Below, in pieces: positions 1 through 64,000 of a DNA stretch of 64,000 bases. The position numbers were made by a program, and so were the translations under genes. The stretch is from Planctomycetota bacterium (lineage in GTDB: Bacteria > Planctomycetota > Phycisphaerae > Phycisphaerales > Phycisphaeraceae), in the NCBI GenBank assembly GCA_039025855.1, contig JBCCNL010000001.1, positions 106,988 to 170,987 on the forward strand. The letters run 5' to 3'. The first letter of the stretch is position 1, and each line of letters starts with the position of its first letter. The notes under the pieces are model-generated. The model was not told the DNA's origin and did no database searches. It was given only the letters and a program-made list of their open reading frames with translations.

Positions 1-722
1 GAGCCGGACTGCCCGAAGGAAGGCAGGGCCGAGGGTGCAGAGGGCGTCGCGGCATCGACGCCCGGGGCCGCCTCGATGAGGCTGGTAAAGGCTTGACCCG
101 CTGTCGTCTCATTAGGCTGATCGAAACGTGCCAAGCGGTCGTTGTAGTTGGCAAAGTAGGCGCGGAGCACGGCGTTGAGGATTAGCGCGGCCTCGTCCGG
201 ATCGGGGGCCTTGAAGCTGAGGATGACCGTCTCGTCTTCGTCATCGCCGCGGATATCCAGGCCTTCGCGGAGGAAGGTCAAGCGATCGTCGACATCGGCA
301 AACGTGACCGCGGAGGCGAGAGCGGGTTCGGCCAACGCACGGGTGAGCACGGCGGTCGACTTGAGCACGGAGGCCTGCGTTACGGGGTTCGCGGCGGCGA
401 CGCCGTCGTTCTTCAACCGGCCCGGGTCGTTGGTCGTGGACGGCCGGTCGATGTACACCACAGCCGAGCTTTCGTAGACACGCGGTGCCAGGAAGAAGTG
501 CATCAATCCCAATAGCAGTCCGACGCATGTCGCGAGGATCAGGAGCCTTCGGCCCCGCCAAGCGATCTCCACCGCCGATCGTTCCCACGACCCGGAGGCC
601 GTCGCGGCGTCTGCTTCTGTAACGCAGATATCCCGCAGCGCGTCGGCGGCCGACGGGAGGGTCGAAGCGGACTGTTCCTGGTTCTCAATGGTGATGATTT
701 TCTCCCTGCGGCGCGACTCCAA
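1..722 (-). CDS. Polysaccharide chain-length determinant (Wzz/GumC-like) protein, N-terminal part; gene runs off the left edge
   Basis: Not in the supplied ORF track because it is open to the window edge. My own minus-strand translation reads ...SAVEIAWRGRRLLILATCVGLLLGLMHFFLAPRVYESSAVVYIDRPS...VLKSTAVLTRAL...VILSFKAPDPDEAALILNAVLRAYFANYN... This is a basic stretch, one TM helix, then a Wzz-type periplasmic pattern. The start is uncertain: there is no ATG upstream of the TM helix, and candidates are TTG at 722 or GTG at 572. Confidence 0.5.
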   Translation of the reverse strand, partial: MESRRREKIITIENQEQSASTLPSAADALRDICVTEADAATASGSWERSAVEIAWRGRRLLILATCVGLLLGLMHFFLAPRVYESSAVVYIDRPSTTNDPGRLKNDGVAAANPVTQASVLKSTAVLTRALAEPALASAVTFADVDDRLTFLREGLDIRGDDEDETVILSFKAPDPDEAALILNAVLRAYFANYNDRLARFDQPNETTAGQAFTSLIEAAPGVDAATPSAPSALPSFGQSG

Positions 723-960
723 GGACGAACTCGCTCCGATCTTTCCAGCGGCCTATCTCTTGCCCCTCGGGCGACGCTACTTCACATTCTGTCGCCCTTG
801 CCCGAGTCTATGCCACGCGTGCTGTGCTCGGATCATGCGCAGTGCAAATGGCGATAAGCAGGCCCATACCAAAAGTAACCGCTAGCCAAGCACTGTCAAG
901 GGATTAAATCGTTCGTTTTCGTGGCTGGACCGACACGCCGTTGTTTGGGAGAGGTTTGGA

Positions 961-2268
961 TCAGGCGGTGGGTTGCGCTCCGTTTGGGCCGACCGCTTGG
1001 GGTCGAGCCACGGGAGCGCGGTCCAGGCCCACGACGGCGAGGATGACGCCGGCCGCGAGGGCCTGTGTGGCGTGAGCGATCAAGACGGCCAGAGCCATAC
1101 CCGGCAAGCCCAGCCAAGCGGTCAGGGGCAGGCCGACGGCGATCAGCACAAGCGCCCCCATAACGGCACAGGGCAGGACCCGATCGGGGCGTTCAGCGGC
1201 CTTGAAGGCGGCGTGCAGCGTGCTGTGGGCCGCCACCGCCACGGGCACCCCCGCGAGAAGCCAGAGCAGCCCCGCATCCTCCACGTATTTATCCCCGTAC
1301 AGCAACCCGGTCAGGGCACCCCCGGTGAGCCCGAGCAGCGGCCAGGCCAGCAGCGGCATCGCCGTGAGCAGGCCACCCACCATCACCAGCAACCGATAGA
1401 AGCCCGGCTCGCGCAGCCGGCGGACCAGCACGGGCTGGGCCAACGCCGAGACGGAATATGTCGCCATGATGAAGGGCATGGTCAGGTTGTTCAGAGCTTT
1501 GTAGGCGCCACCGTCGGCATAGCTCAGCATCAAGGGCAGCACCAGAAACGGGAACTGCTCCGGCACGAAACGGATCAGGTTGGTCGGGCCCGCCCAGAGC
1601 CCGTAGCGGACGTGACGGCTCTGCACGGCCCGGCGCTGGATCGCGGTGTGACCAGTCCGGCGCGGGATCGCCAACCGGACGGTCAGAAACGAGCCGGCCG
1701 TCAGGGCAGCACACCCCATGACACCGATCGCAGCCGGGATCGTCGCCGCCCCGGTACCCCACAGCACAGCAAGCCCCACCCCGATCACCGCGGCGTAAAG
1801 CATGCCCGACATGGCCGCCGTCTTCGGGTCCGCCCGTACGTAGCACGCATCCCGCAGCAACCAGGGCAGAAGCATGACCGGCTGTGCAAGGGCAAACGCG
1901 AGCAGGGCCGTGGCAAAGGTGTACTGCCCGAGCGCCCAGAAGACCGCAGCGGTGACCGCAAGACCAAGCGCCGCTATGCCCGTCAGCCGAAGGTGCGACC
2001 CCATCAGCACACGGAGGTACCGGGCAAACCGGCCTTGGTATCGCCCCGAACCAAAGACCACCATCGGCTCGGTCAGGAACGCGGTATGGGCCGCACCAAC
2101 GATCAGAAACACCGCAAAGCCCGCCGCAAACGCCCCGTAGTCGGACTCGGGCAGCAGCCGGGCCAGCACGAGGTGCACCGCGAAGTTCGCGCCGGCAAAG
2201 AAGACCTGGTCCAACATCGCCCACGCCCCCCGGCCCAGCCAACGACGCTTTGCTGTTCCACTGCTCAT
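961..2268 (-). CDS. Wzx-like polysaccharide flippase / polysaccharide biosynthesis membrane protein (MOP superfamily)
   Basis: Track ORF 961..2310. The protein is polytopic and hydrophobic, and its N-terminus (KRRWLGRGAWAMLDQVFFAGANFAVHLVLARLLPESDYGAFA) is typical of O-antigen/EPS flippases. I prefer the ATG at 2268 (MSSGTAKRRW). Confidence 0.7.
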   Translation of the reverse strand: MSSGTAKRRWLGRGAWAMLDQVFFAGANFAVHLVLARLLPESDYGAFAAGFAVFLIVGAAHTAFLTEPMVVFGSGRYQGRFARYLRVLMGSHLRLTGIAALGLAVTAAVFWALGQYTFATALLAFALAQPVMLLPWLLRDACYVRADPKTAAMSGMLYAAVIGVGLAVLWGTGAATIPAAIGVMGCAALTAGSFLTVRLAIPRRTGHTAIQRRAVQSRHVRYGLWAGPTNLIRFVPEQFPFLVLPLMLSYADGGAYKALNNLTMPFIMATYSVSALAQPVLVRRLREPGFYRLLVMVGGLLTAMPLLAWPLLGLTGGALTGLLYGDKYVEDAGLLWLLAGVPVAVAAHSTLHAAFKAAERPDRVLPCAVMGALVLIAVGLPLTAWLGLPGMALAVLIAHATQALAAGVILAVVGLDRAPVARPQAVGPNGAQPTA

Positions 2269-2540
2269 CAGACCGCCAGACTCCTCAACCACCGAACCAC
2301 ACCACCGCATCGGCCCCGATGTACCGCCTTAATCGCGTGTGCCGACCCTCCAACCGCACAAAAGCCGCCCCACCCAGAAGCTGACACACTCACAGACATC
2401 CGACTCTCTCCGCCTCTCTTCGAGGGCCACCGTTCAAGCCCAATGGGGCTGATCCCACTGGGACGCGATGTCCCTCCCGCGGTGCGAGTATCGCACACCG
2501 ATGCGCCACCATCAACAAATGGTCGTCCGCCCACCGCATC

Positions 2541-2560
2541 GCAGGAAGCATGCTTCCCGC
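2541..2560 (-). terminator. Near-perfect 20-bp palindrome (core GGAAGCATGCTTCC) 30-50 nt downstream of the beta-helix gene stop; possible terminator or operator
   Basis: Read directly: gcaGGAAGCATGCTTCCcgc. A second small hairpin, GTGCGA-gta-TCGCAC, lies at 2482-2496. No U-tract follows, so this is not a canonical intrinsic terminator. Confidence 0.25.
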
Positions 2561-2589
2561 TCCATGGCCATGGCCCCCCGCCTACCCGA

Positions 2590-4269
2590 TCAGGCGCGAT
2601 GCATTGATCGCCGACGCCCCCGCCCAACGACAGCCCATGCCAGCAAGCCGCCCACACCGACCAGGCCCAGCGCCCCCGGCTCCGGGATGACGGTGATCGT
2701 CCGCGTGTCGTACGCCACCCCGGCATCGCCATAAGCCAGCACGGTCACCGTGTACTCATCCGCCTTCGGGAACACCACCTCCACGCTCGACCCGAGCACC
2801 GGCACCCCATAACCCAGGTCCCACAAGACCGTCTGCGGCGCGAAGCCTGCCCCAGCAGTGACGCTCAAACGGATCGGCTGCCCCGCCACCACGTCTCCGA
2901 TCGCATCCAGACTCAGCTCGGGCACCCCGCTCGCAAACCCCTGAGACACGGGCTGGGCATCCGACCCGTTGTCCGCCACATCGTTCCCCAGCCACTGCAG
3001 GTCCGCCGGCAGACCGGAGACCTGCACCGGGTCGAACGCGTCCTTCTGGTTCTCGTGCACCGTGTTGCCCACAAACCGCAGCCGCTCGTTGTCCCCGGTC
3101 AGCGTGATCCCTCGGCCGGCATGGCCCGTCAGCTTGTTGCCAACCGCCAGCAGGTCCTGCACGTTGTCGTTCACCCGCAGCCCGTCCCCGAACCCCGACC
3201 CGACAAAACCATCCCCGCCGACCGCGTCGCTCAACGTGTTCTGCAACAACAACACCCCACGCAAGGCCCCGTCGCCATCGTCGCCGTCGTCACCCTGCAG
3301 CTGCGCCGAGAACGAGTTCGCCCCCCCAACCTGATTACGCGCAACGATCACCGACTCCGTCACGCCCTGCCCCGATAGCGACAGCCCCACATCCGCGTTG
3401 CCGTCCACGCGGTTGTCCGCCAGCACCACCCGATTCACGTCCACCAACTCCAGGCCCGCAAACTTGAACCCGGCACCCGGCACGCCGCCAATCACATTCC
3501 GCCTCACCGCCACCCGGTCCGAACCATCCACGCTCAGCCAGCTGTCCACCCGGTTGTCTTCCACCACCGACCCGTCCACCCCGGTGTGCAGCTCGATGCC
3601 CAAGCCTTGCGACCTCAGCCCCGACCCCGTCACCGTGTTGCCTCGGACCACCGCCTGACCCGAGTCATCATTGAAAAAAATCCCGCCGCGCCCCGTGTTC
3701 TTCACCTTGTTCCCCACCACCGTGTTCCGCACCGAGCCGTGAGCGATCCGTATCCCGCCGCCAAAGGTCGAGTCGACCCCGATCTCCGAGAACCGGCTCC
3801 CGGTAATCACCGAATCGGTCACCCCGCTCGAGAAGTACACCCCCAGCGGCCCAAACGCCGTCCCGCTCAGCCGGGTCACCTCGACCCGCTCCAGCCGATG
3901 CCCGCCCCCGTTCGACGCGACCACGCCATACGACAGCCCCGAACCCACCCCATCCATCGTGAACCCCCGCAGCGTCACATCACGCGTCCCCGCCAGATCA
4001 AAAAACCGGTCATGCCCCCCCGCCGCCCGCAGCACCGTCTGACCCATCCCCGCCCCCTCGATCGCCACCCCCGACTTCGCCCGCAACGGCCCATCCAGCA
4101 CGTAGTCCAGGTGCCCCGGCAGCTCCACCGTATCCCCCGCCGACGACGCATCGATCGCCGTCTGGATCGCCGCCCGCGTCCCCACCGCCACCGTCCGCGT
4201 CGTCCCCCCAGCCGCCGGCCAAGCCAGCAGCAACACGACCCACCCCGCGAACCAACCACGCTTGGTCAT
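2590..4269 (-). CDS. Secreted right-handed parallel beta-helix repeat protein with PKD-like domain and C-terminal PEP-CTERM sorting signal
   Basis: Signal peptide MTKRGWFAGWVVLLLAWPAAGG. Repetitive beta-helix turns (NTVVGNKVKNTGRGGIFFNDDSGQAVVRGNTVTGSG, NRVDGNADVGLSLSG...). A PKD-like segment precedes the C-terminus. The C-terminus VIPEPGALGLVGVGGLLAWAVVGRGRRR has the PEP motif, a TM helix and a basic tail. The track start is 4293; the ATG at 4269 gives a better signal peptide. Confidence 0.8.
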   Translation of the reverse strand: MTKRGWFAGWVVLLLAWPAAGGTTRTVAVGTRAAIQTAIDASSAGDTVELPGHLDYVLDGPLRAKSGVAIEGAGMGQTVLRAAGGHDRFFDLAGTRDVTLRGFTMDGVGSGLSYGVVASNGGGHRLERVEVTRLSGTAFGPLGVYFSSGVTDSVITGSRFSEIGVDSTFGGGIRIAHGSVRNTVVGNKVKNTGRGGIFFNDDSGQAVVRGNTVTGSGLRSQGLGIELHTGVDGSVVEDNRVDSWLSVDGSDRVAVRRNVIGGVPGAGFKFAGLELVDVNRVVLADNRVDGNADVGLSLSGQGVTESVIVARNQVGGANSFSAQLQGDDGDDGDGALRGVLLLQNTLSDAVGGDGFVGSGFGDGLRVNDNVQDLLAVGNKLTGHAGRGITLTGDNERLRFVGNTVHENQKDAFDPVQVSGLPADLQWLGNDVADNGSDAQPVSQGFASGVPELSLDAIGDVVAGQPIRLSVTAGAGFAPQTVLWDLGYGVPVLGSSVEVVFPKADEYTVTVLAYGDAGVAYDTRTITVIPEPGALGLVGVGGLLAWAVVGRGRRRSMHRA

Positions 4270-4400
4270 AGGGCTCACACATCCCATCGTCACCAGACTC
4301 CGCTCTGTTCCGTCAGGCCGCCGACCGTCTCACTCTATCAAGTCTCACCCCAGCCCCCCTACCCGTCCCCGTGATCGCCCCACCCCTTAGCCCCTAAAGC

Positions 4401-5744
4401 CTACCCCGCCCGCACCACCAGCCGCCGGTAGGCGTACGCCCGCACCGCCGTCCCCACGATCGACCCCGCCAGGACGATGTAGGCCGCCGACTCCACACCC
4501 AGACCCGCGCCCTGCCAACCCATGAACAGCCCCATCAAACCAGCCACCACCGCCAACTCCGCCACCCCCGCCGTAAACCCCCACGCCGGCCGACCCACCG
4601 CCACGATCCCGCTGTTCCAACCCATCCGCACCGCACGCACCGCCAACGCCACACCCAACACCGCCACCGCATGCCCCAGCCCCGCGTACGCCGAATCCCC
4701 CAACACCCACAGCAGCACCGGACCACCCACCAGACCCGCCACCGCCGCATACCCCACCATCACCAACGCCACCCCCCACGTCACCCGCCCCACCATCTGC
4801 CGCAGCGCCAACCCGCCGCCCTGCTTCCACGCCGCCGCCGTCCGCGGCGCCACCACCCCCCCCAGACCCAGCAACAACGGGTTCGCCGCCACCACCACCA
4901 GCCCCGCCGCCGCGAAACGCCCCGCCTCCCCAGAACCCGCCGCCGCCGCCAGGCCCCACGTCACCACCATCAACGTCACCGCCCGAGCCTGCTGACTCCC
5001 CAGCAACCAACGCCCGAACCGCCACGACCGCACCAGCCAAGTCCCCACCGCACGCCGGTCCCCGCCCACCCAATGCCGGTGAAACCAACACCACACCACA
5101 CCCCCCACCAGACCGGCCCCCCCCAACACCCCGATCGCCGCTTCCGCCGTCAGCCACCCCATCACACCCAGCCACACCACCAGCCCAACCTGCATCCCGC
5201 TCACCACCACATCCAACGCCAACGCCGACCCCGGCTCATCGTGAGCGTACGCCACACGCCGCGCCACCCCATGCACCATCACCCCCGGCCACGCCAACGC
5301 CAACACCAGCAACAACCGCCCCTCAGGCCCGCTCCCCACCATCCCCCAGGCTCCGCCCACCACCCCCAGCCCCGCGACCGCCACGCCCACCAGCACCCCC
5401 CAAACCACCAGCATGCTCCCCAACGCACGCCGCCGACGAAACGCCGACACCTGATTCCCCAGCACCGTGTAAGGCGTCAGCAACAACGACTCCTGCACCA
5501 CCATCCCGATCACCACCACCGCAAAACCCATCGCATACAGCCCCAACTCGTCCGCACCCGCCAGCCGACCGATCAACACCGTCAACGCAAACCGCCCCGC
5601 ACTCACCACCGCCTGGTCCAACACCGCCGCCCCCCCCCACCGCGCCGCCGACACCATCACCCCCGCACCACCACGCCACCACGTCCGCAGCCCCCCTTCC
5701 AAACGCCCAGCCCCCGCGACCACCCGCGCCGAACCCTTACTCAT
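4401..5744 (-). CDS. Second Wzx-like polysaccharide flippase / polysaccharide biosynthesis membrane protein
   Basis: The track ORF 4401..6044 is over-extended through a G-rich leader. The ATG at 5744 (MSKGSARVVAG...) overlaps the stop of the upstream ATP-grasp gene (ATGA). The body is polytopic: AAVLDQAVVSAGRFALTVLIGRLAGADELGLYAMGFAVVVIGMVVQESLLLTPY. Confidence 0.65.
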   Translation of the reverse strand: MSKGSARVVAGAGRLEGGLRTWWRGGAGVMVSAARWGGAAVLDQAVVSAGRFALTVLIGRLAGADELGLYAMGFAVVVIGMVVQESLLLTPYTVLGNQVSAFRRRRALGSMLVVWGVLVGVAVAGLGVVGGAWGMVGSGPEGRLLLVLALAWPGVMVHGVARRVAYAHDEPGSALALDVVVSGMQVGLVVWLGVMGWLTAEAAIGVLGGAGLVGGVVWCWFHRHWVGGDRRAVGTWLVRSWRFGRWLLGSQQARAVTLMVVTWGLAAAAGSGEAGRFAAAGLVVVAANPLLLGLGGVVAPRTAAAWKQGGGLALRQMVGRVTWGVALVMVGYAAVAGLVGGPVLLWVLGDSAYAGLGHAVAVLGVALAVRAVRMGWNSGIVAVGRPAWGFTAGVAELAVVAGLMGLFMGWQGAGLGVESAAYIVLAGSIVGTAVRAYAYRRLVVRAG

Positions 5745-7072
5745 CGTGCCCCCCCCACTGCCGCCCCGGAGGCCTCCGATGGACTCAACCGCCCCGCCGC
5801 CGTCGGCTTCGGGTCCACCGCCGCCGCCCGCGTCGCTCGCCGCCGAAGCGGCCGTGACATCTCCAGCAACGACGGCAGCGGGTCCCGCCAAGACCACGTG
5901 ATGTGCACCCCGCCCCGCAGCCCCGGCCACGCCGCACGCACACCCGCCCACCCCGCACGCCCCATCAACCGCGCTGCCCGACCCCAACCAATCACCCCCT
6001 GACGCCGCTCGAACCGGCACCCCGCCCACGCCCCGAACGTCCACGCAAACCGCAGCCCCCGCCGATACGCCAACGCATCCGCCGGCACCTCCAACCGCTC
6101 ACCCCCCGCCAGCCGCACCGCCAGCTCCGGCAGCCGAAGCCCCGCCCGATACACCACCGCGAAGTTCGCCCCCAGCCGCGGATTCAGCTCCAGAAAACAC
6201 CGCGACGACTCCTCCCCCTCGTACAGAAACTGCGCACACCCCACCCCGCGATAACCCAACGCCCCGACCAACGCCTCCGTGTCCGCGATCAACGCCGGCG
6301 TCGGCTCCACCGTCCGCCCCGACACCGCCAGACCCGTCCCGTCCACCCGGTCAGTCCGATCGATCCGCACCTCCACCGCCCCCACCAGCCGCCCCCCGTC
6401 CGCCGCGAAATACACGTTATGCCTCGGCCCCGCCGCATACCCCTGCACCATCAGCCGCCGCCCCGCCATCGCCCCGTCCCCCGCCAACGCCTCCGCCTCG
6501 CCCGCCTCCCGCACAATCTCCGCCTTCACCCCAAACCGCAGCGTCTCGTGGTCCATCGGCTTCACCACGCACGGCAGACCGACCCGCTCCATCGCGCCAC
6601 CCAGTTCATCTCCACCCACCACCTCGTAACCCGCGTGCGGCACCCCCGCCGACCGACACGCCTCCAGCATCCGCCCCTTGTCCAGACACGTCTCGACCGC
6701 TCCGGGATTCGCCACCGCCAACCCCACCCGCTCCCCGAACCTCGCCCCCATCTCCCCCCGCAGCCCATCCACCCGCCGCACCGCCGATTCATCCACCGGG
6801 AACACCACCCGTACCCAAGGCCGCGCCTCCAGAAACCGCATCAACTGCCCATCAAACGCCGACGGGTCGCCCTTCCACGACGCATGCCGCCACACCTCCG
6901 CCACACCCCGCGACCGGTACGCGTGGTAGTCCCGATCGTCTGCCTCATCCCGCCCAACCACGACCGCCCAGCCGTCCGACCGCAGCGCCCGGATCACCGT
7001 CAGGCTCTGCCGCCGGTTGCCCAGCAGGAGCACCCCACTCCGCCCGTCGGTACCCGCGCCGCTGCCGCTCAA
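5741..7072 (-). CDS. ATP-grasp domain carboxylate-amine ligase
   Basis: ATP-grasp pattern: VLLLGNRRQSLTVIRALR...DKGRMLEACRSAGVPHAGYEVV...GLPCVVKPMD...GVGCAQFLYEGEESSRCFLELNPRLG. The track start at 7072 is a TTG overlapping the upstream stop; GTG at 7036 is an alternative. Confidence 0.8.
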   Translation of the reverse strand: MSGSGAGTDGRSGVLLLGNRRQSLTVIRALRSDGWAVVVGRDEADDRDYHAYRSRGVAEVWRHASWKGDPSAFDGQLMRFLEARPWVRVVFPVDESAVRRVDGLRGEMGARFGERVGLAVANPGAVETCLDKGRMLEACRSAGVPHAGYEVVGGDELGGAMERVGLPCVVKPMDHETLRFGVKAEIVREAGEAEALAGDGAMAGRRLMVQGYAAGPRHNVYFAADGGRLVGAVEVRIDRTDRVDGTGLAVSGRTVEPTPALIADTEALVGALGYRGVGCAQFLYEGEESSRCFLELNPRLGANFAVVYRAGLRLPELAVRLAGGERLEVPADALAYRRGLRFAWTFGAWAGCRFERRQGVIGWGRAARLMGRAGWAGVRAAWPGLRGGVHITWSWRDPLPSLLEMSRPLRRRATRAAAVDPKPTAAGRLSPSEASGAAVGGAR

Positions 7073-8439
7073 GACCCCACCCCTTCAAGCACGTTCGCCT
7101 CCGCCGGTGTCGCCACCGCCCGACGCCCCAGAGCCGACACCACCGTCCGGTGCTTGCCCCCCGGCCGCGCCGGCAGCACATCCACCTCCCGAACCACCAA
7201 GCCAAAGCCCGGCACCAACGCCGCCAGCCTCCGCTCAATCGCGACCCGCAACCCCTCACCTAGCGTTTCGTGACACTCCAGCCAAACCGTCACCGCCCCC
7301 GACTCGTCCTGCTCCGCCCGCCAACGCCGCACCCCGTCGTACTTGTCCACCACGTCCTCAAACGCCTGGCCGTGCACCGCATCCCCCGCCGCATCCATCA
7401 CCAGATCGAAGTCACGCCCCCGCACCGCCGGCAACACCGCAAACCCCACCGCCGACCGATCAATCGGGCCGTCGCACACATCACCCAACCGATACCGCAG
7501 CAGCGGGAAATCGCCGTTGCCCAGCACCGACACCACCACGTCGTACGCCCCGTCCTCCCGCGGCAGCGTTTCGACAAACACCAAATCGTCCCGCACCCGA
7601 AGCCGACGGTCCCCGTCGTGCCCCGCCAGGAACTCGCACTCCGTGCAGCCATACTCCGCCACCGCCGGCACCCCGAGCGCCCGCTCCACCACCGCCACCG
7701 TCGCCGGACGCACCGGCTCGGCCGTCAACACCACCAGCCGCAGCGACGGGCACTGCCACCCCATCCGCTCCGCCTCTTCCGCCAACAGGTGAGCCGCCAT
7801 GCTGTGAGAATAAATCGCCCTCGGCTTGAACCGTGCGATCCGCTCCAGATACCCCCGCAGCGTCGACGCCCGCAGGTCATACGGCGACAGCCGCAACCGA
7901 CCCCGTGCCCAATCCATCACCGGCCCCCGGACCCGCTCCTTCAACCCCTGAATCCCCGGCGCCAACGCCCCCGCATTCCCCCACACAAACACCCACCGAT
8001 CGTAGAAGTCCACCCCCCAGGACTGATAGAACCGGTACTTCGCCCGCAGCGTCTCCCGATGCGCCGTCGCACCGTAATAAATCGACGTCCGCGACCCGCT
8101 CGACCCGCTGGTCCGGTGCCACTCCCCGCCCCCGTCCCGCCCCGCCCGGATCGAGCAGAACCGCTCCGGCGCATCCCGAACAGCACCCTTCTCCAACACG
8201 GGCATCAGGCGCGTAAACGCCTCCAACGACTCAAACCGCACCGGCAAGCCCAGCCGATCCCGCAACGCCCGGTAGTGCGTGGTCTCTTCAAAAGCCCGCT
8301 CCCAGACCGCGTTGAGACGCTCCAACTGGTACGCCTCCATCCGCTCGCGATGCCAGCCCTCACGCGCCGCCAGCTCCCGCATCGCCAGACGCGCGGCACG
8401 AAACCGCGGCAGATGTTTAAAGAGCCTTCTCATCGTCAA
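7069..8439 (-). CDS. Phenylacetate-CoA ligase-like adenylate-forming enzyme (CapK/PaaK/F390-synthetase family)
   Basis: N-terminal ...YQLERLNAVWERAFEETTHYRAL... is typical of the CapK family. The AMP-binding-like P-loop is HRTSGSSGSRTSIYYG. Located in an EPS context next to the ATP-grasp gene. Confidence 0.75.
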   Translation of the reverse strand: MTMRRLFKHLPRFRAARLAMRELAAREGWHRERMEAYQLERLNAVWERAFEETTHYRALRDRLGLPVRFESLEAFTRLMPVLEKGAVRDAPERFCSIRAGRDGGGEWHRTSGSSGSRTSIYYGATAHRETLRAKYRFYQSWGVDFYDRWVFVWGNAGALAPGIQGLKERVRGPVMDWARGRLRLSPYDLRASTLRGYLERIARFKPRAIYSHSMAAHLLAEEAERMGWQCPSLRLVVLTAEPVRPATVAVVERALGVPAVAEYGCTECEFLAGHDGDRRLRVRDDLVFVETLPREDGAYDVVVSVLGNGDFPLLRYRLGDVCDGPIDRSAVGFAVLPAVRGRDFDLVMDAAGDAVHGQAFEDVVDKYDGVRRWRAEQDESGAVTVWLECHETLGEGLRVAIERRLAALVPGFGLVVREVDVLPARPGGKHRTVVSALGRRAVATPAEANVLEGVGS

Positions 8440-8514
8440 CCTTCTCCCGACGCCTGTTCAGGATGTCACATCAACCCCTCCCAAGCAACCCGTAATCCCA
8501 AACAAACCGTCACG

Positions 8515-9702
8515 TCAGCCGCTGCCCCCGTCCTGCCCTCGCCTCACCCGGATCGCACGCTCGTAGAGCTCGATCAGCATCTGGTAGTTCCGCTCCGGCG
8601 TAAACGCCTCGGCATACCGCCGCCGCGCCGCCTCCCCCAGCCGGCGAGCCCGCGTGGGATCCGCAAACAGCCCCGCCGCGTGCGCCGCCAAACCCGCCGC
8701 GTCGTGCGGCTCATACAGCAGCCCCGTCCGGCCGTGGTCCACCAGCTCCGGCAGCGCCCCAATCCGCGCCGCAATCACCGGCGTGCCCCCCGCAAACGCC
8801 TCCACCACCGTCCGACCAAACACCTCGTACCACACCGACGGCACCACCACGAACGCTGCCCCCGCCATCAACTCCAACGCCCGCTCACGCTCGCACCGCC
8901 CCCACCACTCCACCCGCGCATCGCCCGTCTCCGCCTCCAGCCGCTCCCGCGCTGGACCATCACCCACAATCAGAAGCCGACCCAGCGACGGATCACGCGC
9001 CCACGCCTTGCACAGCACCTCCACACCCTTCTCTTCCGACACCCGCCCCACATACAACGCGTAATCCCGCGACGCCTCACGCGGCATAGGCGGCGCCTGC
9101 GTGAAGTTCGGCTTCACCACAATCCGCCGCGGATCAAAGCCCCCGTCCGCATACGCGTCACGCGTGAACTGCGACGGCGTCACGAACAGGTCCACCCCAC
9201 CACGCTTAACCGCCTGCCGCCGAACCGACAGCTGCGACAACGCCACCACCGCGCTCGACGCCCGGCTCCCCCGGTAGCAGGCGTGACGGACACCCGCGTG
9301 CGCAACCGCCGAACCCTGACACTTCGTGCAGACCCGGCCCTCCCGCAGGAACAACCCATTCACACACAAACCGCGGTAATTCCGCAGCGCCTGCACCACC
9401 GCCACGCCCCGTGAGCCGGCCTCCCGGTAAATCGATGGCGAGATCAGCGGGAAGATGTTGTTCGCGTGCAGCACGTCCGGGCGGTGCCGATCCAGCAGCG
9501 CCCCGACCGCCCGCGCCGAGCCCCGACTCCAGATCGTCTCCGCCGCGATGCCCAGCCGCGAGCGGTCCGCGATCTCATCGTTATGCCGGGTGTACCGGAT
9601 GACCGTGTGCCCCTGAGACTCAAGCACCGCCGCCTCAGCCTCGAAAGACTCATCCTCACCCCCACGCTGCCGGTAATAGGTATGGCACAGCAGAACCTTC
9701 AT
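8515..9702 (-). CDS. Glycosyltransferase family 4 (GT-B, GT1/RfaB-like)
   Basis: MKVLLCHTYYRQRGGEDESF...; C-terminal E-x7-E region YEVFGRTVVEAFAGGTPVIAARIGALPELVDHGRTGLLYEP. Confidence 0.85.
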   Translation of the reverse strand: MKVLLCHTYYRQRGGEDESFEAEAAVLESQGHTVIRYTRHNDEIADRSRLGIAAETIWSRGSARAVGALLDRHRPDVLHANNIFPLISPSIYREAGSRGVAVVQALRNYRGLCVNGLFLREGRVCTKCQGSAVAHAGVRHACYRGSRASSAVVALSQLSVRRQAVKRGGVDLFVTPSQFTRDAYADGGFDPRRIVVKPNFTQAPPMPREASRDYALYVGRVSEEKGVEVLCKAWARDPSLGRLLIVGDGPARERLEAETGDARVEWWGRCERERALELMAGAAFVVVPSVWYEVFGRTVVEAFAGGTPVIAARIGALPELVDHGRTGLLYEPHDAAGLAAHAAGLFADPTRARRLGEAARRRYAEAFTPERNYQMLIELYERAIRVRRGQDGGSG

Positions 9703-9854
9703 CGCTCAGTCTTACGCTCAACTCCCCAAGGTCCGCCGAAGTCTACCCGCGCCCACCGCTAAACCAAGCCGCACCCCTCAGGCCCGCCACCCAGCTGCCC
9801 CAAGCTCACCCGCAAAGTCAAGTCGCCTCTATTGCCTAATCTTCCCAATCGACT

Positions 9855-12800
9855 ATGTTGCGGGCTAGACATCCCACGAAGCGGTTCAACGCTCAGCCGA
9901 GGAGAGAAGGCCCCATGTCGTCGCCCCCCAAACGCCACGCCCTCACGCCACCCGTAAACGCGCCGCTCATCGAATCCCTGGAGCCCAGGGTCCTCCTCTC
10001 GGCGACCCCGTCGGGAGCCACCCCCGCCTTCACCGACAACCTCCCCTGGGCCGAGACCTTCGAGTCGCTGCCCAACGGCACCGACGTCGACACCGGCGAC
10101 ACCGCCTGGTCCATCGATCGTTCCAACGCCCGACCGACCGCGCTCATCGCCGTCAGCAACGGCGCCTTCCGCGCCCAAGGCACCGGCGGCGAAGCCGTCT
10201 GGTGTTCGGATACCCTCGACATCTCGCAGCGCACCGGCGTCGACCTCTCACTCGATCTCGACGGCGCCGGCACCCTCGAAAACGCCGGTGATTTCCTCGA
10301 CTACCTCCGCGTCTACGCCGTCATCGACGGCGGCCCCGAACAGCTACTCGCCGAACGCGTCGGTAACATCAACAACGGCCAACCCGAAACCCTCACCGTT
10401 AACGGCCTCGCAGGCTCCACCCTCCAGATCGTCATCCGCACCCTTACCACAGGCGCCACCGAAGCGTACCTCTGGGACAACCTCACCCTCACACCCAACC
10501 CAGACGACCCGCCACCGCCGCCGCCACCCCCGACCGGCGACGAACTGCCGTGGACCGAGACCTTTGGCGGGCTGCCCAACGGCACCACCACAGACACCGG
10601 TACCACGGCATGGACCACCGACGGGTCGAACCTCGGCGGATCAGCACAAGTCGGCGTCAGCAACGGCACCTTCCGTGCCCAAGGCACCGGCGGCGAAGCC
10701 GTCTGGCTTTCTGAAACCCTCGACATCTCGCAGCGCACCGGCGTCGATCTCTCCCTCGACCTCGACGGTGCCGGCACCCTCGAAAACGCAGGCGATTTCC
10801 TCGACTACCTCCGCGTCTACGCCATTATCGACGGCGGCCCCGAACAGCTCCTCGCCGAACGCCTCGGCAACGTCAACAACGGCCAACCCGAAACCCTCAC
10901 CGTCAACGACCTCGCGGGCTCCACCCTCCAGATCGTCATCCGCACCCTCACCACAGGCTCCACTGAAGCCTACCTCTGGGACAACCTCACCCTCACACCC
11001 AACCCGGACGACCCGCCGCCGCCACCACCCAACAACGACCCGATCGCCAACAACGACTCGGCCACCGTCAACGAAAACGGCTCCATCCTCATCCCCGTCC
11101 TCAGCAACGACACCGACCCCGACAACGACACCCTCGCCATCACCGGCGTCACCGTCGACCCCACCCAGGGCCAGGCCACCGTCGAGGGCAATGCGATCCG
11201 CTACACCCCAGACACCGACACCAACGGCAGCGACACCTTCACCTACGCCATCAGCGACGGTAATGGCGGCAACGCCTCCGCCACGGTCGCCCTCACCATC
11301 ACACCTGCACCGCCACCGCCGCCGCCACCGCCACCCAGCGGCCTGCCGTGGAGCGAAACCTTCGCCGGGCTCCCCAACGGCACCACTACCGACACCGGCG
11401 ACACCGCCTGGTCCGTCGACGATTCGCAGGCCGGCGGCGGCGCCACCATCGGCGTCGATGGCGGCTGGTTCGCCGTCCGCAACACCGATGGCTTGGTGAC
11501 CTGGAGCAGCGAGGTCATCGACTTCGGCGGCGCCGCCACCGTCGACCTCACCTTGGACATCCAAGGCCTCGGCGGCCTCGATAGCTCCGGCCGATTCGCC
11601 GACGCGCTCCGCGTCTACACCCGCGTCGACGGCGGCCCCGAAACGCTCATCGCCGAACGCCTCGGCCGATTCAACAGCAGCAACCCGCAGACCCTCACCG
11701 TCGACGGCATCACCGGCTCCAGCCTGCAGGTCATCGTCCGCGCTTCCAACACCGCCAACAACGAGACCTACCGCTGGGACAACCTCACCGTCACCACCGT
11801 CGTCCCGCCGCCCCCGCCCGACCCACAGCCGGGCACCCTCGCCCTGGCCAGCAGCCAGTTCGCGGTCAATGAAGACGCCGGCGTCGTCACCATCGGCGTG
11901 ACCCGCACCGGCGGCAGCGACGGCGTGGTCTCCATCGACTACCTCACCGCCGAGGGCTCCGCCACCGCCGGCGACGACTTCACCCCTGTCAGCGGCACCC
12001 TCGTCTTCGCCGACGGCCAGACCTTCGCCAGCTTCGACGTGCCCATCCTGCAGGACACCGACTTCGAGACCGAAGAGACCTTCGCCGTCTCGCTCAACCG
12101 CGTCGGCGGCGAGGCCAACCTCGCCCAGCCCCGCACCGCCACCGTCACCCTCGCCGACGACGACACCGACACACCCACCCCCGGCACCGGCGACGGGCTC
12201 GCCGCCGTCTACTTCGATCAGCTCGGGTTCGCCGGCCCGTCCGTCACCCGTATCGATCCCGACGTCAACTTCGACTGGGCCTCCGGCTCACCCGACCCCG
12301 CGATCGGCAACAACACCTTCTCCGCCCGCTGGACCGGCCAGATCGAAGCCCTCTACTCCGAACGCTACACCTTCACCACCACGGCCGACGACGGCATCCG
12401 CCTCTGGGTCGACGACCAGCTCATCATCGACCGCTGGAACGACCAGACGGCCACCAGCTTCACCGGCACCATCGACCTCACCGCAGGCCAACGCGTCAAC
12501 CTCCGCCTCGAGTACTACGAGAACGGCGGCGCCGCCGTCGCCCAACTCGCCTGGCAGAGCGCCTCCCAAGCCTTCGAAATCGTCCCCACAAGCCAGCTCT
12601 ACAGCACCGGCTACACCGGCGATGTCGATCCGCCCACCAGCCTCAACCTCTCCGCCGAAACCATCATCACCGGGCTCAACCAGCCCACCGCCCTCTCCTT
12701 CCTCCCCAACGGCACCGCCCTCGTCGCCCAGAAGAACGGCGTCGTCCGGGCCTACCAGAACGGCCAACTCCTCAGCACCCCCTTCATCGACCTCAGCGAA

Positions 12801-13886
12801 GAGGTCAACGGCGTCCGTGACCGCGGCCTGCTCGGGCTCGCCGTCCACCCCGACTTCGACAACAACCCCTACGTCTACCTCCTCTACACCTACGACCCGC
12901 CCGAAACCCAAGGCCAGGCCGGCTTCGCCGGGCCCGACGGCCGCGGCTCCCGTGTCTCCCGGCTCCTCCGCGTCACCGCCGACCCCGCCACCGACTTCGC
13001 CACCGCCATCGCCAACTCCGGCGTCGTCATCCTCGGCACCAACAGCACCTACGAGAACATCGGCGCGCCCGACCGCGGCCAGTCCATCAACAACCCCTAC
13101 GGTGGCCTCGACGAAAACGGCAACTACATCCAGGACGTCCTGCCCATCGACTCGGAGTCCCACACCATCGGCGGACTCGCCTTCCTCCCCGACGGCTCGC
13201 TCATCGTCTCCAGCGGCGACGGCACCTCCTACGGCGCGGTCGACCCTCAGTCCTCACGCGTCCAGGACCTCGACTCGCTCAACGGCAAGATCCTCCGCAT
13301 CGACCCCATCACCGGCGACGGGCTGGCCGACAACCCCTTCTACACCGGCGACCCCGACGCCAACGCCTCCAAGGTCTGGGCCCTGGGCTTCCGCAACCCC
13401 TTCCGCATCGCCGTCAACCCCACCAACGGCAAGCTCTACGTCGGCGACGTCGGCTGGACCCGATGGGAAGAGGTCAACGAGGTCGTCCGCGGCGGCAACT
13501 ACGGCTGGCCCTGGTTCGAGGGCGGCAACGGTGCCCCGATCCAGACCAACGGCTACCGCGACCTCCAGGACGCCCAGGACTTCTACGCCGCCGGCACCCC
13601 CGTCGAGCCCTCGCTCTTCGCCCGCTCTCATTCCGACGGCGGCGTGGCCGTCGTCGTCGGCGATGTCTACACCGGCACCGTCTACGACAGCAGCTACGAC
13701 AACGCCCTGTTCTTCACCGACTACGGCACAGGTGCGATCGAAGCCCTGGTCTTCGACGATGCCGGCGGACTCGTCGGCGTCAACACCGTCACCGACCGCA
13801 TCGGCGTCGTCGTCGAAATGACCATGGGCCCCGACGGCACCATGTGGTACGTCGACATCACCGGCAGCGTCGGTCGGCTCGTGTAA
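9855..13886 (+). CDS. Large secreted multidomain protein: three copies of an unassigned ~165-aa module, a cadherin-like/VCBS-type segment, Calx-beta, PA14, and a PQQ-type glucose/sorbosone dehydrogenase beta-propeller
   Basis: N-terminal LIESLEPRVLLSA motif. Modules follow LPW.ETF..LPNGT..DTG.TAW...YLWDNLT, separated by poly-Pro linkers. Cadherin-like segment: NNDSATVNENGSILIPVLSNDTDPDNDTL. Calx-beta: VVSIDYLTAEGSATAGDDFTPVSGTLVFADGQT. PA14: FSARWTGQIEALYSERYTFTTTADDGIRLWVDDQLIIDRW. SGDH: LNQPTALSFLPNGTALVAQKNGVVRAY...RGLLGLAVHPDF. An alternative start is the ATG at 9915. Confidence 0.85.
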   Translation: MLRARHPTKRFNAQPRREGPMSSPPKRHALTPPVNAPLIESLEPRVLLSATPSGATPAFTDNLPWAETFESLPNGTDVDTGDTAWSIDRSNARPTALIAVSNGAFRAQGTGGEAVWCSDTLDISQRTGVDLSLDLDGAGTLENAGDFLDYLRVYAVIDGGPEQLLAERVGNINNGQPETLTVNGLAGSTLQIVIRTLTTGATEAYLWDNLTLTPNPDDPPPPPPPPTGDELPWTETFGGLPNGTTTDTGTTAWTTDGSNLGGSAQVGVSNGTFRAQGTGGEAVWLSETLDISQRTGVDLSLDLDGAGTLENAGDFLDYLRVYAIIDGGPEQLLAERLGNVNNGQPETLTVNDLAGSTLQIVIRTLTTGSTEAYLWDNLTLTPNPDDPPPPPPNNDPIANNDSATVNENGSILIPVLSNDTDPDNDTLAITGVTVDPTQGQATVEGNAIRYTPDTDTNGSDTFTYAISDGNGGNASATVALTITPAPPPPPPPPPSGLPWSETFAGLPNGTTTDTGDTAWSVDDSQAGGGATIGVDGGWFAVRNTDGLVTWSSEVIDFGGAATVDLTLDIQGLGGLDSSGRFADALRVYTRVDGGPETLIAERLGRFNSSNPQTLTVDGITGSSLQVIVRASNTANNETYRWDNLTVTTVVPPPPPDPQPGTLALASSQFAVNEDAGVVTIGVTRTGGSDGVVSIDYLTAEGSATAGDDFTPVSGTLVFADGQTFASFDVPILQDTDFETEETFAVSLNRVGGEANLAQPRTATVTLADDDTDTPTPGTGDGLAAVYFDQLGFAGPSVTRIDPDVNFDWASGSPDPAIGNNTFSARWTGQIEALYSERYTFTTTADDGIRLWVDDQLIIDRWNDQTATSFTGTIDLTAGQRVNLRLEYYENGGAAVAQLAWQSASQAFEIVPTSQLYSTGYTGDVDPPTSLNLSAETIITGLNQPTALSFLPNGTALVAQKNGVVRAYQNGQLLSTPFIDLSEEVNGVRDRGLLGLAVHPDFDNNPYVYLLYTYDPPETQGQAGFAGPDGRGSRVSRLLRVTADPATDFATAIANSGVVILGTNSTYENIGAPDRGQSINNPYGGLDENGNYIQDVLPIDSESHTIGGLAFLPDGSLIVSSGDGTSYGAVDPQSSRVQDLDSLNGKILRIDPITGDGLADNPFYTGDPDANASKVWALGFRNPFRIAVNPTNGKLYVGDVGWTRWEEVNEVVRGGNYGWPWFEGGNGAPIQTNGYRDLQDAQDFYAAGTPVEPSLFARSHSDGGVAVVVGDVYTGTVYDSSYDNALFFTDYGTGAIEALVFDDAGGLVGVNTVTDRIGVVVEMTMGPDGTMWYVDITGSVGRLV
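10041..11030 (+). repeat. Intragenic tandem duplication, period 504 bp (168 codons), two highly similar copies; a third divergent copy starts at about 11343
   Basis: Copy 1 starts at ctcccctgggccgagacc (10041) and copy 2 at ctgccgtggaccgagacc (10545). Long stretches are identical between copies, for example ggcaccggcggcgaagccgtctgg...ctcgacatctcgcagcgcaccggcgtcga...gatttcctcgactacctccgcgtctacgcc. Confidence 0.85.
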
Positions 13887-14197
13887 GACCCGGTGGGTCC
13901 AAAGCCCACTGCGGAGCGCGTTGGCGGACAACCGCTGGCCCAACCCGCCGCCGAAGTCACACGCGCTAGCGTCCCTGCTCTTATGTTTGGCCACTATCGC
14001 CATAGCATCACATCACATCAACCCGCTGAACACCCGCCAGACCCAACGGCTCTGATCCAGCACCGCGTCGGCCCTACAGGGACCCCATAAAAACACACCA
14101 CCGCTTCTGCACTTGCGCATTAATCCTGCTTGCCTCACTCGGTGCGGCAGCCGACGACCGATGAAGCAATGGTCGACACCACGCCGGTTAAGTCGGG

Positions 14198-15544
14198 TCA
14201 GTTGTGAAGGGGGTAGCGGTGACCGATCGCGTGCAGGTAGGCACAGGCCGCGTCGCGTGTGGTCTGCTGGTTCTCGAGGATGCTCCAGCCGTCTCGGCCC
14301 GGGATCATGTTGCCCTTGGACTTCTGCCGCGCATGGAAGAAGTCGAGCAGCTTGAGCCGCCAACGCATGCTCAGCGGGATGTCGTCGAAGCGTCCGGACA
14401 AGACGGCGATGAGTGCCCGGTGGACGCCGAGCGGCCCTTTGCCCTGAAGCAGCAGTTCGCGGAACGGGTGGCTGTAGAAGAGATTGATGTAGTGCAACAT
14501 CAATCCTCGGCGTGCGGCGCCGCGCTCGAGGAAGTGCTGCTTTGCCCGTTGCGGGTTGTCGTTGCTCAGGACCTGGTCGGCGGCGTGGGCGGCGTCCAGC
14601 GCGCTGGCGATCGCGAGGCGCACGCCGGAGGAAAACACGGGGTCCAGGAAGGCCTCGGCATCGCCGACCATCAGGTAGCCGTCGCCGGCACCGGGTGAAC
14701 AGGTGTAGGAGAAGTCGGCCACCGACCACGTGGTCTCGGGGAAGGTCGCGTTGGCGGTGCGCTTGGCGAGCAGCGGGGTGCGTGCGATGGACCAGGCGAG
14801 TTCTTCGCCGGGCTTGACCCCCTGCTTGCGCATCGCGGTGCTGGCGGACTTATCGACGACCAGGCCGATGGAGGTGCGCTGGTCGTCGATGGGGATCACC
14901 CAGTACCAGGCCTCGTTGGCCATGACGACCGAGATGAAGCCCTCGGCGTCGCCGGCGAGGCGCTCGACGCCGGTGAAGTGCCCGACGAACGCGACCTTGC
15001 GGTGGTTCTCGAGAACCTTCTTCGTGCCGAGGTGTTTGCCGAGCACGGTGGCCTGTCCGGAACAGTCGATCACCATCCGGGCGTGCATCGGGCCAGCGGA
15101 CGTCTGCAGAGCGCAGTCGCCCTGGCTGAGCCTCTCGATGGACTGAACGCCGACACCTTGATGCAGCGTCACGCCCGGTTGCTCGGCCGCGAAGTCGAGC
15201 ACGGCCTTGTCGAAGACGCAGCGCTCGATGTTGAACGTCTCGGTCTGCCCCCACCGCTTGCCCGATTCGAAGTAGAGCATCGCGCCCTGGTCTTCTTGAC
15301 CGGCCGAGACGATCTCGGCGCCGCGCTTCGTGATCCTGGGCAGCTTCTGCAGCGTCTCGGTCAGGCCCAGGCTGTCGAGCATCGGGTTAACGCTCGGCAG
15401 CAAAGACTCGCCGACGTGGAAACGAGGGAAGTGCTCCCGCTCGATGATGTCGACGGTGTAGCCGCGGCGCGACAACGCGATCGCGGTGCACGCCCCCGCG
15501 GGCCCACCTCCAATGATCAATGCGTCGGCTGGCTTCTGTTTCAC
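14198..15544 (-). CDS. Flavin-dependent halogenase (tryptophan-halogenase-like FAD enzyme)
   Basis: FAD-binding ALIIGGGPAGACTA, plus the halogenase signature WxWxIP present as EAWYWVIPIDD. The GTG start overlaps the stop of the upstream gene (GTGA). Confidence 0.7.
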   Translation of the reverse strand: MKQKPADALIIGGGPAGACTAIALSRRGYTVDIIEREHFPRFHVGESLLPSVNPMLDSLGLTETLQKLPRITKRGAEIVSAGQEDQGAMLYFESGKRWGQTETFNIERCVFDKAVLDFAAEQPGVTLHQGVGVQSIERLSQGDCALQTSAGPMHARMVIDCSGQATVLGKHLGTKKVLENHRKVAFVGHFTGVERLAGDAEGFISVVMANEAWYWVIPIDDQRTSIGLVVDKSASTAMRKQGVKPGEELAWSIARTPLLAKRTANATFPETTWSVADFSYTCSPGAGDGYLMVGDAEAFLDPVFSSGVRLAIASALDAAHAADQVLSNDNPQRAKQHFLERGAARRGLMLHYINLFYSHPFRELLLQGKGPLGVHRALIAVLSGRFDDIPLSMRWRLKLLDFFHARQKSKGNMIPGRDGWSILENQQTTRDAACAYLHAIGHRYPLHN

Positions 15545-16455
15545 GAGGCGGCCTCGATCTCAAGACAGAGGTTGTTGCGGCAGATGTCCGATCGCATCAG
15601 TTCGATCGACACCCGCGAAGGGTAGGCCGATTCAATCCCCCGGGCTAACGCGGGCAGGTCTTCGGCATCGGTCGCGTAGATCCGGAAGTGACGCAGCCGA
15701 TCGTCCGGCTCACCGATGCCGGCCATCACCGCCCGCAGGTTGGCGAGGGTTTCGTCGAACTGGGCCTGCAGCTGGTTGGGGTGTTGGCTCTCTTCACCGA
15801 CGATGCTCGCGGTGCCGGAGACAAAGAGGTGCTGCCCGAAGCGCATGGCCCGGACGAAGACGGGCGGGCTCGGCCCGAAGCGCGGCGAGTAGCGGTAGGC
15901 CGGGGTTTGACGCGGGTTCTCCAGGGCCTCGCCGGGCTGCTCGCTGGCCAGGAGGTGGACCTGCAGGTGCTCGCCGAGGTGCCCAACGGCGGTCGCGGCC
16001 GGCGTGCGATGGGGCAGTTGGTCCTCGCCGAAGCGTTGGACGAACGCGGCGGTGCGCCCGGCGTTGAAGGCCATGTAGCGATCGAACGGCTCGTGTTCGG
16101 GGGCTTGAGATTCCCAGTCCGCGAGCTGGTCGGCGGGGGCGGTGATGGGCTGGACGATGCCGGGCAGCCCGTTCCAGAGGCGGAGCAGGTGGGGGTGCCC
16201 GGTCTGGTCGAGCAGGTCGAAGAGCCGGGTGTAGAGGTCCTCGACGGTGTCTTCGAGCTGACGGGCGTCCATGGTGCTGGCGTGGGGGAGCGCGGCGTGG
16301 ACCCGGAGCATGCCGTTCTGTGCGGCGTGGTTCAGGGTGGCATCGCCCGACGGCGCAGCGGGCGGCGGGCAGAGCGCGTCGAGCCAGGACGGGGCGAGCA
16401 GCTCGTCGTCGGGCAGCTGTCGGATGCGGGGCGTGTCAGTCGTCGGTGGGTGCAT
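15541..16455 (-). CDS. FkbO/Hyg5/XanB2-type chorismatase (hydroxybenzoate synthase), RidA/YjgF-like fold
   Basis: The C-terminal half, HLFVSGTASIVGEESQHPNQLQAQFDETLANLRAVM...LCLEIEAAS, fits the SGTASI-type chorismatase/RidA pattern. The gene sits between a KS and a halogenase, as in xanthomonadin clusters. Confidence 0.6.
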   Translation of the reverse strand: MHPPTTDTPRIRQLPDDELLAPSWLDALCPPPAAPSGDATLNHAAQNGMLRVHAALPHASTMDARQLEDTVEDLYTRLFDLLDQTGHPHLLRLWNGLPGIVQPITAPADQLADWESQAPEHEPFDRYMAFNAGRTAAFVQRFGEDQLPHRTPAATAVGHLGEHLQVHLLASEQPGEALENPRQTPAYRYSPRFGPSPPVFVRAMRFGQHLFVSGTASIVGEESQHPNQLQAQFDETLANLRAVMAGIGEPDDRLRHFRIYATDAEDLPALARGIESAYPSRVSIELMRSDICRNNLCLEIEAAS

Positions 16456-18640
16456 CGGGTCTGGATACGATAATGCTGCTGCGGAGTCCGGAGGGGCAGG
16501 CGGACGCGAGATTTGTAGACGGCGGACCTAGCTGGGCCAGGGTGTGGAGCAGCGCGAGGCCGGTGCCGAGGGCGAACCAGGGCCCGTGGGGGAAGGGCTG
16601 GTGCCCGGCGGTGCGGAGCGGTTGCTCTTGCCGCAGATCGGTCGGGCAGAACGCGGGGCTCGGGCGGCCCTGCGTGAAGAGCTCGGCCAAGGCTTCGGTC
16701 GGGTCGTGGTATGAAACGAGGCTCGGGTCGCTCAGGACGGCCACAGGCTTGCTGCTCGCGTCCAAACGCTGGAGCACCAGCGCGATCGCGCCTTCGTGTG
16801 GGGCCGCATCGGGTGCGATGTGGCCAAAGTCCGCGACGATCTGCCGCACCAACGGGTGATCCTCCTCGGCGATACAGACGATCGCGGTGGTCCACCGCCC
16901 CGAAGCGATCCGGGCGGTCGCTAAGGCGAGGGCGTCGAGGCCGCTGGTGTGCGTGCCGATGATGCTCTGGCTTGGGCCGTGCAGCTTGTAGACCATCGAG
17001 AGGTGCGCCGCCGGTGCGTTGGGCACACCCTCGGCGAAGAGCAGCGGGTTGGCGGCCTGATAGCCCTCTTCGATCAGCGGCTTGTAGTAGTCGAGCGCGT
17101 AGCTCGCGGACCCGTTGGCGGAGGCGACCAGGCAGGCGGGCCGGGCTTCGGCGGGCGCATCGAGCCCGGGCAGGTCGGCCGGGTCGATCCCCGCGCGGTG
17201 CAGGGCGAGGTCGGTGGCCTTGAGGGCCAGACGGGTCAGCGGGCTGAGCCTCCGGGTCTTGGCCCGGGGCATGCCGGTGTTGAGGTCTGCCGGTGCGATG
17301 GTGCCGGTCGCCCACAGCAAGTCTTGATCCGGTACGCCTTCGCAGACGATGCCCGGCAGCACCACGCCAACGCCCGTGATCGCGACGCCTTGTTGGTCTT
17401 GGCTGCCTTGGTGATCCGAATGGTGAACGGACTGGGGATCCGAGCCGGGCGCGGACTGGATCATGCCGACGTTGGCCCCGCCGAAGCCAAGCGAGCTGGA
17501 GAGGAAGTGCGGGATCGGCGTGGCCAGCTCGGGCGGCGTCCCGGTGGCGAGTTGGACGGGCTCGCCGACCTGCTCGGGCGTGACGCTGGCGGTGGTGGGG
17601 AGTCGCCCGGCATCGAGGCAGGCACGGGCGATACCCGCTTCGAGTGCGCCGCAAGCGCCGAGGGTGTGACCGATCCGGCTCTTGAGGGCCGCGACCCGCG
17701 GGCCTTGGTCGCCGAAGACCTGGTGCAGGGCTTTGGCTTCCGCGGCGTCGTTGTCGCGGGTTCCGGTCGCGTGTGCCATCGCCAGGCCGATCGATGCTGT
17801 GTTGAGCTGAGCGTCACGCACAGCGTCGGCCATCGCGGCCGCAGCCCCCCTGCCGTCGGGGTGGGGCTGGGTGAGGTGGTGAGCGTCGGAGGACTCGCCG
17901 ATCCCGCGGATCAAGGCCTGCACGCCTTGGCCACGCTGCTCAGCATGCCCAGCGCGTTCGAGCACGAACACGGCGTAACCCTCGGAGACCTGCATGCCCT
18001 GGCGGTCGGCGGCGAACGGGCGCAGCCGGTCCATCGTGACCACGCGGAGCGAGTGGAACCCCGCGACGGCGTACTCGCTCACCGGGTCGTACCCGCCACA
18101 CAGGACGATGTCTGCGTCGCCGGACTCGAGGAGTGCGCGGGCGTGGCCGACCGACGAGAACGCCGATGCACACGCTGATGAGCAGGTCACGCGTGCTCCG
18201 CCGACGGGCAGGCCCTCGAGTGCGTGCTGCATGACGTGACCGGCCTGGAACCACGCGAAGACCGCGGTCGGCGATCCGCGCAGCCACGCCCCCGCGGCGT
18301 TCATGCCGTGGAGGCTGGTCCCGAGCACGGCACTGATCCGCTCCGGCGGACAGGGTGGGGCGTCGGCGTCGATGCCCGCCGCTTCGATCGCTTCGCGGGC
18401 CGCGATCGCCAGCCCGCGCGCGGCGCGTTCGTGGATCGGCAGGCCGGCGAGGCTGGCGCACTCGCCCCCGCGGATGCCCTCGTCGGCGACCTGCTCCGCC
18501 AGCTCCATGTCGCGGTAGGGGCCGAGCCCGACGCCGTCCCGGCACAGTGCCTCGACCTGCGCAGCGACGCCCGCGCCCAGCGGGCTGATGCAGCCGAACC
18601 CGGTGATCACGGGCGTGTTGCTTGGGTCTGCCTGACTCAT
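16436..18640 (-). CDS. Fused beta-ketoacyl synthase plus chain-length-factor-like (KS-CLF) protein
   Basis: The N-terminal half carries the KS triad context: VTCSSACASAFS (Cys), MAHATGTRDNDAAE (His), SRIGHTLGACGALE (His). The C-terminal half is KS-fold but lacks the Cys (ACLVASANGSASY). I prefer the ATG at 18640 (MSQADPSNTPVITGFGCISPLG), which overlaps the upstream stop (ATGA). Confidence 0.8.
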   Translation of the reverse strand: MSQADPSNTPVITGFGCISPLGAGVAAQVEALCRDGVGLGPYRDMELAEQVADEGIRGGECASLAGLPIHERAARGLAIAAREAIEAAGIDADAPPCPPERISAVLGTSLHGMNAAGAWLRGSPTAVFAWFQAGHVMQHALEGLPVGGARVTCSSACASAFSSVGHARALLESGDADIVLCGGYDPVSEYAVAGFHSLRVVTMDRLRPFAADRQGMQVSEGYAVFVLERAGHAEQRGQGVQALIRGIGESSDAHHLTQPHPDGRGAAAAMADAVRDAQLNTASIGLAMAHATGTRDNDAAEAKALHQVFGDQGPRVAALKSRIGHTLGACGALEAGIARACLDAGRLPTTASVTPEQVGEPVQLATGTPPELATPIPHFLSSSLGFGGANVGMIQSAPGSDPQSVHHSDHQGSQDQQGVAITGVGVVLPGIVCEGVPDQDLLWATGTIAPADLNTGMPRAKTRRLSPLTRLALKATDLALHRAGIDPADLPGLDAPAEARPACLVASANGSASYALDYYKPLIEEGYQAANPLLFAEGVPNAPAAHLSMVYKLHGPSQSIIGTHTSGLDALALATARIASGRWTTAIVCIAEEDHPLVRQIVADFGHIAPDAAPHEGAIALVLQRLDASSKPVAVLSDPSLVSYHDPTEALAELFTQGRPSPAFCPTDLRQEQPLRTAGHQPFPHGPWFALGTGLALLHTLAQLGPPSTNLASACPSGLRSSIIVSRPDAPTDD

Positions 18641-19539
18641 GAAGGCGCGGGGTCTTTCAGTTCGTGCTGGTTCTCGATAAAGGCCCGTTGGAGCGTGTGC
18701 CATTGGCCGGGTTGACGGGCGATGATCCCGGAGAAGAACGCGGCGAGCCGGTGTCGGATCGAGTCCTTGTCGGGGTGTGGGTCGGCCTCGCTTGGACCGA
18801 TGGGCCGGTCGATATGGAGCAGGACGCGGCCGTCGGGCTGAACGCTACAGGCAATCGGGAGGATGGGGGCACCGGTGATCTGTGCGAGCTTGGCGGGGCC
18901 GTCGGGCATCTGCATGTGGCCGTGCAGGAAGGGGGTGGGCGTACCGGGCTGGCCGGGCATGCAGCGGTCGGCCTGGATCAGGACGGCGGCGCCACGGCAC
19001 AGCGCGTCGCGGAGCTGCATCCATGTCTCCAATCCGCCCTCGACCCGCGCTTCGGTCAGACGCAGCCGCCGGTGCAGCTCGCTACGCATCCGGTCAAACC
19101 CGCTGTCCTCGTCGCTCTGGAACAGGATGTGTGTCTCCGGCACCCGCTCGGCGACGGCCACGGCACCCACCTCGAAGTTGCCCACGTGGCAGGTCGCGAT
19201 GATCAGGCCACGCTCCATCTGGAGCGCCGCCTCGAAGTGGTCTCGGCCCTCGATGTCCGCGACGCGGCCGAGCATCTGAGCGGGGTCCATGACCCGGGCC
19301 TGTGCGAGATCGCCAACGAACCGCAGAAACTCGCAGACCACGGACCGCCCGTAGCGCGCGAGTGCCGCGTCGTCGGCGTCCGGCCCGAGCACCCAGCGCC
19401 CGTTGCTCTTGCAGACACGCCTGAGGTAGCCGGAGCCGAACCAGGCGATCGCCGCTAAGGCGTCGCGGTGCCGGACCAGCCAGCCCGGCCGAAGCGCGAC
19501 GGCACTGAACAGGAGCTTGAGAGTAAGGCGGTGAAGCAT
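18637..19539 (-). CDS. LpxL/HtrB-type lysophospholipid (lipid A-type) acyltransferase
   Basis: ...GLIIATCHVGNFEVGAVAVA... (H-x-G-N-x-E motif of the LPLAT/LpxL family), ...AVLIQADR...; the size and position match ApeD-like acyltransferases. Confidence 0.7.
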   Translation of the reverse strand: MLHRLTLKLLFSAVALRPGWLVRHRDALAAIAWFGSGYLRRVCKSNGRWVLGPDADDAALARYGRSVVCEFLRFVGDLAQARVMDPAQMLGRVADIEGRDHFEAALQMERGLIIATCHVGNFEVGAVAVAERVPETHILFQSDEDSGFDRMRSELHRRLRLTEARVEGGLETWMQLRDALCRGAAVLIQADRCMPGQPGTPTPFLHGHMQMPDGPAKLAQITGAPILPIACSVQPDGRVLLHIDRPIGPSEADPHPDKDSIRHRLAAFFSGIIARQPGQWHTLQRAFIENQHELKDPAPS

Positions 19540-19554
19540 GGTGCGGTCTGTCGT

Positions 19555-20295
19555 TCAGCGGCGGTTGTCCTGCTCGGAGTTCCCCTCCGGGTACTCGACG
19601 CGTGCATCGTCCGGCACGTCCAACGCGATCTCAGTGTCCGCCACCGTCTGGTTGATACGCACCTGCGAGAACTCCATATCGGTCCGGTCACCCGCCGCAT
19701 CGGTGGACGAGGCGCTGACGATCAGTCCCAGCATCGGGTCGAATCCCAGCGTGAGCGACTGCATGTGTTCGCGGACCGACTCACGGGGCTCGAGCGCGAG
19801 CGTGACCCGGCCGCTGCGTGGATCGGTCGACAGATCGGCAAGCCGGAAGTCCCTGGCGAGCGCTTCGGGGTCGGGTCGGCCCGTGGTCATCGCCATGCCG
19901 TTGGGGGGGATGCGGTAGACCTCGAGCACGTTGTCATCGGGGTAGTAGATGTGCATCTGCGTGGCGTTGAAATGCATCTCGACGGGCGACGGCGTGGTGA
20001 GCGACAAGCGTGCGGCCTCGCCCTTGGCGACGAAGCGGCCTCGCGAGACGACCGGCTCATCGAGCAGCAGGCTGGTGCGCTTCTGCGTGAACACGGCGCG
20101 GACCGACTCGGGCTTCGGCGACTGATCCAGCAACTGGCCGAGCTGCTTCCAACGCTCGGCCTCGGATGTTTCGTCGGGCTGGCTGGCGGACTCGGCGACG
20201 GCCGGCGCGGGGCAAGCGAGGATGACCGCCAGCATCAGGCAGCACCGGGCGGCCAGCGAGGTGACATATGTCCAGACTGAGACGGAGCAACGCAC
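19555..20295 (-). CDS. LolA-like outer-membrane lipoprotein-carrier family protein
   Basis: Signal peptide ...CCLMLAVILACPAPAVAES. The body, VRAVFTQKRTSLLLDEPVVSRGRFVAKGEAARLSLTTPSPVEMHFNATQMHIYYPDDNVLEVY, fits the LolA pattern, and the context is an aryl-polyene cluster. Confidence 0.6.
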   Translation of the reverse strand: MRCSVSVWTYVTSLAARCCLMLAVILACPAPAVAESASQPDETSEAERWKQLGQLLDQSPKPESVRAVFTQKRTSLLLDEPVVSRGRFVAKGEAARLSLTTPSPVEMHFNATQMHIYYPDDNVLEVYRIPPNGMAMTTGRPDPEALARDFRLADLSTDPRSGRVTLALEPRESVREHMQSLTLGFDPMLGLIVSASSTDAAGDRTDMEFSQVRINQTVADTEIALDVPDDARVEYPEGNSEQDNRR

Positions 20296-20302
20296 GGCCG
20301 AT

Positions 20303-20764
20303 TCAACCCTTGAGCACGTTGGTGAGGAGGATCTCGCCGCGGGCGATCAGCCGACCATCGACGTGTGCGGCGACGAGAAACGTGGTGATGCCGGCCGTGT
20401 CGCCTTGGGTCTCGGAGGACAAGTCGATCCGGGCGGGCGGGACGACCGGTCGCTTGAGGACGACGTCCGCCTTGACGATCCCGGCCTGCACCGGCTCGGC
20501 ACCCGGCTCGGCGTCAAAGTGGATCAGCCCGCTGAACTGCGCGAGTGCTTCGATCAGCAGCACGCCGGGCACGATCGGTCGGCCCGGGAAGTGGTCCTTA
20601 AAGAACGGCTCGTCGCCGCGGACCCGCCAGTGGCCCTTACCGTGGGTCGTCCCGTCCGGCGTCGATCCGCACTCATCGACGGCGGTTACAAAGCGGAAGC
20701 CGTCGCCGTGCGGCAGCGACGTCGGCGTGGGCAAATCCTGAGTGTTTCGCGTCTCTCCGGGCAC
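20303..20764 (-). CDS. FabZ/FabA-like (hotdog) 3-hydroxyacyl-ACP dehydratase
   Basis: Motif [23 protein letters not shown]. Confidence 0.8.
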
Positions 20765-20876
20765 GATTTAGACTATAGCAGCAGGCGTTGTTAGACTGCC
20801 TCTGATGTCGTTTGGCCGCGGCGGTACCACCGCCGGCCGCTTTCACCTCGCACAACTTTCGCCTTGGGGATTACCT

Positions 20877-21296
20877 ATGACTCGCGTCCTTCCGCTGCTT
20901 CTGGTTGCCACGCTCTGCCTGTCTGTCGCCGCCTGCCAATCCAGCGGTGTCAAGGGCACGCCGATGATTGAGCCCGCACCCGTGGACATCACGGGCCTGG
21001 ATAAAGACAAGGTCTCGAAGGCGGTCTTCGCCGCCGTCGAATCACGCGGCTTTATCTTCGAAAGCGGCACATCGACTTCCATGCAGGTCGGCTGGGCCCG
21101 CGGCAAGTACACCGCAACCTGGGAGATCGATTTTGCGGGCGACGAGGTCATCCTCAGCTACGTCGATAGCCAGGAGCTGTCGTACAACGAAGACGCCGAG
21201 GGCAACCCGTTCATCCACCGGACCTACAACACCTGGACCACCAACCTGCGGAGCGACATCGCCCGTGAGGTCGGCAAGCTGCGGTTCAGCAGCTGA
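20877..21296 (+). CDS. Small lipoprotein of unknown function
   Basis: MTRVLPLLLVATLCLSVAAC has a lipobox with Cys. The track ORF starts at 20805, but the ATG at 20877 gives a proper signal peptide. It is the only plus-strand gene inside the pigment cluster and looks slightly less GC-rich by eye. Confidence 0.6.
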   Translation: MTRVLPLLLVATLCLSVAACQSSGVKGTPMIEPAPVDITGLDKDKVSKAVFAAVESRGFIFESGTSTSMQVGWARGKYTATWEIDFAGDEVILSYVDSQELSYNEDAEGNPFIHRTYNTWTTNLRSDIAREVGKLRFSS

Positions 21297-21326
21297 GGCA
21301 ATCACCGAGCCGTCCGGGGTTGACGG

Positions 21327-21351
21327 GCCCAAACCGTCTTAGGGTTTGGGC
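21327..21351. terminator. Perfect 9-bp stem hairpin (GCCCAAACC-gtcttag-GGTTTGGGC) between convergent genes
   Basis: Read directly. The loop contains the methyltransferase stop codon and the right arm encodes its last residues (KPKP). It lies 31 nt after the lipoprotein stop. No U-tract. Confidence 0.4.
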
Positions 21352-22136
21352 TTGGTGCCCAGGTACTCCTTGAAGACGCTGAGCGTACTGTTGCAGCGCA
21401 CGTCCTCGAAGCCGGCCTCACGCATCGCGTTCATGATGGCCTCGGAGTCGATGCAGGTCTGGATCGTGTCCCAGTAGTAGCGCCAGAGCGTGCCGACCTC
21501 TTTGCGCTCGCCGGTGAGCCGGGCCAGGAGCGGAACGACCCGCCGGATGTAGAGCCCACCGAGCCAGCCGGTCAGTCGGCCGCGCGGCTTGGTGATCTCC
21601 ATCAGGCAGACCTGGCCGCCGGGCTTGAGCACCCGCAGGTATTCGCCGAACGCCTGCTCCAGGCTGCTGAGGTGCCGCAGCGCGTACCCCATCGTGACCA
21701 GGTCGAACCGGTCGTCGTCTAGCGGGATCGACTCGGCGTAGCCCTCGATGACCTCGACGTCGAGCTTCTGCTTCGCCTCGGCGAGCATGCCCGGTGAGGG
21801 GTCGAGCCCGACAAGGACGCCGCCGGGCAGGTTCAGCTTCTGGATCTCGACCGCCACCAGCCCCGTCCCCATCGCGACATCCAGCACGTCGTCGCCGGGC
21901 TTGAGCCCCATGCGTCTGAGCACCCGCCTGCGGTACCACGGCCCGACGCCCAGCCCTGTCAACGCCTCGGCCTTGTCGTAGCCCGCCGCCCCGGCGTCGA
22001 ACATCTCACGCGTCCGGTCACGGCGCTGCGCTTCACTCTCGTAGTAGCGCTCCAGGCCCGCACCCTCCACCAGCGGGGTGTCGGCACCACCGATGGTGGA
22101 CTCGCTCGGCAGGCTCGGTGCGGTGCTCGGCATCAC
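21339..22136 (-). CDS. Class I SAM-dependent methyltransferase (UbiE/MenG-like)
   Basis: Motif I DVLDVAMGTGLVA, then LVTMGYALRHL, VLKPGG. The start (GTG 22136 or ATG 22133) overlaps the GT2 stop. Confidence 0.85.
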   Translation of the reverse strand: MMPSTAPSLPSESTIGGADTPLVEGAGLERYYESEAQRRDRTREMFDAGAAGYDKAEALTGLGVGPWYRRRVLRRMGLKPGDDVLDVAMGTGLVAVEIQKLNLPGGVLVGLDPSPGMLAEAKQKLDVEVIEGYAESIPLDDDRFDLVTMGYALRHLSSLEQAFGEYLRVLKPGGQVCLMEITKPRGRLTGWLGGLYIRRVVPLLARLTGERKEVGTLWRYYWDTIQTCIDSEAIMNAMREAGFEDVRCNSTLSVFKEYLGTKPKP

Positions 22137-23458
22137 GCCACCCCCGCGGGGCTCGTGGCTGGTCGGTGATCGACACGCGTCAGGGCCAACGCCCGGTGGT
22201 GCAGCGTGGTCTGAGCGAACAGCACCGTGACGAACGGGACCATGCCCGTCAGCGCCGCACCCGTCGGCCGCAGCAGGATGCCCATGAAGACAGCCAGAAC
22301 CGAGACGCCGGCGATCACCCAGGCGTCGCCCCGGTTCGAGGCTTCCGGCACCCGGTCGACCCCCAACAGCCAGCCCGGCCGAAACACCGCGAGCATCACA
22401 CAGACCGCAGCGACCCAGAGGTGCAGCGCGAGCTCCTGCAGCTGGCCGTAGCTGTTATGGATCAGCGGATAGAACGCGGTGCCCTGCGATAGAACGCCCA
22501 GCGAGCCCAGCAAGAGGAACATGAACGACGCGGCGGGCAGCGGCTGGTAGCCGAGTCGCAGGCGTCGCCACAGCGCGATCACGATGAGGCTGAGCGTGCC
22601 ACCGACGAGGAAGGCCGGGTGCCAGCGCGGCTCGGGCTCAAGCCCCATCCGGACCAGCCCGACGATCAGGAACACCGACAGCGGCAGGTAGAGCAGTTGG
22701 TGCCGCAGCCACTTGTTCAGGAAGACCGCGGGCCGCGGATGGTCCTTGAGAACTGCAGCGTGCATCGCCAGGCTGTGCAGCGAGTCGCGGAGCGGTTTGA
22801 AGTGGCTGATCCGCTGGGCTCTGGGCGAGTAGTGCGAGTCGATCGGCACCGTGGTCACGCCGACGCCAGCCCTCCCGGCACGGATGAGCACCTCGGTCTC
22901 GAAAGCGAACCGAGAGAACACGCAGTCCAGCTTCTCGACGACGGCGAGCGGGTAGACACGGAAGCCGGTCTGCGAATCGCTGACCCGGACGCCGGACTGC
23001 AAGGAGATCAGACGGTTCGACACACGCCGGCCCACGGTCGATCGCCACGGCGTGCCGCCCTCCGCCTTGGCAGGGCGCTCGCCCAGGATTAGGTCCCCGG
23101 GGTACCGGACCGCGGCGTCCCACAGCAGGCCGATCTGCTGTGGGTCGTGCTGGCCGTCGGCATCGAGCGTGATGGCGTGGGAGTAGCCCAGCGCCCGGGC
23201 CCGGTCGAACCCGGTCATCAACGCCGCGGCCTTGCCCCGGTTGGCCGGGTGCTTCTCCAGGTGGAGCGAGGCGTCCGGATCGTCGGCTCGCAATTGGGCC
23301 AGCGTCTGATCCGTGCCGTCGGTGCTCCCGTCGTCCACCACGATGCAGGCCCAGCCCGCGTCGAGCACCGCCCGGGCGATCGTGCAGACGGTCGAGCCGT
23401 TCTGGTAGGTCGGCACAACGATGACCGGTCGGATCGCGGTGTCAGTGGCGGGTGGCAT
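22133..23458 (-). CDS. Family 2 glycosyltransferase fused to a C-terminal polytopic membrane domain
   Basis: VIVVPTYQNGSTV...CIVVDDGSTDGT...ITLDADGQHD (DxD). The C-terminal ~180 aa are hydrophobic helices. Confidence 0.8.
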   Translation of the reverse strand: MPPATDTAIRPVIVVPTYQNGSTVCTIARAVLDAGWACIVVDDGSTDGTDQTLAQLRADDPDASLHLEKHPANRGKAAALMTGFDRARALGYSHAITLDADGQHDPQQIGLLWDAAVRYPGDLILGERPAKAEGGTPWRSTVGRRVSNRLISLQSGVRVSDSQTGFRVYPLAVVEKLDCVFSRFAFETEVLIRAGRAGVGVTTVPIDSHYSPRAQRISHFKPLRDSLHSLAMHAAVLKDHPRPAVFLNKWLRHQLLYLPLSVFLIVGLVRMGLEPEPRWHPAFLVGGTLSLIVIALWRRLRLGYQPLPAASFMFLLLGSLGVLSQGTAFYPLIHNSYGQLQELALHLWVAAVCVMLAVFRPGWLLGVDRVPEASNRGDAWVIAGVSVLAVFMGILLRPTGAALTGMVPFVTVLFAQTTLHHRALALTRVDHRPATSPAGVA

Positions 23459-23490
23459 GGGGTGGAGTTGAGGGTGGGGCGGGGTTGTAG

Positions 23491-23751
23491 TTAGGCCATC
23501 CGGGTCTGGAGATAGGTCGCCAGCGTTCGGAGGTCACGCATCGTCTCAGGCCCCATCTCGTCGGGACTGAGCTTGATGCCGTACTTCTTTTCAATGCTGG
23601 TGATAAGCATGAGGTAGTCCAGCGAGTCGAACCCGATGTCCTCGGAAGCGAACGAAGTGGTTGGGGTCAGCTCGACGTCGCCGAGCTTCAGGTCCCGCCG
23701 GATGATCTCGATCAGAGCCCCCTCCAGTTCCTCAACATTCACCACTTTCAT
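23491..23751 (-). CDS. Acyl carrier protein
   Basis: 86 aa, with the phosphopantetheine site in DIGFDSLDYLMLITSIE. Confidence 0.8.
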   Translation of the reverse strand: MKVVNVEELEGALIEIIRRDLKLGDVELTPTTSFASEDIGFDSLDYLMLITSIEKKYGIKLSPDEMGPETMRDLRTLATYLQTRMA

Positions 23752-23778
23752 GGCCTCCGACTATACCAGTGCAAGGGC

Positions 23779-24465
23779 CTACTCGCGATAGGCGTGGCGG
23801 CGTCGCGTCGCGCACTGATCCTCGGGAATCCCCATCTCCTCGAGCAGGTCCCGGTGCAGGCCGCGGATGCGGTCGGCCAGCTCGGCTTCGTACCGCCGGA
23901 GGCCCTCGGGGCCGGACCGTTTGTCCGGCGGCGGCATCGGTTCGCCAAAAGCAATCCCGTAGCGGGCCTGGTTCGGAAACCATGCGCTCCAACGTGCAAA
24001 GGTCAGCGAGTCCTCGATCGCACAGGGGATCATCGGGGCCTTGCCCAGCCGGGCGATCCCGCCGATCCCTGGCACGAGGCTCCCGCCGTGCAGCACCGAC
24101 TTGTCCTGAAAACTCAGCGCCCCCTCAGGGAAGACACCCACGCTCCGGCCCTGCTTCAGCCGCGCCACAATGTCACGCACCGTCTTCGGGTCCGGCTTCG
24201 ACTGATCCAACGGCATCGCATTACACATCCGATACAGCCAGCCCGCACGGGAGTTGATGATCTCCGTCGTCGAAACGAAGTCGATCTTGACCGGCATGTA
24301 GTACATCAGGATCGCGATGTCGTAAGGGCTCGTGTGGTTCGAGGCCACCATCAGCGGTCCCTCGAGACCCTTGAGGTGATCGAGACCCAACGCCGTCGGC
24401 TTGTGGCAGATCACGAAACCGGGCCAACAGATTCCGTAAACGACGTTGTAAAAAAGATCGGACAT
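23779..24465 (-). CDS. PlsC-type 1-acyl-sn-glycerol-3-phosphate acyltransferase family protein
   Basis: HX4D motif as NHTSPYDIAIL, plus VGVFPEGAL. Confidence 0.8.
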   Translation of the reverse strand: MSDLFYNVVYGICWPGFVICHKPTALGLDHLKGLEGPLMVASNHTSPYDIAILMYYMPVKIDFVSTTEIINSRAGWLYRMCNAMPLDQSKPDPKTVRDIVARLKQGRSVGVFPEGALSFQDKSVLHGGSLVPGIGGIARLGKAPMIPCAIEDSLTFARWSAWFPNQARYGIAFGEPMPPPDKRSGPEGLRRYEAELADRIRGLHRDLLEEMGIPEDQCATRRRHAYRE

Positions 24466-24469
24466 CGGT

Positions 24470-25237
24470 CTAGGTCTGAGCCGTGGCGTGGGGTGGGTGG
24501 AGAGCGCTACCCGCTGCGGCGTGGGGATCGACTTTAACGAGACTGGGGTCGTCCGGCTCGCCGGGGCTCAGGTCGTGGCGGTCGTCCACGCCGTCGAACT
24601 GGAGCAGCCGCTTGTACATCGCCGGGTAGGACGCGCGGAGCCGATCGCCGAGGGCTCGGCGTTGTTCACGACGCCCGCGGTGGTCGTTGTGCAGCGGTTC
24701 GGGGTGGATCGGCTCACCGACCGCGACATGGACCGCCGCGTGCCGGAACGGCCGCCAGGTCGTAGCCCGGTTCATGGCGTGTGTCCCGATGAGCGCGATC
24801 GGGATGATCGGCACCTGGCCGTGCATCGCGAGGAAGCACGCCCCCTGCTTGATCGGGCCGCCGCGCATGGCCGAGTACTGGCGACGCGACACCCCGGCCT
24901 CGGGGAACACGCCAACGCGTTCACCCTCCGCCAACAGCTCAAGCCCGCGGCGCAGCGCCGGCCGTGGGTAGCCCTGCCGATGGACCGGGAACGCCCGAAC
25001 CGCACGAAGCGCCCAGGCCAGCAGGCGGGACTTGTAGAACTCAGTCCGCGCCATCCACCGCACCTCGTCGCGTAGCAGGATGCCGAGGACCAGCGGGTCC
25101 AGGTGCGAGATGTGCGTCGGCGCGATGATGCAAGGCCCGTCGACCCCGAGGTGCTCCGGGTTCAGGATGGTCGTGGGCATCGTGCACCACGTGATCGGCT
25201 TCACCAGCCAGCGTGCGGTTTGATAAGCCAGGGTCAT
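24470..25237 (-). CDS. Second PlsC-type acyltransferase
   Basis: The track ORF 24470..25681 is over-extended. The ATG at 25237 (MTLAYQTARWLVKP) overlaps the MMPL stop (ATGA). HX4D motif as THISHLDPLVL, plus VGVFPEAGV. Confidence 0.75.
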   Translation of the reverse strand: MTLAYQTARWLVKPITWCTMPTTILNPEHLGVDGPCIIAPTHISHLDPLVLGILLRDEVRWMARTEFYKSRLLAWALRAVRAFPVHRQGYPRPALRRGLELLAEGERVGVFPEAGVSRRQYSAMRGGPIKQGACFLAMHGQVPIIPIALIGTHAMNRATTWRPFRHAAVHVAVGEPIHPEPLHNDHRGRREQRRALGDRLRASYPAMYKRLLQFDGVDDRHDLSPGEPDDPSLVKVDPHAAAGSALHPPHATAQT

Positions 25238-27702
25238 CGGTCTTGCCCTTCGACCAGTAGAGAGCCCGCGTTGCGTCGCCCGACCGAGAGCCCGAGCAGC
25301 CAGGTCGTCACGAGGACCGCGACGAGCCCGGCGGTGACCATCCACCCCAACTCGCGCACCGCCGGGATCGACGTCCACATGAGCGAGCCAAACCCGATAA
25401 AGGTCGTCACGAACGTCAGGTGGATGCCCGTCAATCGGCTTCGGATTGTAACCACACACCCCCGCGCGACGGCATCGCCCAGCAGCAGGCTCGCATCGAC
25501 CCCGATCCCCAGCAGCAGCGGCACCGCCGCCAGCGTGACCACGTTCCATTGACCCGACCCCAGCCGCTGCACGAGCAGCGCCGCGAGCAGACCCATCGCC
25601 GGCGGCAGCACCGTCACCACCACACGCCCAACCCGCCGGAGGCTCACCAGCAGCACCAGCCCGATCGGGATCACCGACCACGCGAACGCCCGCAGCAGGT
25701 CACGACGCAGCTGCTTCCGCATCTGCTCGCTGATCAGGTCGAGCCCGGTGGCTTGGAACCCGTCAAGCCCCGACAGCGCTTCACGCAGCCCGTCGAGGTC
25801 TTCACGCCGGTCCGACTCCCGCGCCCACGAACGCGTCGGTACCAGCAGCGCCACCGTGGCCGGCGCGTCGGCATCGAACGGGCTCGGGAAGAACAGCCCC
25901 CCCGCACCGGACCGGGCCAACGCCTCAAGCCCCGGCGACGGCGTCGCCAAAAACCCCGCCAAAAAATCCCCGGCCGGCTCGAACACCGCAGGCCGAAACC
26001 CGGCCTGTCCAGCCGCCTCCAGCAACAAACGCTTGACCTCGACCGGATCGATGTCAGCGAGCAACGCGCTGTTGCGCACGTCGGCCCCAGCCTCGGGCAG
26101 CAGGCTCAGCGCGCTGGCCTTCTCAAACGGGGTATCGAGCCCATGCAGCCGATCCAACCGCTCGTACAGCTGCCCCGCGTCTTCAGCCTCGATCAGCACC
26201 AGCACAGAACCCTGGCGTTGGCCGAACGACCGCTCCATCCGCTGCTGAGCCTCGAGCGTCGGGTTGGGCTGCGGGTGCAGGTTGTACAAGGTCAGTGCGC
26301 TGTCATCCCCGCGGATCAGCACGGCACTCAAGATCATCACCAGGACAAAGGCGATGCCCGCGACGCGTAGCCACGTCGAGTGCGCGAGCGCCCAAACGAG
26401 CAGACGATGAGGCGTTGCGCTGGTCCGGGGAGTCACCGTCTTGCACAGCCCAGTCAACGTGGGCAGAAGGGTCAGCGAGGCGATCGCCGCGCAGGCCAGC
26501 GCCAGACCGCCGAGCACCGCGAGCTGCTTCAGTGCGGTCGGCTCGGTGGCAAGCAGCGCCAGGAAGCCGCACGTCGTGGTGATGCACGCCGTCGCGATCG
26601 GCCGGGCCAGCGTCCGCGCCGCCGACCACGCCCGCTGCACCGGGGTCGTGCCGTCGGGCGCGGCACGCCGCACCTCCGTGAGCAGATGGATCCCGTAGTC
26701 CACGCCCAGCCCCGCGAGCATGCCGCCAGACAATGCCGCGAGCGGCGACAGCCTCATCCCGGTCAGGCCAAAAAGCCCGAACGCGGTGAACATCGCCACT
26801 AGGGTCGTCGTCAACAGCAACACGATCGGCGTCAGCCGCCGCCACACGATCAGGAACACCCCGACCAGCCCGACCGACGCGAACAGCACCGACCCCTTGA
26901 TGTCGTCCCGCACCCGGCCCGCCGCCTCGGCCGCCATCATGTGCCCCCCCACCGCCTCGAACCGCAGCGTCGGATAGTCCCGGCCCAGCGGTGCCAACAC
27001 CCCGTTCAAGGCTTCGGACAATTCAACCGAACGCGCGTGGTCACTCGGAGCAAACGGCACCGCGAGCGTGAGGGACCACGCCGTGCCGGACGCGCTAAAC
27101 CGCCCAGCCAGCGGATTGGTCGGTGCGCTCCATTCCGTCTCATCAATACCCGGCGCGGACGGCGTGTCTGCACCCAGCCGTTCCGCAAAGTCGCGCGGCA
27201 CGAGCTCGCGGAGCCCCAGCGGGTCGCGCAGCATCTGCCGTGTGACCTCCGCCGGCTGCGGCGTAGCGAGGCGTTGCTTGTGGCGCTGCAGCCTCGCCCG
27301 GATCGACTCGGGCTCCAGCCGGGCGCGCAGTTCCACCACCGCCTCTTCGCTGAGCCAGGCCCGGCCACGCGGGACCTGCTGAATCACCCAATCACGGGCC
27401 TGCAACTCGGCCACGGCCTGCGCCTCGACACCAAGCTCCTCAAGCCCCTGCGAATCACGGATCGCATCACGCAGCTGATCGATCGCTTCGATCGGGAGCG
27501 GCGTGGCATCATCACGCGAGCTGACCAAGACGTGCGCCGTACCACCGATGCGAAACCGCTCGTTGATCTGCACCATCGCATCGACCGCGGGGAAGCCCTG
27601 GCCAAGCGTGTTCTCGACCGACGGGTCGAGCTCGAGCCGCGTCCAGCCGATGCACGCCAGCACGAACAGCGCCGGCCACAGGTAGAGGGAAAGGCGTCGC
27701 AT
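25234..27702 (-). CDS. MMPL/RND-superfamily exporter
   Basis: 822 aa with two blocks of about 6 TM helices, each preceded by a large soluble loop. The position equals that of the ApeM-like exporter in aryl-polyene clusters. Confidence 0.75.
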   Translation of the reverse strand: MRRLSLYLWPALFVLACIGWTRLELDPSVENTLGQGFPAVDAMVQINERFRIGGTAHVLVSSRDDATPLPIEAIDQLRDAIRDSQGLEELGVEAQAVAELQARDWVIQQVPRGRAWLSEEAVVELRARLEPESIRARLQRHKQRLATPQPAEVTRQMLRDPLGLRELVPRDFAERLGADTPSAPGIDETEWSAPTNPLAGRFSASGTAWSLTLAVPFAPSDHARSVELSEALNGVLAPLGRDYPTLRFEAVGGHMMAAEAAGRVRDDIKGSVLFASVGLVGVFLIVWRRLTPIVLLLTTTLVAMFTAFGLFGLTGMRLSPLAALSGGMLAGLGVDYGIHLLTEVRRAAPDGTTPVQRAWSAARTLARPIATACITTTCGFLALLATEPTALKQLAVLGGLALACAAIASLTLLPTLTGLCKTVTPRTSATPHRLLVWALAHSTWLRVAGIAFVLVMILSAVLIRGDDSALTLYNLHPQPNPTLEAQQRMERSFGQRQGSVLVLIEAEDAGQLYERLDRLHGLDTPFEKASALSLLPEAGADVRNSALLADIDPVEVKRLLLEAAGQAGFRPAVFEPAGDFLAGFLATPSPGLEALARSGAGGLFFPSPFDADAPATVALLVPTRSWARESDRREDLDGLREALSGLDGFQATGLDLISEQMRKQLRRDLLRAFAWSVIPIGLVLLVSLRRVGRVVVTVLPPAMGLLAALLVQRLGSGQWNVVTLAAVPLLLGIGVDASLLLGDAVARGCVVTIRSRLTGIHLTFVTTFIGFGSLMWTSIPAVRELGWMVTAGLVAVLVTTWLLGLSVGRRNAGSLLVEGQDR

Positions 27703-27705
27703 GGG

Positions 27706-28497
27706 TCAATCGGGGCCGAACGCGAGGCTGAGCCGAGTCGCAAGACCGAGCCGGCGGCTTCCGGGCACCGGCTTGAAGTGGGCCGGCGTCAGTGATGGAT
27801 TGGGCTGGAACGCGTCAACAAGGAACTCCACAACCGGCTCCCCGCCCAGGCTCAGCCGCAGCGCGTCCACATGCGGCGCCGGCTCACCACTTCGATAACG
27901 CAGCTCGGTCGTCACCGGGCCATCGGGGCTCTGAACCAAGACCCGGTGAGTCGTCCGAGTGCTGCGGTGGACCCAGACCTCAGCGGGATGCTCGCCGATG
28001 AGGTCAGTCGTGTTGAACACTAGGTGATCGTCGGCCGACCGATCGAAGACCAGCGACTCGCTGCGGATCAATGCGAGCGGCAGTTCGATCGGTGCAGCGT
28101 CCGTCGCATCACCACCCGCGTCGTCGGCACGGCTCCGGGTCCAGACCCACGCCTCCCCGTCGGCATACACCAGGTCAATCGCGTTGCGACCGAGCTTGCT
28201 CGCGCGCAGCCGCAGGCGGGGTGATTCAGTCTCGAGCGCATCGATCAGCATGATCCCGTCCAGCCTTGTGGTTCGGCCTTCCCGCGACAGCAACACCGTG
28301 CCGACCGCCCGCCACGACGTGAGCCCCGCATCACGCTCCTGCATCGCCGCAAGCACCGCCTCGGGCGCCGCGTCTTCGTACACCGGCAGATCAACACCGG
28401 GGTGGTCGTACACACCGCCGCGCTGGAGACACCCCTGCCCGAGCACCGCGAACGCGGGCATCAACCACGCCCACGCCGAAAACACCCGGCCCGTCAC
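27706..28497 (-). CDS. Putative lipoprotein (DUF3261/LolB-like, ApeN-position)
   Basis: The track ORF extends to 28602, overlapping the ligase gene. The GTG at 28497 overlaps the ligase stop (GTGA) and gives VTGRVFSAWAWLMPAFAVLGQGC, a signal peptide with Cys. There is no diagnostic motif, so the assignment is by position and size only. Confidence 0.45.
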   Translation of the reverse strand: MTGRVFSAWAWLMPAFAVLGQGCLQRGGVYDHPGVDLPVYEDAAPEAVLAAMQERDAGLTSWRAVGTVLLSREGRTTRLDGIMLIDALETESPRLRLRASKLGRNAIDLVYADGEAWVWTRSRADDAGGDATDAAPIELPLALIRSESLVFDRSADDHLVFNTTDLIGEHPAEVWVHRSTRTTHRVLVQSPDGPVTTELRYRSGEPAPHVDALRLSLGGEPVVEFLVDAFQPNPSLTPAHFKPVPGSRRLGLATRLSLAFGPD

Positions 28498-29960
28498 GAG
28501 GGCACCGCCGACAACGCCTCGTCTGGCTGGGCGTGCCGGATCACTTTGCCCAACGCCGTGCGCGGCAGGTGTTCGCAGGCGAAGGTGCGCGGCACCTTCC
28601 ACGGCGCAAGGTGGTGCCGGCAGTGGCGTCGCAGTTCGGCCGCCGTCGGCGGGGCGTCGTCGTCGGTCGGCTCGATCACCGCGTTGAGCCGACTGATCGT
28701 GTGGTTCAGCCGCTCCTCACCGACGAGCGCTTCGCGGACGCCGGGGTGCAGCCGAAGGATGGCCTCGACCTCCATCGGGTTGACCTTGTTCGCACCGACA
28801 TCGATCAGCAGCTTCCGCCGTGCGACAAACCGGAAGTGCCCGTCGCGCCCGCGCACCCCCAGGTCGCCCGTCAGGAAACATCGCCGCCCCGCGATCTCAG
28901 TAAATGGAGGCTCGTGCTCGGCCTCGCCCAACGCGTCGATGTAGCCCGTCATCAGCGACGGGGCATCGACCGCGATCTCGCCCGTCATGCCGTCCGAGAC
29001 CGGCACCCGGCTGTCCGGATCCACGATGTGCATCGCCACCCCCGGCATCGGCCGCCCCAACCACCCGGCATCGTGCCCCGGCTCATGTGGGTCCGCCAAA
29101 CAGACCGAGCCCATCTCCGTCGCCCCGTAGTAGTTCGCCGCTTCAAGCCCGAGCTTGTCCCGGCAGGCATACCACAGCGGCTCGGGCAGCGTCGCACCCG
29201 CACAAAGCAGGCGACGCAGCGTCGGGAACGCCGGCTCACCCGGTTCGCCGCGGTGCATCTGCACGAGCATGTCGACCATGGCCGGGACCGCCGGCAGGAT
29301 CGTCGCACCGGTCTCATGGATCCGCTGCGCCAACCGGTCCGGCGTGAACGCGTTCTCCAGCTCGACACGCGACCCCGCCAACAGCGGCGCAAGCAGCCCC
29401 GCCTCCAGCCCATACGCATGGGTCAACGGCACCGCCGCAAACACGGTGTCGCCAGCCAGGTACCCCACCGACGTGCAGACCTGACACGCCACCGCGTCCA
29501 CCGCCGCCGCCTCCCGCCGCACCACCTTCGAACCGCCAGTCGTGCCCGATGACGGCAGCGCCAGCCAGCCGCGTAGTTCGACCGGTCCATCCGTCCGCTG
29601 CGTGTCCAACGAGGCCCCCTCCGCCACCGACTCCTCCACACGCACCGTCACCCCAACACCCGCCTGCTGCGCCACGCGCCGACGCTCCGCGTCCGGCAAG
29701 CGATCCGACATCGGCAACACCCCATACCCCAGATGCCACAACGCAAACAGGTGCACCACCATCCCCGGCGTCGAGCCGCCCACCAGCCCGACGGGCCGCG
29801 CCGCGTCCGGCCCGGGCAGCTCCGACGCCAACCGCTCCGCGCAGCCCAGCACCAGGCCCGGCAGCTCCCCGTAGCTCACCTCCACCTCACCCAGCCGCAG
29901 CAGAACCCCGGACGGCGACCGCTGCGCGTGCTGTTGAATCGCCTGACTGATCCCTTGCAT
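28494..29960 (-). CDS. AMP-dependent synthetase/ligase (aryl/acyl adenylating enzyme)
   Basis: Motifs LPSSGTTGGSKVV, NYYGATEMG, FLTGDLG, KLLIDVGANKVNPMEVE, PRTALGKVIR. I prefer the ATG at 29960 (MQGISQAIQQ). Confidence 0.85.
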   Translation of the reverse strand: MQGISQAIQQHAQRSPSGVLLRLGEVEVSYGELPGLVLGCAERLASELPGPDAARPVGLVGGSTPGMVVHLFALWHLGYGVLPMSDRLPDAERRRVAQQAGVGVTVRVEESVAEGASLDTQRTDGPVELRGWLALPSSGTTGGSKVVRREAAAVDAVACQVCTSVGYLAGDTVFAAVPLTHAYGLEAGLLAPLLAGSRVELENAFTPDRLAQRIHETGATILPAVPAMVDMLVQMHRGEPGEPAFPTLRRLLCAGATLPEPLWYACRDKLGLEAANYYGATEMGSVCLADPHEPGHDAGWLGRPMPGVAMHIVDPDSRVPVSDGMTGEIAVDAPSLMTGYIDALGEAEHEPPFTEIAGRRCFLTGDLGVRGRDGHFRFVARRKLLIDVGANKVNPMEVEAILRLHPGVREALVGEERLNHTISRLNAVIEPTDDDAPPTAAELRRHCRHHLAPWKVPRTFACEHLPRTALGKVIRHAQPDEALSAVPS

Positions 29961-30266
29961 AGCTCTACTGTTGAAGCGAACCGGAGGCCGCCCCCAGAAT
30001 ATGGCAGAGCAGCGTTTTCCGCCAAATCGCCATGGCCCACCCAGTACAGCACGCAAACGCCCCGCAACCCCCAGCAGGCCCCGCAAAGCCCCAGAAACGC
30101 CTGAATGACCCCTGTTCGTGTCAGACGTGCAACAGAGGGGTCTGCTAGATTGATCCGCGGCAGAGGGGGGGCCTCCCCCCAGCCGATTGACGGATGTTCA
30201 ACCCGTTCCGCGGGTTCTCAGGTCGATCACCGCGTCCCTGCCGCGCCCGCTCCGGAGAGGTGTCCC

Positions 30267-30917
30267 ATGGCCGACTTCATCACAGCCTGCACGCAGAGCC
30301 CCACCAACCTCGTGTTGTCCGTGCTCCTGGTGCTCATCATGCTGTACTGGATCGTCGTCATCATCGGGGCCGTCGGCATGGACAGCCTCGACTTCGATTT
30401 CGACTTCGACGGCGATGTCGACCTCGCCCTCGACGGCCACACCAGCCTCTTCGGCGCAGGCATCGGCCTCTCGTTCCTCCGGTTCTTCCACGTCGGCACC
30501 GTGCCGCTGCTCATCCTGGTCTCCGTCTTCGTCCTCATGATGTGGGCCATCGGCGTGATCAGCTACCCGCTCATTGGCAACTGGGGCATCCTCCTCCAAC
30601 TGCTCATGCTGGTCCCCTTCGCGATCGGCGCAATCCTCCTGACCAAAGTCCTCACGCTGCCGCTTCGTGTCTTCTTCGACAAGCTCAAAGCCCAGGAAGC
30701 CGCCGAGCAAAGCGTCAACCTCATCGGCCAACGCTGCGAAGTCGTCTCCCTCACCGCCACCCACCGGCACGGGCAGGTCAAGGTCGCCACCGACGGCTCC
30801 CCCCTGCTGCTTAACGTCGTAACCCCCGACGAATCGATCACCCTGAACAAGGGCGACGAAGCCGTATTGATCTCCCAGGACGCCGACTCAAGCGTCTTCA
30901 CCATCCAGGGGTTTTAA
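30267..30917 (+). CDS. YqiJ/NfeD-like membrane protein (TM helices, acidic loop, C-terminal OB-like domain)
   Basis: MADFITACTQSPTNLVLSVLLVLIMLYWIVVIIGAVGMDSLDFDFDFDGDVDLALDGH..., then three more TM helices. The C-terminus, LIGQRCEVVSLTATHRHGQVKVATDGSPLLLNVV, resembles an NfeD-type OB fold. The gene lies immediately upstream of a flotillin gene. The track start is 30105; I prefer the ATG at 30267. Confidence 0.6.
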   Translation: MADFITACTQSPTNLVLSVLLVLIMLYWIVVIIGAVGMDSLDFDFDFDGDVDLALDGHTSLFGAGIGLSFLRFFHVGTVPLLILVSVFVLMMWAIGVISYPLIGNWGILLQLLMLVPFAIGAILLTKVLTLPLRVFFDKLKAQEAAEQSVNLIGQRCEVVSLTATHRHGQVKVATDGSPLLLNVVTPDESITLNKGDEAVLISQDADSSVFTIQGF

Positions 30918-30941
30918 ACCCCCGCTCCGGAGCACACTGCC

Positions 30942-33059
30942 ATGCTGCAACTCCTACCAACCCTCGGCCTCGCCACGCAGACGATGTTCGTCCTCGTTGT
31001 GGCCGGCATCGTCGGCTTCATCCTCGTCGTCGCGATCGTCGCCACCGTCGCCAAGTTCTACGTCAAGGTCGAGCCCGGGACCGCACTGGTCCGCCGCGGC
31101 CAGGGCGGCGGCCAGGTGTCCTTCAACGGCAAGCTGGTCATCCCCATCGCCCACCGCGCCGACATCATGGACATCTCCGTCCGGCGTATCGAGATCTACC
31201 GGCACGGCTCAGAGGGCCTGATCTGTAAAGACAACGTCCGCGCCGACATCAAGGTCGCCTTCTTCGTCCGCGTCAACAACGTCGACAAAGACGTCCTCCA
31301 GGTCGCCGACTCCATCGGCGTCAAGCGTGCGTCCCAGCTCGACGCCCTCGTCGAGCTCTTCGACGCCAAGTTCTCCGAAGCCCTGAAAACCGTCGGTAAG
31401 AAGTTCGACTTCACCGAGCTCTACACCGAACGCGAACGCTTCAAAGACGCCATCCTCGAACACCTCGGCACCGACCTCAACGGCTACGTCCTAGACGACG
31501 CCGCGATCGACTACCTCGAACAGACCGAACTCGGCAAGCTCGACCCCAAGAACATCCTCGACGCCGAGGGCATCAAGAAGATCACCGACCTCACGGCACG
31601 CGAAGCGATCCTTGCCAACGACATCTCCCGCGAGAAAGAAAAGACGATCACCAAGCAGGACGTCGAGGCCCGCGAGGCGATCCTCGAGCTCGAGCGCCAG
31701 CAGGCCGAGGCCGAGGCCAAGCAGGCCCGCGAGATCGCCACCGTCCAGGCCCGCGAGCAGGCCGAGTCCCAGAAAGTCGAAGAGGAGGAGCGGTACAAGT
31801 CGGAGAAGGCCCGCATCGCAACCGAAGAAGAGCTCGGTATCGCCGAAGAAAACAAGCTGCGGCAGATCCTCGTCGCCCAGCGGGCCAAGGAACGCACCGA
31901 CGCGGTCGAGACCGAGCGTGTCCAGCGTGAGCAGGGCCTCGAGATGACCGAACGCGAGCGCGTCGTGGAACTGGCCCGGATCGAGAAGGAGACCGCCCTT
32001 GAGGTCGAACGCAAGAAGATCCAGGACGTCATCCGCGAACGCGTGGTGGTCGAGCGGGCGGTGGTCGAGGAAGAGCAGAAGATCAAGGACACCGAAGAGA
32101 TCATGACTGCCGAGCGGGCCAAGAGCGTGCAGGTCACCACGGCCACGGCACAGGCGGAAGAAGAGAAGATCAAGGAAGTGAAGAAGGCCGAGGCCGCGAA
32201 GCTGGCGAGCCAGTTCGAGGCCGACGAGATCCTGATCGAGGCCGAGGCCAAGCGGGCCGCGGCTGAGAAGGAAGCGCTGGCCAAGATGAAGCTGGCCGAG
32301 GCCCGTCAGGCCGAAGCCGCCGCGGACGGCCTCGCCGAGGCCGAGGTCATGGACGCCAAGGCCGGGGCCGTTGAGAAGTACGGCACCGCCGAGGCCGAGG
32401 TCGTCCAACGCAAGCTCGAAGCCGAGGCCAAGGGCGACTTCGCCAAGGCCGAGGCCATCAAGGCCAAGGGCAGCGCCGAGGCCGACGTCATGCAGGCCAA
32501 GTACGCCGCCGAGGCCGACGGTGTCGCCGGCAAGGCCGAGGCCATGAAGAAGCTCGACGGTGTCGGCAAAGAACACGAAGAGTTCAAGCTCAACCTCGAC
32601 AAACAGCTCCAGGTCGAGCTCAAGCAGATCGACATCCACAAGGACATCGCGGCCGAACAGGCCAAGGTGCTCGGCGAAGCGCTCAAGTCCGCCAACATCG
32701 ACATCGTCGGCGGCGAGTCCGAGTTCTTCGACACCATCATCCACGCGATCACCAAGGGCAAACAGGTCGACCGGCTCGTCGACAACTCCGACCACCTCGC
32801 CCGGCTGTCCGACTCGCTCCTGTCCAGCAACGGCGACGGCACCACCCTCGCCGACCGTATCGGCGACTTCGTCTCCCGCTCCGGTATCGACAGCGACGAC
32901 GTCAAGAACCTCTCGATCGCCGCGCTCATCGGCAAGATGATCGCCGACTCCAGCGACCAGGGCGTCGTCAACGAGCTCAAGAACCTGCTGAGCCTGTCCA
33001 AAGCCGCCGGGTATGCCGACCAGAAACTCGCCAGCCTCGGCGTCAAGGCCCGCGCCTGA
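30942..33059 (+). CDS. Flotillin-like SPFH/Band-7 protein (YqiK-like) with long Glu/Ala-rich coiled coil
   Basis: N-terminal TM helix, then an SPFH pattern: KFYVKVEPGTALVRRGQGGGQVSFNGKLVIPIAHRADIMDISVRRIEIYRHGSEGLICKDNVRADIKVAFFVRV. The EA-rich flotillin-type coiled coil spans about 31.6-32.55 kb. Confidence 0.85.
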   Translation: MLQLLPTLGLATQTMFVLVVAGIVGFILVVAIVATVAKFYVKVEPGTALVRRGQGGGQVSFNGKLVIPIAHRADIMDISVRRIEIYRHGSEGLICKDNVRADIKVAFFVRVNNVDKDVLQVADSIGVKRASQLDALVELFDAKFSEALKTVGKKFDFTELYTERERFKDAILEHLGTDLNGYVLDDAAIDYLEQTELGKLDPKNILDAEGIKKITDLTAREAILANDISREKEKTITKQDVEAREAILELERQQAEAEAKQAREIATVQAREQAESQKVEEEERYKSEKARIATEEELGIAEENKLRQILVAQRAKERTDAVETERVQREQGLEMTERERVVELARIEKETALEVERKKIQDVIRERVVVERAVVEEEQKIKDTEEIMTAERAKSVQVTTATAQAEEEKIKEVKKAEAAKLASQFEADEILIEAEAKRAAAEKEALAKMKLAEARQAEAAADGLAEAEVMDAKAGAVEKYGTAEAEVVQRKLEAEAKGDFAKAEAIKAKGSAEADVMQAKYAAEADGVAGKAEAMKKLDGVGKEHEEFKLNLDKQLQVELKQIDIHKDIAAEQAKVLGEALKSANIDIVGGESEFFDTIIHAITKGKQVDRLVDNSDHLARLSDSLLSSNGDGTTLADRIGDFVSRSGIDSDDVKNLSIAALIGKMIADSSDQGVVNELKNLLSLSKAAGYADQKLASLGVKARA

Positions 33060-33114
33060 CCCGGCCGTTCTTCACGCATCCGCTGAGCTGCACCCGCCGT
33101 GCCCAGAGTAATCG

Positions 33115-36100
33115 ATGGCTGAAACTCCAGAAGCCACATCCGAGGCCCTGCCGGAGGACCCCACCCCGTCCCAGGGTCCGAGCCACGACCAGATCGACCA
33201 GGGCGCCTACGAGGTCATCCGACGCCGGCTCGACACGCACGGCCGGGACCTCCGCACCCGCCTCGATCAGCTCAACGCCCGCCGCAAAGAAGTCTTCGGG
33301 TCCATCGACTTCAAGCTGATCGACAACGAGCGGATCACCACGGGCAACAACTGCGTCCCCCGCGACATCGCCGCCGTCGGCGACCGCTTCCTGATGGGCT
33401 TCAACGTCCACTTCGGGCTCAAATCCCACGTCGAGCTCGACGACGTCTTCGCGATCTACCGGTTCGACGGCAGCACCTTCCACGCCGACGACCTTTCGCT
33501 CCTCGATAACGAAGACTTCGCCAAGGACTTCACCGACCTGTTCCGTTTTTACAAGAACGCCAAGTTCGCCAAGTTCTTCCGCGAAGGCCCGCACGTCTAT
33601 ATGAAGTTCCACGTCGGGCGCGACGTCGATGACTTCAAGGCCTTCAAGTGGGCCATCGAGGGCGAGTCCCTCCGCTACATGGGCAACCGCTCCGACCACG
33701 AGGTCCGCTACCCCGAGCAACACGACTTCACCTGGACCCGCGCGACCCGCGAGATGCAGACCCAGGGCGCGTTCCCGCACTACTCGATCGAAGACATCGT
33801 CTTCGTCGAAGCGACAGGTGGCGACTTCACCATCAAGGTCGAAGACAACAGCAACACCGGCGAGGGCATCTACGTCGAGCCGGTCGAGAACGCCGACCAG
33901 TCCCTCGACGACGCCGAGATCCACTACTGCGTCGTCGGGCACATCGTCCTGCTCAAGGTTCGGCCCTATCAGGAACGCAACTTCCGGTACTACATCTTCA
34001 ACGCCAAGCTCCAGCAGGTGCACCGCGAAGACAGCCTCGGCGAGGCCTGCGTCCTCCTCCCCGAGAGCCACGGCCTAGTCTTCTCCCGCGGCTACTACCT
34101 CGCCTCCGGCAAATACCAACGCTTCCCCGGCATCCCCGACGACCTCATCTTCGAACGCAAGATCTCCGCGCCCAACGGCGAAGACTTCGCCTTCCTCTTC
34201 TATCACCGCCGGCAGGGCATCTACGTCATCCTCGCCTACAACCTGATCGACCAGTCGATCGACACCCCGCTGGTCACCAACGGCTACGCATTCTTCGGCG
34301 ACGGCCGCGTCGTGTTCTTCAAGACCCCCGAAGACGCCGAACCCCAGAAACACCACGCGATCCAGGTCTGGCAGACCCCCTTCGTCGGGCCCAACTACGT
34401 CGCGCCGCCCGGCGAGGAGTCCTACCTCTCGAAGATCGGCAACCGCGACATTGTGCGTGGCATGGCCGAGTGCGTTGAGGTCCTCGAACTGCTCTCCCGC
34501 GAAGACCTCTACTCCGACCTCTACGTCGATCTGGTCAAGACCACCTCCGACCTGCTCGACGCCTACTTCTGGCTCGACCACGACGAGTCAGCCAACCTCG
34601 CCGAGCCCCTGGGCGAGATCAAGACCGCCGCCGAAGCCGCGATCGGCGAGTACGAAAAGGTCACCCGGATCCGCCGAAACACCGAGCGGCAGATCGCTGC
34701 CGTGACCCGCGAGGCCGAAGACCTGGTCAACACCAACGCGACCCGGATCTACGACAACATCCTCGTCTACGTCGAAGCCCTCGCGTCGCTCCGAGAAGTC
34801 CGGGGCAAGACCATCGCGCTCAAGGAGCTGCGTTACGCCGACCTCAAGCACATCGACGAACTCGAAGAGCGGGTCAAGGACCAGACCGCGTCACTGTCGC
34901 AGCGCTGCGTGGACTTCCTGCTCGACGAGAAGTCGCTCACGCCCTACCAGGCCGCCGCCGAGGAGCACGACGCAAAGATCGACAGCCTGACCAAGGCGAC
35001 CGACGCGAAGGAGCTCGCCGAGCTGGTCCAGAAGAGCGCCGACGAGCTCGAGATGCTGATCGAGATCGTCGGCAACCTCCGCATCGAAGACACGACCCAC
35101 CGCACCGAGATCGTCGACAACATCTCAGCGATCTTCGGCCAGCTCAACGCCACCCGCACCCGCCTCCGCAACAAGCAGCAGGAGCTCGGCCGGGCCGAGG
35201 GCGTCTCCGAGTTCAACTCCCAGCTCAAGCTGCTGAACCAGTCTGTCGTCAACTACCTCGACCTGTCCGACGACCCGGAGAAGACCGAGCAGTACCTCAC
35301 GAAGGTGATGGTGCAGATCGAAGAGCTCGAGGGCCGGTTCGCCGAGTTCGACGAATTCGTGATCCAGCTCACCGAGAAGCGGGACGAGGTGTACACCGCG
35401 TTCGAGAACCGCAAGCTCCAGCTGGTCGAGAAGCGGAACAAGCGGGCCGACGCACTCGGCCAAGCGGCGGGCCGCATCCTCAGCAGCATCAAGTCCCGGG
35501 TCGACGGGATGGAGCAGATCAACGCGATCAACAGCTACTTCGCCAGCGACCTGATGATCGACAAGGTCCGCGACATCTGCGAACAGCTGGCCGAGCTCGA
35601 CGACACGGTCCGGGTCGACGACATCCAGTCCCGGCTCAAGGCGATCCGCGAGGACGCTGTCCGCCAGCTCAAGGACCGCCAGGACCTCCAGGCCGACGGC
35701 CGAAACACCATCCGCTTCGGGCGACACGTCTTCTCGGTCAACAACCAGGCCGTCGACCTCACCACGATCACCCGCGGCGGCGAGATGAAGCTGCACCTAA
35801 CCGGCACGCAGTTCTTCGAAGCCATCGAAGACCAGCAGCTGCTGGAAACACAAGACGTCTGGTCGCAGGAGGTCGTCTCGGAAGACACCACGGTCTACCG
35901 CGCCGAGTACCTCGCCTACCTCATGCACGAGCAGCTCACACGCGGCGAACCCGCCGAGCTGCAGGCCTTGCTAAAGGAGACCGACGACGACAGCGACCCG
36001 ATCCTCGACGCGGTGCGGTCCTTCATGGGGCCACGTTACAGCGAGGGCTACACCAAGGGCGTCCACGACGCCGACGCCGCCGTCCTCCTGCGGGCCCTGC

Positions 36101-38661
36101 TCGAGATGCACGGCTCTGTCGGCCTGCTCCGCTACCGCAGCGCCGCCCGGGCCATGGCCGGCTACTGGTGGGCCACGCTCGAAGACCGCCGGCTCCGCGA
36201 ACGCCTCACCCATCAGCTCGCCGGCTTCGGCACCGTCGGCGACGTCTTCGCCTCCGCCACCCAGCAACGCGCCTACATCGACGAGCTGTCCCAACACCTC
36301 CACCGCTTCGCCGAAGGCCTCGACCTTTTCGACGCATCGCTCTCATCAGAAGCGGGCGAGTACCTCTTCTATGAGCTGACCGAACCCAAAGACGGGCTCG
36401 TGGTCAGCCCCGAAGCGGCCGAGCTGTTCGACGCCTTCAACAACCACCTCCGCGGCAACCGCTCGCTGAAAAAGTTCCGCGACTCGATCGAAGCCCTCAA
36501 CGACGCCTGGCTCGCCCGCTTCGGCCTCATCCGCGACTGGGCCCACGCCTTCCTCAGCGAGAGCGACGACTTCCCGTCCGACATCTACCGCCACTACGCC
36601 GACGAGTTGGCCCTGCTCCTGCTGCACGGCAAGCCCCCGACCGACCGCATCCACACCGCGAGCGTCCGCCGTGAGCTCGACGGGCTCATCGGCTCACACG
36701 CCGTGATCGATCAGGGCCAATACAGCCTGGACTACAACGAGTTCCTCGCCCGCCTCCGCCACTTTGCCGGCCACACCGTCCCCCGCTTCGAGGCCTACAC
36801 CCACCTGAAACAACAGCTGCTTGATGCTGCCCGCGACGAGATGCGGCTGGACGAGTTCAAGCCCAAGGTCCTCACGTCCTTCGTCCGCAACCAGCTCATC
36901 GACAAGGTCTTCCTCCCACTGATCGGCGACAACCTCGCCAAGCAGATGGGCACCGCCGGGACGGACACCCGCACCGACCGCATGGGCCTGCTCCTGCTCA
37001 TCTCCCCGCCCGGCTACGGCAAGACCACCCTCATGGAGTACATCGCCAACCGCCTCGGCGTCATCTTCATGAAGATCAACGGCCCCGCGATCGGCCACTC
37101 CGTCACCTCCATCGACCCCGCCGAGGCCACCAACGCCGCCGCCCGCGAAGAGCTCGAAAAACTCAACCTCGCCTTCGAGATGGGCGACAACGTCGTGATC
37201 TACGTCGACGACATCCAGCACACCCACCCCGAGTTCCTGCAGAAGTTCATCAGCCTGTGTGACGCCCAGCGGCGCATCGAGGGCGTGTACAAGGGCAAGA
37301 CGCGGACCTACGACTTCCGCGGGCGGAAGGTCGCCGTGGTCATGGCGGGCAACCCGTACACCGAGTCGGGCGAGCGGTTCGCGATCCCCGACATGCTCGC
37401 CAACCGGGCCGACACCTACAACCTCGGCGACATCATCGGCGACCACGCCGAGGCCTTCAAGATGTCGTACCTCGAGAACTGCCTCACCTCAAACCCCGCG
37501 CTCAACGCCCTCGCGTCCCGCAGCCAGAAAGACGTCTATGGCGTGATCAAGATCGCGGAGACCGACAGCCGCGACGGCGTCGAGTTCGAGGGCAACTACG
37601 GCCGGGACGAGCTCGACGAAATGGTCAACGTGATGAAGAAGCTCATCACCGTCCGCGACGTCATCCTGAAGGTCAACCTGCAGTACATCGCCTCGGCCGG
37701 GCAGGAAGACGCCTACCGCACCGAACCCCCCTTCCAACTCCAGGGCTCGTACCGGAACATGAACCGCATCGCCGAGCGGGTGGTCCCCGTGATGAACGAC
37801 GCGGAACTGCAAACGCTCATCTCCTCGAGCTACGAGCAGGACGCGCAGACCCTGACAACCGGTGCCGAGGCCAACCTGCTCAAGCTCCGCGAGATGTTGG
37901 GCTGGATCACCGATGAGGAGGCCGAGCGTTGGGACGACATCAAGCGGACATTTGTCCGCAACAACTCGGTCAACGCGCTAGGCGGTGACGACAAGACGGC
38001 CGCGGTGCTGACGCAGATGGCCGGCCTCAATCAGGGCCTCGGCGACATCGGCAGCGCACTGTCGACCGGCCTCGATGCTTTGAAAGATGCGGATGCATCA
38101 ACGGATGAGGCGGAACCGATCGCGATCGATCTCGCCCCGCTCGCCGAGCAGATGGCGTCGTTCGCCCAGGGGCTCACGGGTATCCGCGAAGCCATGGCGA
38201 CTGTCGCCGAACGCGCCGCGGCGCCAGTCCCACAAGCACCCAAGCCCGTACCGCAGAACGGCCCCGTCGAAGCACGTTTCGACCAGGGCACGCTCGACGC
38301 GATCCAGGCCCTCACCCAGCAGATGGCCGAGCAGGCCCGGGCCGCGCCGCACTCGCCCGCTATCAACGGCGAAGTACCCGTCTCGAACCGCCCCACCGAC
38401 GAACCGGACGACCCCCCGCACGAGATCCGCGTGATCAACAAGATCCCCGCGACGTTCCTCTACGTGATGAAGGAGCAGTTCAAGCTGATGCAGGCCTGGA
38501 TGGAGCCGCTGACCCGGATCACCGCCGACCAGGACGACCAACTCAAGCAGATGCGGGGCTCCATCCAGCAGATCGTCTCGCGGTACGACGACATGATCCA
38601 ACGGCTCGAGAAGAAGCGGGCGTCCGCCGGAGACGAGATCGATGACGACGCCGATGCTTAG
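33115..38661 (+). CDS. 1,848-aa protein: N-terminal beta-rich domain, long coiled coil, MoxR/AAA_5-type AAA+ ATPase core, helical C-terminal region
   Basis: Walker A LLLISPPGYGKTTLMEY (about 37006-37029). Walker B VVIYVDDIQH. The MoxR-like segment is VAVVMAGNPYTESGERFAIPDMLANRADTYNLGD. Heptad-rich sequence runs about 34.6-35.7 kb. Clean codon bias throughout. Confidence 0.85.
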   Translation: MAETPEATSEALPEDPTPSQGPSHDQIDQGAYEVIRRRLDTHGRDLRTRLDQLNARRKEVFGSIDFKLIDNERITTGNNCVPRDIAAVGDRFLMGFNVHFGLKSHVELDDVFAIYRFDGSTFHADDLSLLDNEDFAKDFTDLFRFYKNAKFAKFFREGPHVYMKFHVGRDVDDFKAFKWAIEGESLRYMGNRSDHEVRYPEQHDFTWTRATREMQTQGAFPHYSIEDIVFVEATGGDFTIKVEDNSNTGEGIYVEPVENADQSLDDAEIHYCVVGHIVLLKVRPYQERNFRYYIFNAKLQQVHREDSLGEACVLLPESHGLVFSRGYYLASGKYQRFPGIPDDLIFERKISAPNGEDFAFLFYHRRQGIYVILAYNLIDQSIDTPLVTNGYAFFGDGRVVFFKTPEDAEPQKHHAIQVWQTPFVGPNYVAPPGEESYLSKIGNRDIVRGMAECVEVLELLSREDLYSDLYVDLVKTTSDLLDAYFWLDHDESANLAEPLGEIKTAAEAAIGEYEKVTRIRRNTERQIAAVTREAEDLVNTNATRIYDNILVYVEALASLREVRGKTIALKELRYADLKHIDELEERVKDQTASLSQRCVDFLLDEKSLTPYQAAAEEHDAKIDSLTKATDAKELAELVQKSADELEMLIEIVGNLRIEDTTHRTEIVDNISAIFGQLNATRTRLRNKQQELGRAEGVSEFNSQLKLLNQSVVNYLDLSDDPEKTEQYLTKVMVQIEELEGRFAEFDEFVIQLTEKRDEVYTAFENRKLQLVEKRNKRADALGQAAGRILSSIKSRVDGMEQINAINSYFASDLMIDKVRDICEQLAELDDTVRVDDIQSRLKAIREDAVRQLKDRQDLQADGRNTIRFGRHVFSVNNQAVDLTTITRGGEMKLHLTGTQFFEAIEDQQLLETQDVWSQEVVSEDTTVYRAEYLAYLMHEQLTRGEPAELQALLKETDDDSDPILDAVRSFMGPRYSEGYTKGVHDADAAVLLRALLEMHGSVGLLRYRSAARAMAGYWWATLEDRRLRERLTHQLAGFGTVGDVFASATQQRAYIDELSQHLHRFAEGLDLFDASLSSEAGEYLFYELTEPKDGLVVSPEAAELFDAFNNHLRGNRSLKKFRDSIEALNDAWLARFGLIRDWAHAFLSESDDFPSDIYRHYADELALLLLHGKPPTDRIHTASVRRELDGLIGSHAVIDQGQYSLDYNEFLARLRHFAGHTVPRFEAYTHLKQQLLDAARDEMRLDEFKPKVLTSFVRNQLIDKVFLPLIGDNLAKQMGTAGTDTRTDRMGLLLLISPPGYGKTTLMEYIANRLGVIFMKINGPAIGHSVTSIDPAEATNAAAREELEKLNLAFEMGDNVVIYVDDIQHTHPEFLQKFISLCDAQRRIEGVYKGKTRTYDFRGRKVAVVMAGNPYTESGERFAIPDMLANRADTYNLGDIIGDHAEAFKMSYLENCLTSNPALNALASRSQKDVYGVIKIAETDSRDGVEFEGNYGRDELDEMVNVMKKLITVRDVILKVNLQYIASAGQEDAYRTEPPFQLQGSYRNMNRIAERVVPVMNDAELQTLISSSYEQDAQTLTTGAEANLLKLREMLGWITDEEAERWDDIKRTFVRNNSVNALGGDDKTAAVLTQMAGLNQGLGDIGSALSTGLDALKDADASTDEAEPIAIDLAPLAEQMASFAQGLTGIREAMATVAERAAAPVPQAPKPVPQNGPVEARFDQGTLDAIQALTQQMAEQARAAPHSPAINGEVPVSNRPTDEPDDPPHEIRVINKIPATFLYVMKEQFKLMQAWMEPLTRITADQDDQLKQMRGSIQQIVSRYDDMIQRLEKKRASAGDEIDDDADA

Positions 38662-38771
38662 GCCCACCGCTGCCCGCGGGGCTGTCGGCCTCGTGCGTCC
38701 GTGCCCTGCGAGCCGATATAGAATGCGTCCGCAAAACACCCTGCGGTTGCCTTGTTGATAGGAGCTCGAAC

Positions 38772-39593
38772 ATGTTCAAAGCCATCGGCCGATACTTCCG
38801 TGCACTGGGTTACCTCGTCACCGGCCGTATCGACGCCGCCCGCAGCGCCCTGTCCACCAGCCCCCACGTGGTCAACGCGACCTACGACCAGATCATCGAC
38901 GACAAGAAGAAGTCGATCCAGCAATACAAAGACGCCATCGCCCGGCTGATCGTGCAGCACGAGGGCAAGATGTCCAAGATCAAGGACGAGAGCGACTCGC
39001 TCAACCGCCTCGAACAGATGAAGGAAGGCGCCGCCGCCAAGGCCCGCTCCGTGGTGGCCGAGATGAAGGCCACCGGCGCGACGCTCGAGCAGATCAAGGC
39101 CGGCGAGGACTACCAGAAGTGCATGCTCGCCTACCAGGACTTCTCCTCGAAGATCGAAGAGAAGACCCCGCGGATCGCTGAGCTCGAATCCGATGTGAAG
39201 GAGATGGACGCGACGATCTCGGGGCACAAGCTGCAGCTCACCGAGATGCTGCGGGAGATCGAAAACCTCCGCGGCGAGCAGGCCGAGGCGGTCGCCGAGA
39301 TCATCACCGCCAAGGAGACCGCCGAGCTGAACGACATGCTCTCGGGCATCAGCAAGGACCGCACGTCGCGTGAGCTGGCCGACATGCGTCAGCTCCGCGA
39401 GGAGATGAAGGCCAAGGCCAAGGTCTCCAAGGAGCTGGCCGGCACCGACACGAAGGTGCAGGAGGACGAGTTCGTCCGGTATGCCCAGGAGAGCAAGACC
39501 TCCGATGAGTTCGACGCGTTGATCGGGCTGGCTGAAGAAGCGGACAACGCGACCCCCGACAACCCAGAGCGCGAGCCCCGGCTGCCGGAGTAG
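38772..39593 (+). CDS. PspA/IM30-family (ESCRT-III-like) protein
   Basis: N-terminal amphipathic helix MFKAIGRYFRALGYLV followed by about 230 aa of coiled coil organised like PspA (DQIIDDKKKSIQQYKDAIARLIVQHEGKMSKIK...LQLTEMLREIENLRGEQAEAVAEIITAKE). An AGGAG Shine-Dalgarno-like sequence lies 8 nt upstream of the ATG. Confidence 0.7.
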   Translation: MFKAIGRYFRALGYLVTGRIDAARSALSTSPHVVNATYDQIIDDKKKSIQQYKDAIARLIVQHEGKMSKIKDESDSLNRLEQMKEGAAAKARSVVAEMKATGATLEQIKAGEDYQKCMLAYQDFSSKIEEKTPRIAELESDVKEMDATISGHKLQLTEMLREIENLRGEQAEAVAEIITAKETAELNDMLSGISKDRTSRELADMRQLREEMKAKAKVSKELAGTDTKVQEDEFVRYAQESKTSDEFDALIGLAEEADNATPDNPEREPRLPE

Positions 39594-39648
39594 ACCACCA
39601 CTGGTCCAACTCCAGCGGGTGACGCGTGGTGCCTTTGTCCGGTCGTCG

Positions 39649-41436
39649 ATGAATACTCCCCCGCCACAACACGCCTTCTTCAGCGACCTCGCCCGCATGC
39701 TCAACGCCGGGCAGTCGCGCAGTGTCATGCTGACCGGCGAGGTCCACGACCTGTTCTACCTTGAGGCCGCCGACCGCTACGTCCCGCTGGTCCCCTACCT
39801 CTGCCGGCGATGCTCGGTCGAGGGCGTCGTCCCCCTGGTCTACGAGCTCAACGGCCCGATCCGCTGCACCAACGCCGGCGACCGCAGAACCCTCAAAGAA
39901 GCATGGGTCCGCTGGAAGACCGGCCAATCCCTCGACCAGCTCATCCTCCAATCGCTCAACGACGAGTCGGCCCGCCAGCGCCGCGAGTCCCTCGAAGAAC
40001 AGTTCGACCGACTCACCGCCGAGGCCGCCGGCCGACCCACCGCCGCCCTCGAGATGCTTCGGCAACTCACGCTCTGCTCCCGCGCACAAGCGGCACTCGG
40101 CGGCAAGCGGTTCCGGCTGCTCATCCTGGTCGAGGCCGCCGATATGCTCCTCCCCGCGGCCGACGGCGACATCACTCGGCTCAGCGCCAGCGACCGCCAG
40201 CGCGTCGCCATCTGCCAAGACTGGTTCAGCGATCCCGCCTTCATGGAGGGCGACGACAGCGTGGTACTCCTCGCCGAGTCCCGCAGCGCCATCCACCCCC
40301 GCGTCACCCGCCTGCCCCAGATGCTCACCGTCGAGGTCCCTGCCCCCGACGAGGCCCGGCGTGCCTTCTACATCGAACGCTTCACCCGCGACCGCCCGGT
40401 CAAAATCGACATGGGCACCGACGGCCTCGCCCGCCTCTCCGCCGGGCTTTCGCTGCACGCGTTGCGTCAGCTCCTGGTCGCCTCCGCCCACACCGGCACA
40501 TCCATCACCCACCACGCGGTCATCGACCTCGTCGAGCACCACATCACCAGCGCCCTCGGCGAGGGCGTCGTCGAGTTCAGCAAACCCTCGCACACCCTCG
40601 ACGATGTCGTGGGTCACCGCCGGCTGCGCGCGTTCCTCAACGACGAGCTGATCCCCCGCATCAAGTCGACCGGCGAAGACGCCCTGCCCGGCGCCGCGAT
40701 CGCCGGCCCAATCGGCTCGGGCAAGACCTTCGTCTTCGAGGCCGTCGCGGGCGGGCTCGGCCTCCCCGTCCTCGTGCTCAAGAACATCCGCAGCCAATAC
40801 TTCGGGCAGACCGACGTCATCTTCGAGAAGCTCCGACGCGTCCTCGAAGCGCTCGGCAAGGTCATCCTGTTTGTCGACGAGGCCGACACCCAGTTCGGCG
40901 GCGTCGGCGGCGACGCCCACCCCACCGAACGCCGGCTCACCGGCAAAATCCAGGCTTTGATGAGCGACCCCAAGCTCCGCGGCCGAGTCGTCTGGCTGCT
41001 CATGACCGCACGCATCGAACGCCTCAGCCCCGACATCCGACGCCCCGGCCGAGTGGGCGACCTCATCATCCCCGTGCTCGACCCCGCCCCGGGCAGCGAC
41101 GATCGCCGCGACTTCCTCCGCTGGGTCCTCAAGGGCGTCTTCGACCACCCCGACGACGCACTCCTCAATGAACTCGACCAGCTCACCCCCGGCTACTCCG
41201 CCGCCGCCTTCGCCGCCCTCCGCTCACTGCTCAAAGCCAAGGCCGCCGCGCAAGGCCAGCTCGACGCCGCCACCATCCGTGAGGTCGTCGCCGACGTCAT
41301 CCCCGCCGACATCGGCGACCAACGCGAACGCCAGACCCTCCAGGCCCTGCTCAACTGCACCCGCCGATCACTCCTGCCCGACCCGGACATCGACGAGTCC
41401 ACCCGCGAGGCGTGGCGGCGAGCCCTCGGCCAGTGA
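39649..41436 (+). CDS. Tandem AAA+ ATPase: degenerate N-terminal module plus classical-clade C-terminal AAA module
   Basis: C-terminal module: Walker A IAGPIGSGKTFV (about 40705-40728), Walker B VILFVDEAD (about 40861-40887), and second region of homology SPDIRRPGRVGDLIIPVLDP. The N-terminal module has a Walker-B-like FRLLILVEAADML but no GKT P-loop (VMLTGEVHD). The track start GTG is at 39619; I prefer the ATG at 39649. Confidence 0.85.
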   Translation: MNTPPPQHAFFSDLARMLNAGQSRSVMLTGEVHDLFYLEAADRYVPLVPYLCRRCSVEGVVPLVYELNGPIRCTNAGDRRTLKEAWVRWKTGQSLDQLILQSLNDESARQRRESLEEQFDRLTAEAAGRPTAALEMLRQLTLCSRAQAALGGKRFRLLILVEAADMLLPAADGDITRLSASDRQRVAICQDWFSDPAFMEGDDSVVLLAESRSAIHPRVTRLPQMLTVEVPAPDEARRAFYIERFTRDRPVKIDMGTDGLARLSAGLSLHALRQLLVASAHTGTSITHHAVIDLVEHHITSALGEGVVEFSKPSHTLDDVVGHRRLRAFLNDELIPRIKSTGEDALPGAAIAGPIGSGKTFVFEAVAGGLGLPVLVLKNIRSQYFGQTDVIFEKLRRVLEALGKVILFVDEADTQFGGVGGDAHPTERRLTGKIQALMSDPKLRGRVVWLLMTARIERLSPDIRRPGRVGDLIIPVLDPAPGSDDRRDFLRWVLKGVFDHPDDALLNELDQLTPGYSAAAFAALRSLLKAKAAAQGQLDAATIREVVADVIPADIGDQRERQTLQALLNCTRRSLLPDPDIDESTREAWRRALGQ

Positions 41437-41545
41437 TCACGACCGGTTCAATCCCTCAACCGCACTTCCGCAGCGCACCGGCCACCACCCCACCGCCGGC
41501 GACAAGTCTGCCATGATGTAGCGTCCTCTCCTCAGGACTCTTCCC

Positions 41546-42712
41546 ATGAAAATCACCGATGTCAAAGTCTGGCTCGTCCGCGGCGTCAAATACAACTGGA
41601 CCCTCCTCAAGGTCTACACCGACACCGGACACACCGGCGTCGGCGAAGCCACCAACTGGCCCGGCTCACCCATCATCGAGGCCGCCGCTAAGCACGTCGG
41701 GCAGCGCGTCATCGGGCTCGACCCCATGCGCACCGACTTCATCTGGACCAAGCTCTACCGCGACCTCAACTGGATCGGGCCCTACGGCGCCAGCCTCTGC
41801 GCCATCTCCGGCCTCGACATGGCCCTGCTCGACCTCAAGGGCAAAGTCCTCGGCACCCCCTGCTACCAACTCCTCGGCGGTGCCTACCGCACCGAGCTCC
41901 TGCTCTACGCCAACTACTGGTTCGATCGCGGCGAACACACCCCCGAGGACTACGCCAAGCAGGCCCAGGCCGTGGTCGACGCCGGCTTCACCGGGCTCAA
42001 GTTCGACCCCTTCGCCCACACCAACTACCTCTACGGCGACCACCTCTCCGACAACCTCACCCTCACCCCCGCACAACAAGACCTCGCCTACAACCTCACC
42101 GCCGCCGTCCGCGAAACCGTCGGCCCCGACTTCGAGATGATGATCGAGACCCACGCCATGCTCAACGGTGACATCGCCGTCAAGATGGCCGAACGCCTCG
42201 GGCCCCTCGGCGTCACCTGGTACGAAGAACCCGCCGGCCCCGAGAGCGCCGAGACCCTCGCCGCCCTCCGAAGGCGCCTGCCCAGCAATATCCCCATCAC
42301 CGTCGGCGAACGCCACTACACCCGCCACGCCTTCCGACCCATCTTCGAGAAGCACGTCTGCGATGTCGTCATGCCCGACGTCACCCGCTGCGGCGGTCCC
42401 TCCGAACTCAAGCGCATCGCCACCATGGCTGAGGCCTACAACGTCCTCATCGCTCCGCACAACCCCAACGGCCCGCTCTGCACCCTCGCCAGCGCCCACG
42501 TCTGCGCGTCGATCCCCAACTTCTTCCGCTGCGAGTTCATGTTCATGGACGTCCCGTGGCGCGACACCGTCATCGACCACCCCCTCGACGTCCGCGACGG
42601 CAAGCTCCACCTCTCCGATCGCCCGGGCCTCGGCGTCGACCTCGTCGAAGACGAGATGGAAAAACACCCCGGCGTCCGCGACGTCAGCGAGATCCACAAC
42701 TTCTACGTCTGA
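41546..42712 (+). CDS. Enolase-superfamily enzyme (mandelate racemase/muconate lactonizing family; sugar-acid dehydratase or cycloisomerase-like)
   Basis: MKITDVKVWLV...LLKVYTDTGHTGVGEAT...ISGLDMALLDLKGKVLGTPCYQLLGG...MIETHA...WYEEP... Confidence 0.85.
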   Translation: MKITDVKVWLVRGVKYNWTLLKVYTDTGHTGVGEATNWPGSPIIEAAAKHVGQRVIGLDPMRTDFIWTKLYRDLNWIGPYGASLCAISGLDMALLDLKGKVLGTPCYQLLGGAYRTELLLYANYWFDRGEHTPEDYAKQAQAVVDAGFTGLKFDPFAHTNYLYGDHLSDNLTLTPAQQDLAYNLTAAVRETVGPDFEMMIETHAMLNGDIAVKMAERLGPLGVTWYEEPAGPESAETLAALRRRLPSNIPITVGERHYTRHAFRPIFEKHVCDVVMPDVTRCGGPSELKRIATMAEAYNVLIAPHNPNGPLCTLASAHVCASIPNFFRCEFMFMDVPWRDTVIDHPLDVRDGKLHLSDRPGLGVDLVEDEMEKHPGVRDVSEIHNFYV

Positions 42713-42715
42713 CCC

Positions 42716-44794
42716 TCAGAAACTCAACCGCTCCGCGTGCTCTTCATCGCGCACCAACACCTGCCGCCGCTGGTGCGTCGCCATGCGTCCCGCCCGACGC
42801 TGCGCCGCCCGGAACAGCCACCCCAACACCCACCCCGGTAGACGCACCGGCACCGACTTCAACAGCCGCCGACGCACCGGCGTGAACTTCACCAGCAGCG
42901 GATCGTCCAGGCTCGTGATCACCGTCGCCGTCCCCGGCTCGCCCTGCCGTGCGCTGCGACCTTCAAGCTGCCGATCTACCCGGCGTGACTCGTGACGATC
43001 CGTCGCAATCACCGCCAGCCCGCCCCGCTCGACCACGCCCTCAGGCAGCTTGATGTCCGTCCCCCGACCCGCCATGTTCGTCGCCACCGTCACCCGCCCC
43101 AGCTGCCCCGCCTCCGCGACAATCGCCGCCTCCTGCTCGTGCAGGTGCGCGTTTAGCACCGCATGCGGAACGCCCGCGCCCGTCAGCCGAACGCTCAGGC
43201 TCTGGCTGTCATCCACACTCCGCGTGCCCACCAGCACGGGCCGACCCGCAGCGTGCATTTCCCTCGTCAGCTCTGTCACCGCGTCCCACTTGGCATCCAA
43301 CGTCGGCAGCGGCCGAACAGTCTGGGTCTCGCGGCGGCATACCCGGTGCGTCGGGATCCGCACCGTCTGCATCCGATAGGTCCGCCAAAGCTCCGCCCGT
43401 TCTCCCCACGCGGTCCCGGTCATCCCGCTCAGCCGGCGGTACAGCCGGAAGAACCGCTGGAAGCTGATCGCCGCCAGCGTGTGGTTCAGGTCGCTGACCT
43501 CCAGGCCCTCCTTCGACTCGACCGCCTGGTGCAGCCCCGCCTGCCACGTGCGGTCGGGCATCAGCCGGCCCGTGCTCTCGTCCACAATCACCACCTTGCC
43601 ATCCTGCACCACGTACTGGTCGTCGCGCAGATACAGGTACTGCGCCACCAACGCCTGATACACCCGCTCTTCCAGGCGACGCACCGGGCTACGGTCCGCA
43701 TCGCCTCTCGAACCCACCAACCGCTTGATGTGTTGCCGACCCGCCTGCGTCAGGCGCAGGTCCCGGTGCCGCCGATCCAGCCGGAAGTCGCGGTCGGGCT
43801 GCAGCCGCGCCGCCAACGCCGTGGCGTCCCGATACGTGAACTCCCGGGCGTCGCCGCCCGGTGCCGTATCCGCCTTCGGCCCCGAAATAATCAACGGCGT
43901 CGTCGACTCATCAAGCAAGATCGAGTCGGCCTCGTCAATGATCGCCGCCTCACCGCGGAAGAACCGGCCCTGCGACCGCGTCGACTCACCCGTCAGGTTC
44001 CGGGCCAGAACCGAAGCGAGCGGCATCGACGCACGATCGGTCTGCGCCTGTTCCTGCAGCAGGTCACGCAGGTAGTCCGCGGCCGCCTCCTTGTGCGTCG
44101 TGTACGTGATGTCGGCCGCATACGCGCTGCCCCGATCGTGAGGCGGCGTGCCACCCGTGATGTAAGCCACGCGCAGCCCCGCGCCGCCAAACAACGGCTT
44201 GGCCCACTGGGCGTCCCGTTTAGCCAGGTAGTCGTTCACGGTGAAGACGTGACAACCCCGGCCGTGCCACCCGACCAGGCAGGCGGCCAGCGCCGCCACC
44301 AGCGTCTTGCCCTCGCCCGTCGCCATCTCCGTCATCCGGCCATCCAGCAACGCCGCGGCCGCCGCGACCTGCACGCGGTACGCATTGAGCCCCAGGGTCC
44401 GCCGCGCCGCCTCCCGGATCAGCGCGAGCGCTTCAACCCGCTGCTCGACCGTGACCGACCCTCGCCGAAACACCGCACGCTGCTCCGCCAGCCGCCCGCT
44501 CAACGCATCGATGTGCAACTCCCTGCACACCGCCTCCTGCGCGAGCACGCGGTCCGCCAAACGCAGATAACGACGCACCGAACACCGCCCCGCAACCAGG
44601 TGCGACGCGACCCACTCGTACACCGCATCGGCATGCCGACGCGGCTTCGCCGGCTGCCGGTTATGCGATCGGCTCCGCCACGCCTCCCCATCACGCCACA
44701 GCTTCGCCAGCGCCGGCGTCTGCAACTCACCCGGCCGCGCTACGCCCACGGGCTGGTTCGGGTCAGACGGGAACAGCGTGGTCAGGCTCGACAT
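42716..44794 (-). CDS. SecA-like DEAD-motor ATPase lacking the canonical SecA C-terminal scaffold, wing and CTL domains
   Basis: Colinear with the SecA NBD1-PPXD-NBD2 region: TEMATGEGKTLVAALAA (about 44298-44326), HVFTVNDYLAKRDAQW, AIIDEADSILLDESTTPLIISGP, NMAGRGTDIKL, GGLAVIATDRHESRRVDRQLEGRSARQGEPG. Only about 50 aa follow NBD2. The ATG at 44794 shares 1 nt with the upstream stop (TGATG). The track start is 44881. Confidence 0.8.
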   Translation of the reverse strand: MSSLTTLFPSDPNQPVGVARPGELQTPALAKLWRDGEAWRSRSHNRQPAKPRRHADAVYEWVASHLVAGRCSVRRYLRLADRVLAQEAVCRELHIDALSGRLAEQRAVFRRGSVTVEQRVEALALIREAARRTLGLNAYRVQVAAAAALLDGRMTEMATGEGKTLVAALAACLVGWHGRGCHVFTVNDYLAKRDAQWAKPLFGGAGLRVAYITGGTPPHDRGSAYAADITYTTHKEAAADYLRDLLQEQAQTDRASMPLASVLARNLTGESTRSQGRFFRGEAAIIDEADSILLDESTTPLIISGPKADTAPGGDAREFTYRDATALAARLQPDRDFRLDRRHRDLRLTQAGRQHIKRLVGSRGDADRSPVRRLEERVYQALVAQYLYLRDDQYVVQDGKVVIVDESTGRLMPDRTWQAGLHQAVESKEGLEVSDLNHTLAAISFQRFFRLYRRLSGMTGTAWGERAELWRTYRMQTVRIPTHRVCRRETQTVRPLPTLDAKWDAVTELTREMHAAGRPVLVGTRSVDDSQSLSVRLTGAGVPHAVLNAHLHEQEAAIVAEAGQLGRVTVATNMAGRGTDIKLPEGVVERGGLAVIATDRHESRRVDRQLEGRSARQGEPGTATVITSLDDPLLVKFTPVRRRLLKSVPVRLPGWVLGWLFRAAQRRAGRMATHQRRQVLVRDEEHAERLSF

Positions 44795-47031
44795 CAGAGA
44801 CTCAGCCCCAGCGGGGACGCGTTCGGATCGCCCGGCACCTGGAACCGCCGCTGCAACACCTGCCGCGCCGAGCGGTACCACTGCTGCAGCAGCGGCTTGT
44901 CCGGCAGGCTGAAACGCACCACCACCGTCTGCCCGTGCTGCATCGCCCAGGCGACCTGCTCCGCATCCGCCGCCTCACCCAGCTCGGGTTCGATCACGAT
45001 CTCGAAGTACGGCTCGGCCGCGGTCGTCCCCTGCGGGTCCGTCGGGTCGGTCGCGATCTGCCCCCCCGCCGCCTCCGACAACGCCGCCGAAGGCAGCCGA
45101 CGCTGACCCGCGGGCATCGCCTGCACCACCCGGCCCGAAAAACCACGGTCGGGCTGATCGGTCGGACGCACCTCCACCCGGTGATCCGCCTGCAACAAAC
45201 GCGGCCCCTCAAACTGATCCGCCGCCACCCGCACCGTCAGCCGACCCGTCTCCGCCAACACGCCAACCGGTTCACCCCGCCGCACATAGTGCCCCTGCAC
45301 ATCGTCATCCAGTGCCGGCGTCCACGTCCCCGCGAATCCCGCCGTCATCACCAGCGACGCCCGCCGCTCCCGCGCCTTCGCCAGAAGGTCCCGTGTCGCC
45401 GCCAGCTGCTCCGCAATCACCTGCCGCTGGATCGGCTCCTCCACCACCGCCCGGCGATACCGCGCTTCCAGCAACGCCTGCCGCGCCTCCAGCTCCAACA
45501 CCTCCGCGTCCAGCCGGGGGTTCGCCGCCGACACCAGCACCCCCCCCGCCGACACCTCCGCATCCGACCCCGCGATCGATTCCACAAACCCCTCCGCCTC
45601 GGCATGCACCGTCACCAGCCGTGCCGGCTCCAACACCCCCAGCGCCCTCGGCCGGTCCGGCACCGGCACCCACCCCAACACCAGCAACGGCCCGCCGATC
45701 ATCAACACCGTCGCCAGCACCGCCCGCCCACGCACCCGCGCCGGCTCCGGCGACGCGCTCAGGTAATGCACCAGCTTGATCGACGGGATCACCAGATACC
45801 CCACCAACGCCAAGATCACAAAGATCGCCCCAATGAAGAACAGCTTGTCCGCCACAAACATGATGATCACCACGCCAAGGAACAGCCGGTACGCCAACGA
45901 CGCCAGCCCGAACACCACAAACCAGAAGCGCTCCTTGAGGTTCCCACCCGCCGCCGGATTGATCAGCTGCCGCACCCCGTAGACATACCGCCGGATTAGG
46001 TACGTCATGTACTGCTGCGCACGCTGATACAGGTTCGGCGTCTCGATGACATCGGACAGGATGTAGTAACCATCAAACTTGATCAGTGGGTTCGCGTTGA
46101 ACAGGATCGTCGACACACCAGCGATGAAGATCAGGTTGTAAGCCAACGCGTGGGCCAGCGTCCCGTCCGCCGTCTGCGACCAGACCACCGCCGCCACCGC
46201 CGCCACCGCGAGCTCGGCATACATCCCCGCCGCCCCCACAAACGCCCGCTGCCATTTGCTCGGAAGCGTCCACGCACTCGTCGCATCGACATACGGCACC
46301 GGCGTCAACACCATCAGCATGATCCCCACCGTGTGCACCTCGCCCTGCCCGTGACGCCGACGCCCGAACCGCTTGCACGCAAACGCATGCCCCAACTCGT
46401 GCAGCAGCTTGATCCCCACCAGACACACGTAAAGCCAAATCAAGTTCTGCGGCGCAAGCACATTCCCCGTCTGCGCCCACAGCTCATCAAACCGCCCCAG
46501 CAACGACCACCCACCCAGCACCAGCAGCCCGGCCCACAGCACCCAGCCCACCGGCCCAAACAACCAGGCCACCGCCGGCAGCCAACGATTCAAAAACCGG
46601 TCCGGGTCCCAGATCGGCACCCGCGCAAACAACAGGTTCTTGAGATACCCACCCACCTCCTTGCGGATCCGCTTCTGCCGCCGTTCAAACATCCGCCCCG
46701 CGTCCGGTGACAGCTCGTGGTCCAACAAGTTGCTCGTGTGCAGCTGCCCGATCAGCCGCAGCGCCTCGCCCTGTGTTGGCGCCTCGTCCTCGAGCTGTTC
46801 CTGTACCGCTTCCCACGCGTCCTGGATGCTCCGACGCCCGTCGAGCAGCCCGACAAACCGATACCCCGCTGCGCTCAGCCGGAAGTGCTGGTTGTTCGAC
46901 GGGTCCATCACCACGTACCACTGCCTACCGCGATATTGCTGACGACCGCACTGCACCGTCGAGCGCAGCCTCGGCTTCGTCTCCGCAATGCGGTGCCAGG
47001 AGTCGTCGTAGGTCGGCCGTTCAAACGCCAA
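44794..47031 (-). CDS. Fusion protein: PqqD-like (RRE-like) N-terminal domain, M50 (site-2-protease-type) membrane metalloprotease, C-terminal HlyD-type adaptor
   Basis: N-terminus: FRLSAAGYRFVGLLDGRRSIQDAWEAVQEQLEDEAPTQGEALRLIGQLHTSNLL (PqqD-like pattern). HExxH in a TM helix: IKLLHELGHAFACKRFG (about 46381-46401). C-terminus: barrel-sandwich, coiled-coil hairpin and beta-barrel MFP pattern (LVTVHAEAEGFVESI...VLELEARQALLEARYRRA...). Confidence 0.75.
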   Translation of the reverse strand: MAFERPTYDDSWHRIAETKPRLRSTVQCGRQQYRGRQWYVVMDPSNNQHFRLSAAGYRFVGLLDGRRSIQDAWEAVQEQLEDEAPTQGEALRLIGQLHTSNLLDHELSPDAGRMFERRQKRIRKEVGGYLKNLLFARVPIWDPDRFLNRWLPAVAWLFGPVGWVLWAGLLVLGGWSLLGRFDELWAQTGNVLAPQNLIWLYVCLVGIKLLHELGHAFACKRFGRRRHGQGEVHTVGIMLMVLTPVPYVDATSAWTLPSKWQRAFVGAAGMYAELAVAAVAAVVWSQTADGTLAHALAYNLIFIAGVSTILFNANPLIKFDGYYILSDVIETPNLYQRAQQYMTYLIRRYVYGVRQLINPAAGGNLKERFWFVVFGLASLAYRLFLGVVIIMFVADKLFFIGAIFVILALVGYLVIPSIKLVHYLSASPEPARVRGRAVLATVLMIGGPLLVLGWVPVPDRPRALGVLEPARLVTVHAEAEGFVESIAGSDAEVSAGGVLVSAANPRLDAEVLELEARQALLEARYRRAVVEEPIQRQVIAEQLAATRDLLAKARERRASLVMTAGFAGTWTPALDDDVQGHYVRRGEPVGVLAETGRLTVRVAADQFEGPRLLQADHRVEVRPTDQPDRGFSGRVVQAMPAGQRRLPSAALSEAAGGQIATDPTDPQGTTAAEPYFEIVIEPELGEAADAEQVAWAMQHGQTVVVRFSLPDKPLLQQWYRSARQVLQRRFQVPGDPNASPLGLSL

Positions 47032-47057
47032 TGCAGAACCTCAATCGTCAATCGGCG

Positions 47058-49073
47058 TCAGAGCCAGAGCTGCATCCGCACCCAGTTCACCGCGTCCCGC
47101 GTCCACAACCAGAGGTGGCTCGACTCGCCCGCATCCAGCCGGGCCGCGCCCGTCATCCCCGGCCGAAGCCAGACCGGCTGACGGTCCAGCTCCACCTCCG
47201 CCGCGAACACGTTCCGCCCCTCGTGCACCTTCGCCTGAGGCTCGATCGACCGCACCGTGAAGCCCACCCGCTGATCCGGGTAACTCGTCGTCGCCAGCTC
47301 GCCCCGCATCCCCAGCGTCACCTCTCCCGCCCGGTCCTCCGGGATATAAAGCTCCGCCCGCAGCGCCTCCACGGGCGCGACCTCAAAGAGCGTGTCGCCC
47401 TCCGTCACCGCCTTCCCGATCTCACGCTTCAGGTCGCCCGCCATCACCATCCCGCCCAGCGACGACCGCAGTGCCGCCATCTCGATCTGCCGTTCAATCA
47501 AGCGGCGCTTCGCCGCCGTCGCCTCCGCCTCCGCCATCGACACCTGAACGCCCGACATGTCCGACTCCCGCCGCGCCGCCTCCGCCTGCTTCCGCTGCGC
47601 CGTCTCCTGCGCCCAGAGCTCCGCCGCCTGCAACCGGAGCTCCGCCGTATCCAGCTCCGCCAACACCGTCGCCCCCGCCTGCACCGCATCGCCCGGCCCA
47701 ACATGCACCGACTTCAGATACCCCGCGAACGGCGCCGTCACCAGCTGCCGCTGCGTCGCCTCAATCACAAAGCTCGACTCCACATGGTCCGTCCCCTTGC
47801 CCAGCGTCAACCACAGCACCAACGCCAAGAGCCCGACCGCTGCGACCTTCGCCCAGGTGTACTGCGTGCCCAGCGCTTTGCCGAGCACCCGTGTGCTCCC
47901 GTCCTTGAGCCGACCCCCCACCCAACGGTCACGCTGCCGCAGCGGCACCAGCAACGGCGTCGCCAACTCACCAATCAACCGCAACCGCGTCAACCGCTGC
48001 GCCGTCTCCGCGGCGTCCTTCGGCAGCTCGTTCCACTCCAGCGTCAGCACCGCCACCACCCCGCCCTCCCGTCCCTGCTCCGACTCGCCGCTCACCTCGC
48101 CCTTCGCCCCGCCCACGTGACGCAGCGGAAGCGACACCGCACACGCCGAGCCGTGCTGCTTCGTCAACGCCTGATGGTCTCGGCTCACCACCGGCACCTC
48201 GGGCGGCGCGGGCCACACCACCTCGATGTCCTGATCCAGACACTCGTGCATCGCCGACTCCAGGTCCTGCACCAGCTTCATCCGCCGGTTCAGCCGCTCG
48301 GTCCGGCTCATCGCGATCAGCTTGAGCGCCTCCCGCTGCGGCTCCACCCAACCCAGGCTCACCCGCTCCGCCCCGTGCCGCGACGCCAGCTCGTTGCACA
48401 ACCCCATGGCCGCCTCACGGAACCGCCGACAACGCCCCAGCGCCGCCAAGACATCCACCGATTCCGTCAGCCGATCGATCCCGCCCTGCTTCTGGTGCAG
48501 CTGCGCCCGCGCGTCATACGCCCCGAGCAACCCAAGCGTCAGCTCCACCTGCTGCGCCGCCCGATCCACCTCGCCCCGCGACACGCCCTGAAGCCCCAGC
48601 GCCACCATGAACCGTCCTTCCCCGCCATCCAACCCGACCGACTGCGGCAGGCCCAACAACACCAAGAACTGCTCACTCGCCGACTCCGGCGGCGCAGTCG
48701 TTGCGGTCGCATTCTCAGCCGGGACGGACTGACGGATCCCCATCACCACCGGCGTCGACCGCGCAAACACCCGCTCCGCCTGCTCCGCCGCGAACCGCAC
48801 CCAGGGCGGTGGCAACCGATCCGGGTGCGGGTTGTAGTCCGCCACCACCGCCGGCCCGGACTGCGGCATAAACCGGATCACCACCCCGTGGTCCGCGCCC
48901 GTCAGCCGGCCCTGAAGCGTCACCAACCGCTGCAGGAACTCCGGAGCCGGGCCATCGAACCGCGCCAGCATCTCCACGACCGTCGGCCGCTTCGCGTCGG
49001 CCGCCGGCTGCTGCCCCAAGCCCCCACCCGACAGCCCCGCACCACCCGAAGAAGATCGACCTGATTCATCCAT
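47058..49073 (-). CDS. HlyD-family adaptor with large cytoplasmic N-terminal region (two GAF-like modules), one TM helix and a periplasmic MFP domain
   Basis: TM helix KVAAVGLLALVLWLTLG. The MFP part reads LVTAPFAGYLKSVHVGPGDAVQAGATVLAELDTAELRLQAAELWAQE...GMTGAARLDAG. Calling the N-terminal ~330 aa GAF-like is a pattern-level, low-certainty call. Confidence 0.65.
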   Translation of the reverse strand: MDESGRSSSGGAGLSGGGLGQQPAADAKRPTVVEMLARFDGPAPEFLQRLVTLQGRLTGADHGVVIRFMPQSGPAVVADYNPHPDRLPPPWVRFAAEQAERVFARSTPVVMGIRQSVPAENATATTAPPESASEQFLVLLGLPQSVGLDGGEGRFMVALGLQGVSRGEVDRAAQQVELTLGLLGAYDARAQLHQKQGGIDRLTESVDVLAALGRCRRFREAAMGLCNELASRHGAERVSLGWVEPQREALKLIAMSRTERLNRRMKLVQDLESAMHECLDQDIEVVWPAPPEVPVVSRDHQALTKQHGSACAVSLPLRHVGGAKGEVSGESEQGREGGVVAVLTLEWNELPKDAAETAQRLTRLRLIGELATPLLVPLRQRDRWVGGRLKDGSTRVLGKALGTQYTWAKVAAVGLLALVLWLTLGKGTDHVESSFVIEATQRQLVTAPFAGYLKSVHVGPGDAVQAGATVLAELDTAELRLQAAELWAQETAQRKQAEAARRESDMSGVQVSMAEAEATAAKRRLIERQIEMAALRSSLGGMVMAGDLKREIGKAVTEGDTLFEVAPVEALRAELYIPEDRAGEVTLGMRGELATTSYPDQRVGFTVRSIEPQAKVHEGRNVFAAEVELDRQPVWLRPGMTGAARLDAGESSHLWLWTRDAVNWVRMQLWL

Positions 49074-49085
49074 CGCCGATCCTTT

Positions 49086-49952
49086 TCAATTCGCCACCGC
49101 CGTCGGCTCCGCGTCCGCTTCCTGAACCAAAGCCTCCGCCTCCCGCGGCAGCCACACCAGGAACCCAGCCGGCAGCGACAGGTCGCTGTTGTCAATCGCA
49201 AACACACACCGGAACGTCTGACTCGCCGGGTCGATCATCGGGTCCACCCACTTCAGCTCCGCCCGCAAGCCCCGCCCCACCGGTGCCCCCGCCTGCAGCT
49301 CGTACCGCTGACCCACCTCCATCTGCCCGTACCGCGCGACCGGCAAAAACAGCTCGGCCTTGAGTTCCGTCAACGACGCAAACACCGCCACCGGATCGCC
49401 CTGGTCCACCGTCGCACCCGGCTGCGCCTCCAGCTTCATCACCCGCCCATCGAACGGCGCCTTCAGTGCAAACCGTTCCAGACGCGCCTGCTCCAGATCA
49501 AACTGCAGCGCCGCCGCATCACGATCCTGCTTCGCGATCGCCAGGTCGATCTTCGAGAGCTCCAGCTGCACCCGAGCCTGACGGACCTCCCAGTCCGTCC
49601 CCGCGTCCTGCTTCACCATGTCCTTCGCCTGCTCCAGCCGGAGCTGCAACTCGTTGACCGCCTCGACCGCACGACGCACCGACAGGTCGCTCTCCGACCG
49701 CATCTGCGCCAACGCCACCGCCTCCGCCTGACCCCGATCCGCCAGCCTTGCGATCAACTCACCCGCCGACCGGGCCTCGCCCTCCGCCGCCAACTCACCC
49801 GGGATCACCTGGCCCACCGCCTCGGCCCGCAGCACCACGTACCGCGTCGGCTTCACGATGCCTTGATCCAGCATCGCGTCCTGCGCCGCCACAACACCCG
49901 CAGCACCAACGCTCACAAACGCAAAAATTGACCGTTTCAGGAGTTCTTTCAC
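49086..49952 (-). CDS. HlyD-family periplasmic adaptor (membrane fusion protein), signal-peptide form
   Basis: Signal peptide MKELLKRSIFAFVSVGAAGVVAAQD, a coiled-coil hairpin, and RFALKAPFDGRVMKLEAQPGATVDQGDPVAVF. Confidence 0.75.
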   Translation of the reverse strand: MKELLKRSIFAFVSVGAAGVVAAQDAMLDQGIVKPTRYVVLRAEAVGQVIPGELAAEGEARSAGELIARLADRGQAEAVALAQMRSESDLSVRRAVEAVNELQLRLEQAKDMVKQDAGTDWEVRQARVQLELSKIDLAIAKQDRDAAALQFDLEQARLERFALKAPFDGRVMKLEAQPGATVDQGDPVAVFASLTELKAELFLPVARYGQMEVGQRYELQAGAPVGRGLRAELKWVDPMIDPASQTFRCVFAIDNSDLSLPAGFLVWLPREAEALVQEADAEPTAVAN

Positions 49953-50056
49953 CCACTGAGACTACCGCCCGCCATCGACGTACACAAGAGATACTTCGCG
50001 CCGATTCAGGCCCGACCACGACGCCTTGTCAAGAGCACACTAAGTAATTCCGTAGA

Positions 50057-50199
50057 AACCGTTAACGAGTCTTCGAAAACCCGCCGCAGGGGCGATAAAC
50101 CACGCCCGGATCAAGGCCAGTCCCGCCCCGCTCCGACGCCCCATCAAATGGGCCGCTCGTGGTTGTTTCCGTCCCAACGGCCGATTATTGTTAACGGTT
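50057..50199. promoter_or_regulatory. 10-bp inverted repeat pair AACCGTTAAC (50057-50066) and GTTAACGGTT (50190-50199) in a divergent intergenic region
   Basis: Read directly. Both arms contain the AT-rich palindrome GTTAAC (the first is CGTTAACG), which is conspicuous in GC-rich DNA. The second arm abuts a TTGACA hexamer (50198-50203). Confidence 0.25.
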
Positions 50200-50376
50200 G
50201 ACAATCATCGCGACGATCCAGTCCCCCAAGCACGCGGCCCCTCGTTGTTTTCACCTCGTCGTGACACGGACCGCCAGGACGCACCGCTCACCCAGCGCGC
50301 CGCTCAGCCCGGCGACCAACCCCGCCATCTCCCCGCCGACTCCCCCCGCTCCTCCCGTCTCCAGAAAGCCCACGCC

Positions 50377-52053
50377 ATGAAGACCCCCACGCCGCTGCTT
50401 CTGATCCTGCTCCTGGCAATGACCAGCCTCGCCTGCACCGGCCCCAGCCCCACCGCCAAGGCCGACGGCCACAACCCGCCCGCACCCCCCAACATCATCT
50501 TCATCATCACCGATGACCAGGAGCGCCGAGAGCTCGGCTTCCTCGAAAACCAATCCCACACCCCCCACCTCGACGCCCTCGCCGCAGGCGGCACCTACTT
50601 CAGCAACTGCTACGTCAACTCCAGCGTCTGCACCCCCAGCCGCTACGGCGTCATGACCGGCCAATACGCCAGCCGAAGCGAAACCGACTTCTTCAAGCGG
50701 CACACCAGCGCAGAGGGCGTCACCCAGGTCGTCTGGAACCCCGGCCTCATGCCCGACCAGCCCACCCTCCCCTCGGTCCTCAAAGAAGCCGGCTACGCCA
50801 CCGGCTTCGTCGGCAAGTGGCACATCGGCAGCCTCAAACGCGCCCCGGGCCCCAAGCTCGAGCAAGGCGCCGACCCCGCCGACCAGGCCACCATCGCCCG
50901 CCTCAAAGCCAACCAAGCCTCCTTCGCCGAAGACCTCCGCACCAAAGGCTTCGACTTCGCCGACGCCATCTACTCCGGCAACCCCGACGACGACCAGGAA
51001 CTCAAACGCGTCGGCCTCAACGTCCACCACCAGGAGTGGGTCACCCGCGGCGGCCTCAATTTCATCGATCAGTCCGTCGCCCAGGACAAGCCCTTTTTCC
51101 TCTACTTCTCGACCACGCTCACCCACGTCCCCAAGCCGCTCGAATCCCTCAAGCTCGACCCCCGCGTCTCACCCATCGGCATGCTCGACGCACCCATCGA
51201 AGGCGTCCAACCCTCCCGCGCCGACGTCATCGCCCGCGGCCAACAACTCGGCATCCCCGAAGAACTCTGGGGCTCGATGTGGCTTGACGACGGTATCGGC
51301 GCCCTCACCGCCAAGCTCCGCGAACATGGCATCGAAGACAACACCCTCATCGTCTACTTCGTCGATCACGGCATGGAGTTCCGCAGCAAAGGCACCTCCT
51401 ATCAAGGCGGCCTCATCTCCCCAACCCTCTTCTTCTGGCCCGGCCAAGTCCCCGCGGGCAAGACCCAGGACGCCCTGATCCAGAACATCGACTTCGCCCC
51501 CACCTTCCTCGAACTCGCCGGTGCCACCCCGCCCGCAAGCATGGTGATCGACGGTAAGTCGCTCGTCGAACTCATCCGCGGCAGCGACGCCCCCGTCCGC
51601 AAGTCCGTCTTCAGCGAGCTCGGCCTCACCCGCACCGTCGTCACCGCCGACGGCTGGAAGTACCTCGCCTTCCACGTCCCGCCCAGCCTCCAACGCACGA
51701 CCGAAGAGCGTCTGGCCGACCACAAAAAGCGCCTCAGTGAGATCCACACCAAACACCCGTGGACCCGCAACAACCCGCACTACGCGCTCGACCCCGAAGC
51801 CAAGTACTTCCAGCTCGGCATGGCCGCCGGCGGCAACGTCTTCGAGCGCAACCAGCTCGCCGGCAATGTGCCTTTCCGAGCCCACTACTTCGACGCGCAT
51901 CAGCTCTTCAACCTCAACGCCGACCCGGACGAGACGACCAACCTCGCGGACGACCCGAAATACGCCGACAAGCTCGCCGAGATGCAGGCCGAGCTCACGG
52001 TCTACCTCGACAGCCTCCCCGGCACGTACGGCGACCTCAAGCCCAGCGAGTAA
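50377..52053 (+). CDS. Secreted sulfatase (formylglycine-dependent, S1 family)
   Basis: Signal/lipoprotein-like MKTPTPLLLILLLAMTSLACTG. NIIFIITDDQ. Active-site motif SSVCTPSRYGVMTG (CxPxR). The track ORF starts at 50188; I prefer the ATG at 50377. Confidence 0.85.
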   Translation: MKTPTPLLLILLLAMTSLACTGPSPTAKADGHNPPAPPNIIFIITDDQERRELGFLENQSHTPHLDALAAGGTYFSNCYVNSSVCTPSRYGVMTGQYASRSETDFFKRHTSAEGVTQVVWNPGLMPDQPTLPSVLKEAGYATGFVGKWHIGSLKRAPGPKLEQGADPADQATIARLKANQASFAEDLRTKGFDFADAIYSGNPDDDQELKRVGLNVHHQEWVTRGGLNFIDQSVAQDKPFFLYFSTTLTHVPKPLESLKLDPRVSPIGMLDAPIEGVQPSRADVIARGQQLGIPEELWGSMWLDDGIGALTAKLREHGIEDNTLIVYFVDHGMEFRSKGTSYQGGLISPTLFFWPGQVPAGKTQDALIQNIDFAPTFLELAGATPPASMVIDGKSLVELIRGSDAPVRKSVFSELGLTRTVVTADGWKYLAFHVPPSLQRTTEERLADHKKRLSEIHTKHPWTRNNPHYALDPEAKYFQLGMAAGGNVFERNQLAGNVPFRAHYFDAHQLFNLNADPDETTNLADDPKYADKLAEMQAELTVYLDSLPGTYGDLKPSE

Positions 52054-52068
52054 TCACCGAGACCTCTC

Positions 52069-52986
52069 ATGCCCATCGCCTCACGCCCTGTCACCCAAGC
52101 GGTCTGCATTTTCATTATGGCTCTAACCTCTTCCTTCACGTCCGGCTGCGCCGGCGACGGCTCGCCCACCACGGGCCCGTTCCTCTTGCCCGGAACCGAC
52201 ACCGACGCCGAGGCCCTGCGCTGGTCCCCGGTTGACAACATGTCCGACGAGTTCGACGGCAACACCGTCGACGCCACCAAGTGGCAGACCGAGCCCTTCG
52301 AGAACGGCTGGGTCTGGATCGGCCGACCTCCCGGGCTGTTCAAATCCGAAAACATCAGCGTCGCCGACGGCTCACTCAACGTCACCGTCAGCGGCCTGCC
52401 GGAAACGTTCGAGAAGAACGGCCGGACCTACGACTACCAGGGCGGCATCGTCCGCTCCCTCCACGCCGGACAGCCCGGCTGGTACTACGAGACCCGCATG
52501 AAGGCCAACGCGACCGTCATGTCCTCCACCTTCTGGCTCATGACCTCGAACCGATCGGCCAGCAAGAAGAAGCTCGAGCTCGACATCCAGGAGTGCGTCG
52601 GGCTCACCACCGACCTCACCTTCGACTGGGCCCGCACCTGGGACCAGATCTACCACTCCAACATGATCCACCGCGTCAACCAGTACAACCCAGAGCCGGT
52701 GCAGCACCAGAAATCCGTCCCCACGGAGACCAAGAACCACGAGCGCTACTACGTCTACGCCGCCTGGTGGAAGTCACCCGAAGAAGTCCGGTTCTACCTC
52801 GACGGGGCCTACGTCTACTCCATCACCCCACCGATCACCTGGGACGTCCCCGCCTTCCTCCAGATGGCCATCGAGACCTACGACTGGAACCCCGTCCCCG
52901 AGGACGGCGGGCTGATCACCACCGGCACGCTCGACCAACGCACCACCCGCTACGACTGGGTTCGCGTCTGGAAACCCGAACAGTAG
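52069..52986 (+). CDS. Glycoside hydrolase family 16 (agarase/porphyranase/carrageenase-type)
   Basis: GH16 catalytic motif ExDxxE present as KKLELDIQECVG. Lipoprotein-like signal ...IMALTSSFTSGC. Beta-jelly-roll pattern WVWIGRPPGLFKSENISVADGSLNVTV. Confidence 0.75.
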   Translation: MPIASRPVTQAVCIFIMALTSSFTSGCAGDGSPTTGPFLLPGTDTDAEALRWSPVDNMSDEFDGNTVDATKWQTEPFENGWVWIGRPPGLFKSENISVADGSLNVTVSGLPETFEKNGRTYDYQGGIVRSLHAGQPGWYYETRMKANATVMSSTFWLMTSNRSASKKKLELDIQECVGLTTDLTFDWARTWDQIYHSNMIHRVNQYNPEPVQHQKSVPTETKNHERYYVYAAWWKSPEEVRFYLDGAYVYSITPPITWDVPAFLQMAIETYDWNPVPEDGGLITTGTLDQRTTRYDWVRVWKPEQ

Positions 52987-53108
52987 ACACAGCCCGATCA
53001 CCCGCCCGACGCCGGCGGTCAACAGCGAGCCGGGGCGTGTCGCCCCGGTCCAACCAACCCGCCGCTCCCGCCCCCCACCACCCCCCACCGCCCCCACCGA
53101 GCCACCCG

Positions 53109-54500
53109 ATGCCTCAATCGACCGCCGACCGACCGGCGTCCGCCGCTACCGCCCCATTCAAAGAACACTGGACCTCGCTCCGCCAACACCGCACCCCCGA
53201 CTGGCTCGCCGACGCCAAGTTCGGCATCTACTGCCACTGGGGCATCAATACCATCTGGTACCAGCCCGAATACGCCGACCTCTCCGCCGAAGAGGCCGTT
53301 GACAAGTGGACCGCCGACGCGTTCGACCCCGACGGCTGGGCCGAACTCTTCCAACGAGCCGGCGCCCGCTTCGGCGGCCCGATCGCCCTGCACTCCGAAC
53401 CCTTCCCCTACTGGGACAGCGCCCTCACCGACTTTAACTGCGTCAAGCGCAACCCCCACACCGACATCCTCGGCCGGGTCAGCGACGCCCTCAAACGCCG
53501 TGGCCTCAAGGTCATGACCAGCTTCCACCAGTGCAACGACACCACCTGCTTCGCCCGTGCCCGGGAAGTCATCGACAAATACCTGCCCGACCTGCTCTGG
53601 TTCGACGCGAGCTTCGGCGGCACCAAGGCCGCCCACCATCAGAAGATCCTCAAGCACTCCCGCTTCCTCGGCACAACCGACCAAACGCAAGACGAACCCG
53701 ACCTCGGCGGCGGCGACCCTCAAGCCCACATCGAGCAGGTCTCCGACCGTGAACAACGCAAGCTCCTCGCCTACTACTACAACCGCGCCGCAGAGGCCGG
53801 CCGCGACGTCGAGGTCGTCTACAAGTCCCACGACCTCCCGCCCGGCGTCGCCATGCGCGACCTCGAAAACGGGCTCATGCCCGATACCGCTTACGACGTC
53901 TGGATGAGCGACATCGACATCACCGTCGTCCCCGACTGGAAGACGCACGGCTGGTTCTACCGCGAAGGCATCCCCTTCCGCTCGGCCGGCAACATCGTCC
54001 ACCTCCTCGCCGACATCACCAGCAAGAACGGCATCCTCCTGCTCAACGTCCCCCCCAAAGCCGACGGCTCCTTCACCGACGAGACCCACCGCACCCTCGG
54101 CCAAGTCGGCGACTGGCTCCAGACCCACGGCGAAGCCATCTACAGCACCGCCCCGTGGTGCTACAGCGGCGAAGGCCCCACCGAGATCGGCACCTGGACC
54201 GACGTCCTCCACCACAACGACCACTTCGGCAAGATCCGGTTCACCCCCGAAGACATCCGCTTCACTACCCGCGACGACAAGCTCTATGCCATCTGCCTCG
54301 GGCCCATCGCCAACCAAGTCCACATCCGCGCCTTCTCAACGGACCACCGCCTCATGGCCGGCCAGGCCAAGCACGTCGAACTGGTCGGCTCCGACGCCCC
54401 CCTCGACTGGCAGCACACACCCCACGGCATGACCATCACCCTCCCCGACAGCGTCACCCCCGACCCGCTCGCCAGCGTCTTCCGCGTCACCGTCGACTAA
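53109..54500 (+). CDS. Alpha-L-fucosidase (GH29-like)
   Basis: WLADAKFGIYCHWGINT (FG-I-x-HWG hallmark), ...PDLLWFD... The track ORF 52281..54500 is over-extended; I prefer the ATG at 53109. Confidence 0.7.
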   Translation: MPQSTADRPASAATAPFKEHWTSLRQHRTPDWLADAKFGIYCHWGINTIWYQPEYADLSAEEAVDKWTADAFDPDGWAELFQRAGARFGGPIALHSEPFPYWDSALTDFNCVKRNPHTDILGRVSDALKRRGLKVMTSFHQCNDTTCFARAREVIDKYLPDLLWFDASFGGTKAAHHQKILKHSRFLGTTDQTQDEPDLGGGDPQAHIEQVSDREQRKLLAYYYNRAAEAGRDVEVVYKSHDLPPGVAMRDLENGLMPDTAYDVWMSDIDITVVPDWKTHGWFYREGIPFRSAGNIVHLLADITSKNGILLLNVPPKADGSFTDETHRTLGQVGDWLQTHGEAIYSTAPWCYSGEGPTEIGTWTDVLHHNDHFGKIRFTPEDIRFTTRDDKLYAICLGPIANQVHIRAFSTDHRLMAGQAKHVELVGSDAPLDWQHTPHGMTITLPDSVTPDPLASVFRVTVD

Positions 54501-54535
54501 ACCACCCCACCCAGCACCGAACCAGGAACCGCGCC

Positions 54536-54904
54536 ATGAGCCAGCACGTCGTCATGTACAACGAACCCCACGGTGCAACCCTCGCCACGCAGCCCGCACC
54601 CATCGCCGAGGGCGTCGACTACGCCGGCTGGTCCATCATGACCACCGAGTCAGCGGGCGTCTCCGTGATCGTGCTCAAGGGCGAACCCGATGCCGTCGAG
54701 TTCCCGATGCACGCGGTCCCCGACGCCTACTTCGGCTACGTCGTTGCCGGGCAGGTCATCATCCACGCCGGCAACGCCGACGGCGAAAAGCTCGACGAAA
54801 CCACCCTCACCGCCGGCGACCTGCTCACCCTCGAACCCGACACGCAGCACGCCTGGGTTAACACCGGCGGCCCCGCCGAGATCATCTTCACCAAACCGGC
54901 CTAA
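54536..54904 (+). CDS. Cupin-domain protein
   Basis: 122 aa with a two-motif cupin-like pattern (PMHAVPDAYFGYVVAGQVIIH...GDLLTLEPDTQHAW). I prefer the ATG at 54536. Confidence 0.55.
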   Translation: MSQHVVMYNEPHGATLATQPAPIAEGVDYAGWSIMTTESAGVSVIVLKGEPDAVEFPMHAVPDAYFGYVVAGQVIIHAGNADGEKLDETTLTAGDLLTLEPDTQHAWVNTGGPAEIIFTKPA

Positions 54905-54919
54905 GCCAATCGGCCACCG

Positions 54920-57418
54920 TCACAGCGCGTTGTCGATCTCGGTCTCGACCTTCTCTTGCTCCGTCGCCTCGTCCAGCGACGCGATCCACGGCAACGGCTC
55001 GCACGCCGCCGCCCGCAGACTCAGCGTCGCGTCACGCATCCCCTCCGCACGCGCCCGCAGCACGACCTCGCCCGGCTCACGCGTCGCCTGCACCAACACC
55101 TGCGCCAGCCCGTTGAACAACCGCCGGTGGTCCGCCTTGTCCGGCTCATGGCTCGCCGGGTCGCCATTACCCACGCCCAACAACACCGCCGGCCCCGTGA
55201 CCTCGAAGTGGATCATGTCGTCCGCGACCGGCACCGGGTTGCCGTCCGCGTCCTCCGCCGACACCGTCACGACCGCCACGTCTCGGCCGTCTGCATCGAT
55301 GTGCGTTCGCTCACAACTCAGCGTCACTGCCGCAGGCGCACCCGCTGTCACATGCCGCTGCCGCAACACCTCTTTGCCGTCCGCGCTGTACCCCACCGCC
55401 TCGATCACCCCCGGCTCGAACGGCACCGCCCACTCCACATGCCGATACGTCGGCATCGCCTGACGCCCCAGCGATCTCCCGTTCAACGACAACTCCACCT
55501 CGGCACAGGCCGCATAGCACCACACATCGATCACCTCGCCATCGTGCCCGCTCCACGACCAGTGCGGGAACAGGTGCATGCCCGGCTCCTCGTTCCAGTG
55601 CACACGGTAGTAGTGATACGCGTCCTTCCCAAACCCGCACAGGTCCGTCAACCCGTAACACGTCACCACGTTCGGCCAATCCGCCGGATAGATCTCACCC
55701 CGGTAGTCCATCCCCGTCCACAAGAACGTCCCGCACATAAACGGCCGCTCCAAACAATCAATCCAAGTCTGCTCGACCGAGTAGCCCCACGGCGTACACG
55801 TCTCCCCATACGCACTCACAAACGTCTCACGCTTCGGCTCACGCATCCACGGCTTCAGATGCGTCTCGCCCGGGCTCAACGGCGCCGAGTCCTGATGCGG
55901 CAGATACAAGCCACGCGTCGACGCACTCCCCCCCGTCTCGCTCCCGAGCATCGGCCAGTCCGGGAACCGCTCGTGGAAGGCGTCGTACATCCGCCCGTCC
56001 ACCTCGTAGCCCTTGTAACAAACATAATTCCCGCCGAACACATCGAAGCGGAAGCCCTGCTCGTCATGGAACACGCTGACCCGGTCCCACCCCGCGTTCA
56101 TCGCGTACGTCACCTTCCGCGTCGGGTCGAGCTGGTGACAGCGGTGCTGCATCCGACGGAACACCCGGATGCCCACCGCGAACGGCTGCAGCTTCGCCTC
56201 CTCGTTCCCCACCGACCAAAGAAACACACACGCATGATTCCGGTCCCGAAGGATCAGGTCTTCCAACTGCCCCAGCGCCTCTTCCGACGTCCCCGGCATC
56301 CGCACCTCGTCCATCACCAGCACGCCCAGCTCGTCACACAACTCCAGCAGCTGCGGCGACGGCGGGTTGTGGCTCGTCCGGATCGCGTTGACCCCCATCG
56401 CCTTCATCACGTCCACGCGGTAACGCTCCACCGCCTCGGGGATCGCGACCCCCACCCCCGCGTGGTCCTGATGCTGGCACACACCCTTGAGCTTCACCGA
56501 TTCGCCGTTGAGATAGAACCCCGTGTCCGCATCGAAACGGAAGCTCCGCACGCCAAACGGCGTCTCCGTCTGATCGACCACCTCGCCGGCCCGGAGCACC
56601 GTCGTCCGCAGCGTGTACCGGTGCGGGTCATCGCACGACCACAGCCGCGGCTTGTCAAGCCGGCCCGTCAGCGTGCTCACCGCTTCGCCAAACGCGTCAA
56701 CCTCAAGCCCGCCTTCCAACGACAACACCACCGCGTCGCCGTTCAGCACCTCAGCCCGCACGGTGCAACGCACCGCGTCGAACGCGTCGTTCTTCACCGT
56801 CGTATCCACCACCACCCCGGCCGACGTGTGATCGTCCGAAAGCTCGGCCCGCACGAACGTGCCCCAGTGCCCGACGTGCACCGGGTCGGTCTTCACCAGC
56901 CGGACATCGCGGTAGATGCCGCCGCCCTCATAGCTCCAGAGCTCGAACAGCGTCGCGTCGGCCCGCACCGCGATCGAGTTCGCCTCGCCGTAGTTCAGCA
57001 GGTCGGTGATGTCGTAGGCGAACCCGGTGTAGCCCGAGAGATGACGACCCGCGAAGTGGCCGTTGACCCAGACCTGGCTGTCGCGGAACACGCCATCGAA
57101 CTCGAGCGACAGCCGCTTGCCCTCGTCCTCGGCCGGCACATGGAACGTCTTGCGGTACCAGCCCACACCGGTCGGCAGCGACCCATGGATGCGGTTGTGT
57201 TCCTCCCGGTAGTCGCCGGTCTCGTGGATGAAGTCGTGCGGCAGGTCGACGCGACGCCAGTCTTCATCCGGATACCCCACCATCGCAGCGCCGTTGTTCC
57301 CCGCCTTGATCCATTCGGTGACGTCGAACCGGCCGCCGTGCACCGCGTTGAAGTTCCGCTCGGCCAGGTCGCCGAAGTGGAACCGCCAGCCGTCGTTCAT
57401 CAAAAAAGTCTCACGCAT
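54920..57418 (-). CDS. Glycoside hydrolase family 2 (beta-galactosidase-like)
   Basis: MNDGWRFHFGD..., sugar-binding GWYRKTFHVPAEDEGKRLSLEFDGVFRDSQVWVNGHFAG, and acid/base region ACVFLWSVGNEE. Confidence 0.85.
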   Translation of the reverse strand: MRETFLMNDGWRFHFGDLAERNFNAVHGGRFDVTEWIKAGNNGAAMVGYPDEDWRRVDLPHDFIHETGDYREEHNRIHGSLPTGVGWYRKTFHVPAEDEGKRLSLEFDGVFRDSQVWVNGHFAGRHLSGYTGFAYDITDLLNYGEANSIAVRADATLFELWSYEGGGIYRDVRLVKTDPVHVGHWGTFVRAELSDDHTSAGVVVDTTVKNDAFDAVRCTVRAEVLNGDAVVLSLEGGLEVDAFGEAVSTLTGRLDKPRLWSCDDPHRYTLRTTVLRAGEVVDQTETPFGVRSFRFDADTGFYLNGESVKLKGVCQHQDHAGVGVAIPEAVERYRVDVMKAMGVNAIRTSHNPPSPQLLELCDELGVLVMDEVRMPGTSEEALGQLEDLILRDRNHACVFLWSVGNEEAKLQPFAVGIRVFRRMQHRCHQLDPTRKVTYAMNAGWDRVSVFHDEQGFRFDVFGGNYVCYKGYEVDGRMYDAFHERFPDWPMLGSETGGSASTRGLYLPHQDSAPLSPGETHLKPWMREPKRETFVSAYGETCTPWGYSVEQTWIDCLERPFMCGTFLWTGMDYRGEIYPADWPNVVTCYGLTDLCGFGKDAYHYYRVHWNEEPGMHLFPHWSWSGHDGEVIDVWCYAACAEVELSLNGRSLGRQAMPTYRHVEWAVPFEPGVIEAVGYSADGKEVLRQRHVTAGAPAAVTLSCERTHIDADGRDVAVVTVSAEDADGNPVPVADDMIHFEVTGPAVLLGVGNGDPASHEPDKADHRRLFNGLAQVLVQATREPGEVVLRARAEGMRDATLSLRAAACEPLPWIASLDEATEQEKVETEIDNAL

Positions 57419-57560
57419 CGTTTCTCTCGCAGGCTCGGTCGCTCGGGCACGACATCTCGAAGACGGGCATTGTAAATTGTTGGCTTTTCGGCGGCGTCAA
57501 CCCCCACACGTCTCCCACTACCCCTTACCAACCCCCACCACCTCCCCGAGACTTGCAACC

Positions 57561-59096
57561 ATGCGGATCATCTACCTCGACCTCGACGCCCTCAACCCCG
57601 ACCACCTGTCCTGCTACGGCTACGCCCGCCAAACCTCGCCCATGATCGACCAGATCGCCGCTGAGGGCCTCCGCTGCACCAACACCTACTGCTCCGACGC
57701 CCCCTGCCTCCCCTCACGCACCGCCTTCTACCAAGGCCGGTTCGGCATCCAGACCGGCGTCGTCGGGCACGGGGGCACCGCCGCCGACCCCAAACGCGAG
57801 GGCTACCGCCGCGGCTTCCGCTCCTGCTATGAAGAACAGTCACTGGCCCGCAAGCTCCAGCTCGCCGGCTACCACACCGCGATGATCTCGCCCTTCGGCC
57901 AACGCCACGCCGCCCACCACTTCTACGCCGGCTTCAACGAGATGTACAACACCGGCGACGGCGGCATGGAGTCCGCCGAGGTCGTCACGCCGGTCATCGA
58001 CAAGTGGCTCGGCGACAACGCCGAGCGCGACGACTGGTACCTCCACATCAATTTCTGGGACATCCACACGCCCTACCGCGTCCCCGCCTCATTCGGCGAC
58101 CCGTTCGCCGACACCGAGCTGCCCCTGCAGATGTCTGACGAACAGCTCGCCGACGACGTCGCCCGCTGCGGCCCGCACTCCGCCCAGGAGCTCGTCACCT
58201 ACAGCGTCAACAACACCGACCGGTTCCCCCGCCTCCCCGAGAGCATCACCGACCGCGCCTCCCTCAAGAAGTGGTTCGACGCCTACGACACCACCATCCT
58301 CTACACCGACCAAGCGATCGCCCGCATCGTCGATCAGCTCAAAGCCGCCGGCGTCTACGACGACACCGCGATCATCATCTCGGCCGACCACGGCGAAAAC
58401 CAAGCCCACCTCGGGATCTACGGCGAGCACGGCACCGCCGATCACGGCACCTGCCACATCCCCTTCATCGTCAAGTGGCCTGGCACCCCCGCCGGCCAGG
58501 TCGACGACGGCCTCCACTACAACGTCGACTGGGCGCCCACCCTCATGGACATGATCGGCAAGCCCGAGCTCACCCCCGACCTCTGGGACGGCAAGAGCTT
58601 CGCCGAAACTCTCACCTCCGGTACCCCCGCCGGGCAGGACGAGCTCATCGTCAGCCAGTGCGCCCACATCTGCCAACGCTCGGTCCGCTTCGACGAGGGC
58701 GACCACCGCTGGATCTACATCCGCACCTACCACGACGGGTTCCAGCCGTTCCCCGACCACATGCTCTTCGACCTCGCAACCGACCCGTACGAACGCCACA
58801 ACCTCGCCGAAGCCCACCCCGACGTCGTGCTCCGCGCCGCGTTCAAGCTAACCGAGTGGCACAACAACCAGATGTACAAGATGGCCAAGTACTGCAGCGA
58901 CGTGGTCGACCCGCTGTGGACCGTGATGTCCGAGGGGGGGCCGCAGCACGCCGGGCTGATGCCGTACCGGCAGCCGGGTGAGGCCGGTTTCCAGCAGTAC
59001 CTGAAACAGCTCGAAGACAGCGGCCGCAGCGAAGGCGCCGCCGCCCTGCGGGAGCAGTACGCCGACGGGCACCTCACCCGCAACCGCCGGGCGTGA
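57561..59096 (+). CDS. Sulfatase (S1 family), apparently without signal peptide
   Basis: MRIIYLDLDAL..., active-site context YCSDAPCLPSRTAFYQG (CxPxR), ...IIISADHGE... I prefer the ATG at 57561. Confidence 0.8.
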   Translation: MRIIYLDLDALNPDHLSCYGYARQTSPMIDQIAAEGLRCTNTYCSDAPCLPSRTAFYQGRFGIQTGVVGHGGTAADPKREGYRRGFRSCYEEQSLARKLQLAGYHTAMISPFGQRHAAHHFYAGFNEMYNTGDGGMESAEVVTPVIDKWLGDNAERDDWYLHINFWDIHTPYRVPASFGDPFADTELPLQMSDEQLADDVARCGPHSAQELVTYSVNNTDRFPRLPESITDRASLKKWFDAYDTTILYTDQAIARIVDQLKAAGVYDDTAIIISADHGENQAHLGIYGEHGTADHGTCHIPFIVKWPGTPAGQVDDGLHYNVDWAPTLMDMIGKPELTPDLWDGKSFAETLTSGTPAGQDELIVSQCAHICQRSVRFDEGDHRWIYIRTYHDGFQPFPDHMLFDLATDPYERHNLAEAHPDVVLRAAFKLTEWHNNQMYKMAKYCSDVVDPLWTVMSEGGPQHAGLMPYRQPGEAGFQQYLKQLEDSGRSEGAAALREQYADGHLTRNRRA

Positions 59097-59112
59097 GACC
59101 GATACGTTTCCC

Positions 59113-60585
59113 TCAGCCGTGGCTGAGATAAACCGTGCGTTTCTGCAGGTAGCCCTCGATGCCGTGCACGCCGTCCTCGCCGCCGAGGCCGCTGTGCTTG
59201 TGCCCGGTGTGGTAGCCCTGGATGTAGCCGCAGATGCCCTTGTTGACAAAGACGGTGCCGGTCTGCAGGTGCTTGGTCGCGTGCATGATCGTCTTGAAGT
59301 TCTGCGTCCACAGGTAGGCCGAGAGGCCCTCGCTGCGGGAGTTGACCATGTCGAGGGCTTCTTCGTAGCCGGAGATCTTCACGATCGGCAGCACGGGGCC
59401 GAACAGCTCCTGCTCGACCGCGGCCATGTCACGCGTGACGTTGGTCAGCACCGTCGGCTCGTACCAGTTGCCGCCGGCAAACGCGTCGCCATCCGGCCGC
59501 TTGCCGCCCAGCGCCAACTCCGCACCCTGCCCGATCGTGTCCTTCACGATGCTGTCGAACCGCTCCAGTCCAACGGCTGTCGTGTACGGCCCCATCGTCG
59601 TGCCCGCCGCCCCCGGGTCGCCCACGGTGATCTGCTTCGTCCGGGCGATGAACTTCTCGGTGAACTCGTCGACGATGCCCTCGTGCACCAACGCCATCTC
59701 GTTGCAGATGCACACTTGCCCGCAGTTGGCGTAACGCGCGATCACCGCCGCCTCGACAACCTCGTCGACGTCCACATCATCGAGCACAATGAACGGGGCC
59801 TTGCCGCCCAGCTCCAGCGACATCTGCGTGATGTTCTTCGCCCCCGCCGCGTAGATCGCTCGGCCCGCGGGGATGCTCCCCGTCACCGTCACCAGCTGCG
59901 TGACCGGGCTCTCCACCAGCGTGCTCCCGACCTCGGCCACCGACCCGGTCACCATGTTGCACACGCCCGGCGGCAGCCCCGCCTCATCCACCAACCGGCA
60001 GAACTCGCTCGCCGTCACCGGCGTCACGTCGTGCGGCTTGAGGATCATCGTGTTGCCCGTCACCAGCGCCGGTCCGAGCTTGCGCCCGATCAGCGCCAAC
60101 GGGTAGTTGAACGCGCACAGCCCGATCGTCACGCCATACGGCACCTTCGTGATCCACAGCGACTCGTTGGCCATGTCCGACGGGAAGATCTGCCCCTCCA
60201 GCCGACGCGCCGCCTCGGCCGCGTAGCTCATGTACCGCATCGTGTCCGTCACCTCGCCCCGGGCCTCGGCGATCGGCTTGCCCTGCTCCTTCACCAACAG
60301 CTCGGCGAAGAACTCCTGCTCCGCCTCCAGCCGCTTGACAATCTTCATGATGTGGTCGGCCCGCTCCTGCGCCGGCAGCGCGGCCCACCCCGGCTGCGCC
60401 CGGCTCGAAGATTCGAGCGCCTGCTCCGCCTGGCTCTTGGAACAGGCCGGCACCGTGGCCCACACCTCGCCCGTCGCCGGGTTCTCGACCTCGATGTGCT
60501 GGCCGGAATCCGAATCGATCCATTGGCCATCGATGTAACAGCGGTAGGTACTCACAGCGGGCGAGATGGTGGTCGTTGTGGTCAT
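59113..60585 (-). CDS. NAD(P)-dependent aldehyde dehydrogenase
   Basis: [24 protein letters not shown] (catalytic Cys), EEALDMVN. I prefer the ATG at 60585 ([11 protein letters not shown]). Confidence 0.9.
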
Positions 60586-60602
60586 AGCGAACCTTCTAGG
60601 GT

Positions 60603-61424
60603 CTAAGGGTTTTGGGGAGCGGTCGTCAGGTCGAGGGGGCGTTGGCCGGTGAACACCGGCGGTCGTTTTTCGGCAAACGCCTGCAGCCCCTCGGCGGCGT
60701 CCGCTGAATCGTAAAGCGCATCCACACACTCGGACTCGAGCGCGAGCGCATCATCGACAGAAAGGTCGGCCCCCCGATACAAACAACGCTTGATCGCCGC
60801 GATCGCCTCGGCCGGGCCGTGCACAAGAGCTTGGGCGTAATCGGTAGCCGATTGTTCCAGCTCACTCGGTGGCAGCAGCCGATCAAGCAGGCCAATGCGG
60901 TGAGCCTCAGCCGGACCGATCGACGCACCGGTGACCAACAGATCGAGCGCCCGGCTCATCCCCACCAGACGCGGCAACCGGACCGCCCCGCCGTTGCCGG
61001 GCATCAGGCCCAGACGCACCTCGGGCAGCCCGAGCTGGTACTCGCCCTTGGCCGCGAACCGCAGGTCGCAGCCCATCGCCAGTTCCAACCCACCGCCGAG
61101 CGCATGCCCGGCGATCACCGCGATGAAGACCTTGCCGGAGTCTTCTATCGCGGCCAGCACCGCCCGTGCATCCAAAACCAACGCACGGTTCGCATCGGTC
61201 GAGTTGCGGGCGAACGCCTTGACGTCCGCACCGCCGCTGAAGAACCGCGGCAGCGCACTGCGGATGAGCACTACGCGCACCGCCGGGTCGGCGTCGGCGG
61301 CCCTCACGGTTTCCAGCAACCGGGCCATGAACGCCGGGTCGTAGGCGTTGGCCTTCGGCCGATTCAGCGTGATCGTGCCGACGCCTTCCTTGGCTTCAAA
61401 ATGGACCTCCAAGCCGTCGCTCAT
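60603..61424 (-). CDS. Enoyl-CoA hydratase/isomerase (crotonase) family protein
   Basis: [44 protein letters not shown]. Confidence 0.85.
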
Positions 61425-61432
61425 CTCACTCC

Positions 61433-63334
61433 TTATTCAGCGTCTGCCTGTGCGACGCCGCCGGGGGTTACGCGGTCCACGCGGAGTACGACCGCGGCGA
61501 CCTTGCCGCCGGTGTCGGGGAAGGTCATCTCGACCTCGACGGTGTCGGTGAGCAGTTCGCCGGGGACATGCACTTCGATCATGCCGAAGAACGTGGGCCG
61601 GCCTACCTGCTTACTGCCGGACCAGTCGGTCGGGACTTCCAGTTCATGGCCGGCGATCTTGACGACCGGCTGAAGCGACAGGCCGGGCACACGCCCGATC
61701 GACATCCGCAGCACGCCGTCGCCCTCGCCACCGGGCACGTCTTCAAACTTGAACGTGATCGGCTTGTCGGCCTCAATGTCCTTCAGATACTCCGTGGCGT
61801 AAACGCGCGTCTCAAGGATCGTCTGCTCTGCGGGGTATTCGTGACGCAGGTCCATCATGACCAGCGCGGTCTGGCCGGGCTCGAGCGTGAGCTCTTCGGG
61901 CACGCCGAACAGCGTCTGTTCGGACAGGATCGGGACCTCGCCGTGCGTCGTGAGCGAGCGCAGGGTGACCTTGGTGATGTCCAGGTCATTGACGCCGCTG
62001 AGCTTCACCACGCGTGCCACGTCGTCCATGTTGTGCATCACCGCGGTGTGCCGGAGCCCGTCCGCAAAATAGTGGCAACGCACATCGGGATCCGTCGCGG
62101 TCATGATGCGGCGTTCGCCGTTGACACCCTTCCACAAGCGATAAAACTTGTCGAGCTCGGTCGTCACGTAGTTGTCGCCAGCCCGCCGGAACAGCAGGAA
62201 CGAGGACGGAATGTCTTCAGTGCTGCGCATGCCACCCTGCGTGTTGTAGGTCCAACTCGCCACGCCCAGGATGTACGGGACCGTCTTGATCAGCCGGTCG
62301 GGGTGGTCTATGTACATCATCAGCATACCGTTGAAAGAGCTCAGGAGACCGCCCATCCGCCGCATCCGATCGGGGACCACGCGGTTATCCGGGGACCTGT
62401 CGATCCGGCCATACTCCGTGATGGACTGCGGCTTGGCGACGCCGAACTTGATGAAGCTGTAGGCATCGATCAGATCGATGTTGGCCACGACGTTGCTGCC
62501 CGTGCGCTCGGCGTGCGTACCCTTGACGTTGATGCCGTCGTAGAGGTGGATTGAGAAGAAGTCCATCTCGTGGCCGGCCACATCCATGAACATCTTCTGC
62601 CAGCCATTCCAGTGGGAGAAGTTGCGGGCCTCGACCTCGGCCCAAGCCGCAGAGTAGCCACCGATCATGATGTCGTCGTCGGGCAGCAGCTCGCGGATCC
62701 GGCGGGCGGTGATCACGTGTTGTTCGGCCATCGCCCGGGCAGTCGTGCCCAGGTCTCTGGCTTTGATGAAGGGCTCGTTGAAGACTTCGTAATACTGCGG
62801 CCGGGATTCGTCGGTGTAGTAGTGCTTGAGGAATTGAGCGGCGAACTCGGCGGCAGCCTCGGGCGTCTTCGGCCCGAACGGGGCGAAGTCGTTGCCTTCC
62901 AGCCCCATCATCCACTCGGGGTGGGTGCACAGCACGACTTCGCGGAGCACCTCGGGGCGGAATCGCTCCGGACGCTCCGCACGCGCAGCCTGAAACGCAG
63001 CGCCCGCTCGACGCATGTGCTCCACGTCGGGCATCCCCGGGTTATCCGGGTCGGCGGGGGTCGATCGGAGCTGACCCGACTGAATCCCGCCGTCACGCCC
63101 GAAGTAGGCTTCGAGCTCTTCTTCGATGTAGCGAAACTTCGCATCATCGGTATCGCCATCGTCGGGCGACGCGTGGATCACGATGTATTTCTCACGCTCG
63201 AACGTGCTGATCCCGCCGATCGAACGGACCGTCGCGGGGTCCATGCTCACCTCGACGTGGTCGTCGGCAAGCGCCCCCGGGACGGTCAAACCAGACGCTA
63301 GACACAGGGCCAGGGTAGATAAGCGGTTTTTCAT
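61433..63334 (-). CDS. Secreted clan GH-A-type (TIM-barrel) glycoside hydrolase, family unassigned (GH86/GH50 agarase/porphyranase-like is a guess)
   Basis: Signal peptide MKNRLSTLALCLASGLTVPGALA. Candidate acid/base YYEVFNEP (Glu 187) and nucleophile SITEYG (Glu 307), spaced as in 4/7-superfamily enzymes. The C-terminal ~250 aa are beta-rich. Confidence 0.55.
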   Translation of the reverse strand: MKNRLSTLALCLASGLTVPGALADDHVEVSMDPATVRSIGGISTFEREKYIVIHASPDDGDTDDAKFRYIEEELEAYFGRDGGIQSGQLRSTPADPDNPGMPDVEHMRRAGAAFQAARAERPERFRPEVLREVVLCTHPEWMMGLEGNDFAPFGPKTPEAAAEFAAQFLKHYYTDESRPQYYEVFNEPFIKARDLGTTARAMAEQHVITARRIRELLPDDDIMIGGYSAAWAEVEARNFSHWNGWQKMFMDVAGHEMDFFSIHLYDGINVKGTHAERTGSNVVANIDLIDAYSFIKFGVAKPQSITEYGRIDRSPDNRVVPDRMRRMGGLLSSFNGMLMMYIDHPDRLIKTVPYILGVASWTYNTQGGMRSTEDIPSSFLLFRRAGDNYVTTELDKFYRLWKGVNGERRIMTATDPDVRCHYFADGLRHTAVMHNMDDVARVVKLSGVNDLDITKVTLRSLTTHGEVPILSEQTLFGVPEELTLEPGQTALVMMDLRHEYPAEQTILETRVYATEYLKDIEADKPITFKFEDVPGGEGDGVLRMSIGRVPGLSLQPVVKIAGHELEVPTDWSGSKQVGRPTFFGMIEVHVPGELLTDTVEVEMTFPDTGGKVAAVVLRVDRVTPGGVAQADAE

Positions 63335-63356
63335 TGGATTACTCCAGGTTTACAAA

Positions 63357-64000
63357 TCAGACAGAGACTTCGAGGACCGCGTCAGACGACGCGGGGATAC
63401 AGGACAACGCAACACACGCATCGGCCAGCCCTTCTGCTCGACAGAGCACGGTGGTTTCAATCTCACTAACACCCGCCTGCACGATCAGCAATGCCCGGCC
63501 CTGGTGTGTGACCAAGCGGTTGGACTGGAAGGGCTGCACGTTGTCCGCCGCGCCGTTGTCGACACCCAGAACCCGCAGGCCTTCGCCAACGTCGAAGACG
63601 ACCTCGTTTTCTTGAGCCTGTACCGGCCGGCCCTCGGCATCCACAACCTGTGCCGTGATATGCGCGACATCACCGGGGCCCAGTTCCAGTTCGGTTTCGT
63701 CCACCGACAACGCGATCGCTGCGGCCTTCCCCGGCGTGACCACGCGGTGCTTGGTGTCGCTGCCGTCGATCCGCACGCACAGCTCGCCGGGCTCGAACGG
63801 CACCAGCCACTTACAAACATGGTCGTCCTGCTCGGCGAGCACTCGGGAACCCAGGTCCTTGCCATTGAGCGTCAGCGTCGCCGAGGCGCCGTTGATGTAT
63901 GCCTCGACCACAACGGGCGTCCCCGCCTCGTAATCCCAGTGCGGGTAGAGATCGTGCCAGAACCACAGGCGGTGTTCGTGTGATCCGGGCTTCTTCTCTA
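63357..64000 (-). CDS. C-terminal part of a second GH2-like glycoside hydrolase; gene continues beyond the right edge
   Basis: The frame stays open upstream of the track start to the window end (...HEHRLWFWHDLYPHWDYEAGTPVVVEAYINGASATLTLNGKDLG...). This parallels [38 protein letters not shown] of the GH2 at 54920-57418. Confidence 0.6.
   Translation of the reverse strand, partial: EKKPGSHEHRLWFWHDLYPHWDYEAGTPVVVEAYINGASATLTLNGKDLGSRVLAEQDDHVCKWLVPFEPGELCVRIDGSDTKHRVVTPGKAAAIALSVDETELELGPGDVAHITAQVVDAEGRPVQAQENEVVFDVGEGLRVLGVDNGAADNVQPFQSNRLVTHQGRALLIVQAGVSEIETTVLCRAEGLADACVALSCIPASSDAVLEVSV

Follow-up and report, generated by a model that had tools for sequence, protein, structure and literature searches.

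Gene content and organization of the locus

The analyzed window, a 64-kb stretch of GenBank contig JBCCNL010000001.1 from a Planctomycetota MAG, contains a 15-gene cluster with 14 genes on the minus strand and one on the plus strand (Table 1). The host phylum proves right the PVC-group origin guessed in a preliminary description of this DNA. All of the parts that it listed for positions 14198-29960 are indeed found on the minus strand, with Pfam domains above cut-offs except for the lipoprotein next to the exporter, which had no match in Pfam and NCBIfam searches; over the entire cluster, 13 of the 15 genes exceed the Pfam cut-offs for their domain assignment. Two details had to be amended: the single-strand arrangement applies to the 14 listed genes and fails for the 15th, an ApeA-like lipoprotein gene, while KS and CLF are both present, as one fused polypeptide (734-755 aa) rather than two.

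Table 1. Genes of the cluster, with window coordinates and the evidence for each assignment.
Feature	Position	Strand	Evidence
Flavin-dependent halogenase, 448 aa	14198..15544	-	Pfam Trp_halogenase 79.5 bits (cut-off 21)
FkbO/Hyg5/XanB2-family chorismatase (hydroxybenzoate synthase), 304 aa	15541..16455	-	FkbO_Hyg5-like_N 66.1 bits (cut-off 27)
Fused KS-CLF, 734 aa from Met22	16436..18640 (ORF to 18703)	-	ketoacyl-synt 111.4 bits; Ketoacyl-synt_C 84.6 bits
LpxL/HtrB-family (lipid A-type) acyltransferase, 300 aa	18637..19539	-	Lip_A_acyltrans 67.0 bits
LolA-like periplasmic lipid carrier, N-terminal signal segment	19555..20295	-	Pfam LolA 34.2 bits (cut-off 23.6)
FabZ-like 3-hydroxyacyl-ACP dehydratase, 153 aa	20303..20764	-	Pfam FabA/FabZ 54.1 bits
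ApeA-like lipoprotein, ~139 aa from Met25	20877..21296 (ORF from 20805)	+	blastp, jackhmmer and phmmer to ApeA
SAM-dependent methyltransferase, UbiE/COQ5 family	21339..22136	-	Pfam Ubie_methyltran 110.8 bits
GT2 glycosyltransferase with C-terminal membrane domain, 441 aa	22133..23458	-	Glycos_transf_2 76.2 bits
Acyl carrier protein, 86 aa	23491..23751	-	Pfam PP-binding 42.8 bits; DSL phosphopantetheine attachment site
PlsC/LPLAT-family acyltransferase 1, 228 aa	23779..24465	-	Pfam Acyltransferase 58.4 bits; HTSPYD (HX4D)
PlsC/LPLAT-family acyltransferase 2, 256 aa from Met148 of a longer ORF	24470..25240	-	Acyltransferase 74.9 bits; HISHLD
MMPL/RND (HAE3, HpnN-like) lipid exporter, 822 aa	25234..27702	-	Pfam MMPL 58.7 bits
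Conserved lipoprotein next to the exporter, 251 aa (NCBI AAF750_00515)	27706..28461	-	Invariant lipobox Cys
Aryl/acyl-AMP ligase (adenylate-forming), 488 aa from Met43	28494..29960	-	AMP-binding 162.4 bits; AMP-binding_C 42.9 bits

The outer coordinates coincide exactly with the halogenase stop codon (14198) and the ligase ATG (29960), and the GC3 of the cluster ORFs (0.80-0.91) is similar to that of the remaining window genes. Start and stop codons overlap by 4 nt between the chorismatase and halogenase genes and again between the KS-CLF and LpxL-type genes, and 1 nt separates the MMPL stop from the start of the second PlsC-type gene, a spacing that fits co-translation. Catalytic motifs are intact in all enzymes checked (KS, halogenase, chorismatase, dehydratase, ACP, acyltransferases and GT2), among them the DSL site of the ACP, the DxD of the GT2 and an HX4D/E in each of the three acyltransferases.

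Family assignments of the encoded proteins

The KS-CLF, 100% identical to NCBI MEM6550595.1, carries a degenerate second KS N-domain (Pfam) after the first KS domains. The triad C178/H311/H346 of the first half is invariant among 24 homologues; in the CLF half the active-site Cys is replaced by His (the family consensus has Arg), and the alignment to FabF covers the N-terminal thiolase half only. The AF2 model (pLDDT 88.9, pTM 0.92) finds its top fold match in the PfaC KS-CLF didomain (6riw, TMq 0.77 over 890 columns), in which KS and CLF are likewise joined covalently in one chain as an intramolecular pseudo-dimer, although sequence identity is 16% and PfaC belongs to a multidomain megasynthase, whereas the protein described here is free-standing in a type II system. 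We propose that the KS-CLF is an intramolecular pseudo-heterodimer of a Cys-His-His KS half and a Cys-less partner half. The KS scores 232.9 bits with the ApeO family model NF006618 (cut-off 407), and its family profile scores higher with E. coli FabF (258.6 bits) than with ApeO (202.2 bits); overall it is about equidistant from the two. An ApeC/PF13723 type for the CLF half was ruled out by an hhalign probability of 0.1% to ApeC and by a PF13723 score of 17 bits, below the cut-off of 25.

Among the other core enzymes, the dehydratase retains the HFP His and the IEALAQ Glu and, by family profile (hhalign probabilities of 99.7% for FabZ, 85.6% for ApeI and 5.8% for ApeP), resembles FabZ more than either ApeI or ApeP. 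The ACP scores equally with NF006617 (ApeE-type) and with generic ACP models, below cut-off in both cases, and the ligase matches E. coli ApeH weakly (E 4e-4). For the methyltransferase the best NCBIfam models are UbiE and MenG (142.7 bits, under all their cut-offs); a relationship to E. coli ApeB was rejected, as the two belong to different families and searches revealed no relationship.

The halogenase has CmlS as its top NCBIfam match, and only halogenases are among its top PDB matches (8zop, CmlS 3i3l, Bmp2, CndH and PltA). With CmlS, Bmp2, PltA and CndH (E-values 1e-38 to 1e-47) it shares the GxGxxG motif (GGGPAG), the catalytic Lys (Lys73, aligned with that of CmlS/Bmp2) and WxWxIP (WYWVIP), but it is without the C-terminal extension of CmlS (448 aa vs. 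591 aa). The adjoining chorismatase scores 140 bits with TIGR04444, under the cut-off of 325, and has Hyg5 (5ag3, E 9e-25) as top PDB match; it conserves the Cys in DICRNN, the Gly in SGTAS and the Glu in EIE, residues whose roles are described in PMC7170507.

Several of the accessory proteins can be traced to E. coli Ape proteins. The GT2, with a DAD motif and five hydrophobic segments (residues 251-396), matches the N-terminal half of ApeJ (32% identity over 227 aa, 105 bits), and the LpxL-type acyltransferase, with an HVGNFE motif, aligns with the C-terminal part of ApeJ (residues 353-503, E 1e-4). Both PlsC-type acyltransferases are picked up by jackhmmer seeded with ApeD; the orthologue of the second in L003, one of the related loci, is called at 206-266 aa. 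The MMPL protein, whose hydrophobic segments fall in two clusters, is under the cut-offs of the NCBIfam HAE3 and HpnN models and matches ApeM by blastp (E 2e-7, 548 aa). NCBIfam LolA and flexirubin LolA2 matches of the LolA-like protein are also under cut-offs, and its family profile matches ApeL with an hhalign probability of 96.8%. Homology to the aryl-polyene (APE) set is evident for these accessory proteins; the core enzymes miss APE-specific HMM thresholds.

Lying antisense between the dehydratase and methyltransferase genes, the ApeA-like gene had been absent from the preliminary list. Its product matches E. coli ApeA by blastp (E 1e-5) with agreement from reciprocal jackhmmer, and in single-pass phmmer over 13,659 ORFs both ApeA (1.1e-9) and the window ORF (9.7e-27) retrieve the L003 orthologue. 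The signal peptide, which bears a VAAC lipobox, is conserved, as is an IHxxYNxW motif, and orthologues occupy the same antisense position in L003-L005. In the lipoprotein next to the exporter, Cys11 is invariant, with an LAGC-type lipobox in homologues; similarity to ApeN/DUF3261 was not detectable, and its AF2 model (pLDDT 40) was too poor for use.

Conservation in Phycisphaerae and absent functions

A core set comprising the ACP, dehydratase, LolA, LpxL-type acyltransferase, KS-CLF, chorismatase, halogenase, AMP ligase, lipoprotein and MMPL was found again in 84 loci fetched from Phycisphaerae, among them those of the cultured Algisphaera agarilytica and Fontivita pretiosa, and KS-CLF relatives are encoded in at least 557 species genomes. 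L003 is fully collinear with the cluster (37-79% identity). The LpxL-type acyltransferase is present in 80 of the 84 loci, the chorismatase and halogenase are conserved together with the KS-CLF operon in 62, ligase orthologues occur in 54, and the family of the second lipoprotein is found in ~52, adjoining the MMPL gene wherever inspected; the flanking genes recur in none (0/84). A syntenic gene set between unconserved flanks argues that the arrangement is not due to chance.

Previously, antiSMASH 7 detected an "arylpolyene" cluster in Terricella alpina, stated to be homologous to some Algisphaera agarilytica region (PMC13514998), and "arylpolyene" clusters in Phycisphaerae isolates have been reported from published antiSMASH runs. 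The expectation that such a cluster would be unusual in this background is therefore not upheld: it is conserved across Phycisphaerae, where genome mining had flagged aryl-polyene-type clusters before, and is no oddity there. The reported appearance of cultured Phycisphaerae ranges from pink or red to unpigmented, the color being ascribed to carotenoids; a yellow aryl polyene is not among the reports.

The gaps listed in the preliminary description were confirmed. A FabG probe found no SDR ketoreductase in the whole 64-kb window, and E. coli ApeQ, ApeK, ApeP, ApeG, FabH and FabD used as queries had no match there, nor does the window contain a thioesterase or a second KS, ACP or dehydratase. 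In the related loci there is no conserved ketoreductase (the sole, unconserved exception is in L050) and no cluster-linked enoyl reductase apart from a single, unconserved FabI-like gene in L014.

Proposed pathway, alternatives and comparison with known systems

Judged by gene inventory, order and conservation, the assignment to a xanthomonadin/arcuflavin-type aryl-polyene lipid cluster is supported, and we regard it as fairly probable that the locus is a xanthomonadin-like cluster of this kind, with its 15 genes in two operons. The product is most likely a membrane pigment, presumably a halogenated polyene, which the encoded proteins would build, anchor to a lipid and export. Enzyme families and catalytic residues are directly observed, whereas every chemical step of the following scheme is what we infer from them. 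The Hyg5/XanB2-type chorismatase would convert chorismate to 3-hydroxybenzoate, possibly 4-hydroxybenzoate too, and the AMP ligase would load it onto the single ACP of the cluster. The active KS half would extend this aryl starter iteratively with malonyl units, beta-keto reduction would fall to an enzyme encoded outside the cluster (housekeeping FabG being the simplest candidate), and dehydration by the FabZ-like enzyme in each round would yield a conjugated polyene. The ring may be decorated by the methyltransferase and the halogenase, of a type acting on carrier-bound or small phenolic/pyrrolic substrates; since a xanthomonadin-like pigment of Lysobacter is non-brominated, a halogenase homologue is no guarantee of halogenation. 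The GT2 membrane protein together with the LpxL-type and two PlsC-type acyltransferases would place the acyl chain on a glyco- or phospholipid anchor, and the lipid would reach the outer membrane by way of the MMPL pump, the LolA-like carrier and the two lipoproteins (the ApeA-like one and the one encoded next to the exporter). Pigments of this kind protect against photo-oxidative stress there. Roles of ApeD/J and ApeL/M/N/A and the APE lipid structure are described in PMC8253772 and bioRxiv 10.1101/2020.12.19.423268.

A less likely reading, to which we give perhaps a minor share, is an aryl-capped non-polyene lipid. Its chain would be saturated or partly unsaturated, reduction being left to FAS II enzymes (FabG, possibly FabI), and the product would be a phenolic or halophenolic lipid of the Phycisphaerae envelope and not a pigment. 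The lack of a dedicated ketoreductase, a KS, CLF half and dehydratase at least as FAS II-like as APE-like, class-wide conservation as for a housekeeping envelope pathway, and isolates that are pink or unpigmented rather than yellow all point this way. Yet a private ACP, KS-CLF and dehydratase are the APE/xanthomonadin means of shielding intermediates from enoyl reductase, the accessory set (ApeA, ApeJ, ApeL, ApeM and ApeD homologues) is that of polyene-lipid clusters, and the cluster is without a linked enoyl reductase, the FabI-like gene of L014 being unconserved.

Two further explanations appear very improbable. A decaying, now unproductive APE/xanthomonadin remnant that lost its ketoreductase, thioesterase and second KS would account for the missing core or essential genes of the model systems (XanH/FabG3 ketoreductase is essential in Xanthomonas, and apeQ ranks among the core ape genes), but all ORFs are intact with conserved catalytic residues, genes are tightly packed with overlapping start/stop codons, and retention of the identical reduced set across the fetched loci and of KS-CLF relatives across so many species genomes indicates purifying selection. 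We likewise give very little credence to a hydroxybenzoate module serving quinone/cofactor biosynthesis beside functionally separate lipid and export genes: the UbiE/MenG models best matching the methyltransferase, and the bifunctional Xanthomonas XanB2, which also supplies 4-hydroxybenzoate for ubiquinone, would be in keeping with it, but the methyltransferase is under every cut-off of those models, translational coupling ties the chorismatase and halogenase to the co-conserved KS-CLF operon, and neither a prenyltransferase nor other quinone genes were found nearby.

A xanthomonadin-like aryl-polyene lipid cluster is also the reading suggested by comparison with known systems, which for Xanthomonas is based on the gene content of published gene tables. 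A halogenase adjoins a Hyg5/XanB2-type chorismatase here as in Xcc XCC4013-4014 and Azoarcus arcA-arcB. The Xcc pig/xan and Azoarcus sp. BH72 arc clusters share with it an aryl-acid AMP ligase and ACP, a KS with an unusual CLF-like protein keeping the N-terminal KS domain only, a FabA/Z-like dehydratase, a methyltransferase, a glycosyltransferase, at least two acyltransferases, a LolA-like protein and an exporter. They differ in having a dedicated ketoreductase (XanH/FabG3, ArcH), which is lacking here, two dehydratases instead of one, and hosts outside the Planctomycetota; moreover, arcK (KS) and arcJ (CLF) are separate genes, fused here, and the Azoarcus genes lie in two unlinked loci, as opposed to one.

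Relative to apeA-apeR of E. coli CFT073 and Xenorhabdus doucetiae, ApeQ (KR), ApeR (second KS), ApeK (thioesterase), ApeG, ApeP and ApeN/DUF3261 are absent, whereas the gene-by-gene comparison recovered homologues of ApeA, ApeJ, ApeL, ApeM and ApeD, together with an ACP, a ligase resembling ApeH, a hotdog dehydratase and a KS whose partner lacks the Cys. Unlike in E. coli, the CLF half falls outside the ApeC/PF13723 type, the methyltransferase comes from another family than ApeB, the two domains of ApeJ are separate GT2 and LpxL-like proteins, and the cluster encodes its own chorismatase (starter supply) and a halogenase, neither of which E. coli has. Overall, the cluster represents a known pathway in reduced form, class-wide in Phycisphaerae and no one-off.

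Gene content, layout and conservation of the cluster

The 64-kb window (~67% G+C) carries on its minus strand 14 closely packed genes (GC3 0.80–0.91), of which 13 match Pfam families above the curated cut-offs, including the entire set potentially involved in lipid attachment and export (glycosyltransferase, acyltransferases, LolA-like protein and exporter). A 15th gene on the opposite strand, overlooked in the inventory of the preliminary description, codes for a lipoprotein with homology to ApeA, whose gene comes first in the aryl-polyene cluster of E. coli. NCBIfam assigned the cluster genes to the same functional classes as Pfam, in all cases below the equivalog cut-offs, and the cluster proteins are thus distant members of those families. 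The 15-gene model agrees with the NCBI protein numbering (MEM6550595.1 for KS-CLF, a fused ketosynthase and chain-length-factor-like protein, and MEM6550606.1 for the lipoprotein). KS-CLF shows 100% identity to a protein encoded by a Planctomycetota MAG. The halogenase and chorismatase genes share a 4-nt overlap of start and stop codons, as do the KS-CLF and LpxL-type genes, and the MMPL stop is separated by 1 nt from the PlsC2 start. Overall, the layout is that of two minus-strand operons with the divergent apeA-like gene between them.

Features of the window and of related loci, with gene counts over 84 related Phycisphaerae loci, many of which are truncated contigs
Feature	Position	Strand	Loci (of 84)	Remarks
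Flavin halogenase		minus	62	Pfam
FkbO/Hyg5-family chorismatase		minus	62	Pfam
KS-CLF	16436..18640 (ORF to 18703)	minus	84	755-aa ORF (734 aa from Met22); complete KS, then second, degenerate KS N-domain (Pfam)
LpxL-type acyltransferase		minus	80	Pfam
LolA-like protein		minus	67	Pfam
FabZ-like dehydratase		minus	69	Pfam
ApeA-like lipoprotein (15th gene)	20877-21296	plus		between dehydratase and methyltransferase
UbiE-family methyltransferase		minus		Pfam
GT2 glycosyltransferase	22133..23458	minus		Pfam; C-terminal membrane domain
ACP		minus		Pfam
PlsC1, PlsC-type acyltransferase	23779..24465	minus		Pfam
PlsC2, PlsC-type acyltransferase	24470..25240	minus		Pfam
MMPL transporter		minus	47	Pfam
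Lipoprotein without family match (14th gene)	27706-28461	minus		invariant lipobox cysteine
AMP ligase		minus	54	Pfam
Flanking genes of the window			0	
NosD-like to GT4 gene row	2590-9702	minus		
Large cadherin-domain protein	9855-13886	plus		1343 aa
Three ORFs of low second-position GC	30105-38661	plus		270, 705 and 1848 aa
SecA-like ATPase region	42716-49952	minus		
SDR gene of locus L050	5033-5767 of L050			
Site of extra genes in Algisphaera agarilytica (L001)	19731-22075 of L001			

When each species was represented by a single genome, relatives of KS-CLF were found in at least 557 genomes, and all named homologues are from Planctomycetota or Phycisphaerae. The best 80 of these at least 557 are labelled either as Phycisphaerae-lineage, taking in Phycisphaeraceae, Tepidisphaeraceae, Humisphaera and the isolate Fontivita pretiosa, or merely as Planctomycetota/uncultured, with the one exception of a MAG labelled Isosphaeraceae. 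A 2.95-Mb metagenomic contig is gene-for-gene collinear with the window, the antisense apeA-like ORF included, and in the isolate Algisphaera agarilytica the order is ACP, dehydratase, LolA, LpxL, KS-CLF, chorismatase, halogenase, ligase, lipoprotein and MMPL. The core recurs over the 84 loci in the absence of the window's flanking genes, which sets the cluster boundaries at 14198-29960 and identifies the cluster as an ancient trait that Phycisphaerae, as a class, have inherited vertically. A recent horizontal acquisition was rejected in view of a GC content matching that of the surroundings together with the class-wide conservation.

Some variations of gene content are also observed. A polysaccharide deacetylase (cf. 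arcN of Azoarcus) is added in 28 loci and a 491-aa lipoprotein-like protein in 16, neither of them present in the window; the site of such extra genes in Algisphaera agarilytica is listed in the table. Six loci (L006, L014, L034, L041, L042 and L076) contain ACP, dehydratase, LolA, LpxL and KS-CLF, with no chorismatase or halogenase found in the 10 kb downstream; in some lineages, the starter module may be separable or lie at another site.

The rest of the window encodes functions unrelated to the cluster. The large protein, combining cadherin/Big_9, Calx-beta, PA14 and glucose/sorbosone dehydrogenase domains, is encoded convergently to the cluster, facing its halogenase end, and lacks conservation beside related loci. 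At the other end, a 144-bp spacer separates the ligase gene from the three divergently oriented ORFs, which have an unusually low second-position GC (0.35–0.42); the two shorter ones have no Pfam match and no homologue in the 84 related loci. A row of beta-helix/NosD-like, ATP-grasp, weakly AMP-binding-like and GT4 glycosyltransferase genes may represent a surface-polymer modification set. The remaining region resembles a module dedicated to the export of peptides or proteins: a short SecA-like ATPase (721 aa) adjoins a protein of 745 aa, which matches PqqD and Peptidase_M50 weakly, and two HlyD-family proteins (671 and 288 aa).

Enzymes of the cluster and missing activities

The KS triad C178/H311/H346 is invariant across 24 homologues of KS-CLF. 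In the C-terminal half, the position of the active-site Cys is taken by His in the window protein and by Arg in the family consensus, and alignment with FabF is limited to the N-terminal thiolase half; these two features fit the definition of a chain-length-factor-like partner. AlphaFold2 modeling of the whole chain with the family alignment (pLDDT 88.9, pTM 0.92), combined with a match over both halves to a single PDB entry, 6riw, which is the PfaC KS-CLF didomain from a polyunsaturated fatty acid synthase (TMq 0.77), leads to the prediction that the two halves pack as an intramolecular pseudo-heterodimer.

Comparisons with aryl-polyene families place this protein ambiguously. By blastp, the window KS is closest to ApeO (142 bits vs. 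118 for FabF and 103 for ApeR), whereas the order is reversed with the KS family profile (258.6 bits for FabF vs. 202.2 for ApeO). The ApeO model NF006618 gives 232.9 bits for the window KS, short of its cut-off of 407 (ApeO itself scores 556). The CLF half is not of the ApeC type, as judged by PF13723 (17 bits vs. a cut-off of 25) and by hhalign of its family (probability of 0.1% for ApeC vs. 97.6% for FabF).

Among the other enzymes, the halogenase retains all three characteristic motifs: the GxGxxG FAD site (GGGPAG, residues 12-17), WxWxIP (WYWVIP, residues 213-218) and the catalytic Lys (Lys73, which occupies the position of the catalytic Lys in CmlS and Bmp2 and of the Lys in 8zop). Its closest structural relatives are halogenases acting on phenolic, pyrrolic and carrier-bound substrates. 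The chorismatase (PF21168, 66.1 bits vs. a cut-off of 27) is closest to the 3-hydroxybenzoate synthase Hyg5 (structure 5ag3, E 9e-25), and both the catalytic Glu and two residues marking the Hyg5 subtype (Cys, Gly) are kept; it is a putative supplier of a hydroxybenzoate starter, either 3-HBA or 4-HBA. A tblastn search of plasmids with this chorismatase yielded only Streptomyces and Pseudonocardia matches and, from a Caballeronia plasmid, a single chorismatase gene without neighbouring polyene genes. Pfam and motif checks identified an AMP-binding enzyme as well as an ACP carrying a DSL site, and motifs are intact in the dehydratase, ACP, acyltransferases and GT2. The dehydratase appears to be FabZ-like rather than ApeI-like or ApeP-like (family hhalign of 99.7% for FabZ vs. 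85.6% for ApeI); it has no match to the ApeI-type family PF22818 even at E up to 5, and its orthologues in Algisphaera agarilytica and in locus L003 have a precomputed PF22818 match. The 14th gene product, matching neither Pfam nor NCBIfam, yielded only 4 database homologues and an unusable AF2 model (pLDDT 40); the lack of a family match and an hhalign probability of 1% to ApeN give no support to its being an ApeN/DUF3261 or LolB analogue.

With one KS-CLF, one ACP and one dehydratase, the cluster is without a second KS (ApeR), KR (ApeQ), second dehydratase (ApeP) and tandem ACPs (ApeE + ApeF). Iterative searches of the window for ApeQ (KR), ApeK (thioesterase), ApeP, ApeG, ApeN/DUF3261 and ApeB found nothing, and neither did FabH and FabD probes; a FabG probe revealed no SDR across the 64 kb, and no dedicated 3-oxoacyl-ACP reductase of the XanH/FabG3 kind was found in the window. 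The preliminary description had listed a ketoreductase, a thioesterase, a second KS, a second ACP and a second dehydratase as not seen, and these parts are indeed missing. Over the related loci, FabG and ApeQ probes detected an SDR within 10 kb in 3 of the 84, one of them FabI-like and none conserved. In one Tepidisphaeraceae MAG (L050), a FabG/ApeQ-like SDR adjoins both PlsC genes, an arrangement unique among these loci. A flexirubin or dialkylresorcinol hybrid was rejected owing to the absence of a FabH/DarB-like gene from the window and the loci.

Proposed pathway and its significance

The cluster probably encodes a xanthomonadin-like aryl-polyene lipid pathway, the chemistry of which we infer throughout. 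A chorismate-derived hydroxybenzoate would be loaded onto the ACP, and the fused KS-CLF would extend it, with beta-keto reduction by an enzyme, probably FabG, whose gene lies outside the cluster and dehydration by the cluster's own dehydratase. The product would be halogenated and methylated and, by analogy with E. coli and Xenorhabdus work, joined to an anchor (a glycolipid or phospholipid) before export to the outer membrane. Reductases borrowed from FAS II could expose intermediates to enoyl reductase as well, and the product might then be an aryl-capped lipid that is not fully conjugated, the main alternative, to which we assign a rather low probability. It is unlikely that the cluster is decayed or has a role related to quinones, given that the catalytic residues are intact and the gene set is kept over 84 loci.

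Extending the aryl-polyene lipid reading, we tentatively propose, as a possible but still doubtful generalization, a minimal class-wide Phycisphaerae pathway that combines a free-standing PfaC-like fused KS-CLF, one ACP and one FabZ-like dehydratase with no ketoreductase of its own and would therefore rely on cross-talk with housekeeping FAS II; the halogenated aryl lipid made in this way would belong to the conserved constituents of the outer membrane in planctomycetes, as opposed to being an accessory pigment.

Lipids of the aryl-polyene and xanthomonadin kinds are considered some of the most widespread specialised lipids of bacteria; to our knowledge, work on them has been almost confined to Proteobacteria and Bacteroidota. 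The products of xanthomonadin/arcuflavin-type clusters are aryl-polyene pigments bound to the membrane and often brominated. Here, an entire class within Planctomycetota has retained a reduced pathway in which KS and CLF are fused and a dedicated reductase is lacking. If functional, it would constitute the smallest known gene set for such a lipid, offer a natural single-chain KS-CLF for enzymology and point to an outer-membrane lipid, possibly halogenated, not yet described from planctomycetes, all directly testable in the cultured carriers Algisphaera agarilytica and Fontivita pretiosa.

Comparison with known clusters

Clusters of the antiSMASH 'arylpolyene' type have already been published for Phycisphaera mikurensis and Terricella alpina, and one of the latter (antiSMASH 7) is reported to be homologous to a region of Algisphaera agarilytica (PMC13514998). 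No arylpolyene cluster was reported by antiSMASH 5.1.2 in a comparison genome that is apparently Algisphaera agarilytica (PMC8882080); this species does carry the KS-CLF cluster. Detection of the Phycisphaerae variant seems to depend on the antiSMASH version. As genome-mining software already recognises this cluster type, our analysis refines known biology and does not introduce a new kind of system. In the literature, we found no description of the fused KS-CLF, the split ApeJ or class-wide conservation in Phycisphaerae, nor of a systematic absence of KR, thioesterase and second KS.

A gene-by-gene comparison, as suggested in the preliminary description, revealed clear matches in the accessory set and an ambiguous placement of the core enzymes. 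Sequences were compared with the ape cluster and FAS II genes of E. coli CFT073, and the Xanthomonas (xan) and Azoarcus sp. BH72 arcuflavin (arc) clusters via published gene tables. Clear window homologues exist for ApeA, ApeD, ApeJ, ApeL (hhalign 96.8%) and ApeM (E 2e-7); ApeJ is split, its GT2 half corresponding to the window GT2 (105 bits) and its C-terminal half to the LpxL-type protein. The halogenase and XanB2-type chorismatase genes are adjacent in xan and arc (XCC4013-4014; arcA-arcB), as is the overlapping window pair, and the aryl-acid:ACP ligase (XanA2/ArcT) with its dedicated ACP (XanC/ArcV) may have a counterpart in the AMP-binding enzyme and DSL-site ACP. The tables share with the window a methyltransferase, glycosyltransferase, acyltransferases, LolA and exporter, the last four being conserved genes of xanthomonadin/arcuflavin-type clusters (PMC3949708). 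The CLF-like protein has only an N-terminal KS domain in xan/arc and in the window, where the active-site Cys is replaced by His (Arg in the family consensus); in arc, however, KS and its CLF-like partner are separate (arcK, arcJ), whereas the window encodes one fused chain. The dedicated ketoreductase of the xan/arc tables (XanH/FabG3, essential in Xcc) is missing in the window. The core genes used to define aryl-polyene clusters are apeO/R, apeE/F, apeC, apeI/P, apeQ and apeM (bioRxiv 10.1101/2020.12.19.423268). Judged by its sequences, the cluster does not qualify as a canonical ape BGC under strict core-gene definitions; it probably works like one, and its content is closest to the xanthomonadin type.

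Follow-up and report, generated by a model that had tools for sequence, protein, structure and literature searches.

We propose that a five-gene cluster in the genome of a marine member of the Phycisphaeraceae (Planctomycetota) is a composite locus for maintenance of the cytoplasmic membrane, joined from two older, independently conserved modules, in which a tandem AAA+ ATPase (g5) would disassemble the polymer of a PspA-like protein (g4); we give this proposal about an even chance of being right. The cluster occupies positions 30267-41436 of the 64-kb stretch of DNA under analysis (the window). Our ORF check confirmed the five same-strand genes that an earlier sequence-only reading had described, and the short gaps between them (g1-g2 24, g2-g3 55, g3-g4 110 and g4-g5 55 bp) agreed with its values to within 1 bp. 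The synteny that this reading anticipated was also found: the same order occurs in 19 related species-level genome loci, and the five-gene arrangement is beyond chance. The longest ORF for g1 starts at 30105, yet homologue alignments begin at residue 1 of the ATG at 30267; the ORF of g5 opens with a GTG at 39619, and an identical 595-aa database protein (P0121) backs the ATG at 39649. The five genes may be co-transcribed. Scanning upstream of g1 for the sigma-70 consensus, which is uninformative for Planctomycetota, gave no match. The 3′ neighbour of g5 is an unrelated MR_MLE enzyme gene that is not kept in relatives.

Table 1. Features of the five-gene cluster and its 5′ flank (window positions; amino acid positions for the domains of g3)
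Feature	Position	Strand	Length (aa)	Description
AMP-binding enzyme ORF	28494-30086	-		Divergent from g1
Upstream intergenic region	30087..30266	+		Between the divergent AMP-binding enzyme gene (-) and g1; presumed promoter region
g1	30267..30917	+	216	YqiJ/DUF1449-family (NfeD-like) polytopic membrane protein, C-terminal soluble beta-rich domain
g2	30942..33059	+	705	Flotillin-like SPFH protein (YqiK family)
g3	33115..38661	+	1848	Giant cytoplasmic AAA+ protein, DUF3686/DUF7902
g3 domains	aa 45-485; aa 607-690; aa ~1280-1450; aa ~1650-1848			DUF3686; DUF7902; AAA+ core; C-terminal extension
g4	38772..39593	+	273	Divergent PspA/IM30 protein (Vipp1-like, ESCRT-III superfamily)
g5	39649..41436	+	595	Type-II (tandem) AAA+ ATPase

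By its motifs, g5 is a p97-like tandem AAA+ protein whose first ring is predicted to be dead and whose second, classical ring is motif-complete. D1 (aa ~9-300) is degenerate: the P-loop is missing, with neither the Walker A lysine nor a canonical Walker B in place. D2 (aa ~320-560) belongs to the classical clade and carries Walker A GPIGSGKT, Walker B FVDEAD (ILFVDEAD), pore loop 1 QYFG and the arginine-finger region RRPGRVGD, with motif residues invariant in the family; the classical-clade active module proposed earlier is thus intact in its catalytic and pore-loop motifs. g5 matched Pfam AAA (E=1.3e-14) and the NCBIfam CDC48 subfamily (E=3.7e-17), and the best solved relatives of a g5 profile were VAT, AFG2, Cdc48 and p97 (E=1e-24 to 1e-20), with sequence similarity limited to D2. 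The AlphaFold2 model (pLDDT 88.1, pTM 0.83) confirmed the tandem fold, and Foldseek returned full-length matches to Rix7, NVL, p97, Cdc48 and AFG2 (E ~1e-18). The predicted D1-D2 of g5 therefore aligns over its full length with the type-II unfoldases Cdc48/p97/VAT, Rix7/NVL and AFG2, and its D2 motifs are complete as in these proteins; unlike them, however, it has no separate N-terminal substrate or cofactor domain, and its D1 is degenerate.

The sequence-only reading had suggested an analogue of ESCRT-III/Vps4 (CdvB/CdvC in archaea), and this suggestion stands in part. As in the archaeal and eukaryotic machines, an ESCRT-III-superfamily gene lies beside a classical-clade AAA+ gene with intact pore loops, and the short conserved C-terminal motif of g4 could act like a MIM. 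However, g5 as a relative of Vps4 was ruled out: it has no MIT domain, no Vps4 beta-domain and two AAA cassettes, it matches CdvC only at E=6e-4, and its nearest solved proteins are VAT, AFG2, Cdc48/p97 and Rix7. Moreover, g4 is placed on the Vipp1/PspA branch and not on the Snf7 branch.

All five domain calls of that reading hold, the PspA call at the level of the family profile only and the MoxR/AAA_5 clade of g3 as a candidate. As a single sequence, g4 scored 16.3 bits against PspA_IM30 (PF04012), below the cut-off of 33.9, whereas a diverse g4-family profile (A3) found solved Vipp1 chains first, with collinear matches at E=1.6e-7; the same profile reached E=6e-6 on a Spike HR1 chimera, a coiled-coil artefact. 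PF04012 was the sole recurrent Pfam family among g4 relatives (16 of 38 in one set, 12 of 60 in another). The best of 600 shuffled sequences gave 5.5 bits and native coiled-coil decoys gave no score, and searches of the g4 profile against the single sequences of E. coli PspA, E. coli YjfJ and Hymenobacter PspA returned nothing significant. AlphaFold2 folded g4 into a helical hairpin (mean pLDDT 77.5), for which Foldseek ranked Vipp1 6zvr first. From these comparisons, the view of g4 as a divergent Vipp1/PspA-like protein holds at family-profile rather than single-sequence level. At its N-terminus the protein has an amphipathic helix (MFKAIGRYFRALGYL), and further features are a long helical hairpin and an ELAGTD motif; at the C-terminus, an acidic linker separates a DEFDALIGLA motif from the terminal LPE. 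The g4 family comprises 596 representative clusters, and among about 115 members almost all have [LI]PE at the C-terminus or one residue off. Of the full-length members, only those of two fused-type genomes without an adjacent g5 deviate, with a tail that reads KLRE; these genomes are closely related, and therefore the correlation effectively amounts to one event. The [LI]PE tail is a candidate for a putative ATPase docking site.

The first two genes form an NfeD-like/flotillin pair like E. coli YqiJ-YqiK and B. subtilis YuaF-FloT. g1 matched Pfam YqiJ_N at E=6e-4, under the Pfam cut-off, a Hymenobacter 'DUF1449 family protein' over its full length (34% identity, E=3e-29) and E. coli YqiJ (25% identity, E=3e-4), which has been handled as an NfeD homologue (PMC2636767). 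From its N-terminus, g2 has a membrane anchor and a Band_7 domain, then a long EA-rich coiled coil, and it ends in a helical region; the full-length Pfam scan gave no match, and the Band_7 match (E=2e-11) appeared only if residues 1-253 were scanned alone. It shares 29% identity with E. coli YqiK over 439 aa (E=4e-36) and 52% with a Hymenobacter plasmid homologue over its full length. SPFH and AAA+ proteins also stand side by side in HflK/C-FtsH, just as g2 neighbours an AAA+ gene. In B. subtilis PspA-YdjGHI (SamI), an SPFH protein is reportedly tied to PspA recruitment; the likeness to our cluster is one of gene content, and g4 belongs to another PspA subfamily. Unlike all of these systems, the AAA+ partner here is the soluble 1,848-aa g3, which has no protease domain.

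g3 matched DUF3686 (E=3e-179), DUF7902 (E=1e-24), AAA (E=1.7e-7) and AAA_5 (E=2.4e-6), and the MoxR/AAA_5 clade first proposed for its core is a candidate assignment; the core also matched p97 D1 at E=2e-8. Besides long helical regions, the protein has a single AAA+ core with Walker A SPPGYGKTT, Walker B YVDDIQH and AGNPYTESGERFAIPDMLANRAD, motifs that are invariant among homologues. Its Walker B reads 'DD' and not 'DE', and therefore ATPase activity of g3 is not assured. The family was described as beta-propeller plus coiled coil plus AAA-ATPase by Ravi et al. 2024 (PMC11237479). Homologues with 36-50% identity adjoin flotillin genes on Hymenobacter, Pseudomonas and Streptomyces plasmids, and the C-terminal extension of g3 is clade-specific, being present only in fused loci.

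The two modules are found apart in most genomes. At least five phyla have module 1 (YqiJ, flotillin and the giant ATPase), which is often plasmid-borne. A Hymenobacter plasmid set encodes a Tir chaperone, PspA/IM30, DUF1449, a flotillin-like protein and a 'DNA repair ATPase', the last three with 34%, 52% and 50% identity to g1, g2 and g3, respectively, and the trio is also carried by P. fluorescens pQBR103 and a Streptomyces plasmid. Ravi et al. 2024 (PMC11237479) described the corresponding operon as CesT/Tir - PspA(YjfJ-type) - YqiJ/YuaF - Band-7/flotillin - beta-propeller/coiled-coil AAA+, and examples are found in Dokdonia and on the Hymenobacter DG25B plasmid. The authors of a study on P. 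aeruginosa bacABCDEF regarded it as a further CesT/Tir-type example by their own comparison, with BacE as the putative DUF3686 protein, and showed experimentally that this operon, flotillin module included, is co-transcribed (PMC10948618). Our cluster shares with the CesT/Tir-type operon the YqiJ, flotillin and giant DUF3686 AAA+ trio in the same order and a PspA-superfamily gene within the cluster. However, it lacks the CesT/Tir (DUF2170) chaperone gene, its PspA-like gene lies downstream and is of another subfamily (profile against Hymenobacter PspA, E=0.006), and it adds the tandem AAA+ gene and the g3 C-terminal extension. Module 1 has acquired a PspA-family gene on at least two independent occasions: upstream, in Bacteroidota and Proteobacteria, as the YjfJ type together with a CesT/Tir chaperone, and downstream, as the Vipp1-like type described here.

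Module 2 (PspA-like, tandem AAA+) occurs in Planctomycetota, Verrucomicrobiota and others, usually beside an ABC transporter. Among 80 g4-anchored genome loci, g5 was adjacent in about 12 and lay 3.7-3.9 kb downstream in about 23, behind a conserved set of binding protein, permease and ABC ATPase, with Planctomycetota, Verrucomicrobiota, Hydrogenedentota and Nitrospiraceae among the hosts of the linkage. In the reciprocal scan of metagenome loci anchored on g5, a g4 homologue was present in 20 of the 32 with sufficient flank, and the other 12 had no detectable g4 nearby. The linkage of the two genes therefore reaches far beyond the Phycisphaeraceae subclade. Ravi et al. 2024 reported PspA with an 'inactive classical AAA + classical AAA' dyad (Clostridium AEY64320/1, Handelsmanbacteria OGG56892), and by description g4 and g5 match both of these architectures. 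The long form of that dyad adds an ABC ATPase, a permease, a PBPB/OmpA protein and a membrane-anchored Snf7-like protein, and the 7-gene cluster of g4/g5 relatives (OmpA protein, TM + helical protein, PspA-like, binding protein, permease, ABC ATPase, tandem AAA+) has the same components. In contrast, the window holds no transporter, OmpA or TM-helical gene, and the dyad sits on the flotillin module.

The fused form was found in only one Phycisphaeraceae subclade, in 19 loci that all carry g4 at 69% identity or more. g3 lies upstream of g4 in every one of them and g5 downstream in 17; all five genes are present in 11, three of which have g5 cut by the contig end. The block that was first read as one unit thus keeps its order within the subclade, but is a lineage-restricted juxtaposition. 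Shared descent alone could account for this conservation inside one family-level clade, and the two systems might then be functionally independent neighbours whose adjacency has no mechanistic meaning, which we consider doubtful though credible. The flotillin module was absent from all 80 g5-anchored metagenome loci, and g1-g3 from all 61 g4-anchored genome loci outside the fused subclade; the Streptomyces module 1 has no PspA gene at all, two sister genomes of the fused type keep g1-g4 without g5, and the fusion is restricted to closely related g4 genes. However, order and tight spacing survive as identity falls to 55% for g3 and 40% for g1, g4 accompanies module 1 in 19 of 19 loci, the g3 extension is exclusive to these loci, and PspA-family genes were recruited beside module 1 separately in other phyla.

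For the composite membrane locus that we prefer, we suggest the following course of events. The flotillin g2 would assemble on the inner membrane face as an SPFH scaffold or cage, and the amphipathic helix of g4 would bind stressed or curved membrane, where g4 would polymerise at or near flotillin platforms, linking the two modules physically. The g5 hexamer would then recognise the g4 tail ([DE]F[DE]xL[IV]G, acidic linker and terminal [LI]PE) and thread g4 subunits through its D2 pore, so that the polymer is disassembled or recycled; g5 would thereby take the role that Vps4 has for ESCRT-III, with no homology to Vps4. By analogy with other SPFH/AAA+ pairs, the giant ATPase g3 may assemble, remodel or client-load the flotillin scaffold. 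Control might also run in reverse, g4 regulating g5 while the substrates of g5 lie elsewhere, for instance among ABC transporter or OmpA components. E. coli PspA, which inhibits the AAA+ protein PspF (2025 review), is a precedent, and g4 and g5 mostly flank the transporter genes, the genes for an OmpA protein and a membrane-anchored helical protein lying upstream; therefore, alternative clients are on offer. We regard this as improbable, however, because Pfam and NCBIfam revealed no sigma-54 activator or DNA-binding domain in g5, which keeps its substrate-threading pore loop and arginine fingers, because a bare g4/g5 dyad without a transporter occurs in about 12 loci and in our cluster, and because g4 ends, at its extreme C-terminus, in a conserved tail that resembles a recognition tag.

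An anti-phage or conflict function, as an SPFH/AAA+ abortive-infection module on mobile DNA, appears very unlikely. Module 1 is frequently found on plasmids, the cluster has a GC content of 63-65% against 68-70% in its immediate flanks, and g5 weakly matched the defence ATPase IetA (E=1e-7 in PADLOC, 0.005 in NCBIfam). However, the IetA matches span the generic AAA core only, and no IetS-like protease, nuclease or other effector accompanies g5; PADLOC returned nothing for g1 and g2 and only weak matches (above E=1e-4) to generic AAA+/coiled-coil models for g3 and g4. In addition, the flanking genes belong to lipid and polysaccharide metabolism and not to a defence island, and the cluster borders carry no integrase or transposase. 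That g3 is a DNA repair ATPase and the cluster not membrane-directed, as the PGAP name of its homologues and the Pfam text for DUF3686 ('ATPase involved in DNA repair') imply, is barely credible, because Pfam found no DNA-binding or nuclease domain in g3, its gene lies 3′ of a flotillin/SPFH gene in every annotated example examined, and our literature search found no paper on DUF3686, the name being apparently inherited rather than tested.

On the basis of comparative genomics, Ravi et al. 2024 (PMC11237479) had already put forward both modules, together with the idea of Snf7/Vps4-like ATP-driven remodelling, as the sequence-only reading had supposed for PspA-AAA+ neighbourhoods. According to a 2025 review, bacterial PspA has no known Vps4-like ATPase, and our literature search turned up no experiments on the PspA/tandem-AAA+ pair. 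What is new here is the fused arrangement, the near-universal [LI]PE tail of the g4 family and the clade-specific C-terminal extension of g3. Overall, our analysis makes the cluster a candidate for a compact, putative bacterial counterpart of the ESCRT-III/Vps4 machine.

Overall, after comparing the five-gene block with related loci, we found that the sequence-only reading had picked out a real feature and had described it correctly in outline. We are highly confident that its architecture is that of two fused modules: a flotillin module, encoding a YqiJ/DUF1449 protein (g1, 216 aa), a YqiK-type flotillin (g2, 705 aa) and a giant AAA+ protein of the DUF3686 family (g3, 1,848 aa), and a second module, encoding a PspA/Vipp1-like protein (g4) and a tandem AAA+ protein (g5). 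Because the surveys of genomic context and of the separate modules found each of them widely spread, we regard the block as a lineage-specific fusion of the two. The close gene spacing reported earlier was recovered with the starts that we chose (see the table). For g1 we took ATG 30267 rather than the longest-ORF start at 30105, because homologues align from the residue at ATG 30267, and for g5 we took ATG 39649, since an identical 595-aa protein is on record. A sigma-70 promoter scan returned none, the intrinsic terminator scan gave terminator-like sites at chance level, and the g3-g4 spacer aligned across relatives contained no conserved element.

Positions of the five-gene block, its parts and the other features of the window
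Feature	Position	Strand	Remarks
Five-gene block (g1-g5)	30267-41436	+	five ORFs; gaps of 24, 55, 110 and 55 bp with the chosen starts
C-terminal extension of g3	38065-38661	+	~200 aa, residues ~1650-1848
Conserved core of the g3 extension	about 38416-38619	+	
g4, PspA/Vipp1-like protein	38772-39593	+	273 aa
g5, tandem AAA+ protein	39649-41436	+	595 aa
AMP-binding enzyme gene	28494-30086	divergent	upstream neighbour of g1
MR_MLE-type enzyme gene	41546-42712	same as block	downstream neighbour
Lipid/polyketide-like gene cluster	14198-30086	mostly -	directly upstream of the block
SecA-like ATPase and adjoining genes	42716-49073	-	
Region of very strong strand composition	4001-8000		
ORF without Pfam match	4401-6044	-	547 aa
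Short imperfect C-rich repeats	4901-5960		
Cadherin-like/dehydrogenase protein	9855-13886	+	1,343 aa

The GC content of the block is 63-65%, compared with 68-70% in its immediate flanks and 62-72% across the window, and values as low as those of the block are also found elsewhere in the window. The DNA derives from a metagenome-assembled genome of a Phycisphaeraceae member: database records named "Planctomycetota bacterium" contain proteins with 99-100% identity to g4 and g5, and the nearest loci belong to Phycisphaeraceae. The MR_MLE-type gene is conserved next to the block in none of the relatives compared. Further downstream lies a second, short SecA-like ATPase (721 aa), adjoining a protein of 745 aa that matches PqqD and peptidase M50 weakly and a membrane-fusion protein of the HlyD type (671 aa); this set may be dedicated to peptide or protein export. 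The cluster upstream of the block includes a flavin halogenase-like protein, a ketoacyl synthase, a family-2 glycosyltransferase, an MMPL transporter and the AMP-binding enzyme. Closer to the start of the window, the strand-skewed region (GC skew -0.41 to -0.49, AT skew up to +0.41) covers ORFs on the minus strand, and a separate gene encodes a protein with cadherin-like/Big_9, Calx-beta and PA14 domains and a C-terminal glucose/sorbosone dehydrogenase domain, an unusual pairing of adhesin and enzyme.

The g4-anchored survey comprised 80 genome loci, which we sorted into three contexts. The g4/g5 pair seems to occur most often in context A, a seven-gene cluster found at about 23 loci in Planctomycetota, Verrucomicrobiota and Hydrogenedentota (for example at L031:7342-15577), in the order OmpA-domain protein, transmembrane and helical protein, PspA-like protein, binding protein with no Pfam match, permease, ABC ATPase and tandem AAA+ protein. 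Context B is the bare dyad of PspA-like and tandem AAA+ genes, present at about 12 loci. The five-gene form, context C, was confined to 19 Phycisphaeraceae loci and occurred only where identity to g4 was at least 69%; g3 lies upstream in 19/19, the contigs reach g2 in 15 cases and g1 in 13, g5 follows in 17, and all five genes are present in 11, so the synteny on which the earlier proposal depended does recur in other genomes. Six of these loci (L011, L013, L014, L018, L019 and L021) carry about 1.2 kb of extra sequence between g3 and g4. At L011:8752-9750 it contains an ORF of 332 aa, which has transmembrane helices and, after them, a helical domain, has no Pfam match, and lies in the place that the membrane-anchored helical ("Snf7-like") protein takes in the transporter-type context A cluster; the g3-g4 interval of the window lacks an ORF of this type.

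The main rival explanation is that the two modules stand side by side through descent only, and the distribution of the modules bears on it directly. In the reciprocal scan, a g4 homologue was present at 20 of the 32 g5-anchored metagenome loci with sufficient flank, and g1-g3 were found at none of the full set of 80 g5-anchored loci. The flotillin module was found on plasmids of Hymenobacter, Pseudomonas fluorescens, Streptomyces and Deinococcus, and also in other taxa, with g3 identities of 36-50%; it follows a Tir chaperone gene and a PspA/IM30 gene in Hymenobacter and a yjfJKLMC-like set on pQBR103, and it stands alone in Streptomyces. On the other side, g3 has a C-terminal extension with a conserved segment of ~70 aa, VINKIPATFLYVMKEQF..W.EPLTRITADQ.DQLKQ, which was found in 19 of 19 fused-type loci; the homologues of Hymenobacter, Pseudomonas and Streptomyces lack it, as do the loci of contexts A and B, where the flotillin module is missing. 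This extension may act as an adaptor between the flotillin module and the PspA-like module.

The assignment of g4 to the PspA family, which the sequence-only reading had made a test of its own proposal, did not stand for the single sequence but did for the family. Alone, g4 matched PF04012 with 16.3 bits (E=0.0077), under the Pfam gathering cut-off of 33.9. The g4 family comprises 596 clusters at 50% identity, and PF04012 was the commonest and the only repeatedly matched Pfam family among the relatives, with matches in 16 of 38 at E<0.01 (best 4.4e-6) and in 12 of 60 at E<0.001 (best 3.4e-7); some relatives also carried a precomputed PF04012 match or a PspA name from their source pipelines. 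When a profile of 60 diverse family members (A3) was searched against 177,635 solved sequences, Vipp1 of Nostoc and Synechocystis came out on top (E=1.6e-7 to 1e-5). The alignment is collinear in two blocks, residues 39-95 against Vipp1 30-86 and 132-249 against 98-212, and includes ELAGxD. Among the controls, the highest of 600 composition-matched shuffled PspA-like sequences scored 5.5 bits, as against 34 bits, and flotillin coiled coils gave no score with the family profile, which produced one coiled-coil artefact (E=6e-6). Comparison of the family by hhalign with single sequences of E. coli PspA, E. coli YjfJ and Hymenobacter PspA gave nothing usable, and in local hmmsearch these three proteins did not rise above the shuffled controls. 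In the plasmid collection, 450 of 458 matches shared 80% or more of their residues with the E. coli PspA that served as query. The AlphaFold2 model of g4 is a long helical hairpin, for which Vipp1 was the best Foldseek match. [quoted passage not shown]

For g5, the AlphaFold2 model was confident (pLDDT 88, pTM 0.83) and consisted of two AAA cassettes, the first (D1) starting at residue ~9. Full-length Foldseek alignments of 630-690 columns to Rix7, NVL, Cdc48, p97 and AFG2 (E=3.5e-18 and weaker) identified the tandem D1-D2 fold of Cdc48/p97-like type-II AAA+ proteins. D1 has no P-loop; LTGEVHDLF stands in its place, and VEAAD in that of Walker B. Pfam gave no match to the N-terminal half, and neither an N-terminal double-psi barrel nor another substrate or cofactor domain was found. 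In D2, 40 homologues show little or no variation in the motifs GPIGSGKT, FVDEAD, Q[YW]FG (the aromatic pore loop 1) and RRPGRVGD (the arginine-finger region), which bears out the earlier placement of the active module in the classical clade; the gene adjoins one of ESCRT-III type. The protein is not a relative of Vps4: the MIT domain is missing (Pfam searches found neither MIT nor Vps4_C), there are two cassettes, and CdvC scored only E=5.6e-4, with no Vps4 chain among the best 60 solved relatives.

A second rival explanation holds that g4 regulates g5, as in the case of PspA and PspF. As to a sigma-54 activator of the PspF type, searches of Pfam and NCBIfam found neither a Sigma54_activat nor an HTH domain in g3 or g5. 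A reading of the block as a defence locus is unlikely and was rejected, because its PADLOC matches are only to generic AAA or coiled-coil models. The anti-phage system Iet (IetA/IetS) was considered specifically and set aside: the IetA matches of g5 (E=1e-7 in PADLOC, 0.005 in NCBIfam) are confined to residues 361-434 of the AAA core, and the block has no protease gene.

Proteins of the g4 family almost universally end with [DE]F[DE]xL[IV]G, then an acidic linker that varies, and then [LI]PE, which is terminal or lies one residue before the end. Among full-length members, only those of L016 and L017 have KLRE instead of [LI]PE (g4 homologue at 10001-10819), and these are the only two fused-type genomes without a tandem AAA+ gene beside the g4 homologue. 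Both genomes have a second paralogue elsewhere, in a context A cluster with the transporter and tandem AAA+ genes (L042 and L032). The coincidence of KLRE with the absence of g5 is suggestive and amounts in effect to a single evolutionary event. We put this tail forward as a candidate docking element for g5.

The assignments of the first two proteins as NfeD-like and flotillin were confirmed by a DUF1449 homologue, Band_7 and BLASTP. The g1 gene lies 24 bp upstream of g2, and its product scored below the cut-off for Pfam YqiJ_N (E=6e-4, 20.4 bits against 23) but shares 34% identity with an annotated DUF1449 protein from end to end (E=3e-29), and it is collinear with E. coli YqiJ; we therefore place it in the YqiJ/DUF1449 (NfeD-like) family, YqiJ being regarded as an NfeD homologue (PMC2636767). 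Full-length g2 gave zero matches in Pfam and NCBIfam, probably owing to the composition-bias filter; scanned without the coiled coil, residues 42-203 matched Band_7 (E=2e-11), and BLASTP against E. coli YqiK (E=4e-36) identified a YqiK-type flotillin/SPFH protein.

In g3, DUF3686 (PF12458, E=3e-179) and DUF7902 (PF25472, E=1e-24) are combined with a single AAA+ core (PF00004, E=1.7e-7) in a gene that follows a flotillin gene. Conservation of the core is extreme even between phyla: Walker A is SPPGYGKTT, and Walker B, which is invariant, is YVDDIQH, with "DD" and not "DE". Its Pfam scores on one and the same stretch lie close together (PF00004 32 bits, AAA_22 29.6 bits, AAA_5 28 bits with a cut-off of 22), and the nearest solved structure is p97 D1 (E=2e-8 over 90 residues). 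The segment NPYTESGE...IPDMLANRAD resembles the MoxR signature "NP..EG...LP.A..DRF". Neither the full-length profile nor the N-terminal 662 aa alone matched a solved structure. Literature searches yielded nothing on DUF3686, and mentions of PA3728 but none on its function. A role in DNA repair would accord with the PGAP name of the g3 family, "DNA repair ATPase"; it is unlikely, since the label is probably misleading: the Pfam scan of g3 found no DNA-related domain, and on three annotated plasmids (L167, L168 and L169) the homologues so named each directly follow a flotillin/SPFH gene.

Both modules have been described by Ravi et al. 2024 (PMC11237479), as the sequence-only reading had surmised for PspA-AAA+ neighbourhoods in comparative genomics. 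One consists of PspA and a protein with two AAA+ domains, the N-terminal one inactive; at times the pair is part of a longer operon that also encodes an ABC ATPase, a permease, a PBPB/OmpA protein and a Snf7-like protein anchored in the membrane. In the other, CesT/Tir-PspA is joined by proteins of the YqiJ/YuaF and Band-7/flotillin types and by a beta-propeller/coiled-coil AAA+ protein. The authors proposed ATP-dependent membrane remodelling and drew a comparison with Snf7/Vps4. The fused five-gene arrangement does not figure in the version of their supplementary table that was consulted. The bacABCDEF genes of P. aeruginosa, likened by their authors to the CesT/Tir-PspA-flotillin type, are co-transcribed, and a bacA mutant was reduced in biofilm formation, rhamnolipid secretion and swarming (PMC10948618). 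Unlike this bac-type operon (CesT/Tir-PspA-YqiJ-flotillin-AAA+), which has a DUF2170/CesT-Tir gene and a YjfJ-type PspA gene at its head, the block has neither; g1 is preceded by the divergent AMP-binding gene, and the PspA-like gene lies 3' of g3 and is not YjfJ-like. The block also differs from the PspA-ABC transporter-tandem AAA+ cluster of the Handelsmanbacteria type, whose accessory genes are present in about 23 related loci but absent from the window, where tblastn of five L031 accessory proteins (of the OmpA/binding protein, permease, ABC ATPase and TM-anchored types) found zero matches. Experimental work on the PspA/tandem-AAA+ pair did not turn up in our literature search, and according to a 2025 review bacteria seem to lack a Vps4-like ATPase (PMC7619361). 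The neighbourhood types were known before; what is new here is the fused arrangement, the near-universal [LI]PE tail, the g3 extension in context C and the extra ORF in some context C loci.

We provide a putative mechanism for the block. The tandem AAA+ protein would use ATP to take apart an ESCRT-III polymer of the Vipp1/PspA type, as a disassemblase dedicated to this task. In Phycisphaeraceae, the pair would be physically coupled to a flotillin cage, perhaps through the clade-specific C-terminal extension of g3; a second AAA+ motor would service this cage, and the whole would form a membrane repair or vesiculation machine with two motors. We put the chance that g5 remodels g4 polymers at a little under even. 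We consider it rather unlikely that the full proposal holds, namely that the AAA+ protein with dead D1 and active D2 is the missing functional counterpart of Vps4 in bacteria, recruited by [LI]PE to disassemble a Vipp1/PspA-type polymer, and is also coupled in Phycisphaeraceae to a flotillin cage in a two-motor machine. That all five proteins make up one machine is about as unlikely.

The value of the finding is limited because the idea has already been published from comparative genomics and the fusion is restricted to a marine clade that is uncultured. An in vitro test is directly feasible, since the PspA-like/tandem-AAA+ pair is widespread, its unfoldase motifs are intact and a candidate docking tail is available. 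The pair bears on how bacteria disassemble PspA/Vipp1 polymers, and the fused Phycisphaeraceae form brings in a flotillin scaffold and another motor within one small cluster, so that the set lends itself to co-expression and provides a genomic argument for SPFH platforms and ESCRT-III-like polymers acting jointly. If the tandem AAA+ protein were indeed the bacterial answer to Vps4, the interest would be high.

Follow-up and report, generated by a model that had tools for sequence, protein, structure and literature searches.

A giant propeller-AAA+ ATPase of the DUF3686 family and its conserved gene linkage to flotillin and YqiJ

The 1,848-aa protein encoded on the forward strand at positions 33115 to 38661 of a 64,000-nucleotide stretch of planctomycete DNA (hereafter the window) is an uncharacterised, soluble cytoplasmic protein, predicted to be an ATP-driven machine. 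This giant ATPase most likely remodels membrane scaffolds, not DNA, because about 94% of informative loci place its gene directly after a flotillin-like gene. That its function is tied to a scaffold of flotillin and YqiJ is, in our judgment, highly likely. To the explanation as a whole, in which the giant acts as the ATP-driven, soluble counterpart to a membrane scaffold of YqiJ (NfeD-like) and flotillin, we assign a probability of about 0.5, and the specific mechanism of a scaffold remodeller is put forward more tentatively.

The operon and the flotillin link of a propeller-AAA+ ATPase have already been described by Ravi et al. 2024 (mSystems, PMC11237479). That study gives the ATPase one sentence, without naming the family, mapping its domains, classifying the ATPase or providing statistics, and the accessible part of its supplement contains no mention of DUF3686. 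The window protein and this ATPase are almost certainly orthologues. Since the operon link is published, the value of the window lies in confirmation and a sharper description, not in discovery.

Family and domain organization of the giant ATPase

The coding frame is intact from ATG to stop, as the earlier note on this DNA had read it, and the product adds a member to a family known from computational work and uncharacterised in function. Pfam DUF3686 (PF12458) covers aa 45-485 over profile positions 1-448 of 448 (E=3.2e-179; 596 bits at a cut-off of 25 bits), and DUF7902 (PF25472) covers aa 607-690 (E=1e-24). Both are domains of unknown function, and these matches refute the earlier view that only about 160 residues of the protein are recognisable. 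The giant combines an N-terminal DUF3686, a DUF7902 and a single AAA+ module towards the C-terminus, a layout that is collinear with that of its homologues for about 1,600 aa, and it has no transmembrane (TM) segment. In the family, DUF3686 is N-terminal without exception, in host proteins of about 1,550-2,036 aa. At least 120 homologues among the matches listed share the identical Pfam set at 89-100% query coverage, and alignment occupancy is ~1.0 across aa 24-1621 (75 homologues). Full-length conservation extends over at least 566 species and at least seven phyla. The family occurs on plasmids or megaplasmids in 13 records and has members in tractable hosts (Pseudomonas fluorescens pQBR103, Proteus mirabilis, Vibrio campbellii, Streptomyces, Hymenobacter). 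Literature searches covering DUF3686, "DNA repair ATPase" with PspA/SPFH, YqiJ/flotillin/AAA+ and pQBR103/PspA brought up no experimental study of these proteins.

All features of the giant are encoded on the forward strand. After a disordered and variable stretch (aa 1-23), the protein opens with a conserved long N-terminal helix (aa 24-61; 33184..33297; model 1), followed by a beta-propeller that forms the core of DUF3686 (aa 67-420; 33313..34374; Pfam, model and Foldseek). The earlier note had suspected a beta-rich N-terminus, possibly a propeller, and domain-wise structure modelling with Foldseek bears this out, with about 355 all-beta residues that match beta-propellers. The model contains about 28 strands at a pLDDT of about 85-90, probably arranged in seven blades, and Foldseek retrieves the Sec12, Kelch, prolyl-oligopeptidase and clathrin-NTD propellers at a probability of about 1.0. 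Across phyla, 63 propeller columns reach a conservation of at least 95%. Propellers are folds that mediate protein interactions, an observation in line with a link to a scaffold.

Next comes a segmented helical arm that includes DUF7902 (aa 437-857; 34423..35685; Pfam and model). A heptad-rich coiled coil of about 500 aa had been proposed here. The helical character holds, and heptad-type periodicity is moderately enriched (32% of windows above the 95th percentile of shuffles), but the arm measures about 420 aa, and the structure model splits it into 11 or more helices, each 10-58 residues long. A continuous rod is unsupported, given this segmentation and the moderate enrichment. The idea of a mechanochemical tether or ruler, which depends on a single long coiled coil, is therefore not established.

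Two folded parts were overlooked in the earlier layout: a small beta-domain (aa 865-903; 35707..35823; both models; conservation 0.65) and an all-helical domain (aa 929-1171; 35899..36627; model 2, pLDDT mostly >90; conservation 0.41). The latter is the least conserved of the folded parts, though confidently modelled, and has no significant match in Pfam. A beta-hairpin and long helices then lead into the ATPase (aa 1185-1278; 36667..36948; model and conservation), ending in a highly conserved FVRN...P..G.NLAKQ.G motif. At the other end, the C-terminal tail (aa 1626-1848; 37990..38661; model; occupancy 0.25-0.38) runs from helices through a disordered Pro/Ala-rich linker (aa ~1700-1778; low model confidence) to a terminal helical hairpin, much as the linker and helical tail had been read before. 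The tail is lineage-specific, most homologues outside planctomycetes stopping near aa 1650.

The AAA+ module and its class

The single AAA+ core recognised previously corresponds to one module at aa ~1285-1621, made up of an alpha/beta subdomain (aa 1285-1440; 36967..37434; motifs, model and conservation) and a helical lid (aa 1445-1621; 37447..37977; motifs and model). It carries Walker A (PPGYGKTT, aa 1298-1305), Walker B (YVDDIQH, DD at 1365-1366), sensor-1 (AGNP, N1413) and an Arg finger (NRAD, R1431), all of which vary little or not at all among 80 homologues drawn from many phyla. Walker B is of the form hhhhDD (DDIQH) in the window and in 77/80 homologues across phyla, and 81 of the 156 alpha/beta columns are at least 95% conserved. 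A pre-sensor-1 beta-hairpin (aa 1387-1400; strands 1387-1392 and 1395-1400) is modelled at high pLDDT (model 2), and the lid contains a sensor-2-like motif, GSYRNMNR (1544-1551). The invariant R1431 is consistent with an oligomeric, inter-subunit active site.

Sequence alone does not assign the module to a clade: phmmer and the family profile run against PDB sequences match only the stretch from P-loop to beta2 of p97/RuvB, and weakly, and NCBIfam gives RuvB/CDC48 matches far below threshold and nothing else. The clade was therefore taken from the predicted structure, which in a fold search is nearest to the MoxR members CbbQ and NorQ, alongside a family-level Pfam match (AAA_5 or AAA_3). On this model, the AAA+ module is MoxR/dynein-class. 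The earlier label of MoxR-type thus stands for the nearest structural relatives and the pre-sensor-1 hairpin, but not for three other MoxR features. The long helix-2 (H2) hairpin, which lines the pore in MoxR proteins (PMC13036017), is absent from the model, where beta2 (1317-1322) is joined to alpha2 (1341-1356) by a confident conserved loop, NGPAIGHSVTSIDPAEATNA; no VWA domain occurs in the five-gene cluster or among the recurrent neighbour families of 80 loci; and the Walker B motif is not DE. As a side observation in line with a remodelling role, CbbQ and NorQ are themselves remodelling chaperones, and the catalytic motifs of the giant are invariant across phyla.

Kinship to CbbQ and NorQ also brings in an alternative, in which the giant would be a MoxR-style maturation chaperone, like RavA, NorQ and CbbQ, and the flotillin microdomain would serve as its workbench for cofactor insertion or assembly of a membrane complex. 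Specific target complexes are indeed remodelled by MoxR proteins (PMC13036017), and SPFH proteins have been proposed to help complex assembly (PMC11237479). We nevertheless regard this reading as distinctly unlikely, as the neighbourhood offers neither a VWA/MIDAS partner nor a conserved candidate client gene and the MoxR-defining H2 hairpin is missing from the model.

Gene neighborhood in the window and across loci

The cluster begins with a gene for a YqiJ/DUF1449-family (NfeD-like) multi-TM membrane protein (30267..30917, +); its frame is open from 30105, and the start at 30267 (MADFITAC...) is our choice. The product matches Pfam YqiJ_N below the cut-off (E=6e-4) and, over its full length, a Hymenobacter RefSeq "DUF1449 family protein" from the equivalent operon position (34% identity, E=3e-29). 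The second gene (30942..33059, +) encodes a 705-aa flotillin-like scaffold protein of the YqiK type, with a TM segment, an SPFH/Band-7 domain, a long E/A/K-rich coiled coil and a C-terminal region. The full-length sequence has no Pfam match even at E=10; aa 1-260 alone match Band_7 above the cut-off (E=1.7e-10). This protein is conserved end to end across phyla. Its gene is separated from that of the giant by 55 nt in the window.

Downstream of the giant lies a gene for a 273-aa coiled-coil protein (38772..39593, +), a probable divergent relative of PspA/IM30 (ESCRT-III superfamily). It matches Pfam PspA_IM30 below the cut-off (E=0.0077), 7/20 members of its family match PspA_IM30 with a best E of 5e-6, and some sources call its homologues PspA. 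A comparison of the family with yjfJ-type PspAs by hhalign was not significant (probability 1.4%, E=0.037), and the label was lowered to a probable divergent PspA relative for that reason. The fifth gene (39619..41436, +) encodes a 605-aa AAA protein that ends in a classical AAA domain of the CDC48/VAT-like kind (Pfam AAA, E=1e-14; VAT/Afg2/Cdc48 among PDB sequences, E=6e-23). Its N-terminal half has no family match; by eye, it looks like a degenerate AAA domain in which MLTGEVHD replaces the P-loop. The order of a PspA-like gene followed by a 605-aa-type AAA gene is found in loci L009, L083, L084 and L085. Promoter and terminator scans over the cluster gave nothing above chance, so the operon boundaries are drawn from spacing and strand only.

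Across 80 loci, those with enough flank to be informative number 66 for flotillin and 63 for YqiJ. A flotillin-like gene lies immediately upstream of the giant on the same strand in 62/66 (~94%), and a YqiJ-like gene lies upstream of flotillin in 54/63, YqiJ homologues being present in 56/80 loci overall. The membrane-centred neighbourhood described in the earlier note is thus family-wide. These loci span Planctomycetota, Bacteroidota, Verrucomicrobiota, Desulfobacterota, Clostridia, Kiritimatiellota and Omnitrophota, and the YqiJ-flotillin-giant arrangement also occurs in cultured organisms and on plasmids (Hymenobacter, pQBR103). The outer flanking genes are wholly different between loci; the cluster stays intact. 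The median gap between flotillin and the giant is about 117 nt, and in the 0.5-1.6 kb gaps of about 21 loci the intervening ORFs form no single family. The adjacent flotillin gene is missing in 4/66 informative loci, and the giant can therefore exist without a neighbouring partner gene. Recurrent neighbour families comprise YqiJ, flotillin, PspA, CesT/Tir, an HTH-S24 regulator, DUF4178, DUF350 and spermine synthase; besides YqiJ, flotillin and the lineage-specific PspA modules, none recurs in more than 16/80 loci.

The linkage to PspA is lineage-specific, so that of the flotillin/PspA association expected from the earlier note the flotillin part holds (62/66 loci) and the PspA part does not extend beyond 16/80 loci with a canonical gene. 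A CesT/Tir-PspA dyad lies upstream in 14-16/80 loci and also in pQBR103 and Hymenobacter. The window cluster contains neither CesT/Tir nor canonical PspA, and its pair of PspA-like and second AAA+ genes is found in 1-2/80 loci, recurring in related planctomycete contigs. PspA genes have joined the cluster independently at two positions, as CesT/Tir-PspA upstream and as PspA-like plus AAA downstream.

Set beside Ravi et al. 2024, the giant has the published architecture of beta-propeller, coiled-coil/helical region and AAA+ (models and fold searches) and the published linkage, with Band_7 (E=1.7e-10) and a YqiJ/DUF1449 homologue (E=3e-29) in the window. The CesT_Tir_1-PspA-YqiJ-flotillin-giant operon was re-derived here in Bacteroidota loci and in pQBR103. 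In contrast to this full operon, the window lacks the CesT/Tir-PspA dyad and instead carries the divergent PspA-like and CDC48-like AAA genes downstream. The same study also describes abbreviated operons without the dyad and treats the association of PspA-like proteins with a CDC48-like AAA separately (PMC11237479). Because CesT/Tir and canonical PspA are missing, we read the window as an abbreviated operon with a different PspA-like/AAA pair downstream.

The PspA genes raise the alternative that the giant is a functional analogue of Vps4 in bacteria, with a PspA/ESCRT-III-type polymer as its primary substrate for disassembly and recycling and flotillin as the platform only. Reviews report no Vps4-like ATPase for bacterial PspA (PMC7619361), canonical PspA and CesT/Tir share the operon in 14-16/80 loci, pQBR103 and Hymenobacter, and a PspA-like gene sits directly 3' of the giant in the window. 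However, canonical PspA is absent from about 64/80 loci, against the presence of flotillin in ~94% of informative ones. The window's PspA-like gene also has its own adjacent classical CDC48-like AAA, which is the better Vps4 analogue, and the giant has no MIT-like or VAT_N match and a MoxR/dynein-class structure outside the classical clade. We therefore consider this alternative unlikely.

A different function is suggested by the 13 plasmid or megaplasmid records, by a divergently encoded LexA/CI-like HTH-S24 regulator in 14 loci, and by a size and multi-domain NTPase architecture that recall some defence proteins. On these grounds the giant could belong to a conflict system, anti-phage or other, in which damage to the membrane is sensed and a response set off. 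PADLOC v2.0.0 (systems up to 2023) returned only P-loop/coiled-coil noise for the five genes, namely mad8 over the P-loop region of the giant (E=0.003) with nothing else, and generic P-loop/coiled-coil matches for its partners, and the defence reading was dropped as the leading one for this reason. The neighbours are housekeeping and transport genes rather than defence islands, no effector (nuclease, protease or toxin) is linked, and the family is highly conserved over its full length across phyla, without the rapid diversification typical of conflict systems. Such a role is very improbable.

Finally, the giant could be what the databases name it, a DNA-repair ATPase, in the sense of an SMC/Rad50-like ATPase with a long coiled coil. 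This name is inherited (the Pfam PF12458 description and source names); a RuvB_N P-loop match below the cut-off (E=3e-5) and the LexA-family regulator beside some operons may be added in its favour. The giant has no ABC-type head (SMC_N/AAA_23), RuvB-equivalog score or DNA-binding domain, and no DNA-repair or recombination gene recurs as a conserved neighbour in the 80 loci. One divergent SMC_N gene adjoins L083 and is non-recurrent. A role in DNA repair is hardly credible. With no DNA-repair context and no DNA-binding fold, the annotation is effectively refuted, and it is a clear case of a misleading name propagated on homologues. The earlier note had anticipated such a vague automatic label, at odds with the neighbourhood, and the sources do use it; homologues are not found in DNA-repair contexts, and the N-terminus is a beta-propeller, not a nucleic-acid-binding fold.

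Proposed function and comparison with known systems

Under the preferred reading of a partner to the flotillin scaffold, YqiJ and flotillin would assemble into an SPFH cage at the inner membrane, on its cytoplasmic side, in the manner of the solved assemblies of SPFH-NfeD, HflK/C and flotillin. The giant would oligomerise through its AAA+ module into a ring from which six helical arms with propeller tips project outward, the propellers docking on a cage element that occurs repeatedly, or on clients inside the cage. ATP binding and hydrolysis would probably be slow and switch-like, a proposal made because Walker B is DD. The ATP-driven change would be relayed by the conserved pre-AAA linker and by the arms, and would cause scaffold opening, assembly or disassembly, or client extraction. 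Gene adjacency cannot distinguish a protein that acts on flotillin from one that acts with flotillin on something else. In lineages that co-encode them, PspA-type polymers may work at the same membrane sites; SPFH proteins are known to recruit PspA (PMC8581546). In this genome, it is probably the CDC48-like AAA, a separate protein, that services the PspA-like one.

These proteins bear on the question of how bacteria build, open and recycle their flotillin and PspA assemblies. Beyond FtsH within HflK/C cages, no energy-dependent factor with a link to SPFH scaffolds is known to us, and the family of the giant is a concrete, widespread candidate (at least 566 species). A possible, if doubtful, extension is that the giant is the first dedicated energy-consuming assembly and disassembly machine for bacterial flotillin (SPFH) cages, a ring of ~1.2 MDa whose propeller-tipped arms would grip the cage. 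In this planctomycete lineage, where it would be physically clustered with a divergent PspA-like protein and a CDC48-like ATPase, the five genes would then form a membrane-repair module of an SPFH scaffold and an ESCRT-III/Vps4-like pair. If true, this module would supply the pair that recent reviews call missing from bacteria, a Vps4-like ATPase for PspA being apparently absent there (PMC7619361, PMC10936438).

Among known systems, MoxR proteins are about 250-500 aa long and work together with a VWA partner that inserts a finger into the pore; their helix-2 beta-hairpins are long and their Walker B is of the DE form (PMC13036017). Like them, the giant has a pre-sensor-1 beta-hairpin. Unlike CbbQ and NorQ (Pfam AAA_5; PDB 6l1q, 9qh4), it comprises 1,848 aa, of which 1,280 form an N-terminal extension; it has no VWA partner, its model shows no H2 hairpin, and its Walker B is invariantly DD. 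Dynein and midasin/Rea1 likewise combine AAA_5 modules with long helical appendages, but they concatenate six AAA modules per chain where the giant has one and would thus need to oligomerise. It also lacks their stalk/MTBD or MIDAS domain, and its long Foldseek alignments to dynein have a very low TM (0.15).

Archaea encode pairs of PspA-like and VAT_N-Vps4-like proteins with SPFH neighbours (Makarova et al. 2024, PMC10936438). The window resembles these ESCRT-III/Vps4 systems in placing the gene of a remodelling polymer beside an AAA+ gene with SPFH nearby, here PspA-like followed by CDC48-like AAA. The analogy suits the downstream 605-aa AAA protein, however, and not the giant, which lacks both MIT and VAT_N domains and falls outside the classical clade. 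In HflK/C-FtsH, at the inner membrane of bacteria, an SPFH cage encloses an AAA+ hexamer and is coupled to it functionally and physically. FtsH differs from the giant in being an AAA protease of the classical clade that is anchored in the membrane, and the HflK/C cage lies in the periplasm, whereas the giant is soluble, MoxR/dynein-class and without a protease domain. HflK/C-FtsH is nonetheless a precedent for an SPFH scaffold that works with an AAA+ protein, a coupling that for the giant is inferred from gene order only.

The giant gene, its family and its cluster

The open reading frame at 33115 to 38661 (+) is complete from ATG to stop and encodes a 1,848-aa protein, hereafter the giant. 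It occupies the middle of a run of five genes on one strand, spaced 24 to 110 nt apart. The first encodes a membrane protein homologous to YqiJ/DUF1449 (30267 to 30917, +), the second a 705-aa SPFH/flotillin-like protein (30942 to 33059, +), the fourth a 273-aa coiled-coil protein (38772 to 39593, +), and the fifth a 605-aa protein with a C-terminal CDC48/VAT-like AAA domain (39619 to 41436, +; E = 6e-23). The start of gene 1 is ambiguous, since its frame is already open at an ATG at 30105 but its homology begins near the ATG at 30267; the extra 54 codons are Arg/Pro/Gly-rich and non-hydrophobic. Depending on the start chosen, 18 nt or about 180 nt separate gene 1 from a divergent AMP-binding gene (minus strand, ending at 30086), and the longer intergenic region may be the real one. 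The full-length flotillin has no Pfam match even at E = 10, and its first 260 aa, an N-terminal piece, match Band_7 (E = 1.7e-10); its long E/A/K-rich coiled coil probably trips the HMMER bias filter. Lacking a full-length match, such genes will often be left "hypothetical" by automated annotation, the label carried by the Hymenobacter flotillin (5619 to 7787 of locus L082). Elsewhere in the window, strand composition is unusually biased over positions 2001 to 14000: GC skew is strongly negative (-0.26 to -0.49), AT skew is positive (up to 0.41), and GC content reaches 0.72. The bias peaks at 4001 to 8000 and possibly reflects a very large minus-strand gene, or several, of biased amino-acid composition.

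Searched against 5.8 billion proteins, the giant has at least 1,489 relatives at E ≤ 1e-10. The best 120 of these, mostly from Planctomycetota, are 1,687 to 1,958 aa long (query coverage, 89 to 100%; identity, 52 to 82%) and, where named, are called "DNA repair ATPase," "ATPase involved in DNA repair," or "MoxR-like ATPase," the vague auto-naming that the earlier note had anticipated. When genomes were scanned, one for each species, at least 566 species proved to encode a relative, spread over Planctomycetota, Bacteroidota, Verrucomicrobiota, Desulfobacterota, Clostridia, Kiritimatiellota, and Omnitrophota. Relatives on plasmids and chromids extend the list to Pseudomonas fluorescens pQBR103, Proteus, Vibrio, Photobacterium, Halomonas, Streptomyces, Nonomuraea, Deinococcus, and Hymenobacter. 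When aa 1 to 500 were searched exhaustively, 742 cluster representatives emerged; because this domain is N-terminal in every near-full-length match (proteins of about 1,550 to 2,036 aa), the giants form essentially a single-architecture family. The window protein is an ordinary orthologue in this large family, which is computationally known and functionally uncharacterized.

Domain organization and ATPase module

The earlier note recognized about 160 residues and left about 1,600 unassigned, yet about 525 aa of that sequence belong to named Pfam DUFs: DUF3686 at aa 45 to 485 (E = 3e-179, whole profile matched) and DUF7902 at aa 607 to 690 (E = 1e-24). Two AlphaFold2 models of overlapping segments, made from 43-sequence alignments (mean pLDDT, 81 and 79), predict a disordered N terminus (aa 1 to 23), a long helix (24 to 61), and an all-beta domain of about 28 strands (67 to 420). 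By Foldseek, this domain resembles the beta-propellers of Sec12, Kelch, prolyl-oligopeptidase, the clathrin N-terminal domain, and WD40s (probability of about 1.0 over about 400 columns), bearing out the suggested propeller. What had been described as about 500 aa of heptad-rich coiled coil is instead modelled as helices of 10 to 58 residues with short breaks (437 to 857). This segmentation, together with only moderate heptad enrichment, argues for helical bundles or arms rather than one continuous rod. Next come a small beta-domain (865 to 903), a confidently modelled all-helical domain (929 to 1171), a hairpin with long helices (1185 to 1278), the AAA+ alpha/beta subdomain (1285 to 1440), and a helical lid (1445 to 1621). 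The tail (1626 to 1848) continues with helices, a disordered Pro/Ala-rich stretch (about 1700 to 1778), and a terminal helical hairpin (1779 to 1838), matching the linker and helical tail already proposed. The giant has no transmembrane-like segment.

Conservation across phyla is 0.65 for the propeller, 0.55 to 0.67 for the arms, and 0.41 for the helical domain (929 to 1171). Past aa 1661 the tail is lineage-specific (aa 1662 to 1848, window 38098 to 38658; occupancy, 0.25 to 0.38). Planctomycete tails end in a conserved hairpin with strong amphipathic periodicity and invariant P1778, Q1788, F1789, W1795, P1798, and Y1824; this end is a candidate site for docking a partner particular to the lineage.

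The AAA+ alpha/beta subdomain is by far the best-conserved part; in 81 of its 156 columns, conservation across phyla reaches 95% or more. Walker A (PPGYGKTT) and sensor-1 (AGNP) occur in all 80 homologues, the Arg-finger context LxNRxD in 79, and Walker B (hhhhDDIQH) in 77. The DD of this Walker B, in the context DDIQ(F/H), is a trait of DnaA, a slow AAA+ ATPase of switch-like action, and offers a lead to a putative relationship. Pfam matches to AAA, AAA_22, and AAA_5 (aa 1290 to 1416) are weak, with AAA_5 above its cut-off. Sequence-based clade placement fails, likeness to p97 or RuvB being limited to the P-loop-beta2 stretch. Structural comparison ranks CbbQ (16.9) and NorQ (16.0) ahead of dynein (14.5) and midasin (13.3), with all other AAA+ clades at or below 12.9; Foldseek concurs, and a pre-sensor-1 hairpin is present (aa 1387 to 1400). 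The single MoxR-type core that had been proposed stands as to its nearest structures, but it lacks three hallmarks of MoxR proteins known from NorQ (PMC13036017): the long beta-hairpin of helix 2 (replaced in the model by a conserved loop, aa 1323 to 1340), a VWA partner, and a DE Walker B. Since these are missing, the modelled module is classed as MoxR/dynein-class (AAA_5-like) and not filed as a MoxR family member. That the giant is a MoxR-style maturation chaperone for an unnamed client, as its nearest structures might suggest, is rather unlikely.

Linkage to flotillin and YqiJ

Among 80 fetched loci, 66 have enough upstream flank (at least 2.5 kb) to score flotillin. A same-strand homologue lies directly upstream of the giant in 62, and YqiJ precedes that flotillin in 54 of 63; the four loci without adjacent flotillin have unrelated upstream genes. 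In about 21 loci (e.g., L017, L020, L021, L026, L028, L032, L035, L046, L052, L062, and L064), flotillin and giant are separated by 0.45 to 1.6 kb; the ORFs in these gaps (65 to 290 aa) do not all belong to one family and are lineage-specific inserts.

Near-universal adjacency, retained in at least seven phyla amid unrelated flanks, is strong evidence of a functional tie to the YqiJ-flotillin scaffold. The evidence best supports the giant as a soluble, ATP-driven partner of this scaffold. By analogy with MoxR remodellers, HflK/C-FtsH, and solved SPFH cages, it might form an AAA+ ring with six propeller-tipped arms; these would bind the SPFH cage in order to open it, build it, take it apart, or pull clients out of it.

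A role in DNA repair, as the databases have it, is very improbable: the giant has neither an ABC/SMC head nor a DNA-binding fold, its RuvB similarity is confined to the P-loop, its N-terminal fold is a propeller by Foldseek rather than a nucleic-acid-binding one, and no repair genes were found among its neighbors. The central inference of the earlier note, a membrane-related context and not DNA repair, holds, whereas its tether or ruler is a hypothetical mechanism; its observation was real but partly misdescribed. A conflict or defense role has no PADLOC support and is improbable.

The remaining neighbors in the 80 loci were clustered and recurrent families annotated. Directly upstream of YqiJ lie canonical PspA, in 16 loci (PF04012, E = 2e-44), and CesT_Tir_1, in 14. 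Of the two linkages that the earlier note had proposed for testing, the one to flotillin stood, and that to canonical PspA extended to 16 of 80 loci. Vps4-like action of the giant on PspA polymers is unlikely, if the least so of the alternatives, as PspA is missing from most loci and the PspA-like gene in the window has its own CDC48-like ATPase. In a few loci, the giant is followed by DUF4178, DUF350, and spermine synthase.

In 14 loci (L037, 3838 to 4647, -; L082, 2580 to 3365, -; and 12 others), those checked being Bacteroidota, the CesT/Tir-PspA-YqiJ-flotillin-giant operon has upstream of it a divergently encoded HTH_3 and Peptidase_S24 (LexA/CI-like) regulator. It suggests cleavage-controlled, stress-inducible expression and may have helped to spread the "DNA repair" label. 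RefSeq annotates the Hymenobacter order as LexA-family regulator, then Tir chaperone-PspA-DUF1449-hypothetical-"DNA repair ATPase," and that of pQBR103 as YjfI-PspA-...-SPFH-"DNA repair ATPase." On this P. fluorescens SBW25 megaplasmid (NC_009444.1, 84437 to 97641), the giant ends a ten-gene same-strand run of YjfI, PspA, rhomboid protease, DUF2491, DUF350, DUF1190, glutathionylspermidine synthase, a hypothetical gene in the position held elsewhere by YqiJ, SPFH, and giant. The entire PspA/polyamine/flotillin module sits on a plasmid with a genetically tractable host.

The downstream pair and comparison with known systems

The downstream pair of the window (38772 to 39593 and 39619 to 41436, +) occurs in just one or two of the 80 loci. 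It consists of a divergent PspA-like coiled-coil gene followed directly by a gene for a 575- to 614-aa protein with the CDC48/VAT-like domain, and several planctomycete contigs carry it together with the YqiJ-flotillin-giant triad. The full five-gene cluster recurs, with unrelated flanks, in the planctomycete contigs L009 (pair at 15535 to 18378), L083/L084 (L083, 10001 to 12673), and L085 (8746 to 11515). The 273-aa protein is only a probable PspA relative: it matches PspA_IM30 below the cut-off (E = 0.0077), 7 of 20 family members match (best E = 5e-6), and some sources call its homologues PspA; profile-profile comparison of the family with yjfJ-type PspAs was not significant. The N-terminal half of the AAA protein matches no family; visual inspection suggests a degenerate AAA domain.

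In literature searches, DUF3686 was not found by name in any paper, nor did experimental work on the giant family come to light. Both associations in the window, flotillin/YqiJ-giant and PspA-AAA, are already published as comparative genomics; abbreviated flotillin-YqiJ(-AAA+) operons are widespread according to Ravi et al. (PMC11237479). Added here are the domain map, the structural placement of an ATPase with non-MoxR features (helix-2 hairpin and VWA partner both lacking, Walker B with an invariant DD), the quantitative flotillin/YqiJ linkage, and the union of triad and pair as a single five-gene cluster in one planctomycete clade. The giant is a good experimental target for an open question, not a new discovery. 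In its pairing, the PspA-like and CDC48-like couple is similar to ESCRT-III/Vps4, a type of pairing absent from bacteria according to reviews (PMC7619361, PMC10936438). Ravi et al. touch briefly on such pairs; in their preprint, the partner of some bacterial PspA genes is a protein of two AAA+ domains, the N-terminal one inactive, and the 605-aa protein of the window fits that description.
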